Origin: Thalia democratica
Lineage: Eukaryota
Direction of reading: 5' to 3'
Assembly (NCBI GenBank): GCA_965202585.1
Contig: OZ241826.1
Location: 73,222,001-73,286,000 of the forward strand
DNA: 64,000 nucleotides
A model generated the notes under the pieces. That model was not told the origin of the DNA, did not search any database, and saw only the letters and a program-made list of their open reading frames with translations. Below, piece by piece: positions 1 to 64,000 of the stretch (its first letter is position 1; the number at the start of each line of letters is the position of its first letter). The position numbers and the translations under genes were made by a program.

Positions 1-29
1 AAGCTATATTAAATTATTAAATTTTAAAC

Positions 30-3000
30 CAGTTTCAGCAGGGTTTCCCTCCCCTTCGCAGTAGTAACCAGGAGAGCAGGGCTGGCAATCTGACGGATCA
101 CTGCTTCCGTAGTTGTCGTTGAAAGTTGATTCAGGACATGCACTCATGGAGGAACTGTTCATTGGACAGTAATGACCTAGAAAACGGGTTATATTAATGG
201 GCTAAAGATCAAACAGTTTTATTAAAAGTATAAGGTTTAATTATTATCAAATTTGTGCTAAATATATCTTTAAAACCCGTAAAATCAAACTATATTTTAA
301 AATAGTTTTACTTTAATTGATTAAAACGTAAAACATAATTTATGCTCAACATTCATAATTGTATTTATACTAGCAACAAAGTTATCTATGGGCCACCTCT
401 GAAAAAAAAACTTTTTGTAGGTTTTTTAAAATAGAAATTTTAGTCAGTAGTCAAATAATAATAAAAAACAAAACGAAAGATCTCTATTAATAACTTGGTA
501 CACAAACTATAAACAGATTTAAAAGATAAATAAGTACACTTGAAAATAAAAAAATACAAATACAATAATTACCAGGTTCACACTTTTCAGGGGCGGTCAT
601 GTTGTGGGTGGGACACACGAAGCCTGGCGGGCACGACTCGCAAGCCGACATCTGCAAGTCGGGACCGTAGTAACCGGGCTGGCAGCCCTGCGCTACCCCG
701 CTGCCCTCCTCGCAGTAGAAACCCCGCGGACACACCTCCCCCGTCACCCCGTCGACCGGCTCGCTTGAAGACGCTCCTCCGTAACACACAAACCTTTAGA
801 GGTTAAATCTCACTGGTTTTTATGATTTTTTTAAACTTTATTTGTATCTTTAAACGTTTTTTAATACTAACTTGCTAATTATATACCTTATTTAAGTGTA
901 ACTTGAAATGCAATTCGCTTTTGACTTATTATTATTATTCGTCGAATTACTTAATGTTTTATTTTGACACAACATAATTACGATTCAGACATGCAATATA
1001 TAACTAAAAAAATATTTTTAACGAACCCTTCACTGCACAATGGCAGGCCGACAGGCGAGATTGTGGCGGGATCAGGGCAGTAACGTCCTGGAGGGCAGTC
1101 CATGCAACTTTCTGGGCCGGTCTGCCCGCTGAAACTCTGGTACGTGCCAGGGTCGCACTGCAGTGGACTGCTAGTTTCTACTGGACAGTAGTAGCCGGGT
1201 GGACAGACACCATTGCCGACGGGAGAACCTGTTTTTGATGGTGCTTTTTTCAAAATGAGACTAAGAAACAAGTAAAGGTTAACCATATCACAAAAAAGTA
1301 AAGTTAAAACAATATAGTTACATACATTTACATTAGAAATCTAAGAAGTTTAAGCCTTAAAAATAATAAAAATTTGTTCAGAACAAAACTATTAAGAATA
1401 ATAAAGGTTTAAATTTTTACATAAAACGGAATTTATTTAAAATAATATAAACTTAAAACTCTGCATAATAAAAATGTATTATTGAAAAATTAATTTTCTC
1501 AATAGTAGTTTAAACTATTTTTCGTTGTAAATTAATACTAAAATAATAAACATAGTTACAAATACTGTTAAATGTTTAGAAAATAAAAAAACCTAATACA
1601 TCTAAGCTACCATCATCAGGTGTTGACTCATTAGCGCCACCTAGACAGTAAAAACCCGCCAAACATTGACCACTTGGTGAAGCTTCGCCTCCATTGCAGA
1701 AAAACCCTAAAAATTTAATCAAGCTTAGAAGCTAAATTAATAAAAAGGAACTTTTTAAAAATTATTTATTTCGAACAAGCGTCGCCTCTGGTTGTAATAC
1801 TTACACTTCATATTACAGTAAATAAAGTTTCTTTTAAGAGTAAATATTAACAGTAACCTCCATCGCAAGGCAAACAATCTGCTGGGCTTTTTCCTTGCAA
1901 CTTGTCATTATAAGTACCACTAGGACATGGAACTGGCAGTGGTGTACGAACCGGACAGTAATTTCCCGCCGGACAGTCCTCTGGCTCTAAATTACCTGCA
2001 AAATTTTATAAAGCTGTTTACAACTACTACTATTATTTACTTCTCTACTTATAAAATTCAAGTGACAAAAAAAACCTTTGAAACATTTTTTGCAACATTT
2101 TTCTTACAACAACTATAAAAATAAAACTATATATCACAAATAAAAAATCAAAATGTTTTATTATAAGGCCAACTTTAGATTACACATTAACTTAAAGTTA
2201 GGAAAAAATTACACATATACTTTAAAGTTTTACGTTAATATATATGAAGTGTAGAATTAAATTTACAACGTATACCTTTTTTTTTGTAATTTTGGCAAAA
2301 TAAGCTTTGATATATATACTTTAAACTACTTAATAAACAAAAAAGAAAAAATCACATACCGTCATAAGGATCACAAATTTTTCCGGCAAGGCAAGGGTTG
2401 CAGAAACCTCTTTTGGTTTGATCCTGGAAGAAACCTGGGTCGCACACAGTCTGGTTGGCAGAACCTTCCGGACACTTGTGGTGCTTGTCACAGTAAGTAG
2501 GAGGCTTAGAAACCTTGTTTCCACCAGGACAGTAGTAGCCTGCACTGCAGTTTCCTGTTGGGTTGACATTTCCTACACCTGTAAAAGTTTATTAATGAGA
2601 TTTTGTATTTGTTTTTTGTTCTGCGAACATTAATGCAATTTTGTTGATGCTGTAATTTCAATGATATTTTCGTTTATTCAATGATTTCTGTATCAACTAA
2701 TAGTAATTAATAATGATAACAAACAAATTATTTGGTTGCTCTGTGCAACTCTTCTGACCGTAAATTTACTTTCTTGTGTTATTCAAAAGTTAACACTCAT
2801 TAAAAATTTTCAACTGTTAACCTTCGCAGTACATTCCAGCCGTGCACGGGACGCACAAAGTGACGTCATCATTTCGGTAGCTTGGTGAGTATGTGCCTTC
2901 CGGGCATGGCACCAACTTGCCATTTGGACAATAAAATCCAGGTTCACACACATTTTGATCTGGTACGGAACTGTTTTTGGTTTGGTTAGTTTGGTTATAA

Positions 3001-6000
3001 TTGAAGAATAATGATAAGGATATCAATTAGTGTTGATCATGATACTTGATAAGTTTCTTATTGATTTTTTTATGGAGACTACAAAGTTATAAAAGCTATA
3101 GTTTCCTAATAAAATTTATAAATAACCAAAAGTGATGGGTTAAGTTTTTCATAATTTACAACAGTTGTACTAACTCAAAATTATTAAACGGTCATAAAAT
3201 TTTGAAGTATTTACAACTGTTCGTAAGAAAAGATATAGAAGGTCTTTTTAGTAGACCAAGAGTGTTTTAAAAAGTTAAAGATGTCAAAACTCTACTTTAC
3301 CTTCCTTCATTACAATAATAACCAGGTGAGCATTCAGCAAACGGATTTGATAGTTTTTCATATGGACAATACATACCTTCGTCGCATAACAGAGGCTTAT
3401 TTGCTCCTCTCGGGCAATAAAAACCTGTTTATTTATTTTAAGCCATTTTTTAGCTTAAGGTTTTTAAATCGTAAAGAAACTAAAACATTTTTTAACAATA
3501 AAGTTTAAGTCTAAACGGCTGAATGCATAAAAAGTTAAAGTTTGTTTACCCGGCTGACAAATACTTCCAGTTGTGTCAACTAAAGAAGGGCAAACACAAT
3601 CAAATACGTTCGTGCATGTTCCATTACTGTAATTTATTTAAATATTTTTTTAGCTAATTAACAATTGAAAATTAATTTAGATACATTTTTCTACATCTTT
3701 TTTTATTTATTATTGACTTACAAACATATTTCTACTTTGAAAATAAAACTTTAATACTTATCTTTAAGTTGTAAAAATACATGCTATACCACTTAAATTC
3801 AGTAATTTTTAACTCATTATAACTACTTGATTTCTATTTTTATTCTCGTTTTCTAACTTAGTATAAAATTATAAAATATGCACAACTGACGCGATAGTAG
3901 AGTTGACGACGCCGTAGTTGTGAGGAGTCGGTGTTGATGAGCTGCCCACACAATAGAAACCTTCATCGCACTCGTCGAATGGTCTCGTGTTGCCCACGCC
4001 TGGACAGTAGTAACCGCCCGGACAACCGTCGCAACCAGATGACTCGTCAACTTGTCCTGAAACATTTTTTTTGATCTATGCTAGATATTACCTTTAGAGT
4101 GAAATTTAAAATTCAAAAAACTATTTGTCAGGTTGCAGAATCTTTGTTTGTTGTTGACAGTCGTGCGGTTCAGTTTATTGCTAATCAATTAAACTATCAA
4201 ACTTTCTTCAAATACTAAGTTTTCTAATAACTGACATACAAAGGTAAATCAGCTAGGTGTTCGTTATGCCAGAGTCCAAACAATTTAGCTTAAATTTTTT
4301 TTAGGCTTACGTAAAAACTTTAAAGTTACTAATTTATTATTAAACACCTGTTCGATTGTTGTAAGTTCCCTCGGGGCAGGGATACTGATTGAAGTCTACT
4401 GTGCCAGGTGGGCAGTAATAACCTTCCATACATATTTGTGCATCGGACGAGCTTCCGTCGCAGTAGAATCCTGAAAAAAAATTAGCATTTAAGAGATTTT
4501 GTTCTTACTAGTTTCTTTTTATTTTGTGCTTGATCTACCTGCTTTGCAATCATCGCACTTTTCTAGCCCTTCCACTTCAGCGAAAGTTCCTCTCGGGCAA
4601 AGTTCCGCAGAACCGTTGGGACACTGGTATCCTATACCACAGGGCCCACCGTCGCCCTGAAATCATTATTTTTACTACAACAAGCAAAGAAAAACTTGCT
4701 AACATGGTTTCTAACAGATGACATTTTATATAAATATAACTTAGTATAGCTTGTCTAACGTGTAGAAGCGAAACCAAACATTTAAAGAAAACGTACCATG
4801 TTAGTAATGTTGTTAGGGTTCGGCACGTCCACCCCAGACCTGCAGTCGAAGCCGGGCGAGCAAGGGGCGGTGGGCTCTTCAATGTGCAGTTGATCACAGT
4901 AGTGCCCGGAAACGCAGTCCAAACAAAACACGCCACTGCTCGCTTGCAACGACGGGTTGTAAGTACCTTTGGTGAATTTGATAATTTTATTTGGATATAG
5001 TAATGCTAAGTTTTATTATAAAAGTAGATGTAAAAATAAAGTAAAACTTTGTAAACCATATTTACGCATATCTTCGAAAAATTCTGATAGTTATCAAAAA
5101 CGCTCGATAGTTTAAAAATTGAACTTTTTTTATTGTTAAATTCCTAAAACAGAAAAGCTCTCTAATAATATTACTTGTATTAATAAAGCAACACTTTATA
5201 AACAACTACTAACTAATCTGGTAACAAACCAAATAGCTGGGTTGGTAAAAAAAGACTACTCTAATCGCTAAACTCATACTAAAACAAAAAAAATCTCACC
5301 AATCGGACACGGAGTCCAATCGTAGCCGGTTTTTTCACCGCAGTAATAACCGGGTGGGCATGGCAGGGGCAGCGACGAGGCATCAACGCAGTAGAACCCG
5401 GCGGGGCAGTCGTCACAAACGTCCTGTTTCGTTTCGTTGGCGTACGTACCGTTTGCGCACGGTCGCGGGAGCTTACTGCCCTCCTCGCAGAAGTGGCCGG
5501 CCGGACACTCGTGCTGAGTGCTGGTGGAGGAACCGCCGTCGCAATAATATCCGCTGTCACATTTGTCTGTGATGTTTTTAATAAAATTATTAAATGTTTT
5601 TTTCAAAAAAATACAAAGCATAACTTAATTTCATAAAATTTTATTAAAGTAAGCTATTTTTTTTGTCTAAAAAGACATAAAAACTAAAACTTATACTTAA
5701 ACCCAAAAAGGATTAAGCTAATTAAATGTTTTGTGTGTACATTACAAAAGTAAATAAGCAAAATAGTTACAACTAAAACGATTATGTGTTTAACAAAGTT
5801 TTTAAACCTGTAACGTTTTCATTTCCTGAACCGGAGCAAAAGTATCCAGGCTTACAGTCAACACAGTCAATTGGACTGGACTTCATCTCATACTCATTGA
5901 ATGTTCCTTTTATATAAGTTTTCAAATACATGAACATCAATTTAGGCACATATCTAAATAACTGCACAGAAAAACTTGTTCGATAAAACTCTTTGTAAAT

Positions 6001-9000
6001 GATTACCAACTGCTTAGTTTTAAAAAAGATTATTTTAGTTAAACTAATTTTTTCATGAAAATATTTTAAACTCTATCAAAGTGTATACCTGGTGGACATT
6101 CAGTAGGAGCACTACTGTTTGCAGGGCAATAAGACCCGGACGGGCAGACATCTCCAAATATCTCTCCTACAGGATTTATTTTTGTCGAATTTCCGCTGCA
6201 GTAGTAACCTACACAAAATTGTTTTTTTTTTTTTCAATTTTATTTTAACAAAAAAACTAACTATGTTATCGTTAGGTGTAATGTAGTGCACAACTTTTTA
6301 ACAAAAGTTAGGTTATTAGTTGAAGAGAAAACTTCAAACACTTAATACTTTTAAATGAAACTTTTATAAGCTCTTATTTAAAATGTTTATTTGTACTTGG
6401 TGCTATAAACTAGCTACCGTTTAACTAACTATGTTCAAATTTATTTTAATTTACTAATTTTTATTTTTTACATTTTTTCATATAAACACCTGGTAAGCAA
6501 ACGCCACTCGGTTCTTTGAGACCGTCTGCATCGCAATAACTGCCAGGGTCGCAGGGTGAACACTCATCAACACTTTTCAGGTTTGTCGCACCTCCGTAAG
6601 TACCAGCAGGACAACTTACTGGAGATTCGCACCCGGCAGTACAATAAGAACCTTTGAAAAAATTAAAGTTCCTTTGCGAGCAATATGAAAGTAATATTTT
6701 TTGAACAAAAAGTCATTTACTGCATATATGTATACATAATTTATTAGACAATGAATTAGAAAAAAATTCCAGAACATATGTTTTATAAAGATAATTGTCT
6801 TTATCTTCAGCTGGTTCAATTTAAAATAATATAATAAAAATAAAAAATCATTTAAAAGCCTTTAAGTTTAAATAATCACCTAATTTTATATATATACAAT
6901 TAACGTACAAAACTTTTATAATTCCTAATTTTTTTTTTTTTTTTGAGGTAAACTAATAAAACTTTGAATCATAAGTTTTAAAATATAACATATTGAAAAC
7001 AAGCTGTCTTTTAGTAGATCTTACTTTATATATATGTTTTTTTAATTTCATACAGAAAATTTCACTGTACCTTGGGGACAGTCAGTTTGATTTGGAGTAA
7101 TAGACTTTGGAGGGCAGTAAAAGCCGGCATTGCAAATGTTGGTGGGCTCAGTTTGATTAGTTCTGTCGCAGTAGCTTCCTGTAAAAAAAACATAAACAAT
7201 AAGTTAAATCATTTTAAAGCTTCAAACAAAAGTTAAAAGTATTTAGTTATTAGGTATTATGTATATTTCAAGTGCAAAAATAAAAGCCTTAGCTTTGCAA
7301 TCTATACAAGTTAATATTACCAGCGTCGCAGTTTATGCAATCTATTTGCTTAGATTTTTTCTCGTAAGGGTTGTATGTCCCAATGTCACAAGGATATTCT
7401 TCTGCATATTTTGTTTTCACAGGACAATAGAAACCGGGAGGGCAAACTGCTGGAGATACAACTCCGAGAAGGCCTGCTGCAATTGCGTCCGCATGGCTGC
7501 AGTAGTATCCTAAATAAAAATAACTTCATATTCAAAGTTTTAATGATACTTAACGTGCTCATTTAACTATTTCATCTATTACTGGTTTTGGTGAGAAACA
7601 AACCTGACCTTGTCTAATAATTTACAAAATTAACAAAACAGTACACTTTTTTTAAAGTTACTGTCTTACTTATACTTTAAAACTTCAAAGGGAAATTTTC
7701 TTCTAAAAATCTAAATGTTTTATCAGTTTTCATTAAAAACTATTTCAGCTCTATATCAACATAATTTTTTAAACTCTATATTTCAAGTGTTTTTTAGCTG
7801 GAAGTAAGAACAACTACTTTTAATTCTCTTTAGTTTGTAAAATGAGGATGTAAAGTATCAAACCTGCTTCACAGTCTTTACAAGTAGGTTTTCCCTGTTC
7901 ATTTTGATAAGTTCCGGACAAGCAGCTTTGGTAGTTTTCAGATTTTTCGGGGCAAGCGGTGCCTTCGGGGCATTTGTTGGCAGATCCCTCGGTTGACCCC
8001 GGCGGACAGAAATATCCGGGCTGTACAAAAGTTAAAAATTGTAAAATTAGGAACTGAATACCATAAACAATTCACCAATTTCATAATGAAAACGAATTGA
8101 AAACCAACTTTGCACTTGTCAGTTTGGACGTCGGTGCCGTTGTTCGGACAGTAAAACCCTCCACTGCAAAGCTGACACTCTGATTCTTCATAAGCACCTT
8201 CGTAGGGCTGGAAATTGCCTAAAAACACTCATGGTTTTATCTAAGCTCTTTTATTTCTTTTATTACTGTATAGTTTCGTTTTTTTAATTACTTAAAGAAT
8301 AGAGTGATTTTGCCTACTTAAGTATTATTTATTATAAATCGCTTCTTACCCGATGGACATGGTGTAGGTGATGGACTTGCCTCGGGGCAGAAATGACCGG
8401 CCGGACACAAGTCCCCGTAAATTTTCCCAACTGGTCTCGATTCTTTGCTGCCACTAGAGCAATAATGACCCGCCTCACAAGGTCCAGAAACCTCTGACAA
8501 CCCCGAAACGTTGCAAAAATATCCTGAAAGTACAACAACTTAATATTTAAGTTTAAAAAGGCTTGTAAAAAATTATTTACTTAGCTAAGTTATTTTAGCA
8601 CAAAAAATTGTAAGTTTCAAACTTTTTTTTTCAAATAAAACTGACTGATAACTTACTAACATTGATGTTTTTTCTTAATTAATAAAAAATATTGAAATGA
8701 TACGTTTTCTATCAACAATAAGTTTACAGACTAACACGGAATTTTCAATAAATACTCTAACAAGTTTTCATGGTCTAATAGTTAACAAAACATTCATACC
8801 GGCATCGCAAGGAGTAGGCACGCCGGATCCTTGCGGGCAGTAAAAACCCTCCTCACATCTCCCCCCGCCCCCATTCGGGAACATGCACCCGGAAATGTTG
8901 AAGTTTTCGTCGCTTTCCGGTCGTGGGCTGGCAGCTCCCAGTGTGCAGTACCTTGTAAAAGCGTTGTTGCAACAAAAAGTTTTACTTATTTCCTTGTAGT

Positions 9001-12000
9001 TTTCCATTCAAATTTCATAGTTTATTAAGCAAAGTCACGCAAGAGAATTGTTTTAGATGACTTTGATTTTAGTTATAAGTTGGCAAAGATGTTTTTGAAA
9101 TCGGATAACAAAAGATTTAGTATTAGAACAAATAATTAGTTAAGTTTTTCAACTATTTGTTTTGTATTGTTGATTACTATCTATTATTGTAATATTGGTT
9201 ACAACAAATACTAATAACTAAAATAAAGGTGTTTTATCTCACCATCCTCCATCACACAGTTTGTATGGTTCACTTAATCCTTCTTCGTCACAATAAAATC
9301 CTCCTGTGCACAAGTAGCAATCATCTAACGCCTTCCCACCTAAAAAACAATAAAACCCACCATAAAAACAGCTTATTTGAAAGTATATGTTATTTTGCTT
9401 AAAAAAAGTATTGAGAAAATTACTTAATTACAATAATTGTATTAGTTCAGGTCAACCTTAACTTCTTACAGGTTATATTTTTAAAAAATTATCCATAATT
9501 TAGCTGTTAATGTTTACATCTAATTTTTATAAACAACCTTGAAGAAGAAAAAAACCATCACCTGTTTCATTTCTAAAAGTGCCCACGGGACATTGTCTGG
9601 GAAAAGCGGAGTTAATAGGGCAATACGTGCCAAGTCCGCACTTAGTTTTGTCAGAAGCCCCTTCGCCACAATAATAACCTGCAGGACAATTTTTACACGA
9701 CTCGCTCTGCTTGTTGGCAGCGTACGAGCCTCCTGAACAGTTTTTAGGGGCCGCCGAACCAACAGGGCAGTAGGTACCAGGTGGGCACTCATCTCCGTTT
9801 ATCTGTAAGTAAAACTTTGTTTTAACGTCTCAACTAGTACAGTATTGTAAGTATTTTTTATTACAGCAAAAACATGTTTTGTAAGCCGTTCAGAAAATTA
9901 ATGCTAGATTTTAAATGCTCTTGCGCTTTTATGACAAGTTTTTTAGCACCATAAGCATAAAAAACATGGCTAACACTTAGAATGGGAATTTCGTTCTGCG
10001 ATCCGGAAACGCAGTAGTACCCAGCAGAACACTGTCCGGTAGGTGCCGCAAGACCGCTAGTTTCGCAGTAATGTCCCGGAGAGCAGTCCTGGCACGAGTC
10101 TGATGATTCCTGCTGCCAGTCAGGCTGGTACTTGCCCGCATTGCAGGCGTATGGCTCGCCTGTGCCTGTTGAAATAAGGTACAAAAATTACGGAAAATAA
10201 TTTCAACTTTTATAACAAACTTTTTTAGGTTGATTACTAAAATTTCCTAGTTTAACATAAAATTGTACTAGCTAGTTGTCATAGTTGTCTACATGTCTAG
10301 TTAATTTTTTTTGAAGTACTTTTTCATTTAAATACAATAAAACTACTATGCAAGTACTCCTTAACATGATTGAGTTTCTATTGTTCAACTTTTAATCTGT
10401 TAATTGCTGTTAAGTTTTTTTAGTTATTATTGTGATTTTTATTTCTTTAAAGTTTAAGTTTCGACTATAAAAAACTATTATTTACCTTATTATAGTAAAT
10501 TTAAGCATGCTGTGTATTACAAAATGCCCGAATTTTTTTTTGTACACCAGTTCCTTATACCCTTTTTTTCTTGATCATTTTGTTATTTCTTTTCGTTTTT
10601 GTTCAACAAAATTATCATTAACTTAATGTACGATATAACTGTAATACTTTAAATTAAAGCTTCTTAGTTTAAAGTTTTTATAACCTTTTAAGCTTTTATG
10701 ACTGTTCTTGTAGAAATTAAGATATAAAATGAAACAAACCGTTCGGACAGTAAAATCCAGGTGGACAAACACCGGCGTTGCTTGCTGCATCTCCCTTGTA
10801 AGATGGTGTTTTTGAAATGGAAGCATTTCGACAATAATAACCAGCATAACAATCGCCTGTACGGCAAAATCGACTTTTTTTAATTATACAAATTTTAAAT
10901 GTTTTGAACATTGAAATAAAAATTTGTTTGCTAAGTTTTAAAAGACTTAAACTGTATATATTTGAAAATTTTGTTATAAATTAGTTCAAACTTTAACAAT
11001 AGCATCACACATTTATCTATAGTATTATAGAAATGATCACAGTCTAAACTAAACAGTTATATAAAGTATAAATACAAAATTATCTTGAATAAAAGTAAAA
11101 ACTTAAGTAACGTAAACAAACCTTCAGGGCCGGTAAGTCCGTCTGTAGAGCAATATTTTCCAGGGCCACAAGGGGTGCATTCATCCTCACTGGTCAGACC
11201 TTCTCTGTTTCCATAGTAACCCGCGGTGCAGCTCGGGATCAATTCGCCAGTACCTTCGGGGCAAAAAGATCCTTGCGGGCAAACCTAGTTTTTCAAAAAA
11301 GGTGAGTTGAATGCATAAAAACTAGTGAAAAAACTTGTTAACCTAGAAGTAAACCAATTAAAAGCCTAAAGTATTTTGTTTTAAAACGTAATTTGTAGGT
11401 TTGAATTTTTTTATAAAACTTAAAGTTTGTTTGTTATAAATTACAAAAATATTATTTTATTAAACTTAAAAGCTTACATGTTACGCAAGTAAAAGACCTT
11501 ATATAACTTGAAATAACTTAAACACCGATAAAAAAGCATACACCAATTTCAATTAAAACCAGTTTGTACAAGCTTAGCTCTTCTTATCAAATTAACGAAT
11601 TCGAAGATTGAATCAAATATTAAATAGTGTTAGTACTTGTAGTAATAGTTTGATCTCTATTCATTTTAGTTGCACTAGCTATCATCTAAATATTAAATTT
11701 GTTGTTAGGCTTTGAGTAAAATGGGTTAGTATGATTTATATTTTACATATAATAGACATGCATACTTTGCCATACAACAAATGCTAATTTATTGTAAGCC
11801 TTAAAGAAAAAATTAATTAACATACCTAGCATAAAACAGTGCTAATATCAATTTTTTTAATTTCATCTTAAGTCAATTTAGTTACACTAGCTTTCATCTA
11901 AGCACTAAGTTGAGTAAATATGTTGAGTAGGTTAGTAAAATTTCTAGTTTTTGTTGTTTAACAGCAAATCTTTAAATTTTAACAAAATAGCTATCTTACA

Positions 12001-15000
12001 TCAAGCAATTTTTTCATAGATAAAGGTACTAAAAAGGCAGCGGGAAACTCTAAAACTTCCCAACAAAGTAGTGGTGGTAAGAAGGTAAGTATTCAATATT
12101 AAATTTCAGATACTGTATTAATTTAATAGCATTAGTAGTATAATTTCTCATAATTTTAACTGGCTAAGCATACCTAAATATCTCTCAAATAAATGACTGA
12201 TAAAATTGTAAAGTTAAAAATACTTATAGCTATTGCTGCCTTTTTAAAAAACGATTAAAGCTATTCAGCTTAGAATAAAAACAAATTTTATAAAGGTTGA
12301 TGGTGGAAAAGGTAGCAGGAGTGGAGCACCTAGTAATCAGCAGCCAACAAAAACAGCCAAAAAGTTGAAGCAACAGCCTCAAGCTAATGTTGGAAATAAA
12401 ACTGGAGTAAGTGTAACTTTTTGTAAAAAACCACCATTATTTAAAAATTAATTATGTTTTAAAGTTTATACCCTAGTGAATTTTTTTTTTGCAGTTTATT
12501 GTGAAACGCAAAAATTATGAAAAAATAAGTAGAAAAGGTTAATGGGTTAGAGCTAAAAGTTTTACTAACATCACATAACTAAAAAGTATTAATTGACAAC
12601 TAAGGATTTATGTAATACTCAAAACAGCTATTAAATAAACAGTTATAAACTATATATATCTGTACTTTAGCAAAAAAGTAAGTAACTGTAAAACTAATTT
12701 TACGATTATACTCCAGTACAGTAAATTTGTAATGCTCTATACCAATAAACACTCTATTTAATTAAGAGTTTTTATTGATGGGTTTACCTAAGTTTCCCAG
12801 TATAAGTAATACATATACAACAAGATAAGTAGATTTTCGATGCTTAACTTGATTTAAATTTATTTTATTTTGAAGCGCTATGATGGTATGAGCGGTCTAC
12901 ATGGCAAAGATTTTCTACAAGCAAAGCTCAACAAAAAGAAAAAATATCCAGGTGAGTCAAGCATTGATCCAAATAAAATTCGTAGCAAAAAGTTTTCTAG
13001 TTCTGACTCTGACGATGACGATGATAAAAATTGTGCTTAAGCTCATTTGTTGTTTAACATTTCTGTTATCCCTGCATTTGTCATTATAGATTTCGTTGCT
13101 TCTTGTTATGTTATAATGTTGAATTAAGTTTGTTAATAAAAAAATATTTTATAACGGATTTTTTTTATATGGTAATAGTTTAATATTTCTAGTATGTAAA
13201 TGAAATACCCTCAAACTTCAACATAAGTTCTATAAATAGATAAATATTATCTATTATCCATTAATGTAGTTAAACCGAAAATTAATACATATAATTTTGT
13301 TTCACTTAAAAACCGGCTCAAAAACAGTTTTTTTAATTGTAGAATGTTTTAAATAAAATCTTGTAATAAATCTAAATAAAACAACTGAATCATTTTTTAA
13401 TGTTGTGAATGGAAAACGGCAATGAAACAAAATCAGCATGGAAACTAAATACTCATCTCACTAACCAACTCACAATACATTTTACAACTCATACCAACAT
13501 TTTTACTATCGTCGACGCAGTAAAACCCTGCTTGGCACCTCTTACACTCAATTTGTCCGGGTAGATCCGTATTGCTTCCGTCCTCGCAAATTTTCGGAGA
13601 TGCAGAACCTTCTGGGCAGAAATATCCGACAGGACATTCTTCTTCTAAATTGTTAATTAAATAACTGTTGAAATTAAGTACTAAAATACAAGTTTATCAG
13701 ATATTTTAGGACTCTATTAAAACACTAATAAAGTATTAAAGTTATATAAAACTTTTGGTAGATAATGATAGTAATTAGCATTAAAATAAAGATTCCTTGA
13801 GTTTATAGCATACTTGGCAGAGGACTCTAAACTTCTGAAAATATTTAATACAAAAAGGTTTAAAATTTTTAGGTATCATTTGTGTTTTCCAGTTTAAAGT
13901 TTTAGTAGTAATAAATTTTACTTATCGGCAAACCTTGCGATGAATTGGAGCCTTCAGGGCAGTAATATCCCGAAGTACAGTTCACGTTAGGTTCAGTCAA
14001 GCTCGGTTGCGTACAAGCCTGGCCAGCAGTGCATTTCGAACACTGGTCTCTTGACTTTAAACCTTTGAGTTTTATTTAAATGTTAAGTTAACTTACTTTT
14101 TCTTTGACAGTTCACAGCTAAGCAGCAAATTAAACTTTATTTTTATTTCCGAAACGAGCTTAAACAAATTTCTAAGTTTTAAGCTTCAAAAATAAAAACA
14201 AAACTAAGCTTTACCCTCAGTTGGGCCATAGGTTCCGGCCGGGCAAGGGTCCGGCAACGCGGTACCGTTCTCGCAGTAGGAACCTCTGGGGCATACGTCC
14301 CCGGACACTCCGTCCGTCGGCGAATAAGAGCTCGAGCCGCCCGAGCAGTAAAACCCCGCCCAGCACGAGCCGGTGGGGGCGGTCCCTCCGCCCACACAGT
14401 AGCTGCCTCCATCGCACTCTGCGCACAGCTCGGAGGTGTTGAGCTTCTTCTGGTCAGAGTAGGTGCCAGGAGGGCACGGGTACTCGGTGGAATGGTTCGT
14501 TCCTGGTGGGCAGTAGAACCCGGCCTCGCACTCTGCTGGCGTTACTGTACCTGGAATTTTTTTATAAATAGTTTTCAAAGCAAGTATTTTTTGAATGAAT
14601 ATTATTACCTGACGTTGGAGTTGACTCGCAGTAAAACCCCTGAGGGCAAGTTTTGCACTCTGCCTGTTGGTTTTTATAATATTTAGCATTATTTTCTAAT
14701 TTAAATTAATACATTTGATAATATGCTCTAACACTATAATATGTTACTTGTTTTATTGCGTTCTGATAAGTTCCGTCTTCGCACGGTTGCTGGTCGCTCG
14801 ATCCTTCTGTGCACTTGAAGCCTTCTTGGCAATAAAACTCATCCGGGCTGGAAGTATTTTGGCCACCCGGACAGTAGTAGCCTTCCAAGCAAAGACCGGA
14901 AGTGCTACTTTGCCCACCAAGACAAAATGATCCTGTTAGAAAACAGCAAAATATAGGTTTGAAATTTTAAAAAACAGAACATATACACAATGTATATTAC

Positions 15001-18000
15001 ACATTAAATTTCTTTTTTCGTATTACCAAGTATTTGTTTTAATATCTTATTTCGTATTATTGTTTAGTATTACCGTAAAATTTTTTCAACACTTGCAAAT
15101 AAAAGAACCTGATGTGCACTGTTCGCAATCTTCAATTTTTTTGTTTTCATACGATGGACTGAATGACCCTGGTGGGCAAGATTCCTTGTCAAGCGTTCCC
15201 TTTTCACAGTAATGACCAGGTCTATAAATACAAAAAGTATTAACTATAGAATGTAAATAAAATACGTATGTTATAATTTTTTTATTTATTAATTTATAAT
15301 TTCAATTTTTTTTCATTACTTAAAAACCTTTTTTTTTAACTTGACAAATATGCTATCTTATTTATAGATAATAGCTTAAACAACCTCATGTTATTTTATT
15401 TTTTCACTGACTATTTTATATAACTTTAAACTAGCAATAACAACTTGTACTATACTTAACTTAAGTTTAGAACTACTTAAAGCTTTTACTCATAGCTATT
15501 TTTTTCATTTCTTACAAAAACTAAACAAGGCAGAAAAGATAGACGGTGCCAAAAATCAAACCAACAAAACAGTTTTGTTAAAAAGTATTGTTTAGTCCTA
15601 AGTTCGATAATTTCAACATAAAGCAATTTTAGCTAAATGAAAAAAAGTGTTTAACTAAAACAAACTATCAAAAATATTAAAAGTTATGTGCGGAATGCTG
15701 ATATTAATCACTAAATCTTATTTTAAAAATAGTTTTATTGGAATAGTTTATTCACAAAATGTACCAATTACTTCACAAACACCATTCATAATTTTTTCAG
15801 TGCAAGCAGTTTGTTTAAATACTTGTTTATGTATTTAACTTTACCTTTAATAATTTAGTGAGCAAACTTAGAATTTCAAAAAGTATTTCAAGCAGTAATG
15901 AAAATTATACATTACACAAAAGTTTTGTATATAGTTTTTAATTCAAAACTATACAACTTTTATCAAAACAAATTGACTCTTAGATTAGCATGCTCGTGGA
16001 CTGATAAAAACAAAGTTATCTAAAATTCTAAATAATATACCAACACTTAATCGGAGGTATATCAAAAAAAATACAGTAATGTTGTTAGACGAAATGAAAA
16101 GAAACAAACGGGCAAATGTTTCCAGTTACTCCGTCGGTAGGAGTGGAAGATGTTGCCCCACCGACGCAGTAAAATCCTTCCTTGCACTTTCCTGACGTCA
16201 CCGTGCCTAAACCGGCAGTTTCACAAAACTCCCCTGTTTGATTAAAGTAAATAAAAAATTTTATCTTTATTAAAAAATACATACTTAATGATTAAAGATG
16301 ATAATATGTTTTTAAAGCTAATATAAAGTGTCTTTTTTTCCACGTAAAAAAACAAAAATTTAACCTGAAGGACACAGCACTGGTTGAGTGGACTTCGGAG
16401 GGCAATGGTATCCAATGGGACACTGACCTCCGACCGACGTCACGTCTTCTTCCGGTGGACACAGGCAAGAAGTCGCTATCAGAAAATTATAAACATTTTA
16501 ATTCATTCATATCGACATTTTACTAATACCTTATTAAATGAAGTTTGTGTGTGATTTCAAGTTAACTGTTTATAAAAATACAAGCTTATGTGAAAAGGAA
16601 ACAAGCTGTTTCTTGCAAACCTGCTGTGTTGTTGTAACTGCTCGGTGTGGACGAGTGTGAGCAGGTGAGGCAATACCACCCTTCCTCGCATTCCCCTACG
16701 GGCTCCAACAATCCCGTGTCGTTGCAGTACATCCCTGTGTAAAGATTTTAAATGAAAACTTGATGATTGTGTTGACGTGCTCTATAATACAAAGCAGATT
16801 TTTGTTTGAGCTGTGCGCTTTGATAAAGAAAGTCCTCATTTTTTGAAAGTTTAGAAATAAAAGAGCTGATACTCTTTGAAAAGTTTCAAAAATTTGATAT
16901 ATTTTAATGGAAGTTTTTTCGGTTCAGTTTAATTTTAAAGTTTTTATTTAAGCTTGTTTGAGAATAAACAGTTGTTACTTGGTTTAAAACAAACAAAATT
17001 CTTTCAAAACAGCATATTGTTTTATTTAGATTATTTACTTTACAAAACTACTAAAGTATTTAAAAGTAAAAACGATTTCCACTTTTTGATACTTCTGAAC
17101 TAGTTTTACTAGCTGCTTATAATCAAACTAGCTCTTTGAAATAACGTTCTAATTAAAAATAAGCTAACAGTACCCGGGTCACAAGGCAAACATCCTCTCA
17201 CAGAAGTTTTCTGAGTGCCGTTGTTGAAAGTTCCGATGGGGCAGGGATGCTCGTACTCGTCTGACGTTCCTGCAAGGCAAAAGTGGCCAACTGGACACAC
17301 ATTCACAAACGGGTCCGACGTGTTTTCAGGACAGAAAAACCTGCATGTTTTTAGTAAAATTTTATTGCTGTTCATCCCACGTTTAGAAATAATTGTAAAA
17401 ACAATTTTTTTAAACAATTTAAAATAAACTTCGTTTCTAATATTATGAACCGAGTCGATGAAAGTAATTAAAGGATAATAGCTAAGATTATTTTTAGTAT
17501 TAACAAAACTAAGATTAAAATCATTTTAATTAGTTAAGTTTTTAATAAGTCTAACTAGTTCAAATAATAATCCTAACTCTATTTCTACTAAAATTCAAAT
17601 CATTCTATAATATAGTTTTTTTTTTGAAACTTTTATTCAAAACATTTTTGTATTTAATTTAAAAAACTGAGGTTATAGCTAACTTATTATTTATATAGAC
17701 TATCAGAAAGTTTCTAGTAGTATGTATAGTATTTAATTAGAAAACTGTATTATTTGTATTGTTCTTAACAAAAACGTTATCATAAGCTAACAAGTTATTT
17801 TAATATCTTTTTAGTAGCGTTTATGCATCTTTGGTTAATGGTTAAAATTATCAATTTAAACGAACCCAGCGGGGCACACGAAGCACTCGGTCTGCGCCGG
17901 CAGGTTGTTATAGTAACCGACGTCGCATGACAGGGGCTGGGACGTCCCGTTGGGGCACCTGTACCCCGTCGGACACGGACCACCGGTGTCGTCAGGGACG

Positions 18001-21000
18001 GGGTTGTCAGGGTTGATTGCACCCAGCGTGCAGTAGTACCCTCCGTAGCAGTCCCCGCTCGGCTCTGTAAGGCCCTCAGTTTGACAGTACTTTCCTGGAT
18101 CACACTTCGCACATTCATCCTGTATTGTTATTTTATAGTATACGAAAGTACTTATATTTGTGAGTCAGGTCTAGCCGTCGCAAACCTTTGACTTTCTACC
18201 GGTCTGGTTGGAGTATGTGCCCTTTTCGCAAGGTTGCTCGATCGGAGTACCCTCGGGACAATAGAAGCCTTCTGAACACAAACCGTTGTAACCTGTCGTA
18301 CAAAAGTTTTTTTTTGTAAAAGGAAATAAATCTAACTGAATTAGCGCTTTGATTAATAATTAAAAGGCAATATTTAACATTTTTTAATTATATATAAGTT
18401 GTATCTCAATGTTTATACTAAAGCAAAAACTACAATTAGTTGTGTAAAAGAGTGCATATTTTAGTATTTATATGCTTTACTAACATATTTTTATAATTGA
18501 AAAATATCAAGATAATAACTTAACATAGACTTTTTTATTATAATTGATTTAGATAAACTTAAAGAGTTTTTTTTTTTTTGATTTATAACTCTTCAATTCT
18601 AATGTCCTTAAAAAGTTAAAAACAATTATGTAGTTAAACTTGTAATAGAAGTTTAAATTTAAACTTTACAAATGTATCGAGGAAAAAGAAACAGTATAAA
18701 TAAATTCAGTTGTCTAATGCAATACAAAGTTTTTTAACATAAAAACAAACCATCGTCGGGCGGAGTCTTAGAAGAACTTCCGTTGGAGCAGTAAAACCCG
18801 GCCGAGCACATTCCGACCGGCCCCGTGAGCTTTGTTGCGTCACAGTACATTCCCGCGTCGCAATCCTGACAATCGTCTTCCGATTCCAGTCGTTCCGAGC
18901 TTCCGTAAGTTCCCATCGGGCACTCGGGAATGACCGCTCCGGTCCCGATCGGACAAAAATACCCTATTATTTTATTGAAAGTTTATGTTAAGTATTAAAA
19001 ATATTTTTTGTATTTTTTATAAGATTGAAAGATTTTATTTTTCTTAATTGAAAGTTTATTGTCCTACGCTGGACCCAGGAATCAAAACTTAGGCCACTTA
19101 TACTAAAAGAAAGATTAAGAAGAGACGAAAAATTATAAATAATTCAAAATATTTATATTGTTTAAAATCGTAAAACATAATTTAATTAATTAACTGATAT
19201 GTTCTAAAATATATTAAACCGCTAACCTAACGGGCAATCTTCAATGCTACTGCTACCCGTGCAAAAGTGTCCTGGTTCACACGGCTTGCACGAATCTGCA
19301 TTCATATCTAGGTTGTAACTTCCCTCCTCGCACAGTATCGGTGCCGGGGATCCACCTTCACAGTAACTGCCCACAGAGCAGTCTTGTTCGGTAGGTGACG
19401 TGCTTCCAAGCGGGCAATAGTATCTGGTAAATGTATTATTGATAAATTAACTTTTTTTTATTTTAGAAGTATACTAACTTAAAACTAAAGAAGATTTATT
19501 TAGAATTATTTACAATTGTGTAAAACTAATTAGATTTTTTTTTGTTTCTAAGTATTTATTGGCTTTTCTAAACGCTTTATTAAAAAAACGATCTGTTTTT
19601 ATTCAACAAATAATTTTCAGTTACTTGGGATCGCAGGGTCCAGTAGGTTTTTCTAGTTTGCTGGTTTCGCAGTAATATCCTGGAGTACACTTTTCACAGT
19701 CGTCCTCAGACTTCTGAGCCGTTTTGTTGTTGAAAGTACCCGAAGGACAGTCTTCGGGCTTCAGGCAACCTGGGAAATAATATATTATGAAAATTTTGTT
19801 AAACCGAACTTAATCACACATTTATAAAGTTGATTATAAAACGTTTCTTGCTTTAGCTTTTAAACAAGATACAAATATAATTAAATTTAAAATTAGTTTT
19901 TAAAGAGGTTTTACACTTAATATGAAAAATGAAATATAATCTGCATTATTTTTTTACACTGGGATTTAATATTAATTTTTTAAACGAATCAGAAAAAGTT
20001 ATTTCAGTACTTCTCAAGTTATAAAATCTTCTAAACACTGTCTTATGTAGATTTACACAACAATTGAAATCAAAATAATGGCTCAAATTTTTTTTTAGAC
20101 ACGATGTTTATTAACTTTGGACAGAAACATTATTTAAATCAACTATTTTTAAAGTATAGTCAATATACTTACGTTATTCAATAGACTTATTTAAGCTAAA
20201 TTATATAAACAAATATTTTTGCAATTTATAATACTAACCACTTGTGCAGTATTGTCCAACTGGACATTCTGTTCCAGTTATCCCGTCGTTAGGTGTCGCA
20301 ATTTCTGCACCACTGACACACCAAAAACCTGCTTCGCAATCGTACAACGGTGCCAACACTAAAAAAACAATATACTTGGAGATTCAATACCAGCATGTTG
20401 TAGCAAGGGCTTAACAGTGAAGCCAACTAAAACTTAAATTAAACGTTTAAACTTTTATTATACTGAAATTCGTGAAGATGATTAAACTTTTTTTAAAGCT
20501 CATTTTTCGACAAAAACATTAAAAATATATAATATGAACAAAACAAACAATCGACAGAAGTAAGTCCTTCGACGCCGCAAAACTTCCCAGCCGGGCACAA
20601 GTCGCAATCATCAGCACTTTCCAACTGGGTTTTGTCTCCGTACCTACCCACGGGGCACAAGTTGCTGGTTGGTGAAGTTGTGCCAACCGGGCAGTAGCTC
20701 CCAAGAGGGCACGGGTACAAAGCGAAGTCTGTTATCGGTCCGTCAGCCTTGCTGCAGTAGAAGCCTTTAAAAGTCATTCGATTGTGTTACCATAAATATA
20801 AGGTTTTATTTGATTAAACTAAAGAAAGCTTAGATTTGTTTAAACTGTACTTTGCAAAAAAAAATACCAGCGTCACATGGCAAGCAGCTGTCCGATGCGT
20901 TGTTGGGTTGATAGAACCCAGATTCACACAGTTTCTGAGTTGGGGAAGCACCGGGGCAGTAGTAACCCGCGTCGCACTCAACTTCGTCCCCCTGAATTGA

Positions 21001-24000
21001 ACCGGGTGGACAGTAATATCCTGAGTTTTTTTATGATTTAAGAGTAATTCAACTGCCGTTAAGACTCTTAAACTTTGAAAACTGTTATTTTTCTACAAAA
21101 TAATAGTTTTTAGCTTAAAATAACAATTTTTATTATAAAATCTTTTATCAATTACTAACTATGCTTAAACTACACTTTTTTCGATTTAAAATATAATATT
21201 GTGATTCTAATCTAACACGAGATAATCTTATTTGCAATAAGTTATATTACTTTCATACAATGTTCATAAATCTTTTATGACCGACAAAAAAAGTACGGAC
21301 ACTTAGTTCAAGAAATATGACAAATATCGAAGTTTAAACAAACTGATTTATTTAGTTTTATTGAGTTATAGTTTCCATAATAGTTTTTACCTGGATAACA
21401 CTCATCTTTTGGATAAGTTTGGTTGACTCCCGGGCAATAAAAGCCTGCGGTGCAATCCTTGCATTGTGACGAATATTCAAAACCTGTGCCGTTCCCATAA
21501 GTCCCTGCTTTACATGGTTTCGGATTAGGTGTTCCTTCAGCTGTAATGGTTTGTTTTATATAACTAAAATTTTGTTGTTGACTGAAAAGTTGTTTAAAAT
21601 ACTTTAAGTGTGTAAAATAAACGTTTTCAATAAACTTTAAGTCAGTTATAATAGTTGATAGCTAATAAAATTTTGGTCAAAAACATTTGTTTGAAATTTT
21701 TTTTTAAAGTTCAACTTACGGCAATAGAATCCGGCTGGACACTGGTATCCGGTAACACCGTCAACAGGCTTGCTTGTCACGGCTGCTGACTCGCAGTAAT
21801 AACCACCAGAACACTTCTTTGTTGGCACAGAAATTCCTACAAGATGAGTGTAAATAACTGATTTTGCAAACTTTATTGAGTATTACAGTGTTTGATTTAT
21901 AAAACATTTTTTACCAAAAGCCCAACTAAAATAAAAGTCTTTTTTTAAACAGTTTTTGTTGATAATACGTATTCTAATATTAATTTTTCAATTTTTTTTA
22001 TTTAATAAAACAAGTCTTAACATAGAATCAAGAAATTATTAAAATTCAAAAAATGTTTATAATAACTTGTATCATACACTTAATTTTTTTTATAAAACCT
22101 TTAAAAGAAGATTGTGGTTTTACTCAAATCCAACTAAGTTTTACTGTTTTTTAGTAAATTAAATAAAGTTGACCTCTGTACTTTTGTAAGATCAAAAAAT
22201 AAATACAAACGAAAGAATATCAGTTAACTAATCTTAGTTATAATTTCTTAATTAAGTCTTCTGCTGAACTTTTCTTAAATATCATATAACTACTAAGATT
22301 TTTCAAATAAAGGTTTTTTCACCAAAAATCCAATAACTTGCATTTTAAAAATACGCATACTTTCACTTTTACAACTAAATAGTTCACGCACTGACCTTGC
22401 GTGTCGCAGTAAAATCCGCTCGAACAAGGCACGGGGTAGCCGGTGTTTTCCGGGCAGAAGTAGCCGACGGGGCACACGCCAGATGTGACGTTGGGCGAGC
22501 AAGTGCAGCTTTCCGACGAGAGGTCGGTGTAGTTGGTTGTCGTGCTCGCAGGCGTGCTTTCCCTCGCCCCGCTGATGCAAAAGTGTCCTGTATTGAAAAT
22601 TTAACTCAAAGTATAGGCAATGTTCACTTTTACACTGTATAAAGTTAAATTTAATTTTTTTTTGTATGATATAAACTTTTTTTTTATATCAAAGCCTAAT
22701 AAATTAACAATAACTCCATAACAAGCACTAAATTTAGTTTTTTTTTTTATAAAACTTCTTCAGATAAGTTTACAAGTTTTGTTTCCAGCTTTATCTACTT
22801 GCGCTTTAAAAATGCAAATAAAAAATGTTTGTAAGGGTTTTAAGTTTAGTTGTCGATAAAATCTTGCTTTAATACAAACCAGCTTCGCAAACTCCATCAA
22901 AAGTAGTGTTTCCATTTCCGAGACAATACTTTCCCATCTCACAAGGTTGGCAGTCCTCGACTCCTTTCGCCTGTTCCTTGTTTCCAAAAGTACCAGCAGG
23001 ACAAGGCGTCAGTTTGTAATCTTCCGTACCTTAAAAACATCAAAAATAAAAACATTATACACTTAATAATAAAAGTTACATTTAGTACTTGTCTCAACAC
23101 CATTTCAAGAACTTTTTCACCTTAACCATAACTAAAAAATGTTAATCTTTATGAAACCAAAACAAGGCAAACCTTCTTCGCAGTAATAGCCGGCCGGGCA
23201 AGGGTTCGTGGTGTAGTCGCGCACCCCGTACGGACAGTAGTAACCGGCGGGACACTTGTCGCAAGCGGACAGCCCGGTGGTGTTGCTGTACGTCCCCGAC
23301 GGGCAGTCTCTCGGCGCCGTTGTGCCTTCCGGGCAGTACTTACCTATTGGACATTCGTATCCTCCCTCTGTTTTGTTTGAAATAAATATTTTTGTCAAAT
23401 GACTTTTGTTTAAGATGATAGTTATGTTGTGTTAATAACATTTAGTTTGAACAAATATTTGTAGCTATTATTTTTTCTAGTTTTTTTTTAACTAATAACA
23501 ATTGCAATAAACAATTAAAATTAAAATCATTAGAATCTGTAAACTCACCATCAGGGCAATAAGTGTCGTTAACGTAGGTACCTGTAAAGTATTTAATATC
23601 AAGTTTTCAACCTAAAGAAAAAAAATTGCCGAAGCATATACCTAGCGGCGTAGGAAATTTGGAGCCTCCGCAACAGAAAAATCCAGCGCTGCAGTTCAAT
23701 GAAGGCGAACTTATGCCGTATACAGGGCAGTATTTACCAACTGAGCAAGGAATGCAATCATCTTTGGATTTACCACCCTCCTAATTTTTTACTTTGCATT
23801 TAAAATTAGAAACACTTAAAACCGGACAAAATGTTTACACTTTAATATCTCAAGACATAAGTTTTTGAAAATCTTAATTTTTTTTTACTAGTTTATAAGA
23901 TTAAACAACGACTGTTCATTATCAACATATCTTAACTGATAATAAACTTTAAAAAAAAAAAATTTTGTAAGTGTACCACCAAATTACATATGTCAAAAAC

Positions 24001-27000
24001 AATCGCACATAAGTTCACTAAAAGTTACACGTTACATTGTACACAAATAAACCGTCGGATTGAACGTTCCTGGCTCGCACTCTTCTTCTTCTGAGGTCTG
24101 CTCGGGACAGAAGTGGCCTGCGGGACAAATGTAACCGTCACCTGTGTGAGGCTGCGTACCTGGACTGCTCACGTTTACGCCTGATCTGTTAGAAGGTGTT
24201 GATGTTCGTATGAGTTTGTTTTATAAGAAAAACTAGTTACGCATACTTGCAAGTATATCCGGCTTCACAGGGTGTGACAAACGATGAATCCATGTTGAAA
24301 TCTCCACAGTAGTAGCCTGTTTAACAAAAGTTAGATAAATATTCATTTAACCTTACGACTTTTTCGCAAAAGCTTTCACTATAAAAAATATGATACTTTG
24401 TTACCGATCTAAATTGAAAAGTAGGTGACCATGACTTATAAAAATATATATAAATTAAAAACTTTTTAAGCCAGAAAAAAAAACTACTAGTTTAACCTGG
24501 TTCACACTGAGAACAATCGTCCAATGATTTGGCGCCTTCTTGGTCATTGTAGGTTCCAGGGGGGCACCTCTTCAAATCAACCCCGGTTCCCTCTGGACAA
24601 TAGTATCCCGGCAAACAAACCGTTTGGTTTGCTTCACCTGAAAATTAAAGCATCATGATTGTAGTATAACTTTGTGTGTTTAGTCACAAACAAAAATTAA
24701 GCTTTCCAAGTTAACTATAAAACTTTGTAATTAATTTGAGGATGTTCATAAGTTTTATTGACTACAAAATCAGTTAACACTATCATAAAATAAATACTGT
24801 TTACTTGCATTATTAATTTGTTTAAAAGGTTTTCTAAGTTATACTTGATGTACATCTATAAACTAAGTCTTTTTCGTAATTATTGTTGGTCCAAAAACCA
24901 AACTAATATATTCTGTACAATTATCGGTTAATTATTTATGTATGTTAAAGTTTTACCAATGTTTTTTTTTAATTTTTTTAGCATCAACCTTTACAGTAGA
25001 AGCCGGGCTCGCAAGTCAAACACTTGTCCCGCTTTTCCCGCTTGTTGTACGTTCCAGGTTCGCACATCTTCGGAAAGCTGGACCCTTCCGGGCAGTAGTA
25101 GCCCGCTGTACAGGCCCCTCCGTACGAAACAGCTCCCTCTGGTGTGCTTGACTGTGCGCGACCAGAACAATAATATCCTTTAGAGTTTTTTTGTTTTGTT
25201 TTGTCTTATATCTTTTAAATATATCACAGTACAAAAAATATACACAGAAGTATGACAGTATACATATATACAATTTTTTGTTATCAGATTTCATTTTGTT
25301 TTAAACATAAAGGAAGCGTGTATGCTTTAGCTTATACGGTATATTTAACAAAAATTACTGACCGGCTGAACATAGCTCGTTCGGTTCTTCCAACGCAGGC
25401 TCAGTACAAGCGTATCCAGGCTTGCAATCGACGCAATATGATTCGTTTTTACCATACGTTCCGTTATTATATGTACCTAAGATTAATTTTTCTGAATAAA
25501 TAATGAAAAATGATAAAAATATATGAGTTTGCTGAGCTTTACTTCTATAAAGCTAAAATGACAAGAACTAAATAACAGTCCTATTTCCGTTCAAAAGCCT
25601 GCTCAAAACCTACCAATTGCGCACTCGTTTTGGTAAGGGTCGTAAGTGCCCTTTTTGCAGTAATGTCCTGGTGGGCACGGTCCTCCCACAATTCCATCAG
25701 TGGGCGTCGGAGTGTCGCTGCCCTCCAAACAATAATACCCGGGTTCGCAACCCCCTGCCGGCTCTTCTAACCCCGTCTGCTCGTTTGAAATTTATTATAA
25801 CTTCAATCGCTTTAATTTAAGCATCTACTTTAAAGTTTAAAAAAATATTTATATTACTATCATCGTTCCTATAAATAAGAAATTGTTATACTTTAGAAAA
25901 TTAAACGAATACTTTATTTTAAACACATTAACATTGCTTGAACTACTTTCAAATGCATCTTAAGCTAGCAAACATAATAGTAACTGTTTTCAAATAAAAA
26001 ATAACATATCAAAAGGACGGTTCGAGAAACTTAAATAATTTTATTATAATAATATCAACATAATAGTTATTTTTATATAATCTCGTACCTGATTGCAAAA
26101 CATGCCAGGAGTGCAAAGATCGCAGTCGAACTCGCTCACTTGACCCGTCTCGCTGTTGAATGTTCCCTGAAATACTCCAACTATCATTTTTTGTTAGCTT
26201 TTTAAATTAATAAACTTACTAATACAAGCTGTTTTTACAAAAATATATTTTCTTATTTTATAAACTGTTTTGAAGTGAAAACGCAAAACATTTATTAAAA
26301 AAAATATTCTAATTATTGAGTTAAAAAAGGATTAAAGAACGTACTACTGGGCACTTTTTCGGATTTTGCGATCCCAACTTGCAGTAGTTGCCAGCCGGAC
26401 ACTCTTTCGTGTAGTTCATCCCCGGGTCGGGACAATAATCTCCTTCCTTACACACCAAACATTCCGAGAAGAAGTTGCCGGGCGTGTAGAACCCTGAAAA
26501 GAAAAGAAAAACTTTTTAAATGATTGTCATATAAAACATTTAGTCTTTGTTCGTAAGAGAGTTTAAAATCTCAAAATAGCTTGGTGTTTAAATGTTGATA
26601 TTCAGCTTGTTTCTTTTGTTTGAAGTCTTTGACATTAAAAAAAATAAAAACAGAAGGTTACTAACTTGAGTAGTTTTTCAAAACTTTAGTAAGTAAAAGA
26701 TAGCATTAATTTCAATATTTTCAATTGAAAATTCAATCTGACCGTGTAAAAGTCATAAGAAATCTTACCAGGAGAACAGACCATCTGGTCGCAGGAGCCC
26801 TCGGTGGCGAAGTAGCCCGGTTGGGCGGGATACTGGTCAGGGGTGCCAGACCCGCCGGTGCAGTAGTATCCGGCCGAACAATTTCCGAACGTTTCGCCGG
26901 AACAAAACTTACCGCACGGGCAGTCGATGCATTCGCTCGATGATGTGGCACCTTTTTGATGTGTTGATAGTATTAATAGTATACTTTTTTTATATTTTGT

Positions 27001-30000
27001 TTTTCTTTATAAGAAGTTTAATACCATTTTTTCAAAACAACTGTTCTGATTGCATTTAACTTAAATGATGATTAAAAAATGGTTTTTGTCTAAATCTAAA
27101 ACAAAGTTTATACCTTATGTAACTTTAAACTAAACAATAAAAGTTTAACATTATTTTAAATATCTAACTTTGAACTTCTACACAAATTACAATAATACTT
27201 TAAAAATAAATGTAAAAAAGCAATAGAAATTTACTACAACTGTTTGCACCTTACTAATTTAACATATAAGAAAACAATATTACCTTGGTGGTCAACAAAA
27301 TTTCCTTGCTCACAGCTTTTCGGATTAGAACTGCCTTTGGGGCAATAAAACCCGACAGGGCAAATATCTCCAATGGTGCCGTTCCTTGGATCCTGTTGGC
27401 AAGTTGTGTTCCTTATTTAGCAATAACTAGCTTTATTTCAGAGATATAATTGACCAAAGCGAGATATTTTTTTAATTTAAACTGCTACAAATGTTCAATA
27501 TTACGAGTATTAGATGTAACACTCACAGGTCTGTCGGATCCGCTGATGCAGTAGAATCCCTCCATGCACTGGTCGGTGGGACCTGTGTTCCCCCTGCCCT
27601 GACAGTAGTACCCGCCCGGGCACTCGCTGCATTCCGCCGACGTTCGAGCGTTCGTGTTGTTGTTGTAAGTTCCCGCGCTGCACAGCTCTTCTTTCAGCGC
27701 TCCCGGCTGACAGTAGCTTCCCTGAAGTTCATTACGAGCTTAATTAACACTTTTAACTGTAAGTATTAAGTGAAGTTTTTCAAAAGTTTTTTTAGAAATA
27801 AACGTCCTCAAAAATTTAAAACAAAACTATTTTGTATAGTGTTAAATATTTTATAAATTTAAAGTTATTTACATCAAATAAGTAGTTTTATTAAATTGCG
27901 ATTCTTCTTTGTTTTATAAAATATAGTTTTCTTGTTTTAATACTTACCGTAGGACAATCAATGGGGTCTGATGTGCCCGGGTCGGGGCAATAATATCCGG
28001 AAAGACATTTGGTGCAGCTCTCACTGGACACCGCCGCTGTCCCGTTCAAGAAAGTTCCTGCCGGACACGGGTACGAGTCAGAAGCAGCTGTCCTGTTCAA
28101 ACAGTAATATCCCGGAGGACACGGTCCAGCCTATAAAAAAACAATAAATTAAGCAAAAAGTATTGCAAAAATTGAAGAATTAAAAAGTCTAGATAAAAAA
28201 TCGAAGTTTTTTACTAGTGACTTAAATATATATATGTATCTGCAAAACATATATAGTGATTTTGCTTTGAGAACTGTTTACTATGCACAAACAAAAAAAA
28301 ATCAAAAGTTTTAATTTTTAGAATCAATTTAACTTACGGGTGCAGTTAGGTTTTGTACATCACAGTAAAATCCAGGCGGGCAGGACTCGCACTGACTCGG
28401 ATTTTCCAATCCTTCCTTGTCACTGAACGTACCTGGCTCACAAGGTTCTGGAACCTGATTTGTTTCGCATTTTTTCATAAATTTATCTCGATTAATTATA
28501 ATTTTTTACACCAAATTAGGCTTCTATTATTTCCATAATCAAATAAGTAAATGTTAGGACAAATGTTAGAAAATTAAAAAAATAATAATAAATTAAAGTC
28601 TTCAATCTAGTTTAAATTTTTTTTTTAAACTAACGCGCTTTGATACAGATAATTAAGCCGAAATTAATGAGAAAATACCTAAAAGTTGTAAATGTACAAA
28701 GTACCAAAACACAAACTTCTGTAGCCTTCCTGCAAAAGAAGCCGGCGGGGCAGGAGTTGTCGAGGAAGTTGGGGGAAGTGGAAGTCCCTTCCGGGCAGTA
28801 CATGCCGGCAGGGCACTCCTTGGTTATCAGGTCGGTTTCAGTGACCTCGTCAGTGTCACAGTACCTGCCGGGTTTGCACGGGGTGCATTCGTCTTGGCCA
28901 GAAGACTGTTGATTTGTATGGTTAAGTTGTTTGGTTTTCAAATATACCTTTTTAAAGTTTTACGTTTTGTAAAACTATGTTTTGAAAGTTATCAAAAAAA
29001 ATTGTATGTTTTTAGTTTAAAAAGACTAAGTGAAAAAACACATTTAACTTTTCTTTTTTTACTCTGTCTAAAATTTTCAATAATTCTGTTTGAAAACTAT
29101 TGGAAATCGTAGTATGTTTTTCTCATTCAAAAATGGGTAAACCAATAAAAGTCTATAGTTAATTGATAATTCTAAAACAACCGAAAAAGATCCAGCAAGG
29201 CACGATTGAGGATTTTCAGTTCCGTTATTTGGACAGTAGAACCCGGGTGGACAACTCAGACACGAAAGATCATTACCAGAACTCGTTTGATTGTTGTAAG
29301 TTCCGCTGTTTGTTTAAAATTCAATGTATTATGTAATAATCAAAAATTCTCTAAAAAAAATCAATGGTTGTGTACATTGAAAGATTTACTTCAATGTTCA
29401 GTTCTGTTGTGGTAGGTATTTATCTAGAAAGGCTCAATATTAACTTTCGTTCAATGTATTGTATTTAACTTATCAAAAACAAATTAAATTTTGTACATTT
29501 AAAATGAGTTAAAATTAAAACTAACACAACTATAAATTTTCTAAGAATTGTTTCTCGTACATTAAACGCTTTTTTAAAACTTTAAAACAATAACTCTGAT
29601 AAAATAATTTGTTTAAGTTGAAGATAGAACCTAGAATTTATCATCGACTTAATTTAAAAGCTTTAGATTTTTATTAGTTTATTCTGGTAAAAAGCAATAT
29701 AAATTGAGTGAATGCACATTTGAACAACCTGCTGTTTTATGTAATTTTAAACTAATAATATTTTTGATACAAGCAATTAAAAGGAGAAAGGTTATATACT
29801 TACGTCATAATAGTAGTTCACTACTACAAAATATAATAAAAATATAAAATGTTTAGAACTATCAAAAAATCAGTATCAGTCTTTATACAAACACTTCGAA
29901 GAGATCTTTCGTTTATTAGAAAAAAAAAAGCAATTTCAGTTCTTATTCAAATAGAATGAATAAGAATATTATTTGAATAAGAATTGAAAAAGTTTGTTAT

Positions 30001-33000
30001 TTAATAAACGAAAGATCTCTTCGAAGTGTTTGTATAAGACTGAGACTGATTTTTTTGATAGTTCTAACCATTTTTTATTTTTGTATATTCAAGTTTTCAA
30101 TTTTGTCCGGTCTTTACAATCAAAAGAGGCAGACTACCTTCATCCCATTTTAATTACAAAATATAATAGTTACACATGTATTAAAACTGAAGTTGATGCA
30201 TATAACAATATAACCTAACTTATAACCATATAATTTTAAAATTTGAGTTGATTATTCTCCTTATTATTAAGTCGAGAACTTTTATTTTAATCTCGAAATT
30301 AAAAAGCAGACAATATAACCTAACATAAATTGATAATGTAACTTACCGTTTTTAAAGAAACTTAAGGAGTATGGAAAACTATAAAAGTGAAACTAATCGA
30401 GAAAACCCTAATCAAGTTTAATTAAGCTAACTTTTCAAAAAAATTCTTATTAGTTACAAAACACGTATTAATTTTAAAAAATAACTGAAGTGACTTTAAT
30501 ACTTATGCACTTTAAGTTTCATAAAACTTGTTTGTAAAAAAGTGATTAATAAACAAAAATTTACCTAAATGAGTGAAACATTTTGAAACTTACGAAAAAA
30601 TGTTTTTCTTTTACTACGGTTAAGTATAACTTGGTAAGCTTATACTGTATAACATTGTAGTTATATTATCTAAATATTGTAAAGCCTATTTTTGAGTAAG
30701 AAGATTTAAGCTCGTTGTCTCTGTCTAAGTTCTATAATAATATTTTTTAAACCAATAACTAGAATGTAACAACAAAAGATACAAATAGTTTAGTTTTATT
30801 TTTTAACTACTTTAAAATCCTTTTAGGTTATTAACTCTCAAGTTTGCTTAAACAGTCTCAGTAATAAAGAATAATATTTCTCAAAGTAGTTATTTAACAA
30901 AGCAACGAACGTAGGGCACGGTTGGGGGTCGACTTGACCCTCGCCACAGTAGTGGCCCGGTATGCAGTCGTCGCAGTCCTCAACTCTCACGTTCCCCGTC
31001 GTGTTCGAGAACGTGCCGCTGCTGCATGGGTAATCCAAGTAGTTTCCAGTACCTGAACAGTAACATCTACTTATAACGAATTGTTGACTGTTTTAATAAT
31101 CAGTTTTGATTACCAGTTTTAGTATTTAGTTTGCAATTGAAAAATCAAAGTACAAAGGTTTTTTTTTCAAGTTAAAAATGTCTAAACCTAATGGGCAGTA
31201 ATACCCGGCTGGGCAAACTTTTCCTTGCGTTTTGCTGCCTTCCTCGCAATAGTATCCCCTGGGACAGTCCCAACACTCGTCTTCGCTGGCCAGGTTGGTC
31301 ATATTGGTCCACTTTCCGGGCGGGCACGGGTACTCGTCACCGTCAGGGGTTCCTTTCTTGCAGTAGTGACCCGGATTGCAACTTGCTGGCGGAGAGTTCA
31401 TGCCTCCCGTGCCTTTAACAATTTTTAAGATCAATTTTGAAAGACAAGTTAAATTAAGTTTATGCTGTTAGTTTTCGATTAAAACAGTACATAATTACTA
31501 AAATGTTAAAGCTTTTTTAAGATATTTAAGGTGCGCATATTTTTGCATGTAAGCAGCTTAGTTTACTATTAAGTAGTTTTCAGAGTGTTGACGATATTTC
31601 TTTACAGTAAGTAACAACACAAACCTTCAGGACAATAGAACCTAATGGGACATGGCAAACACTCGTCTTTGCTTTTCAAATTGTACTCATCTGTGAACGT
31701 TCCTGCCTCGCACGGATTTGAGTTCGGGTCAGCTGTTCCTTCCGGACAAAAGTGGCTGGGAGTTAAACAGTTTTATCTTTGGTATATCAATGTTAAACTA
31801 TTAAAGTGAATCAAGTTTTTACCAAAAGTAACAAAAAAAAAACTATTGTTCTATGTAGGATGAATTTTAGTTAATATTAAACTTTAGGTCCGTGAAATAT
31901 TGCAACTTAGTATCATTGTTCTATAAAACTTATAACTATTTTCAATAACTAAAACATAAAAATATTTCAAATAAAGAAACCTTTGCTTACCAGTTCAGTT
32001 TAAAGCGTTTACATCAAAAATAAAACAAAACAAACCCCTGAGAGCAAGGCGAGTTGGGTTTGGTGAGCGCTGCCACCGTGCATGCCATGCCTGCCGTGCA
32101 AGGTGTACAGAAAGATTCAGCTTCCATGCTCATTGAAGCGGAAAATGTTCCCGACGGGCACGGTTCCGGTTCAACGGTTCCTTCCAAACAGTAGTAACCG
32201 GAAGGGCAGCTCTCACACTCACTTGGTGCTGTTGTAATAGTTTTTAGCTAAAGCTTTACTCTATATGTTTAAGTAAAATTCCAACGTTTAGTACAGAGTG
32301 ATATATTTAAATAAGCAGGATAAGTTGTTTATACTTCAACCGTTATTTTTTCAATTTTTATTCTTTAATCTTAAAGATACGTAAAGGAAAATTATCATAA
32401 AACAATTTTTCTACCTTTGTTCAAAAAGTTTTAAAAAACTCAAAAACTAAATTAAAGTAAAAACGGTTAACAAAACCTATCGTCGATTGTCCAAAAATTA
32501 AACTTACTTAAAATATAGCACACAAAAGAACGTTTTGCATAAACACTACAACCAGTAAATTACTTTATTGATTAATTAAAAAAATTATATAAAACAAACC
32601 TATAGATCCTTCCTCTACAGTGTAAGTGCCCGCAAGGCAGGGCTCTGGTCCATTAGAATCCCCGAAATTTCCGTTACCACCAGTGCAGTGGTGACATTTT
32701 GGGCACGCTAGGTTCGGAGCCGAGCTTCCTATTTATAAATATTTTTTTTTCTATGCAAATAAAAAGTTTTAGCTTTTCCTACCTGCCGGGCAGTAGCGAC
32801 CCGCGGGGCACGGGTTTTTTTTGCACGCGCTCTCGCTCTGTTGCCCTGCCAACGGGTTGTACGTTCCGGGCGGGCAAGGTTCGATGGTGGCCGTTTCAGT
32901 TTTGGCCTGGCAGTAGTGACCGGGTGGGCAGGTGTTGGTTGATTTCGGGTAGCCCGCAGTGGCCTCGTCGCAAAAGTATCCTTGGAGATTTTTTTTTTAA

Positions 33001-36000
33001 ACTTATAATATTCAAATGATTACTTTAATGTATAATTATAAGTTCATAGCTCATAATATTTTTTGTAAGTCTAAAAGAAACATGTAAGTTCTATGAGTTG
33101 TTTTGCTTTTATATTTTTTACAGGGGCCAAAGTTTGAAAAAGTATATGAGAAAGAAATGTTATATTTATGTAAAACTAAGTAGTGTGTTACTATTTTGTA
33201 GTTAATAAGCCAAAGATATACAAAAACTTTGAAAGGGCTTTATTTTTTTAATGCAAATATCTTTAGATTAATAAAGAAATTATTACTTTAAGTATTAATC
33301 TATGATTTAAATAAAACTAAAAATATTTGTTATGTAATTAAAAATTTTTTAATGAGTACTAATGAACTTTAGTCTTTTTGTTTAAACTGGTGTATTTTAA
33401 ACCTGGAGGGCAGTCTGAACAATCAGATTCTTGCTCAAGCTGATTATTTAACCCGTAAGTTCCCGCGGGACAAGCTTCGGGGGAAGTCGTTCCGGTTGTG
33501 CAGTAGTAACCTAAGTTTCAAAAAAATTTAAGTTACTTTGTAAGAAAACGAAGCTATCATTTATTTATCAATTTAGTACCATGTTTAGCTTAATATCAAA
33601 CTTTGCTTCATTTTATTAAAAAAAAAAAGGTACTTAAGTTTGATTTTTTAAACAGGTTTTTTTTGACTTTATAAAGTTCTTGGTAAGATTTTATATGAGC
33701 ATTAAAAATACTTTGCATTTAAACTAACTATTTTTACAGCAAACAAATTACTAAAAACTTTATCTAAAGAGATGAAAAAATTAATAATTTATATAAGCCA
33801 ACAGTTTTAAAAACTTATCACAGCAAAGACATTATAACAACTTTTTAAACTTAAGATTAATCTAATTCTTAATTATAGAAACCAACCGAGGGGACATTTA
33901 GAATCAGTAGGAGTTGGAGATTTGCTCGCCTCTTCACACAAGTAACCAGCGTTGCAGTCATCACAAGTTGTAGATTTATCAAACGAGTACTGACCTGTAA
34001 TGTAATTATCATTAGAGTACAACAAAAGAACATTTAACTAATAAAAAAACTAAGTAACTAAATGTTCTAATTATTTCATGACAATAAGACTCAAAAGCGG
34101 TCAGCAATCAAACTTTTATTTTTTGTGGTTTTATACCGGAATTTTATCATCAAACTCTAAATTAAACATTCTTTCAAACTTACCAGGAGGGCATGGCTTA
34201 GGGGGCAGTGTCGGGTCGCTGCATTCGTACCCGGCCGGGCAGACGGTGCAATTAGCCTGACCACCCAGGCTGTAGTACCCAGGGTTGCAGGGGCTTCCCG
34301 ATTTTTTGGTGTCGGGGCACTGCTTACCTGCCGGACATTGCGTGCATTTCTGTTTGTTTTAAAAAGTTTCTTTTGCTTCAGTTGGTAAATATTTGATTAA
34401 AAAAATTATTCACTTAAAAGGAATCTTTTTTTTAGTAAAACTCTTTTTTACTGTCTAAATATTTTCAAAATGTATTTTAATAAGTATTTAGTTTTGAAGA
34501 AATGTTTTTAAAACCAAAAAAATCCAACATAAAAATATTTATATTCTTATCAAATAAACAACACTTGTATTAAATAACACAGTTATAGCATCATAAAATT
34601 GTCGTAATACTGACAGGTTGACCAGGGTCAGAGTAAGTTCCAGGTTGACAATCGACCACATAGGCAACGTAGGGGTTGGGGCAAGCAGTACCCGCCACGC
34701 ATTCGGTGCAAGACGACTGCCTGCCTACGCTGAAGCTGCCCGGGTCACAAATGGTCAGACCTCCGTCTTGCGCGTCCTTAGTTGGACAGTAGTACCCTGG
34801 CGGGCACTCGTTGCAATGCTGAATGTTAATGTTTTAATTTTTTAATATAGTTATTACTATCTTTTTTAATTTTCTTTAAATATTTTATTATTATCTTTGT
34901 TAAACTAAGTTAATAATTTGTTACATGTTCTTAATAACAATCTTAATAACAATGACTGACGAAAAAACTAAATTTATTTTTACAATTTATTTCTAAATTT
35001 CTAAACAAATAATGAAAACTTAATAGTTTGTGTTAGTAAATGTAACTATAGAATTAAATTTTATGAACGAAATTCTAACTACTAACAGTTTGCGCTTCTC
35101 CTGCGAACGTACCATCCTCGCATTCAATCTCAGTATCGGAATTAGTGAAAGGGCAAGCGTAACCGGCTCTACAAGGAGTGCAAGTAATTGCTTTTGCTAA
35201 TGAGTAGTATCCCTATAATGAGTTGGATAAATTTATCTACAGAAATTTAATTTCTGATATTTGATAATAGCTTCATATTTAATAAGTGTTTATATAAGAA
35301 AGTTAATAATTCTAAACTTTGAAATAAAAGAAAGTTCTTGTTTTATACAGTTTGTCGTTAACTTTATAAAACAACAGAAAAAAATTATAAAAGTATATTA
35401 CTGAGAAAGCTTTCAATTTGTCTTTATTTATTTATAGCGTGTGATTAAAAATTAAAACTTTTAACTCATCCTTTTACTAAGCTGTTAAATATTTTAAATT
35501 TTCTTAACCATCAAAATCTTATATTAAGTAAAAATAGGTGCAAGTACAGAAAGAGTCAAATCGTATGAAAATACTATTGAGAAAAGAATAAAAACAATTT
35601 TCTTATCTAAAACTTGATAAAAATTTGCTAGTATTGTGATAAAACTAACAGGTAAGCAGTAAGCATTATCGCTTCCGTCTTTCGCAGGACATTTTGAACC
35701 CGCTTCGCATTGCGTACACTCCTTCTGTCCCCCGAACGAGAACTCATCCTCTCCGCACTCGTTCTCAACATCTTTGTCGGTATCAGGACACTCGTAACCG
35801 GCTGAGCAGGACTCACAAACAAAAGCATTTTTCAGCGAGTACGACCCTAAAGGTGCAAGGTTGAATCAAGTTGTAAGAATTGTTTTTGAATACAAGCTAC
35901 ATTTTTTTACCTAATTTAAAAATAAAACAAAAAACAGTATGCTTTAATTTTGAAATAAATAAGATACTAGTTTTGTTTTTAACCTTCAGGACACTTAATT

Positions 36001-39000
36001 ACGACTGCTTGGTCCGGGTACGGGCAAACAGAACCGGCCGGGCACTCTTGGCAGGACATCTGACCTTCTAATGAGTACGTTCCTGCGTCGCACGGTACAA
36101 TGGTGTTCTGTTTGCATGAAAGCAAAAAAAATTGACAAAACTTGATAAGAAAATCTTAATTTTATACTTTGTATCTTATATCACAATAAATTAAATTAAC
36201 TTTATTAAATTCATTATTATATTTATTTATTTATACTCACACTCTCGCAGCTGACGCCGGCGGGGCAGGGAAGGCAGGTAGAAGTTCCCGGTGGCACGTA
36301 AGTTCCGTCACTGCACTCTACAGATGGTGCGCTGTTTAAAATATTCACGGGTAGTATTTTTAAAACTATAAAACACACAAAAATTAAATCCAATGGGGTT
36401 TTCAGTTCGATATTCGAGTGTGTTTGTGACATGAGGAAAACAAAAATTAGTGTTAAGCCGTTCACATTTATTTGCGTTTAAATTGAAAATAATATATATA
36501 TTTTTAAAACAAGTTATGCATTTATTAAACTATAAGTTCCATGAGCAGTACAAAAGCATTTTTTTTCAAACTCACACACCTTGGATCGCAAATTTTACCG
36601 GTTTCGCACGGATCGCATTTCGTTTGATTCACTTTTCCGTTTGTAGTCGATCCAGATGGACACGGTGTGACTGTTTTAGTGTCTGGACAGTAGTAGCCTG
36701 ATGTTTAAGTACTTTGTCAATATATAATTCCACATGTGAAAAGATTTTAAAGTATTGTATTAAGTATAAAAATCAAACCTAATCCAGTATTATAAATAAT
36801 ACAAATTAATATTTTTTTTGAACTCAATTGAACTTTTAAAACACTAAAATTGTTCACATATAATAATTGTTCACAACCTGCAGGACAACCCTTGCAATAA
36901 CCCCAACCAGTCTCGCTGTACGTTCCCGCAGGACACAATCGTTGAAAATTAGATGATGGGCATTCTTTCCCGGCGGGACAGGGCGAACACGTCGATACTC
37001 CCTTTGTTTTAAACATTAAACATATTAATTTCAGAATCGATTGATGTATAAAAGAAGCAGCTTATATAAGTTTTGCATTATATATACTTCTGATTATGTA
37101 TTATTTTTAGAAATATGTGTAATTTAAGTATATTAAAGTTTGTTTAAATACTTATTAGATAAAATTTTCACTTAAGTCTCTTAAATTGGAATAGAATTTA
37201 CCTCAGGAGAAAATTCACCGAAATCGCAGTCGATCGGTGGTTGAGTTGGATCTGGACACCTTTTACCTGCTGGACATACCTGGCAAGAAGGTGACATTTC
37301 CATTTCTTCAGAATAAGTACCATCAGGGCAATTCTTTTCCTGCTCTTTGTCGTCACAGTAAAATCCTCTTGAGCACACATGGCATATTCTCTATAAATTT
37401 GTAAGTTGAACAAGAAATAAAAAGTTATTTTGTGGTAAGCTTTTTACTATGAAGGTATTTATTTTGTAAAACAATTTTTTATACTTTTTAGTAAAACAGG
37501 TACAAAAGTATGTTTTGTATCATTAAAAAAGCAAAAAAAAAATTACATTACTTTTAGTAAGTTGTCATATTTACTTTAAAGCTAAATTATAAAGTTAAAA
37601 CTTACCTGGTAAGCTGAAAAATTTTGTTTTACACATGACTATTCTATTTATTTATTTAATCCAAATCAACTAACTTCCCCTTGAGCGCTGTATTCCCCGT
37701 CAGGACAATTTTCAGGCCTCAAAGCTGGATCTGTGCACTTTTTGCCTGCCGGACATTCTTGACAGGAACTGGCTCCTGGGTTGGCGTTTGTGTGCTTGTC
37801 TGAGTGTTTAAAACGTTTTTAGCTTTTTTTAACACATTGTTACTAAATAGTGTCGAAGCCTTTATAAACTTTTTTTGAGCTTAATGATAGCTACTGTTTA
37901 TTCATATTTTCAATTTTACATAAACTAAATACCTGCTGGACATTCGGAACAGGTTGATACTCCCAGTGTTGAAAAGTATCCCGGAGGACAATCGACCGGA
38001 GATGTTGATCCGGGACACTCTTGGCCGGTTGGACATTGCAAGCAACTACTGGCTCCGGCTGAGCTGTACGTACCTTCGCCGCAAGCCTGGTTTGAAAATT
38101 ATCTTTATCTATCAGTTTACAGTTTCGATGGTTTACAAAGAAACATTTTTTCATGCAGTTTTTGTCAGCTTAACTTTCAAAATTTGTTTACTAAACTAAT
38201 TAGTTCACAAATTATATACAAAGAGCATTTTTAAATTTCAAAGAACGCGAAAAGGCATTCAAAAGTATAAGCAATTGTGTTTTTTATTTATGCTTACGCT
38301 TATAATTATAAAATTTTCTATTAAACTAGGTTTTTATTTTTGTAATTTCTTGCTTATTAAGTAAAAAAAAACATTGCGACAACAATATTTTTCCTTCTTA
38401 AAAGATTCTAAACAGTTTTTAACAGTATCTTGTCCTTGACAAGGCGTTAAAAGGTATTCAAGAGGTGTACAAATCGATAAGCAAAAGGTTTGTTTGTTCA
38501 CCAGGTACTAAGACCAAATGCTTTAAGCGCTTTTTTTTGTCGTTCAGTAAGCAGTAGTTTTAGCTTTTGCTGAATCAATTGTTGTTCAAAAGACAAAAAT
38601 AGGTGTATATAACCTTTTTATCATTTATATATGAAAAAAATTATAATAGGTGTTCACTTTGAACTTTGAACAACCTGGTACGTTTGTCCTAAGTAAGACT
38701 TTTTACATTGATTTCATAATTGATAAACAAATTTTGACATTTTAGTTACACAGCAGCTGTTTTTCAAATTACCCTAAGCTAAGAAAATTAATTCTTGTTT
38801 TGTTTGCTTTATGACAAGCTAAAATTAAACATTTTACTAGAATTAAATTGATTGTCCTTCATACACTGTCATGCTTGAAATACTAATTGAGAATTCTTGA
38901 ATTCTGTTATTTAAAAAAAAATTGTTATTTTTTTACTATAAGCACAGTAATTTACTTTTATTTAGTTAAAAGTTATGTTTTATAACTAAAACAATTCATA

Positions 39001-42000
39001 GATAACTTTTTTTTCAGATATAAAATGATTATATACATTTTTATAGCCATCCTCAGTGCAGTATTCCTTTATCAGCTGAAAAAAATAAAAGGGAAAGCTG
39101 AAATAAAAAAACTCATCTCATTTTACAAACAAACAAAAAGTTGGGCTCACACTGTGCAATCAGATGACACAATAAGAAAGTTCACAATAGATGTTCCTCA
39201 AACAGAAATAGATTTTTTGAACAATCGCTTGGACTCAATTAAGTAAGTCAAACTAATAAAAGTGTATGTTAATACTATGATAGTATAGTTTTTCTACTGT
39301 TTTAATTATCTAGATATTTTTACTATATTTTAATAAGTTTTGTGATGTGGTTATGTTAGGGTCTTAATGACACAAAAAATAGAAAAGTTGTAGGTTGTAA
39401 GATCAAAAGTAGTATCTAACTCAAAAATAAAATAATTTGATATGTTTTTTTTTTGAGAAGCTTTGAGTGTTTTGCATTTTTAGTGCATAACTAAAAGAAA
39501 CTTTTTGACTAATACACTACTATAACATATGTCTAAATTCCTAATTTTAGTTATATACCAAATTTTTTTTAAATAACTGTAAGTGAAATTCATTTCATTA
39601 TTTAGATAAAGTTGCAAAATATAAATGTATATGATATTTAACATTTAAATTACTTAGTTTTTTATAGATGGCCAGTTCAGTCACTTCCTGGAACCAACTT
39701 TACTTATGGGTTTAGAAATGATAAAATGAAAAGTATCGTTAAACATTGGAGAAATGAATACAAATGGTCAGAAAGACAAGAGCTTTTTAATAAACTTGAT
39801 AACTACAAAACTAAAATTGAGGGTTTAGACTTACATTTTATACACGAAAAATCACAACACAAAAATGTTAGTTTTTAGTTGCTTTTAAAAATTAAGAAAT
39901 TTTAATATTTAGAACTTCTGTTATCAGCAGTTTTTTTTTAATTTTTACTAGTTTAAGAAAATGTATATGTTTATTAGTAATCTGCAAATATTTTTCAGGC
40001 GAAACCAATTCTGATAACTCATGGATGGCCTGGCTCTGTTGTGGAGTTTTTCAAGCTAATACCACTGCTAACAGAAAAAAATGATGAAAATAGCTTTCAT
40101 GTAGTCTGTGCCTCAATTCCTGGTTATGGTTTTTCAGATGCAGCTCAAAAGCCTGGTTAGTGCTATATTATCAACTAGATTTTTTTTTGAAAATTCTGTG
40201 ACATAGTTAACACAATAGTTACAGATAATAAATTAGTTACTTCCCTATTTAAAGTGTATTTGAAATTATTATAGTTTAAATAACTAGATAAATTAATATT
40301 TAAACTGTTATTTTGATAAAACATTTTTCAAAGAATAACTAATTTAGCATATTAGTTAAATTTTACAGCAACAAATGCATCTAGATTTTATGTATTGTAA
40401 AAATAGTACAATAATTGTTTTAGTTATTAGTTTGTTTTAGGGTGCATATTAGAACAACAACTTTTAATTTTTCTGCTTTTTTTAGCAAATTTCACAAATG
40501 TACCTTGTGCAAAATTTAAATAGATTAAATTTTTTTTTTAATTTACGGTAGAGAGTTTTGATTTTCTGAAAACAATCCAATGCAAACAGCACTGGAAGTA
40601 AAAATTGTGACCTTAAAGTTTTTAGCTGCAAGTATTTTTGCAAATAGCTGCAAGCAATTATCACAAAAAAACATTGTGCAAATTTTTAGACAATTAAAAT
40701 AAAGTTAAACAGAGGCGTTTCTTGACTATTTGATTAAAATCTAAGAATTCAAAAAAATTTACAAAAAATGATAAAAATTACACAAAATCAAGAAGCGCCT
40801 CTGTGAAAGATTGTTAAAATCTTATTTAATTCTGCACAATATGTTTTTAGTGATTGCCACATGTAAAACAACTTCAAGCTAAATACTCTAAGGTCACATT
40901 TTTTTGCTCCCATACTGGGGTTATTTTCATTGCATTGGGGTTAATTCAGAATATAAAAATTTGTAGTTTTTTTAAACTGCTAAAATTTTGCACAAGATGC
41001 TTTTGTGGGGGTCGGGACAATTTTGCATGAGTGACAATTTTGCACAGAAGAGTAAAAAAATAATAACAATAAATAACAATAAAAATAGAAAACCGAACAA
41101 GGATTAGGGGTAACAGTGGTAGTCAAAAAATAAAAAAAAACTAGTATAAAAATAGAAAACGGACCAAGGGTAAAAGTGAATGTAAAAAAAGTAAATATAA
41201 AAATAATAACAATAAGAAAAAAAAGTTACTGACCAAGGGTAAGGGTTAGGGGTAACAATGATAGTAAAAAATATATAAAAATATAAAAATATAGTTAATT
41301 ATTAAAAAGAAAATTCAACCCGAGCAAAAGTGTTACATTTGTCAAATATAAAAAAGTAGCTGAAAACTTAAAAGTTGCATTAAAAACCCTTGGGGTGTAT
41401 TTTTTCATTGTAAAGCTTGCATATAAAAGTCATTGATATATACAAACCATACATTCAATAATTTTTTTAAAGGCTTTAATGCATATGAATGCGCGAGAGT
41501 TTTTAACACACTGATGAACAGATTAGGTTATGAAGAGTACATTGTGCATGGTGGTGATTGGGGTAGCATGATTTCTACTTGCATTGCTACTTTGTTTCCT
41601 GAGTGAGTTGTTCAATTGTTATGAATTTTATAAAAATCAATTACTAAGAAACAAGTTTTGATCATAAAAGGACTATGAAACTTAAAAATTATACTTTCTC
41701 ATTTAGTAAATCACTGTTTAAGAAAGTTGCAAGAACTAGTTAAACTTTTTAAGTCCTTTTTTGCATAATTTTACTTTTATATTATATTGTTAATCTTTAA
41801 CAGTCAATATTTTTGAGTTTCATACACTTTGAGTCAATATTTTGTAACAAGTAGTTGATTCTATAAAGTAAAAGCAATTAGTTTGTACTTCCAGCCATTG
41901 TATTCATTAATTAACTTATATACCTTTTAGTTTTGTTTTAAGATATTTTAATGAAAACTTCCTTTTTTTAAATACTTATGACAAATTAGTTGTTTTCATC

Positions 42001-45000
42001 AGAGTTGCCAAAAAATCTGGTATCCTTTAAAAACTTGGAGTTTGATAAATTTTGAAAAAAACCTAGAGTATCGAAGAAAGATCACTAATAAACATGAAAC
42101 TTTTAACAACTTATAAATGTATTGTAATGAAACTTCGATTTGAAAAAAAAAGATTTTATCATATAAATAAAAAATGTTTGCTTTGTTTTTCTCTTTTATA
42201 CATTTAAAGTGGCTTTAAAGTATCTTTTTAATGTTGTTATACTGTTTAAGATATTTTTTATATTTTTCATAAACTTAATTTTATACTAAAAGAAATTGTG
42301 ATTCAAAACACCTAGAAGAAATTTCTCAAAAACTTTTGGCAACCCTGTTTAATATTTTTTTAATTTTTTGTACCATTTACTAAAGATATTTTAAATTTAA
42401 AGGAATGTAAAAGGAATTCATCTCAACATGAATTCAGCCCGACCAACAGCAAAACACTATCTCAAACAATTTGTGGGATCATATTTTCCTTCTTTGTTCT
42501 ATCCAAAGGTAGAGGCAGACAAGATATTTCCTTTGGGAAAGAATTTCAAGAACCTGTTGGAAGAAACTGGGTATTTTCATATACAGGCAACTAAACCAGA
42601 CACAGTAGGTGAGACTTTTTTTTCTCCATTTTTCGAATAACTAACTTATTATTACAATTGCTTTTATAAATTTAGGTGACTGTTTCGTACTTAAAAGAGT
42701 TTTAATTTGTTATTTTGATTCCAAAACATTTTTTTTGATAATTTGATATTAAAGCTATTTTAACTCATCATCTTATTTTATAAAGTCTTGCATTTTAATC
42801 TAAAGTAGTCGTTATGAATATTTCAGTGTTCCTAAAAGTTTTACTTAATGCTCAGGTTTTGCTTTGAGTGATTCTCCTGTTGGACTAGCTGCTTATATAC
42901 TTGAAAAATTTTCTACTTGGACTGATATGGATTTTCGGTTATTTTCTTTTTTTTATATATACTATAAAGTTATTGTATCTACAGTGATTTTTTTATATAA
43001 TATAAAACTTAACATAAAGTTTTATGTAAAGTAATATTTTAAACTATTTTTACTTAGTCTTTTAATAGCAAAACGTTTAACAACTAAATTTAAAAAGTGC
43101 GATATAAAAGTATACATTTTTATAATGTAGAGTTAAGAATGAGTAAAAATTCCTAAAAACGGTTAGTTGAGCCTTAGTCATCTATTTTTAAGTAGGTCAA
43201 TACTTTTCATAAAAATTTATGTTGTGTTAAAAAGCAGTTTCAATAATGCAGTCATTTTTTCTTTATCTAAAAGTTTTTAGTTGTACAAGTCAATCATTTG
43301 ATTATGATAAATGTACCTGTTATATATGTATATACAAATATATGCGATGATTTCTTAAAATTTTAGCATAGTACATGGTTCCAATGAAATCAAGATATTA
43401 TTTCAACGGTCATTAATTTGTTTTTATTAATTCGTAATCTAAATCTGTTAATTAAGCGTTTTTGAAATAGTGTATTTGTTATACATTTATAAAAGTTAAA
43501 AAGAACCAAATGTGTAAAAAGAAATTAAATACTTTTTGGTGATTTTTGCTCATTAAAAACTTATTTTTCTAGTTCATACTTATATTATAGTAATTACAAT
43601 TAAGACAAAAGAAATTCAACTTCATTGTTCTACAAAACTTTATTGGCTCTTATAAGAGAAATATAATCATGTTGTCAGTTGGACTATTAGTCAGTTGTTA
43701 CTTGAAATTGAAATTTCAATTAATTTATAATATATAGCCATTTTTGAAAAAAAAAAACAAACCTATAGACAGTTTTTTTAGAGTAGGTTAAAAATTCAAT
43801 AATTATCTATTTTATTTATATATATATTATGTAAACAACAAATGTATCTATCTAGTAAACTTTGGAAAGTTCTGTAAAAACAGATCTCATTTTTTAAAAT
43901 GATAAGAAGTGATTGTGATTTAAAAATAATTTTATTTTTTCATTTTCGTTTTATAATTAACTAAGAAATAACTTTAAATATTTGTTTTGATAGATTTAAA
44001 ACTGTATAAACATTCTTGTCAACAACTTCATAGCTAAAAAAACTTTATTAACTTAGTTTAATTTAGTTAATTACGATGAAAGTTTTAAAAGGTTTGCGGT
44101 TTATCCTAGTTTTAGTTTTTTTTTTAAATAGTTTTTCTTCTACTTTAAACAAAACTTTTAATTTTAAAAATAAAAGAAACACTGAAGATGGAAGTTTAGC
44201 AAAACACTTTACTTTAGATGAGCTGCTAGACAATGTGATGGTTTACTGGATTAACAACAACATAACATCTTCAATGAGATTTTATAAGGAGAATATTTCG
44301 AGATCATATGATGACGTTAAAAAACTAGGAAGGTATAAATAGTTATGCTACAACAATAAAGTGTTTTTTTTTTGTAACATTTTGTTTTGAAATTTATAAA
44401 GTTTTTTAGCTTGCATATGAAAAATTTAATTTGTAATCAACGGTCAAAAATTATTTAAGAATCTTTTTATACCCTATTTACTTAAATTAAATCAAAAAAT
44501 GTATTTCTTTTTATACTTAGCCTAACCAACGGTGCTAGGGCTTAATATTTTAAAAATATTCCTCCTTATACTGTTTTTCCTAAAGTGTACTCAAAAGATA
44601 ACCGCTTCAAACAGTTTGCAGTTGAAAATGCCGTCGGGGTACGCTTGGTTTCCTAATGAGATTGCTCCAGTGTCGAAAGAGATTGTCACTGACAAGTTCA
44701 CCAACATGGTCCAGTTCACCTACATGAAAGAAGGAGGCCACTTCGCCGCCTTTCAGCATCCTCAGCTGGTTGCCGATGAATTGAAAAAATTTTCATCCAA
44801 AGTTGAAATTTAATTTTTATTAAAATTTTATATGTGCTCTTTTCATAAACATATTTTTCATTAAAGTATTTTAAAACCAATCAAATGAAATGTAATCATA
44901 ATACAATAACATATGCAATGCTTACTATTATGTTTTGGTGTAATTTTTTGAAAAACTAACTGTAATTTACTGTTTGAAACATTGCAGATGTTTTGTAATA

Positions 45001-48000
45001 TTTGCTTTATTTTTAGCAACAACTTAATAATTTTTATGTATCATGTAAATGAGTCTGAACTTTTTTTTGTAATTTGAAGCAAACAGTAAAACTTTTATTA
45101 ACTATTCTTTATTATAGATAAGTGTTTCATTTAAGTTGTCAATAATTAATAGTAAAAGTTTAAGTTTTATGTTGTTTTTTAATTCAAAAATATTCCGCAT
45201 TTTTTTCGCTAAAAGTACTAATTTTTTAGGTAAAACCAGTTTATGTATCCAAGGTTAAAATGAATAAATTTATGTTTGTTTTTTTACAAATAATAAAGTA
45301 ACTTTGATTCATGTGGGCTATAAAAAATGTTATATGCTATAAGTGAACATAATATCTTTCACCAAGAACATTTTAAGGAAAAAGGTTTAAGTTGGCATCA
45401 TTTCGAAACCTTTTGTTTTTATAAAAAACTTTAATGTTTTTTTAGCTCATTGTTTGTTAAAAAAATGATAAGTTTAACTTTTGAAATTTTATAGTAAACT
45501 TATAATTAAAACGTATTAAAAAAGGTTTTGGTATTATGGTATTTTTCCAATAATCGATAAAGAAGTTTTAAACGTTTTCATAATGTTGAAGACTTAAGGT
45601 AACTTATTTTTGCTATATACAACTATAGATTGTATTGAAAATAGTGAATGAGATGTATTTTAAAAATGAAAATTATTGTGTAAATGCAATTGCAAGCAAC
45701 ATGAAAAACTGAATATAAAGTAGAAATTTGGAGAATGTTATATTAAACTAATATAAAACCGTTTTTACCTTTTTTTTTTATGAACTTATAGTTTTGTAAA
45801 GAAAATACCTTTTTTAGGTGTGTCATTTAATACGAGTAAAATGTAGTAACTAATATTAAATAAATTAATTTTATTAGAAATATTAAAAGCAGTCTACTGT
45901 TTAATGAAGCAATTTGGTGTTAAAATTACAAGAATAAAATTTTTTTTAAAGTTTTATGTAATTTAACAAATATAGCTTAAAAAGTTTCTACGATACCTCT
46001 TTTAATTTTGTAGGGTTTTGAAAATTTGTTTAATATGAATGATACAAAAAGATTTCAGCATAAATATATACTGCTAAAGTAAGCATTCTATCAAGAAGTT
46101 GCTTTGCACTCAAGGGTTTATCTAAAAGATTTCAGCATTTGGTTTGTCTTGAGACTTTATCAATTTTAACATTTCTAGTAAGTTTCTTGTATAACATTTC
46201 TTTTTTATGGTTAGTTTTAACTTTTCATTACCAATCTTAACAATAAGTTTAATTTTTTTAAAGGAACGTCCAAACGCTGAGAAGTTGTTAATTTTTTCTC
46301 AATTACAATGAAAAAATTCGTCTTCATAACAATTTATGACTTAGCCTATTTAGTTTACAAAATAATCTTAAACTACGGTGATCGATCTGTTTTTTATTAG
46401 AAAACATGATCTAAGTTGCCATACGGCTTATTTTGTTTTTATTGTGGAATGTGGACTATATTTATGAGTAACTTAATAAAAAATTAATTTAGAGTCCAGT
46501 TTTTTAGTTAAAGAAACTGTACTTAAAAATTTTTAAAGTAGGCATTAACAAAAAAACTCAAATACAACATAAAGTATATTGCTATTAGTTATAATTTTAA
46601 CATATGTAAGTTTTTTTTTACAAAGAGTTAAATAGAAACTAAACAAGTTAAAAAAATTCTAATTAAATATAAATCGAAGTAGAAACTAAAAGTTAGAAAC
46701 TATCGACTCTCTTTCTGTACAAATCATGTTTTGTCGGATTATATATATAGTGTGCTTATAAGCGGATTTTGTTAAACCTCCTTCGATTCATTGAAATATA
46801 TAAACTTTGTCTTAAACAAAAGCATTACTATGGAATTGTATAAAGTTTAAACAGATAAAAATACATACTGATACCTAATAAACCAATATTAACCTAATAG
46901 TAGATAAAACATGTTGTTATTTTTTGATAATCAACACATCAGATATGATTAGAAGATAAAGTTACTACTTAGTTAGCAAAAAAAAAAGCGACTTTAATTG
47001 AAACAACTTGCTTTAATATACTAAATAAACTAATGAAATACTTTCAAAAAATGACTTTTTATAACTAAAACCAAATTTTTAAATTGTTAAACTTTAAAAA
47101 AACTAAGTTTTCATTTATTAAAAACCTATTTTGCTAAGTTTATATGTTTTTAATAATATACTTCATAGTTTTATATATAGATACCATAAGTTTTTATGAA
47201 CATTTAAACAGCTCATTTAAAAAATGCTAAGGAGTACAAAAGACTAAAGCCAAACTGCTTTATTTTAATAGGAAAATAGCTTTTGTTTAACATTTATCCT
47301 CATTATACTTGTATTAATGAGTAATTTCAAAAGATGTGAAATTGTGAGCTTAAAAATCGATTCAGTAGACTCAGAGTAGATTCAGAGTAAATTTAGATTT
47401 AAAAATACGAGATAAAATAAATTAATCTGTCTTGGTAAAAATACATAATTGTTACATAAAATACCAATTCAAAATACTCAAGTTAAAAAGTAATATTTTT
47501 TTCATATATTCAAAAAATTCACCAAGGAAAAAATCACCAGTACTAAACTGATTTGATTTTATTTGAAATTTTAAGTCGACTTAGTTGTGTATTCAAACTT
47601 AATCTACTTAAAACTATTTTTAATTTTTACTAAATTATTCAGTGTTTGTTAATCAAGCACATATTTTTATCTACCGTACAGATAAAGTCTTGTATGTTTT
47701 GTGAAATCTGTTTTAAAAACACTATTTGCCTAAAGGTGTTTACTAAGATAACTATTCGTTTAGAACTTTCTTTCCTTTCTGACTAAACATAACTAGAGTT
47801 TATGGTTACATAAGCTTAAACTGTGCAAATAACATCAATTTTTATCTTGTATTAGTCAGAAAAAATGACATAATCCGTTTTTATTAATCATTAGTTGGTG
47901 CCTGATGTTTTTTTTAATCATTTTAAGTTTTTTTTAAGCTGATAACCTTGCAAGGCTATGCTTAATTACTAACCTTGCAAATAGTGTCGCTTTTCGGACT

Positions 48001-49468
48001 ATAGCTTCCAGCTGCACACTCGACTGGACTTCCATACAACTCCACACAGCTAAAACCTTTAAATGGTGTCTTAACTTTCAAAGTTCTACAACAAAAACAC
48101 ATAAAAATGCCGATAAAATCAAATTTTACACTGTTATCTCTACACTATTAATTAAAACAAAAAAAAATACTCTACAGTAAACATTTTTTCAACCAACCTC
48201 CAGGGCAGACTTTGCAGCTGCCTTCACCAGTTTTGTCCTGGTAAGTTCCAACCTGGCAGGGCATTGGGGGCGCTGTTGATCCGATACAGTAGAATCCTAT
48301 CAAGCATTCCTCGCATGATGACGTTGTGTTGTCGTAATACTCTCCAATCTGTAAAGAACAATTGTGCTTTTGCAGAGATCTCTTAATAGATCAGTACAAG
48401 TTGTTGTTAGAAAAAAAAAATATTTTTCTAATACATATTTGTTAACACATCCATATGTGAAGCCTTTGAAAAATAGCTATATCAAAAAATAATATTTTTA
48501 TACGTTAAAATCAAATGAATAGTTTTATTATTTTTTGTTTAAAATAAAAATATACATATGTTCTATCATGCAAGTTAAAAATCTTTTAAATAACTTTAAC
48601 ACTTTTGAAAGTTTGATAACAAATATCTAATAATTATACTAAATTAAAAAAGTATATTAATTTAATGAACCTCCTTTTACGCTTCAACTATTTATATGTT
48701 TTACTAAAATAAGTTATAAGAATTTCTATTACAAAAATTTATTTCGATAAATATATTTTTTGATAAAAGAGTAAAAACTTTATTTGGCTTGTGAAAATCG
48801 TAACTACTATCATTACTAAGACTTTAAAATATTAAAATATGTTTTCTAATAAATAAACTTTGCTAGGCTTTAATACTTTGATTCAAAAACTATTGCACGC
48901 GCCTATGGCCCTGAAGTTTTGATCATTTTATTAAAATATAAACTCAATTAATGTATCGAAAAAAATTTGCGTTATAGTTTTAATGTAGTTTGTACATTCT
49001 TTATGATCTTTCCAATTTTAAAACAAAACTTGCCTTTCAACTTAAATTATTTCTTTTTAAAAACCTTTCAACAAAAAAACCTAAAACTTAAAGGGTGTAA
49101 ACAAAGTTTGTTTATTAATTTTGAATGAAATTAAATCTTAGAAAATGAAATAGAGTTTAAATAAAATTAAAGTTTAGTTTTACTTCACTGGTAGTAGATT
49201 TAGCATTACTAACCAAAACTAAATAAAGTTTTTTTTTTCTCATTATCAAATGACATTGTAAAACTCAGCTAAATAACTCAAAAGTAAGAGAACTTATACT
49301 ATCAACAACAACAAACAAAATATACAAACTTACTGTGCAAGCTGCAAATGATGCTGTATCTGAATCATATGTAGCTCCATACGGCGTTCCCTCACAAAAA
49401 GTTGATCCTGGGCGACTGTAAAGGTCAATCGTGAGCAGGATTAACACAAGTACGACCGTTTTGGTCAT
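30..49468 (-). CDS. Gene A: giant signal-peptide-bearing cysteine-rich repeat protein (GCC2/GCC3, Ephrin_rec_like-type repeats), at least 4,515 aa, 3' end outside the window
   Basis: Hand-spliced: 90 exons, all introns GT-AG, phase consistent at every junction, 13,546 coding nt. Exons 5'->3': 49334-49468, 48198-48348, 47974-48056, 37933-38086, 37675-37799, 37202-37390, 36878-37001, 36580-36697, 36241-36331, 35984-36107, 35650-35846, 35087-35212, 34615-34818, 34184-34349, 33887-33994, 33403-33510, 32783-32980, 32600-32728, 32036-32228, 31625-31755, 31188-31412, 30911-31052, 29182-29305, 28717-28905, 28338-28454, 27948-28130, 27527-27721, 27284-27392, 26769-26951, 26345-26493, 26089-26166, 25614-25776, 25363-25476, 24989-25177, 24497-24637, 24247-24316, 24053-24185, 23642-23780, 23549-23581, 23173-23367, 22880-23029, 22396-22587, 21720-21836, 21391-21540, 20868-21020, 20549-20764, 20239-20358, 19625-19769, 19227-19423, 18751-18963, 18186-18292, 17866-18119, 17174-17340, 16621-16734, 16365-16475, 16110-16233, 15109-15221, 14748-14932, 14609-14663, 14215-14550, 13922-14062, 13499-13644, 11122-11284, 10740-10856, 9975-10165, 9562-9802, 9243-9339, 8800-8951, 8350-8523, 8109-8218, 7864-8020, 7321-7509, 7071-7178, 6490-6651, 6089-6208, 5808-5906, 5300-5566, 4797-4966, 4539-4656, 4348-4470, 3891-4056, 3550-3626, 3301-3424, 2822-2970, 2360-2578, 1858-1995, 1593(or 1611)-1706, 1027-1228, 573-793, 30-176. 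Recurrent motifs CPxGxYCPxG and CxxGTY/F...CxxC; many N-x-S/T sequons. Family assignment is by motif recognition, not by search. Confidence 0.9.
11721..13040 (+). CDS. Small 114-aa Lys/Gly/Gln-rich protein with acidic C-terminal tail, nested antisense in intron 62 of gene A; weak endosulfine/ARPP19-like segment
   Basis: Exons 11721-11724 (ATGG|gttagt), 12020-12084 (|gtaagt), 12296-12406 (|gtaagt) and 12876-13040 join in frame: MDKGTKKAAGNSKTSQQSSGGKKVDGGKGSRSGAPSNQQPTKTAKKLKQQPQANVGNKTGRYDGMSGLHGKDFLQAKLNKKKKYPGESSIDPNKIRSKKFSSSDSDDDDDKNCA*. The exons are GC-richer than their flanks. AATAAA near 13135. Absent from the ORF track. Confidence 0.75.
29847..30073. repeat. Long near-perfect inverted repeat (hairpin or MITE-like) in gene A intron 22
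   Basis: Arm ttagaactatcaaaaaatcagtatcagtctttatacaaacacttcgaagagatctttcgtttatta (29853-~29918) matches the reverse complement of ~30002-30067 with about 3 differences. An inner pair ttcagttcttattcaaata / tatttgaataagaattgaa is also present. Confidence 0.9.
38421..38541 (-). repeat. ~125-bp dispersed repeat, copy 1 (gene A intron 3)
   Basis: Minus strand gacaaaaaaaagcgcttaaagcatttggtcttag...aaaccttttgcttatcgatttgtacacc...ataccttttaacgccttgtcaaggacaag aligns with the other two copies. Confidence 0.7.
39025..44813 (+). CDS. EPHX1: Microsomal-type epoxide hydrolase (EPHX1/JHEH family, alpha/beta hydrolase with EHN domain), 448 aa, nested antisense in intron 3 of gene A
   Basis: 8 exons in frame, 1,347 nt: 39025-39242, 39668-39866, 39999-40155, 41473-41602, 42403-42608, 42856-42937, 44177-44332, 44615-44813. 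N-terminal membrane anchor MIIYIFIAILSAVFLYQL. Motifs HGWP, SIPGYGFS, GGDWG (nucleophile Asp), GYFHIQATKPDT, SDSPVGLAAYILEKFSTW, RFYKEN, FPNE (acid Glu) and GGHFAAF (catalytic His). The symbol denotes the family; orthology is untested. Confidence 0.95.
40504..40996. mobile_element. ~490-bp degenerate foldback (MITE-like) element in EPHX1 intron 3
   Basis: Concentric inverted pairs: cttgtgcaaaattt 40504-40517 / aaattttgcacaag 40983-40996 (perfect 14 bp); ccaatgca / tgcattgg; tgtgacctta / taaggtcaca; attgtgca / tgcacaat; acagaggcgtttcttga 40709-40725 / tcaagaagcgcctctgt 40788-40804. Confidence 0.75.
41005..41340. mobile_element. Non-autonomous element with TTAGGG-containing internal motifs and subterminal ttttgcac / gcaaaagtg repeats, copy 1
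   Basis: ggattaggggtaacagtg at 41101-41118 is identical to 59862-59879. Also gaccaagggtaagggttaggggtaac, A-rich spacers, gacaattttgcat/gcac repeats on the left and cgagcaaaagtgtt on the right. Confidence 0.65.
49334..49468 (-). CDS. Gene A first coding exon with signal peptide (MTKTVVLVLILLTIDLYSRPGSTFCEG...)
   Basis: ATG, a basic residue, then hydrophobic core VVLVLILL. Ends at a consensus GTAAGT donor in phase 0 that matches exon 48198-48348 (AACT|IGEYYDN). Confidence 0.85.
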
Positions 49469-50454
49469 TATTATCTAGAAGTTTTCTACAATTCTTAATA
49501 AAAAGTTTTTTTTCTGTCTGAGATAAATAAAAAATAGCTTTTATTTAGTAGTATAAAGTTGAAAAACTAATAATAACACTTAATTTATTTAACATCAATT
49601 TTAAACGCAAAACTTGAAAACACGTCCAAATTAATATAAAAAATAGTGTTTTAAATTAAACAAATTAAAGATTTTTAGTTTCATAGAGTTGAAAATAATT
49701 AGCTTAATCTCTGATAAAAAATAAGTTTGAGCTGTGTCTAGTTAAAAGTATTTACTAAATATAGAGTTTATACAAAAGAACAAAATAAAAAATATTTAGA
49801 CTTATTAAAACTCCTATTTAACAAAACATATAAAATATGCTTTATGTTACGAAAAAAAGTAGACTTATCTTACTTTTGGATATTTATAAGTTTATTTGAA
49901 TTTTAATGGCTCATAAACAAATATTTACAAATCTGTTTACGTAAAGTAGCTTTTTCTTAAACTTTAATTGACAAGTTTTATCTTGTATTTATTAGCTCTC
50001 TAACACGTACTTTACATTTTTTCAAGCTTAAATTTATAAGTGTTAGTGCTAGATTTAAAATTTTATTTCTAAGAACTTTTGACGTTCGACCAAAAACTTT
50101 TATCTTTATTACAAAGCTCGTACTTTTTTTTTTTTTTTTTTTAAAAAGTATTTACTATTAACTGAATATAATTTCAATGGGTTAAAAAATTTCTGTATTG
50201 TTGTTTTATAACTTCAAAATGTTATTGTTAAGTCTAACTACTTACAGTTGTTGAAACTAAATCAGATGATACATTTAATTTGATAACTAGTTTATAAAAA
50301 AACTATTGGATTCACTATGAAAATCTCCAATTTAAAACAGTTTAACAATTTCATTTAAATCTTTAAAAATTGTTTGCTTCCAAGAAAAGATAAATACTAC
50401 AAACATCAACATTTGTAAATATAAAAATTACTTTTTAGAAAATATTGTTATTGT

Positions 50455-50620
50455 CGTCCTAAAAAGTTTACTTCGCGTTTTGAAACACTTTGGCACGCGT
50501 TTAAACTTTTTCTCTTTTAACACACGTGATGCCATTGTACACTTTCAAACGAGATTTACAACACTGAATGTAATAAAAGATTTTACAAATAAAAGACACA
50601 CGTAAGTTTTTACGACTTCG
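50455..50620. promoter_or_regulatory. CpG-enriched patch between gene B and gene A; candidate gene A promoter or 5' UTR exon
   Basis: Cluster of CG-containing words (cttcgcgtt, ggcacgcgt, acacgtga E-box, acacgtaag, tacgacttcgt) in otherwise very AT-rich DNA, about 1 kb upstream of the gene A ATG. Function is inferred. Confidence 0.3.
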
Positions 50621-50689
50621 TAAGAAAGCTTATATAAATAAATGAACTAATGTGTACAAACTGCTAGAAATTTTGTGAAGTATAGTTTA

Positions 50690-53600
50690 TTAATTTTTTT
50701 TAAATAAATAACAACAAAAAATCAATAGCCAAACTAATAAGTTGCTTGTTATTTGGACAGGGCCTCTATGACTAAAATGTATAAATAGTTATGTCTTTAA
50801 TAAGAAATACAAGTGTAAGCATTGAATGCGATTTTTAATAATAAATATATAATACTTTCTAAATTGAGAATTAAATACTTATCCATGAATTATAGTCATC
50901 TAACTGAAAAGAATTTATATAAAAAATTCTGGTAAGTTTTAAGCTTTTTTTTTTCATAAAAACGGTTCAAAATGTAAACGTATACTTAAATTTTATAAAG
51001 TAGTTTTTTATATAAAACAGATCCTATTAAAAACCTGAAAGTACCATCAGCGCATTTAATTGGTTCTTCCGTGATGCTTGGACAATAGTGGTTTTGAGGG
51101 CAAACAAAACAGGACGAAGCCCCTTCATTTGTCGAATATTCCCCCATTTTACAACCTACAACATTTAGAAAAGTTCTCTAGTTTGATACATTTTCAAGTC
51201 TCCTTACATTGCATTTAAAGCTACACGACCGTCATAAAACAAAATAAACGTAAAATACAATTTTTTAAAATAATAATTTTTAAACAATTTTCTAACCAAA
51301 GCAAATAGTACTCGTAGACGGGCTGTAAGTTCCAACCGGGCAAATTTCAGGGCTGCTGCTTGTGCTAGGGCATTTGAACCCAGATGGGCATTGCTGGCAG
51401 GGACTTGTCTCACCGGGTTTTACAGAATACGATCCGGTTTCACAGCTCTTACACTTTTCCATTCCTAATTTATATTTTGTAAAAACTTCATGACTAAATT
51501 CTTATCAGTTTTAGATATTTCTAAAAAACTGTACGTAGTCCTGGACAAGACACTAAACTGTATCGAACTGGTGTACGACTCGATAACCAAAAGGTTTTTT
51601 CGTACACAACGTCCTTAGACCAAAATTTTTGAGAGCTTTTTTATCGTGCAACAAACAAAATGTATAACTTCATGAATGTTTAAATCCTTTTGTATAAAAA
51701 CTATGTTATAAATTGATAAAAATTATATAAGTTAAAAAGATGTATCAATTAATTTTTTCAAGTTTTGCGTAGTGCTTATAGTAAATAGATTATAAAAACT
51801 ATTTAAAACTAGAAAGTTTTAAGAAAAGCTTGTTATTACCTCACTTCTAAACTTTGTACTTCATTTAACTTATTAATATAATGAAAACCAATTTCTAAAA
51901 CAAAAGGACGAATGGCTTAAAACAAACAAAAACCAAAATAAAGACCAAGTTTTACCTGTTTCATCAGAATAAGCTCCTGAAGTACACGGTGTTGGATCAA
52001 TAGACGCTGCAGGACATTCGTGGCCAATTGGACAGTTTGCACAAGCTGCTTGGCCCGTCAAACTGTTGTACTGTCCACTGGGACAAGCTTCACAACTTGA
52101 TCGTCCTGGACTTAAAGATTGCTTACCTTTTTCACAAGGAATTGGCTCATTTTTAATATCGGGACAGTAATGGCCTACAGGACACTCCTGTTATTTTATG
52201 AAGTTTTAGGTTTTTTATGTTTTTTAGATATTGTTTAAAATGGAACATCTAAGCAAAAATTTGGTCTATTATGAATTTTAAACATTATTTGTTTTAGATA
52301 AAAGTTTGCAGTCCTTCTTTTACCGTATTGAAAAAATAGAACAGCAAAAGTTTTATAAAATATATAATTTTACTATGGCAATAACACTTTTCCAATTTAA
52401 AGCAGTTATGTATATAAAAAAAAACGTTGATATAAAAGGTATTTTTATAACAAATTGTCAGAAAGAAAATTTAAAGTTATTAAATCATGAAACACATTTT
52501 TTTAGTAAAGTTATAGGTTACAATTTTACAATTCCAAAACAAAGTTAAGTAAGTATTTGATACATAAATTACAGTATAAAAATATGGTTATATTGCTTAA
52601 GAAACATTAAGTATTTGTTATTTAAAGTTTTTTTAGCTATACTGTGAAAGTAATTAGACTCTTTAGTTAAAGTTACATCTGTTTGTTTATATATATATAC
52701 TGCATCTCATTAAAAACAATGAAAAAATATATTTTTATATATACAGAATATTTTTAAACACAATTTATAGAACGTGAAACGAACTTTGTTCCACAAATTA
52801 CATTTTTGTTAAAAACTGTTTTTTTTACTAACTCTTAGATAAACTTACAGTACAGTTTTGACTTGCACGGTCGATTGCGTACGAGCCGACAGGACATTTT
52901 GTGCACAATGAAGAAGATGCAGAAGAAAATTCTCCAGCTTCGCACTCCACAGGTTCTGATGTTCCTGAACTCGGACAATTGTGACCTGCTGGACACTCCA
53001 TGCAAGAAGATTGTTCAGCATCCGGCTTTATTTATGATTTGCTTAATTTATTTGCAATTATTGTCTTGTTTGTTTTTGTACCTAATAAACTTTAAGTTGT
53101 TACCTGGTAAAATCCTGCATCACACTTTGTGCAAATAGTAAGGCCTTCAACAGAGTAACTTCCTGGGCTGCACTCGGCAGGTATTTCGTTTGCATACGGA
53201 CATTCGAACCCTTGGTGTTGAAATTATTTTTAACTAAACTCATATTATTATAATTTATTTTTGTACTTGAGCTTTACAGTATTAACTTAAAAAAGAAATT
53301 ATATTTATATTGTTAGTTTCAAGGCTGAGAAAGTAATTTTTAGAGTTACATGGTGTAGTCAAATTTTATAAGTTTTACATGTTTAATTATTTCAAGCATA
53401 AGTTAATCTGCATTTTCATGTGTTTTAAATATGTATTTTTTGAACGAAGTTTTTTAACTTTAAATCTTTAAATTATAAAAAAGTTCTTAGTTAAACATGT
53501 GTTTTATTATTATTATATACTAACCAGCTGGGCATGATTTGCAATGTTCTTGAGCAACTTCATCCTGGTAATAGCCTTCGGGACATCTGGTACATTCCGA

Positions 53601-56600
53601 TGATCCATCTCTACTGTAACTACCTGCCGGGCATATTTCAGGTTCGGTAGAACGAAAACCTGTTCCATTTAGTAAAAATTTTAAACTTAAATTTTAATTT
53701 AATGATTAGCCAGTTTAATTATACAAACAAACATTTTTTTTGTGTAATAAATGCTTTTTAAACATAAGGTACAAGTTATTTTTATCAAGTATAAACCTTG
53801 ACAAAAATGTCCTGCCGGGCACGTGACACAAACAGAGCTCGTTGATTGGTTACTGTAAGTTCCAGGTGAACACTCCGTGCAGCCTAATACTCCTCCGCCA
53901 TAATAACCAGCTTTGCATACCTAATTTAACGAAAGATAGATTAATTATTACTAGCTTTGCTCATGTTTAGGTTATAAAAAAATTTTAAAAACTAGTTAAA
54001 GCTTTACACAGTACAATTAAAAACTTTTAGCTTTATTCTAAACGAATGATAAAAGTTATTAATACATTTATCCTTCAAAAAATAGTTTTAAAATAATCAT
54101 TACGTAAAAACAAGTTAAATTTCTTTACAACAGCAAATGAACAATAAACAGTTACCATGTCTTTGAGGTCCAGTTCAAGCGTCTTGTCACACAAGTATCC
54201 ATCTGGACACGGTAAACACTCAGATGAATCGTTTGAAGCATACGTCAGACCTTCTATGCACCTCGCACACTCAGTTGCGCGAACTTTGCTGGAGTTATGG
54301 TTCTTATTTAGTTTTTATAACTAGGAGAACTTAAAATTAATTAAACATTTTTTGATTCTGCCTTTTTTGTTAAAAATGATTCATTAATTGTAGCTATAAT
54401 TTTAACATTTTAACCATAATTTTTGATGTTAATCAGATCTATTTGCTGTTTTTAAAGCAAGAAATAAACTTTTTATTGACCTAAGGAAAAAATAAAATAT
54501 AACTTAAAAAAATCAAAGGTTTTTTGTTTAAAAGTTTTCAAAAGTTGCATAGATTGTTTTTTGTTTGTTATACTTGTCTACTCTGGTAAAAGCATATAAA
54601 TAAGTCAAACTGTAACTTGGTTGAAACGTGAAAGTTCAAAATTTTACAGTTAGAAATATAAAGCTTTTAAAATTATAAAAGCTAAAAAGTATCAAAAATA
54701 TTTATAGTAAACTAGTTTAATAACAACCTTACGGTTCCTACTATACAGGGTTGTGGTTCAGACGTGACGTCATTACATGAGAACCCACCTGGACATGCCT
54801 GTGAAAATTAAGACTGTTTAGTATTTAATTGGGGTTTATTTTGAATACAAACAATTTTTCAGATTTTATGTTTTTTTATTGATTGAAATGTTACTTAGTT
54901 TTTGTTTTTTTATGTTTGAAAACAATATTAATGCAAATAAATAAATTGTTTAGTTTGTTAATTGTGTTTTGAACAAAAGCAGTTTATTTAACAAACTGTG
55001 CAAAGTTGTTTACTTTTTTTTAGTGCTTAGTACTATTCTTTAGAATTATATAAAAAAATCTTTTTTTTGCTATTTAAGCAAAAGTTTTTAAGCTAAAAAC
55101 ACTTTTAATGTGACCTAAATTGTATACATTAGAATCACTTTACTGAGAAGGCGAATCAGTTATAAAATATCAAATCATAACAACTAAAATCTTGCTTTTC
55201 TTTAAAAAGTGAAGTTTTCAGTCATTAAAGATAACATTTTATAAACTCAAAAAAAAAGCTGAAAAAACCACATAAACATTTACTTTGCATGATGACTGGC
55301 CGGCTTCGGTGTTGTAATAACCAAACTGGCAGTTCAAGCAAGAAGTGAAACCATGTCCGCTGAAAGTGCCAACCGGGCAAATTTGTGGGTCGTCCACGTC
55401 ACCCGGACAGAAATGTCCTTCCGGGCAGCTGAGGCATGTTTCCGACCCGGTTTCGTTTGTGTAATGTCCTGATAAACATTTTTGGCATGTCATACTGGCT
55501 GACAGCGAATAAAAACCAGGTCCACAATCGACCGGAGATGCATTTTTTACCTAAAAAATCTAGTTTGTAAACATTGCAGCACAACTTACAAAACAATGTC
55601 TTATAACTCAACAATGTAAAACAAAAACTTAAATTACTATTTTCATGTATTCATGCAATCATTTTAATGTAAACTTCAATTTAATTAAATTGCTTACTTC
55701 ACAGCTTTTACCAGCAGGGCACTTCAAACAAGCACTAGAACCATTTAATAGATTGTAATAACCGTCCGAGCAGGCAGTGCATGAGGATTGTCCTCCAGTG
55801 CTGTAGCTGCCAGCTTTGCATTCAACAGGTTGCACTCTTTTGTTTGTTTCATTAAAACTTTAACTACTTTACAGACAAATGCAATTTTATTTCATTTTTA
55901 AAAAAGTAGTATGCTCGTATGTAATTGATAACAGGGTGAATCCTTAATTTTTATTTGTGTTGGATTTTGATCAAAAATATTTAATTTAAAAACTAATCAA
56001 AATCAAAACTAACGTTGATAAAGGGCATGAAAACCCAGAGGGACAAATATTACAAGCATGCTGACCAGTTTCGTTGTTATAGTAACCGGCTTGGCACTCA
56101 ATCGGTTTTATCAGTGAAGATGGACAGCTATATGCAAAGAAATTTATTAACCTTTTTTATATTATCATTTTCGTAGTATGTGATTAAACTTTTTTTTTAC
56201 ATCAAAAACTTAAAACACAACAAAAACAATGAGAAGCAACTTTTTTTTTTAAACTAGGCTAAAACTTTCTTTATAAACATTGTGTTTTTTCACGTAACTT
56301 TCAATGAGTTACTAGTAAACCAATAGACAAAGCCGTAGTTGAGTTAAGAAGTAAGCTTGTTAACAAATTTTTTATAAAAACAATTTTAACAACTTACAAG
56401 TGACCAACTGGGCAAAGAGTGCAAATACTTTTGTCATTAAAAAATGAACCCTTAAAACAAGATGCAGCTGTAGTCGAATCTGTATAACGAGTAGCTGTAT
56501 GTAAATTTTCTCGATTAATTTTAATGTTTTAATGAAAGCTTTTAGTAGAGTATTTAAAATTTTGAAATACATTCAGCTGAACGTACAAAAATAAACAAAA

Positions 56601-57546
56601 ACTAGAAAAGTTGTGAAACTGTTTAACTATTTTCAATGAAGTGTTTCAATAATTTAAAGTAGCTTAAAAAAATAGATAAAAAGCCTCTAAATTTTGTATT
56701 ATTAAGCCTTTACTAGTACAAGTTTTAAAGTAAAGTTAGTTATACTACGACATTAATTAAAAAATTGTTTTAGAGGTCAGTAAACTGCGTTAAAAACGAC
56801 TAGATTAAGAGAGTAAATATTTTCATAAGTATTTTTTATATCTTAAAATAACAATAAAATAAATTTTTTTTTTTAATCTTTTCTAAAGATAAAAAACTAT
56901 ATATATTGGTCAAATTTTTCTTAAAGAAAGATGTATCTTTTGCAGAGAACCACAATAACAACTTTTACTACTATTTTTTAATAAAGTATATAATTTTGAG
57001 TTAAACTTAAAAAATAAAAATTAATGGTAATAAATTCTACACATACTAAGAGAACCCTTTTCCTGTAACTTAAAAGGTTAGACTTACTCAAAATTTATAT
57101 TAGGTAAAGACGTAAAAATAAAATTGTATCTCATATAACAGATAAAGTAAAAATATCAAATAAAAAAACAACAAAAAAATATTCTTGATAAAGATACCGA
57201 AAATTTTGAATTCATGGAAGTTTTAAAATAACAATTATCAATAGTATTTTTTTTTAATTTGCTTTACTTTAATACAAAGTTATTAATAAATACACACTAA
57301 TTAATTAGGATGTAAATTGTGTTTTGAAATTTTATTTTCACACAAGTATTTTTTAAAACTTTAAATTTCTTGTTTTAGTATTTTAACTTAGGTTGTTTTT
57401 AATATTAAAACATGGCAAAAATTCGATGTTCTGCAATGTTTAATTAAAACAAGCTTACCTAAAGTAGATGCAGCTGTTACTGAGGCTTTCGAGTTTTTTG
57501 TTAAATACAAAACAGAAAGAATTGAAAAGAAAACCGTTTTTGGCAT
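50690..57546 (-). CDS. Gene B: 687-aa cysteine-rich repeat surface protein, tandem paralogue of the gene A N-terminus, with signal peptide and C-terminal hydrophobic (GPI-like or short TM) tail
   Basis: 15 exons in frame, 2,064 nt including stop: 57459-57546, 56398-56494, 56014-56127, 55698-55836, 55284-55550, 54733-54798, 54156-54302, 53797-53920, 53525-53659, 53104-53210, 52849-53025, 51956-52187, 51297-51464, 51035-51155, 50690-50771. N-terminus MPKTVFFSILSVLYLTKNSKA; C-terminus ...CADGTFSHRGPVQITSNLLVWLLIFCCYLFKKN*. AATAAA overlaps the stop. The terminal exon is the least certain part. Confidence 0.8.
51529..51646 (-). repeat. ~125-bp dispersed repeat, copy 2 (gene B intron 12)
   Basis: Minus strand gataaaaaagctctcaaaaattttggtctaagg...aaaaccttttggttatcgagtcgtacacc...gatacagtttagtgtcttgtccaggac. 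Confidence 0.7.
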
Positions 57547-58374
57547 TTTTTGATAAAAATCAAGGAACCTTTTAATTTTACTAAAGCAGCAAAAACTTTT
57601 TTCTGCTTTTTTATTGTATAATCTGCATTTATACTAATTTAGATTTAATTGATGATTAACAGACAAAACCAAACCTGGTTATTTCAATATTTTTTAAATA
57701 GCTTTTATTTTCTTATGTTATTATGAACTAAATTATTTTCCAACTTAACAAAATCATAAAATTTTATATAAGCTAAATTTGTAGACAAACATTGTAGAAG
57801 TATATTTTTTTAAAACAAAAACTTTCATTTAAACTATCTGCGCTAATATTGTAAAATTGAAACTTTTAAAAAACTTTTTTTTGTGTGAAAACACTCAAAT
57901 AGTAGTCGTCATAAGATTGTTATCATAACACCTTTTGTTGTACATGAGAACACTTTTTACTTATTCTTACTAGTTTCAGATAAGTGTTAAACCAATTTTA
58001 TACCTAAACTTATATTAATCGATATAGTTTAAAGCTTTTTAACTTTTATAAAAATGTGACTTTTTTACGAAAACTATAATTCAGTAATTGTATAAACTTT
58101 TGAAAGTTTTATTTGTCCTCAGCTTGAAGTACGTAAAGTATTATTTTTTTTTTTGATATATGTCATTGTAAACAAAGCTAACTTCTGTTTGAAAAATTTA
58201 AGCTTTGTAATTTAGCTTTAAATAACAGATAAATCGAGTTAGCTGTAAGTATTTAACTTATTTTCAAATGTGGTAAAAATCAGGATTTTACTTAACAGTT
58301 TAACATAGTAGTTGTTAACATCTTAGCAAGTATAAATTAATTAGTTTCTAACTTAATTTTTTATTATACGTTTT

Positions 58375-58480
58375 GGATTTTACGAAAAAAAATAAAGAGA
58401 TCTCAACTACTAGAGGAGAAATAATGAATTTATTCATTCAAGAATTTATTTTACAAACTAAGTTTCGGTCAAAGACCTCG
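58375..58480. repeat. ~105-bp dispersed repeat shared with 62930-63040
   Basis: gattttacgaaaa..ataaa.agatctcaact.ctagagga and agtttcggtcaaagacctc occur at both loci. Confidence 0.65.
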
Positions 58481-59859
58481 TCATGTTATTTTTTTATATC
58501 TAATTTTCAGATTCAAATAATAAACTATTTTTTAAATTTATACTAAGGGTTCCTTAACTGATTTTCATAATCGCCCACTTGGCATAAATTTTGACTATAG
58601 CCTACCTCCCTTGCTCTTTACAACTTAAATATATATTTATTTTTTTGCCCCTAATAGTTGAAATCAACCGATTTTTCCAACTTTTAGAAACCCTGCTGCT
58701 TTATATAAATTTAATTTGAAACTGGTGAAAAAAAATCATGAATGATTAAGATTTATACTATATTTTTTATTAAAATTTTATTTAAACTATCAAAAATAGT
58801 TTTTATTGTTTAAATAGCTATAAATAGATAAAAGTCTAGGGTCTAAATATTAAATTGTTCATATAAAACTATAATAAAAAGCTATTAAATTACCAATTCA
58901 AAACAATTTTACTTCAAAAATTTTTTTTTTTAACTAAAATACAAAAATGTTACAATTGCATTTTATTAGTTTGTTTATTATTTTTCTTCCAACTATTTTC
59001 TTTTACTTAAAATTTTTTTTGGCCTTATTAATTCTTTTTTAACTTGTTTAAAAAGTATAAATCTTTTTACTTAAAAACTAAAACTATCAAAATTAAGAAA
59101 TAACCAAATAAATTTTGTCAAAAACTGAATTTCCATCTATACAAACTTAAAAATACATTACTAACTTTTTGATTATTTTTGTCTGTTAGTTATTAGACTT
59201 AAAACCTGCATATTTAGTTTTTTTACTTCAATTTTAGAATTATAACAAGTATTTAGCTTGTGTTAAAGTTTTATGTCTTGTCTTTAATCATTTGCATTTA
59301 TTTAGACTTTTCCTTACAAAGTGTTTTTCAAAAATTTGTATTTTTTTAAATACGTTTTTTAAGTTTTATACATACAAAACATGTTTTAAAAATAAGCTAT
59401 GTTAAGTTTTATACAGTGAAATTTATCATAAATCCAGTTTTCAAATTTACATCATACGGACTTTATACAAACAAATTGTATACACAAATACTGGATTTAG
59501 AATTTTTAAATGCATTTGTATCGACATAAACTTATCTTATAGTTGTTATGTAGGTTGAAAAAAAATTATACAAACTTAATCACTTGCTTATGATTATTTT
59601 TCAAGTAACTTAGAAAACTTATTACAAACATATACTTATAAAAGTTATAAAGTTAATCATTTATGTAAAGTCACATTGAAAAAAGCTTTGTGAATTAAAA
59701 TGTTTGAATTTAAATTTGATTGTAGATTATGTAATGCATATTTGTAGTTTAAGATGGAAACGCAATGTTTTAGAGAAAAAAAATCTAGTTTTTTTTTAAG
59801 AGCTTTACCGTGATTTTTCTTCAAAATTCTTTTATATCAACTTTTACTTTTAGGAACTA

Positions 59860-60205
59860 TAGGATTAGGGGTAACAGTGATTGTAAAAGTAAAAATTAAA
59901 AAATAAGTAATAACAATTATTTAAAAAAATGAGTAAATAAAAATCAATTAAATAAAAAAAAAAAAAGCTAACGACCGAGGGTAAGGGGTAACGGTGATAG
60001 TAAAAACAAAAAAATAAAAAGTAAATTAATAATAAAAAAATTAAAACTAATAGAAATTGAAAAATAAATAAAAAATCAACTTGTGCAAAAATGTTCCCTC
60101 GTGCAAAAGTGTCTTCGTGCAAAAGTGACCCTTCGTGTAAAAGTGTCTTCGTACAAAAGTATCTTCGTGCAATTTTGCATGCTCGTGCAAATTTTACAGC
60201 TACCC
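59860..60205. mobile_element. Same TTAGGG-bearing element, copy 2, ending in about 7 tandem 16-18-bp units (cgtgcaaaagtgtctt)
   Basis: Shared motifs with 41005-41340. Tandem units start near 60082, 60100, 60116, 60134, 60150, 60166 and 60184. Confidence 0.7.
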
Positions 60206-60419
60206 ATATTATAAACCCAAACACTTAAAAAAGATTATTTTCTTTGAAATTGTTTTATCTATATTTTTATTTGATTTTTTGTTTCTCTTTTTTAACTAAA
60301 TGAAGTGCATACTTTTAGTTTTATTATTACCTGTTTTAAGGTGGTTTTAAGTAGTGTTTACATTATTTTAAGCTCAAAATTAAGGTCAACACTGTCTTGT
60401 AGATACGTGGTTTGTTTAA

Positions 60420-61240
60420 ATGTTGTATATACAACTTGTCACCTGCGAAATTAAGAATTCTGAAGCAAGTATTGTTATGCAAACTATTTATTTGTATTTA
60501 AAAATAAAGGTCTTAAGGCTGATTTTTATGGAGCTCCAACACCAGTATTTTTATAAGTTGAATCAAACTCCTTAAAATTCACCAGCTGTTTAGATATGAT
60601 TTAAATGACAAGTACCATTTTCCTCTTTAACCATAGCATCCTAACTTTTTAAGCAACTTTTTTCTGTCATTATCAAAAGCTTTACTGAAATCCAGTGAGA
60701 ATGCAAGAACTGTTTGACTCTTATCAAATGTAGTTATAGTTTATTCAACGACAAAAAGACGCTCAAAATATGGCCATAGGACATGTGGTGCACAAAGAAC
60801 CTTTTGGTTATGGAGTCGCACACCATTTGGATACCTTTTAACGTCTTGTCTATGACAAATTGTAGACAGTACTCCTTCAACAAGCTAAGACAAAAGCTTA
60901 GGTGGTAAAATGCCCTCTCTGAAACCAAGATGGTAATCTAAAATGTTATATTTAGAAAAAAATAGTTTTAAAAACGGTTGTATATAACTTTTTCAATAAT
61001 TTTATCTAAAATTAGTTAACTAGTAATATTCTGATCCTGACTTGATATAACTTTTACCAATTTAGAGCTATCTGGTTAATTACTTTCATAAATTATTTGA
61101 ATAATTAGTTCACTAGTTACTGGGAGATATAAAACAGTTTTACAATAAGTTTCAAGTCCAGTAATTTGTAACTTCTGCTGTATCTTCTGCTCATTTCAAA
61201 AAAATCTTGGTTTCAGAATTTCATTCATTAAATTGCTTTT
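60420..61240 (-). mobile_element. Degenerate non-LTR retrotransposon (CR1/L2-like) reverse transcriptase relic
   Basis: Broken minus-strand reading gives RT blocks in the expected order: PDSSKLVKVI (~61045-61075), KIIEKVIYNR, GFREG, LVE..TITTFDKSQTVLAFSLDFSKAFD (~60670-60745), LLKKLGCYG*RGKW..FKSYL, GAP*KSALRPLFL (cf. GVPQGSxLGPLLF), FAGDKLY (~60430-60450; cf. FADD). Multiple stops and frameshifts. Confidence 0.8.
60750..60875 (+). mobile_element. ~125-bp dispersed repeat, copy 3, inserted into the LINE relic with a 6-bp target-site duplication
   Basis: Flanked by TTCAAC at 60744-60749 and 60876-60881; removing it restores the RT segment LVE-x-TITTFDK. Similar to 38421-38541 and 51529-51646. 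Confidence 0.7.
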
Positions 61241-62099
61241 TTATGGTATACTTTACTGTATTTAAAGTTACTAAAACAACATATAGTATAATCTAAACTT
61301 AAATTACAATAGCTTTTACGTATTGCAACTTTTTTTGATGATCTGTTCTTAATGTAACAACCTTTTTTTTTATAATTCCAAGTAAGACTTTAAATTATAC
61401 ATATTTTCGAACATATCAAAATAATTCACTTTGTTATAAAATTGTTTTTAACTAAAAAAGCCTATTGAAATATATTTACAGTTTACGTTTAAACCTTTAA
61501 GAGTTATTTATACCTACCGTAAATCCTAGTTTTTTTTTTTTTACATTGGTTAAATTTGCAAAGTTGTGCAGCAGGTTAGAGTATTAAGTTATCGCAGCTA
61601 ATAATTGTAAGTTTTCGTTTTCAACAATAGTTTTTAATTTGAAAATTTTAAAAAGTAAGTTTATAGTGACGTAATATTCCCTGAGCACTTTGTTTAAAGT
61701 TATTACTTCTTAATTTAGTTAACAAAGTTACTTTATTTAATATACTTGTTATTATATATTTGTTTAACTAAAACTCTTTATAATAACCTTTATATAAAGA
61801 TTACTTTTTCAAAGTTTGTTTAGAAAGCAAAGCTTTGCTCAAAGAGCTCATGTGAGCTTTAATCATTCTGCAAAATTATCCAGGAAGATGGATTGCTTTT
61901 TGTTTATTATATTCTACTTTTTTCAGTTTTATCTTAAACTCTTATATTTTTTCGTACGTTAGACTTTATCCTTTTTTCTTTTAAAGTTGATTTATTTTCA
62001 GCTTTGATATACTATTTATGGCTTTTAAACTATAACCTTTTTCTTTGTTATAAATATTTATTCAGATGAGGTTTTACAAAATGTTACATACAAATCGTT

Positions 62100-62220
62100 T
62101 ACAGAATACAAAATAATGTGAAATTACCTTAAATCTATTCCTTTTTGTATTTGATTTCTTTTACTTCGTCGTATTAAATTATTTTGTGAAGTAACACTTC
62201 AAAAATTACAAATGAAATCT
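62100..62220. repeat. ~125-bp direct repeat shared with 63610-63745
   Basis: acagaatacaaa.taat...aaattaccttaaatct...gatttcttt...cgta.t.aattatt...gaagt...cttcaaaaat...gaaatct occurs at both loci. Confidence 0.6.
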
Positions 62221-62929
62221 TTTTTAAATACAAATAGAACTCTATTTGAATAAGATTTTATTGTAATACAAATTGTTTGAAAAGTTTATTTCTTCACTTT
62301 TACACTTGGTTGTTCAAGAGCCTTTGTAGTTTCTTTCAAAAATGAATTTAAATGTTTTGTTGTTTTGTAATTAGTTTTTAAAAACTCAGATAAAATGTTT
62401 TCTAGTTTTGGTTTTACAAAAATAAATAATTAGCTGTTATCCAGAACAGAATTAGTGTTTGAACTGGTTTCATACATGTCTAAAGTGTTTTAGTTAAAAA
62501 GAATTTTCAAACTATGTCTGTACTTATTGGAAAAATATAAAAGTAAAATAGTTTTTTTCTACAACTTTAATATAAAACAGCCTAAATGGTTATTTTGGAG
62601 ATTTATTTAAACTTATATTTGACATCTTTTTGTCTAGATCCTCGTAAAAAAAAAATTTTTTTAGTAATCGAATTGTAAAACGAGCAGCAGACATGTAACA
62701 GAGTTCTAATCAACCATTTGACTATTGATTTTAATAGTTTAAGAAACAAAAAATTCAAATAAAAAAGTTTTTTTTGACTCAACAACTTAAAAGATCGACA
62801 AAAGTCTGCAGAGCCTAATCCTGGACTTTCGTATGCCGTAACTTCTTAAAATTTCTGTCAATTTCGTTTTAAAAATCTCCAAAGTCTTTCTTTATCTTTC
62901 ATTTGCACTTTTGTAACTTCGTTTTTCTA

Positions 62930-63205
62930 TTTTATGTTTTGATTTTACGAAAACTAATAAAAAGATCTCAACTTCTAGAGGATAAATTACACTTATTGAA
63001 TTCTTTCAAGATAATTTAAAGTTTCGGTCAAAGACCTCTTTAGTGCTTGTCTAAAAAATCTAGAAAAATATATGACAGTCATGGAAAACAGTGCTAAAAT
63101 AAAAAAAATAAATAAATACAAAAAATTTTTACTTAAAAACAAATCTTTACTTATGAAACAATCAATTCTAAATTTTATTAACAATACAATGTTTCACTCG
63201 CTTGA
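62930..63205. mobile_element. MITE-like element with degenerate terminal inverted repeats and an internal 9-bp hairpin
   Basis: Left end gattttacgaaaactaataaaaagatctc resembles the reverse complement of the right end (gattttattcaactgaagatctc). Perfect stem ctcgcttga-aactag-tcaagcgag near 63147-63170. Confidence 0.45.
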
Positions 63206-64000
63206 AACTAGTCAAGCGAGATCTTCAGTTGAATAAAATCTGTAAAAGTTTATATAATAACATGTAGGAAGACAATAGGCTAAACTTGAAATAAAAAAAA
63301 AAAAAACAAAAAACTTAATAAAATCTAAGTAAAACTTGTAGCTTTAAGTTACTAATATATGAAAATCATAATGTTATTAGGTTAGATTTAGAAAAATGTA
63401 AGTTACTTAATAATTTTATAACAGTAAAACTCAAACAAATAAATAGAATAATTATACTAACATTTAACAGCTTTGCGAAATTTATAAATAACTAACAAAG
63501 AAAACAACTGTTCAACTAAAGCATTATGTTAAATTTACTCGTTTAAAAAAGTTTGACTATCGAATTGTGACGTAATTATATATTGGTTTAAATATTTGCT
63601 TGTACAAGTTACAGAATACAAATTAATTTTAAAATTACCTTAAATCTTTCCAGCACAGTATACTTTTCTTTATTGGATTTCTTTTTTTCTTGATCGTAGT
63701 TAATTATTTAGGAAGTTGTACTTCAAAAATTTTTAAAAGAAATCTGCAATATTTTTGCTTAAAAAATTTAAACTTTGTACAAGTTAAAATAGTGATTTAC
63801 TTATCAAAATGCAGGTCCTTTAACTAATACTTATGAAACAATACTAATTCATTTTTTATCTTACGGTTCAATGTGTTACAGCTTAAGTTTTTTTGGGTTA
63901 AGTGTCAAAATGTTAACAAAATAGTATATAATAGAACAATAATCAGAACCTAGATGCAGGTTTCTAATTTTCTTCTTAAAAGTTTTCAAAGTAAACATTG

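Follow-up and report, generated by a model that had tools for sequence, protein, structure and literature searches.

Cysteine-rich modules of the PF07699 (TNFR-like) type are found in ELAPOR1/2 (KIAA1324), SCUBE1-3, SVEP1 and the cysteine-rich region of Eph receptors, where 1-10 such modules stand beside MRH, CUB, EGF, sushi or kinase domains. The Chlamydomonas mastigoneme protein Mst1 forms a long, rigid extracellular hair on the flagellum. In the S1/heterodimerisation domain of Notch and in mucin SEA domains, the cleavage site lies within a folded juxtamembrane domain of a very large ectodomain, and the resulting chains are held non-covalently and can be separated by force.

We examined a locus of Thalia democratica in which the same module type makes up nearly the whole of a predicted ectodomain (more than 100 modules), while the cupredoxin-like, tail and C-terminal domains of the protein are unrelated to those of ELAPOR, SCUBE, SVEP1 or Eph receptors. 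ELAPOR1 is also a type I protein; its cryo-EM structure (9vql) was among the Foldseek matches (E 2e-4), and Thalia exons gave weak hits to TNFR_ELAPOR1_6th. The window (the whole stretch of DNA analysed, 64,000 nucleotides) is likely, in our judgement and with the tether mechanism proposed below included, to hold the 5' two thirds of a single-copy gene of 141 exons and 69.5 kb that encodes a type I membrane protein of ~6,976 residues.

The gene within the window

An earlier note, made from the window alone, had described 90 exons spliced into one uninterrupted frame of at least 4,515 residues, running from a signal peptide and still open at the window edge. The same chain was obtained independently by dynamic programming, with codon log-odds and splice-site matrices as scores. 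It contains exactly 90 minus-strand exons between 49468 and 30 (from 49415/49468..49334 to 176..30), with GT-AG borders at every intron, and a script check of the joined exons (13,555 nt, 4,518 codons) found 0 in-frame stops. The last window exon ends at base 30, and no stop occurs through that base, so that both parts of the description held. Our model of splicing in T. democratica is based on sequence and homology. The features of the locus are as follows.

49334..49468, minus strand: exon 1, with the ATG at 49468, a predicted signal peptide and the first cysteines (sequence reading, frame check)
47974..48348, minus strand: exons 2 and 3 (48348-48198 and 48056-47974), canonical Ephrin_rec_like repeats (exon chain, Pfam)
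38087..47973, minus strand: intron 3, 9,887 nt, with the repeat motif absent on the gene strand and a plus-strand gene nested inside (motif density, open reading frames)
30..38086, minus strand: exons 4-90, the main part of the in-window cysteine-repeat ectodomain (exon chain, frame check)
1..29, minus strand: start of intron 90, the gene extending into the adjacent left DNA
50690..57546, minus strand: upstream tandem paralogue of ~650 aa, a separate gene with strong PF07699 repeats, starting with an ATG and a signal peptide at 57546 (sequence, Pfam)
39025..44813, plus strand: nested antisense gene in intron 3, microsomal epoxide hydrolase-like (open reading frames, structure-database match)

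The three minus-strand frames of the window contain the motif C-x-x-G-x-[YFW] 206 times, as against 4 times in the plus-strand frames. The motif was dense over bases 78-38,086 and again over 48,000-58,584. Intron 3 was included in the independent exon chain, and its junction (47974 to 38086) restores a canonical C-x2-C-x2-G-x-Y motif, SDTICK being joined to ACGEGTY. The last open reading frame of the nested gene (44532-44813) matches the C-termini of the solved epoxide hydrolases 1qo7, 8xiz and 6ix4 (E ~1e-5).

The N-terminus, MTKTVVLVLILLTIDLYS..., resembles a signal peptide, as judged by eye only. The ATG at 49468 is preceded, at a distance of 6 nt, by an AG that could be a trans-splice acceptor.

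We also considered whether the giant gene begins farther upstream, with the repeat exons 57546-51035 as its 5' part and 49468 not the true start, since an unconstrained exon chain linked 51035 in frame to an AG at 49417. An in-frame join of this kind is expected by chance in one case in three, however, and both units carry an ATG and a signal peptide of their own. The upstream unit also has an in-frame last exon (50771-50690) that encodes a hydrophobic tail and a stop, with AATAAA directly after. A first exon chain that fused the paralogue to the giant gene was rejected because of this last exon, stop and AATAAA, and we regard an upstream start as very unlikely. The paralogue scored 49.7 bits against PF07699 on 55242-55550; its 5' exon links are provisional.

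The gene beyond the left edge

The earlier note had proposed extending into the left DNA to find the C-terminus, and this extension located a transmembrane helix, a long cytoplasmic tail and a stop. The gene continues for 20 kb past the left edge in 51 further exons (L003/L004). The repeats run on to about -4,700 and are followed by non-repeat exons and a transmembrane exon, and the stop lies at window coordinate -20002 (G000:C1, about 73,201,999), with AATAAA ~40 nt downstream. The full model has no internal stop in 20,931 nt and GT-AG borders throughout (median exon ~146 nt, median intron 241 nt), and phase 1 accounts for 64 of the first 100 introns. The giant gene is present as a single copy in the T. 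democratica genome. For about half of the cytoplasmic exons the exon chain is the sole source, as no homologue matched them, and the length and exon count of that part are approximate. Homology searches were run exon by exon or with database proteins; the joined exons were used only for the frame, composition and internal-repeat checks.

Two other ends were tried. A first C-terminal model took the TAA behind the transmembrane helix as the end of the protein (5,587 aa); this was dropped, since the downstream open reading frames match the tails of relatives. A second exon chain extended past -20,002 into unrelated open reading frames, and it was cut at that stop, since exons farther on matched none of the relatives and AATAAA follows the stop.

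The TAA of the transmembrane exon is in frame and overlaps a GTAATT donor, and the donor that skips it is weak (10th percentile of the donors of this gene). This would fit two genes, a giant type I protein that stops 41 residues past the membrane and an independent coiled-coil gene downstream in the same orientation. Beyond the transmembrane exon, however, the exons match residues 2385-3689 of the Anneissia protein XP_033122761.1 in colinear order, with 77% identity in one stretch of 48 residues, and also match proteins of Chromosphaera and Nelusetta and an unnamed protein of 7,808 aa. Both halves are found in one protein in orthologues from animals to Chromosphaera. A two-gene reading would have to account for the colinear matches by a split of the ancestral gene in this lineage, or by a dominant short isoform. 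Further, the TAA has no AATAAA behind it. The cytoplasmic segment with the strongest conservation, which shares 77% identity with the crinoid protein, has neither a Met nor a start ahead of it in its open frame, and its spacing from the transmembrane motif is as in the crinoid protein (about 33 residues). We therefore consider two genes improbable. What looks like a repeat protein gene next to a coiled-coil protein gene is probably one gene, and a short-tailed isoform ending 41 residues past the membrane may exist beside the long form.

Misassembly is a risk with long internal repeats, and we asked whether the array could be non-functional, either a decaying pseudogene or the product of collapsed or expanded repeats. 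Collapse is unlikely, because the repeats are diverged and have no strict period. A frame open across all 141 exons and conservation of the non-repeat modules at 40-77% identity also speak against decay. A run search found the locus in three sequencing runs (from two studies, their kind unrecorded) and in no RNA run; the three contain ~0.7 of the sampled words of 47800-53700. We have taken them to be DNA skims, as the stretch is mostly non-coding and a share of ~0.69 fits 1.2x coverage. Taken with the open frame, this leaves decay or misassembly extremely unlikely.

Protein architecture and relatives

The ectodomain of the predicted protein comprises ~5,130 residues of disulfide-stapled modules of the TNFR/Ephrin_rec_like type, with 567 Cys and 80 N-x-S/T sequons. 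The repeat consensus is ...CPxGxYC...C..GTY......C..C..G.YC..., partly arranged in ~100-residue units, and an internal repeat profile gave 76 unit matches over residues 35-5167. Three single exons reach the PF07699 cut-off of 23.1 bits (33.7 on 48175-48390, 23.6 on 37928-38098 and 30.6 on L003:5140-5598). In the 18 other repeat stretches tested, 6 scored 17-20 bits and 12 had no Pfam hit at E <= 0.01. Thus the array is PF07699-like, as had been claimed, and judged by these scores most of it is a diverged form outside Pfam's capture.

The repeats are followed by a conserved CxC-rich knob, a juxtamembrane beta-domain and a single transmembrane segment (a 23-residue hydrophobic helix, then basic residues). 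Just inside the membrane are a conserved WLPRYRSLG motif and the FNVRTLYDKLEDQN helix. The WxPxYRxLG motif, this helix and the Glu/Lys-rich tail lie in this order in the adjacent DNA and are frame-compatible through the GTAATT donor (in genomic sequence only). The cytoplasmic part (1,429 residues, rich in Glu, Lys and Leu) has a conserved globular domain at its end. About 1,100 of its residues form a stretch rich in Glu, Lys, Leu and Arg that is probably helical or coiled-coil.

Within the window the gene shows only a signal peptide and repeats, and on that view the gene had been described as a surface or matrix filament with no other recognisable domain. Taken by itself, this would suit a secreted, unanchored filament made of cysteine repeats alone. 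The frame nevertheless enters conserved non-repeat exons and the hydrophobic helix with its basic residues, and the module exons align in order with those of 40 fetched relatives. An unanchored filament is accordingly highly improbable; the description held only because the window cuts the gene, and the continued frame gives a type I membrane protein with a conserved module, a transmembrane helix and ~1,430 cytoplasmic residues. A shed form could still arise if the furin-type site were used.

This site is a multibasic RRKR at residue 5340, in a loop inside the juxtamembrane domain, and falls in the same alignment column as RRRLL or RRGR of relatives; the other invertebrate deuterostomes read RRRLL where T. 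democratica reads RRKR. A ZP domain was considered (one relative, from a bivalve, has ZP on record, and a furin site stands before the membrane) and was set aside, the site being ~185 residues from the membrane and inside the beta-sandwich.

The C-terminal domain is present, as its exon (-18402..-18634) is 45% identical to residues 3627-3689 of the relative P0046. The family motif VLVH[A/T/S]LAHIK reads VVHVVAQVVAK in T. democratica, so that H-x-L-A-H of the deuterostome orthologues has become H-V-V-A-Q and the second His is lost; bird members likewise lack the second His. Pfam gave no match on the non-repeat and cytoplasmic exons, and a PDB sequence search with the crinoid orthologue gave none.

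The gene is not an orphan. A search with a single 111-aa exon (14216-14548) gave matches to 5,025 cluster representatives at E < 1e-3, with 404 of them at E < 1e-30; many of those 404 are 4,000-7,800 aa long. Matched proteins reach 7,808 aa, and the exon aligns end to end (positions 2-108) with up to 78 stretches per relative. The family also has a source in a 7,499-aa open reading frame from a single transcript of Fabomonas. Many database relatives are partial, in line with the expectation that gene predictors would fragment such a gene.

Full-architecture orthologues were found in echinoderms, a hemichordate, amphioxus, a bivalve, vertebrates including mammals, and oomycetes. The proteins of Anneissia japonica (XP_033122761.1, 3,985 aa), Antedon, Diadema, Asterias, Glandiceps (6,496 aa) and Branchiostoma have their parts in the same order as the Thalia protein (array, CxC knob, multibasic loop, beta-domain, transmembrane helix, WxPxYRxLG, FNVRTLYDKLEDQN helix, Glu/Lys-rich tail and C-terminal domain), with exon-wise identities of 35-77%. 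The Thalia array is longer than theirs: ~5,100 residues precede the module, whereas the crinoid model has ~2,000 there and the hemichordate protein ~4,500. The tail exons are colinear with single proteins of a crinoid, a sea star, a hemichordate, amphioxus and the protist Chromosphaera. The module exons -4758, -5097, -7108, -7400 and -8192 occur in the same order, five exons each, in 14 proteins, and two or more of them do so in 40 of the 173 fetched proteins. The N-terminal exons could not be placed on the N-termini of orthologues, as the repeats match everywhere.

The earlier note had placed long arrays in non-vertebrate lineages, whereas we found the family in birds, reptiles, frogs, sharks, teleosts and mammals. 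The juxtamembrane module matches bird and frog proteins (turkey P0052, frog P0004), and a search with the turkey member led on to relatives in reptiles, sharks, teleosts (si:ch211-286b4.4) and mammals (Gm9195). The vertebrate models (these two and those of birds, reptiles, sharks and carnivores) resemble the Thalia protein in the juxtamembrane module, the transmembrane helix and the first part of the tail, and are shorter (about 1,500-4,600 aa). Pfam found no family but PF07699 in P0004 and P0046, and the precomputed Pfam annotation of nearly all vertebrate relatives is PF07699 or nothing. Identity with zonadhesin (VWD, TIL, MAM) or SCO-spondin (TSP1, LDLa, VWD) was rejected, as none of these domains occurs in any exon tested; the names "zonadhesin-like" and "SCO-spondin-like" of some relatives are automatic and misleading.

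The lineages seen are animals, an ichthyosporean, oomycetes, metamonads, a diplonemid and an ancyromonad, all of them known to include flagellated cells. A literature search on Ephrin_rec_like/GCC2_GCC3 giants found nothing on the Gm9195/si:ch211-286b4.4/Anneissia LOC117121631 family. The zebrafish gene is mentioned incidentally in a list of genes higher in testis than in ovary (10.1101/650218), and the mouse gene, again incidentally, in a cochlear ATAC-seq table (PMC12528612). As its members are found across distant eukaryotic lineages, the family is probably very old. Judged from predicted proteins, it is an old eukaryotic family that spans oomycetes to mammals, predicted in many genomes and found studied nowhere.

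Predicted folds and a possible mode of action

Evidence on folds comes from the AF2 model of a 902-aa grouse fragment (P0155; pLDDT 80-93 in the ectodomain), a bird orthologue and not the T. democratica protein. The best structural match of its repeat modules was Mst1 (PDB 8wa2, 9b4h, 8tx1). Residues 1-168 aligned with Mst1 at Z 8.3 (rmsd 4.3, 156 residues aligned, 21% identity; Foldseek E 3e-7), a likeness limited to a run of cysteine-rich modules and to fold, not sequence kinship or function.

Residues 310-485 matched many pseudoazurin and plastocyanin entries at Z 6.0-6.6 (<8) and rmsd 2.7-3.0 over 90-99 of 99-124 residues, with alignments spanning the whole target. Residues 786-902 (pLDDT 64-79) resembled the minigluzincin zincins selecase and HtpX-like at Z 7.4-7.6. 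Both matches (Z ~6 and ~7.5) are under the level at which such scores suffice alone. The juxtamembrane beta-sandwich thus appears cupredoxin-like in the bird model, and the multibasic loop corresponds to a disordered stretch of it (341-361) that is conserved across the alignment. A zincin metallopeptidase was rejected for the C-terminal domain, as the family motif H-[A/T/S]-L-A-H has no Glu in any aligned member and HExxH is absent; no Pfam peptidase match was found in the relatives or exons tested.

These features suggest how the protein may work. The ectodomain would stand on the cell surface as a long, stiff, glycosylated rod. A furin-type convertase could cut the multibasic loop within the juxtamembrane domain, leaving the beta-sandwich common to both chains as the sole hold on the rod, in the manner of Notch S1 or the SEA domains of mucins. 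This likeness to Notch and SEA is in working only, the fold in the Thalia family being apparently cupredoxin-like and cleavage being suggested by the conserved multibasic loop. The helical cytoplasmic tail would link the anchor to cortical or ciliary structures, and the protein would act as a mechanical tether, a sensor or a shed surface coat rather than as a free matrix fibre. We put forward more tentatively, and would lean against it as it stands, the idea of a giant surface hair on flagellated cells that is force-sensitive or shed. Here a rod hundreds of nanometres long would be attached to its membrane stub through a convertase-cut cupredoxin-like domain alone. Inside the cell, a coiled coil exceeding 1,000 residues and a catalytically dead zincin-like domain would couple it to ciliary or cortical structures. 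The idea draws on the flagellated cells of the lineages seen and on the testis enrichment of the zebrafish member.

For T. democratica, a complete and testable gene model replaces an open-ended "orphan filament". More broadly, the locus belongs to a family of membrane proteins of 2,500-7,800 residues that is found in distant eukaryotes and kept in vertebrates including mammals, without a curated name. Pfam covers a small part of the length of its members, and no solved structure is related to them by sequence. In zebrafish (si:ch211-286b4.4) or mouse (Gm9195), the putatively cleavable cupredoxin-like domain, the cytoplasmic motifs and the zincin-like end without a catalytic Glu offer handles on this family.

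The repeat array and its surroundings

The window (G000:C1:73,222,001-73,286,000, in an 802-Mb genome) is AT-rich eukaryotic DNA of 24-37% GC. We counted 206 occurrences of the motif C-x-x-G-x-[YFW] in its minus-strand frames against 4 in its plus-strand frames, and observed that stop-free minus-strand segments carry CPxGxYC / CxxGTY repeats throughout 7-38,098 and 47,965-58,617. An exon-chain search (codon log-odds with iteratively trained splice matrices, blind to the coordinates of the earlier note) returned exactly 90 exons between 49,4xx and base 30, the last being 176..30. From the giant gene's own ATG and hydrophobic leader at 49468, these exons make up 13,555 nt (4,518 codons) with no stop, and their borders are all GT-AG. 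The 90 exons in one uninterrupted frame described in the earlier note were thus borne out by an independent chain. The junction predicted there from 47974 to 38086 was also returned, and across it a regular C-x2-C-x2-G-x-Y motif is restored. The AG found 6 nt 5' of the ATG (ttctag/ataataATG, 49469-49480) could be the spliced-leader acceptor of the gene if the animal trans-splices.

The repeats continue leftward to about -4,700 (negative coordinates being DNA left of the window edge). Together, 76 hits of an internal profile (consensus ECPAGYYCPEGTSKPKPCPEGTYSNETGAKSESECKECPAGKYCEEEGLTEPTEKCEAGYYCPEGS...) span residues 35-5167, a stretch with 567 cysteines; over the ectodomain as a whole there are 80 N-glycosylation sequons. 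The repeats have diverged from one another and follow no strict period. The introns of the gene are chiefly in phase 1 (64 of the first 100), the usual state where extracellular modules have been shuffled. The Pfam profile PF07699, to which the earlier note had likened the repeats, passed its cut-off in only a few exons, towards the two ends of the array; elsewhere it fell below the cut-off or gave no match.

Other features were seen upstream of the 5' end and in the third intron, which is 9.9 kb long (38087-47973) and free of the repeat motif:

50690-57546, minus strand: tandem short paralogue of about 650 aa, with a signal peptide and about a dozen canonical Ephrin_rec_like repeats
39025-44813, plus strand: nested antisense gene within the 9.9-kb intron, seen as ORFs
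39025-39246 (membrane-anchor-like N-terminus), 42428-42640, 44076-44342 and 44532-44813, plus strand: ORFs of the nested gene

The repeat exons at 57546-51035 were considered as a 5' part of the giant gene and rejected, as they have their own ATG, signal peptide, last exon, stop and AATAAA; they are predicted to be a separate tandem paralogue. One of its exons scored 49.7 bits against Ephrin_rec_like. The last exon (50771-50690) is in frame and ends ...LLVWLLIFCCYLFKKN-stop, with AATAAA directly after, and the hydrophobic C-terminal tail is a putative GPI signal or short anchor. The length is approximate, and the exon links from 57459 to 56127 are provisional. The ORFs of the nested gene resemble microsomal epoxide hydrolase exons, and the final ORF matches the C-termini of solved epoxide hydrolases (E ~1e-5). 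The same intron holds a 69-nt tandem repeat (41099-41297, 2.8 copies, 63% matches). The second-largest intron of the giant gene is 11285-13465 (2,181 nt).

The 3' end of the giant gene

The extension covered 40 kb of adjoining DNA to the left, and non-repeat exons were placed by hand from a three-frame read-out. Beyond the repeats, we observed a CxC-rich knob, a Ser/Thr/Asn-rich stretch, and an exon in which RRKR precedes an acidic Tyr-rich run. A beta-rich domain comes next, on three exons, and then an exon encoding a hydrophobic helix of 23 residues (YILVILGLFLLSAFALFIAIIIM), which continues with RPDD...WLPRYRSLGERW and ends in TAA.

Taken at face value, this in-frame TAA would be the true end of the giant gene (110 exons, 5,587 residues), and the ORFs 3' of it, on the same strand, do resemble a separate Glu/Lys-rich gene. 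The donor that overlaps the TAA (GAA/GTAATT) is also weak, at the 10th percentile among the giant gene's donors. However, the downstream ORFs match, in order, the post-helix regions of those database proteins that were also hit by the repeats, and the shorter model was superseded. In the crinoid relative P0046 (Anneissia japonica XP_033122761.1), the matched residues are 2385-2412 (transmembrane exon), 2446-2493 (77% identity), 2544-2707, 2988-3137, 3239-3321, 3413-3438 and 3564-3689; further matches were to Chromosphaera, to a fish protein and to an unnamed protein of 7,808 aa. The distance between the transmembrane exon and the conserved block that comes next agrees with the crinoid protein, and this block has no upstream Met in its own frame. 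These two points, together with a donor overlapping the TAA, favour one gene.

For this single gene, the chain through the GTAATT donor reaches a stop at -20,002 with AATAAA after it. The full model has 141 exons, 20,931 nt and 6,976 residues over a 69.5-kb span, with about half of the tail exons supported by the exon chain alone and the rest also by homologues. Tests of homology were run on one exon at a time, by reference, or through local BLAST against fetched proteins; the joined model served for frame, composition and internal-repeat checks. The search to the left for the C-terminus, proposed in the earlier note, thus yielded a membrane-helix exon and tail exons, about half of them with homologues, the tail being a prediction. 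The repeat array of that note stands, but a protein with no other recognisable domain, or an unanchored one, does not, as the leftward exons add a knob, a beta-rich domain, a membrane helix and a tail.

The stop of the transmembrane exon overlaps the weak donor at L003:1599-1602 (about -8398 to -8402), L003 being a piece of the leftward DNA. Splicing here could give the long-tailed protein, and read-through one whose tail has 41 residues, a possible regulated isoform switch.

Predicted folds and the cytoplasmic tail

Relatives were aligned (A1, 17 sequences), and the fold was predicted for the 902-residue grouse fragment P0155, not for this protein. P0155 spans the last repeats, the module just outside the membrane (knob, multibasic loop and beta-domain), the membrane helix and the start of the tail, with ectodomain pLDDT of 80-93. 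Its modelled repeats superpose best on the Cys-rich modules of a Chlamydomonas mastigoneme protein (Z 8.3), and also match cysteine-rich regions of ELAPOR1, thyroglobulin, Eph and TNFR. Residues 310-485 of the model superpose on pseudoazurins and plastocyanins, covering the full length of those proteins (Z 6.0-6.6, rmsd 2.7-3.0). Within this cupredoxin-like domain is a disordered loop (341-361) with RRRLL, RRGR or QRR in the alignment, and the RRKR of the giant gene falls at this site.

The tail has 1,429 residues (14% Glu, 12% Lys, 9.7% Leu, 7.4% Arg), and in the bird fragment its start is modelled as helical, with low confidence. For residues 786-902 of P0155, where model confidence is lower, there is a likeness to minimal zincins such as selecase (Z 7.6). 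The conserved motif in this C-terminal domain is H-[A/T/S]-L-A-H (P0155 columns 862-872), and since Glu is absent from it in every aligned member, the domain is not an active HExxH peptidase. The motif has degenerated further in birds and likewise in this animal, where it reads H-V-V-A-Q (about -18,500, in L004, another piece of the leftward DNA).

The family and its proposed working

A 111-residue exon query matched 5,025 cluster representatives at E < 1e-3 (404 of them below 1e-30), many of 4,000-7,800 residues with 30-78 matched units. Sources included Chromosphaera (an ichthyosporean), Kipferlia and Chilomastix (metamonads), Diplonema and Fabomonas (a single transcript ORF of 7,499 aa), as well as Intoshia, a crinoid, a fish, a frog and turkey. 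The crinoid tail retrieved full-architecture orthologues from sea urchin, sea star, hemichordate, amphioxus and a bivalve. Queries with the module and tail from turkey brought in birds, turtles, lizards, frogs, sharks, teleosts ("si:ch211-286b4.4") and mammals (cats, bats, ferret, alpaca, guinea pig, and Peromyscus "Predicted gene 9195"), and a Chromosphaera query added oomycetes. In this genome the conserved tail exon is single copy. The relatives are all "uncharacterized" or automatically named; the names zonadhesin-like, SCO-spondin-like and MEGF6 have no Pfam support. In the literature the zebrafish and mouse symbols appeared in lists only: si:ch211-286b4.4 as testis-biased in zebrafish (10.1101/650218), and Gm9195 in one ATAC-seq table (PMC12528612).

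The giant protein is predicted to be a type I membrane protein whose ectodomain, with its cysteine modules, is very long. Next to the membrane lies a conserved folded domain with a conserved multibasic loop, and the long, charged, helical tail finishes in an end domain that is likewise conserved. The array probably forms a stiff glycosylated rod on the cell surface. More tentatively, and by analogy with Notch S1 and SEA domains, a furin-type convertase might cut the loop while a shared beta-sandwich holds both chains, which would allow release or signalling under force. Somewhat more doubtful is a link, through the tail, between the membrane stub and structures of the cortex or cilium. A role at the ciliary or flagellar surface is a lead, for which there are three hints only: the taxa carrying the family (all of which we take to have flagellated cells), the testis bias in zebrafish and the likeness of the modules to the mastigoneme protein. 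The giant gene is an ordinary, though unusually long, member of a widespread family, and it is in this family, of which our literature search found no study, that the interest lies.
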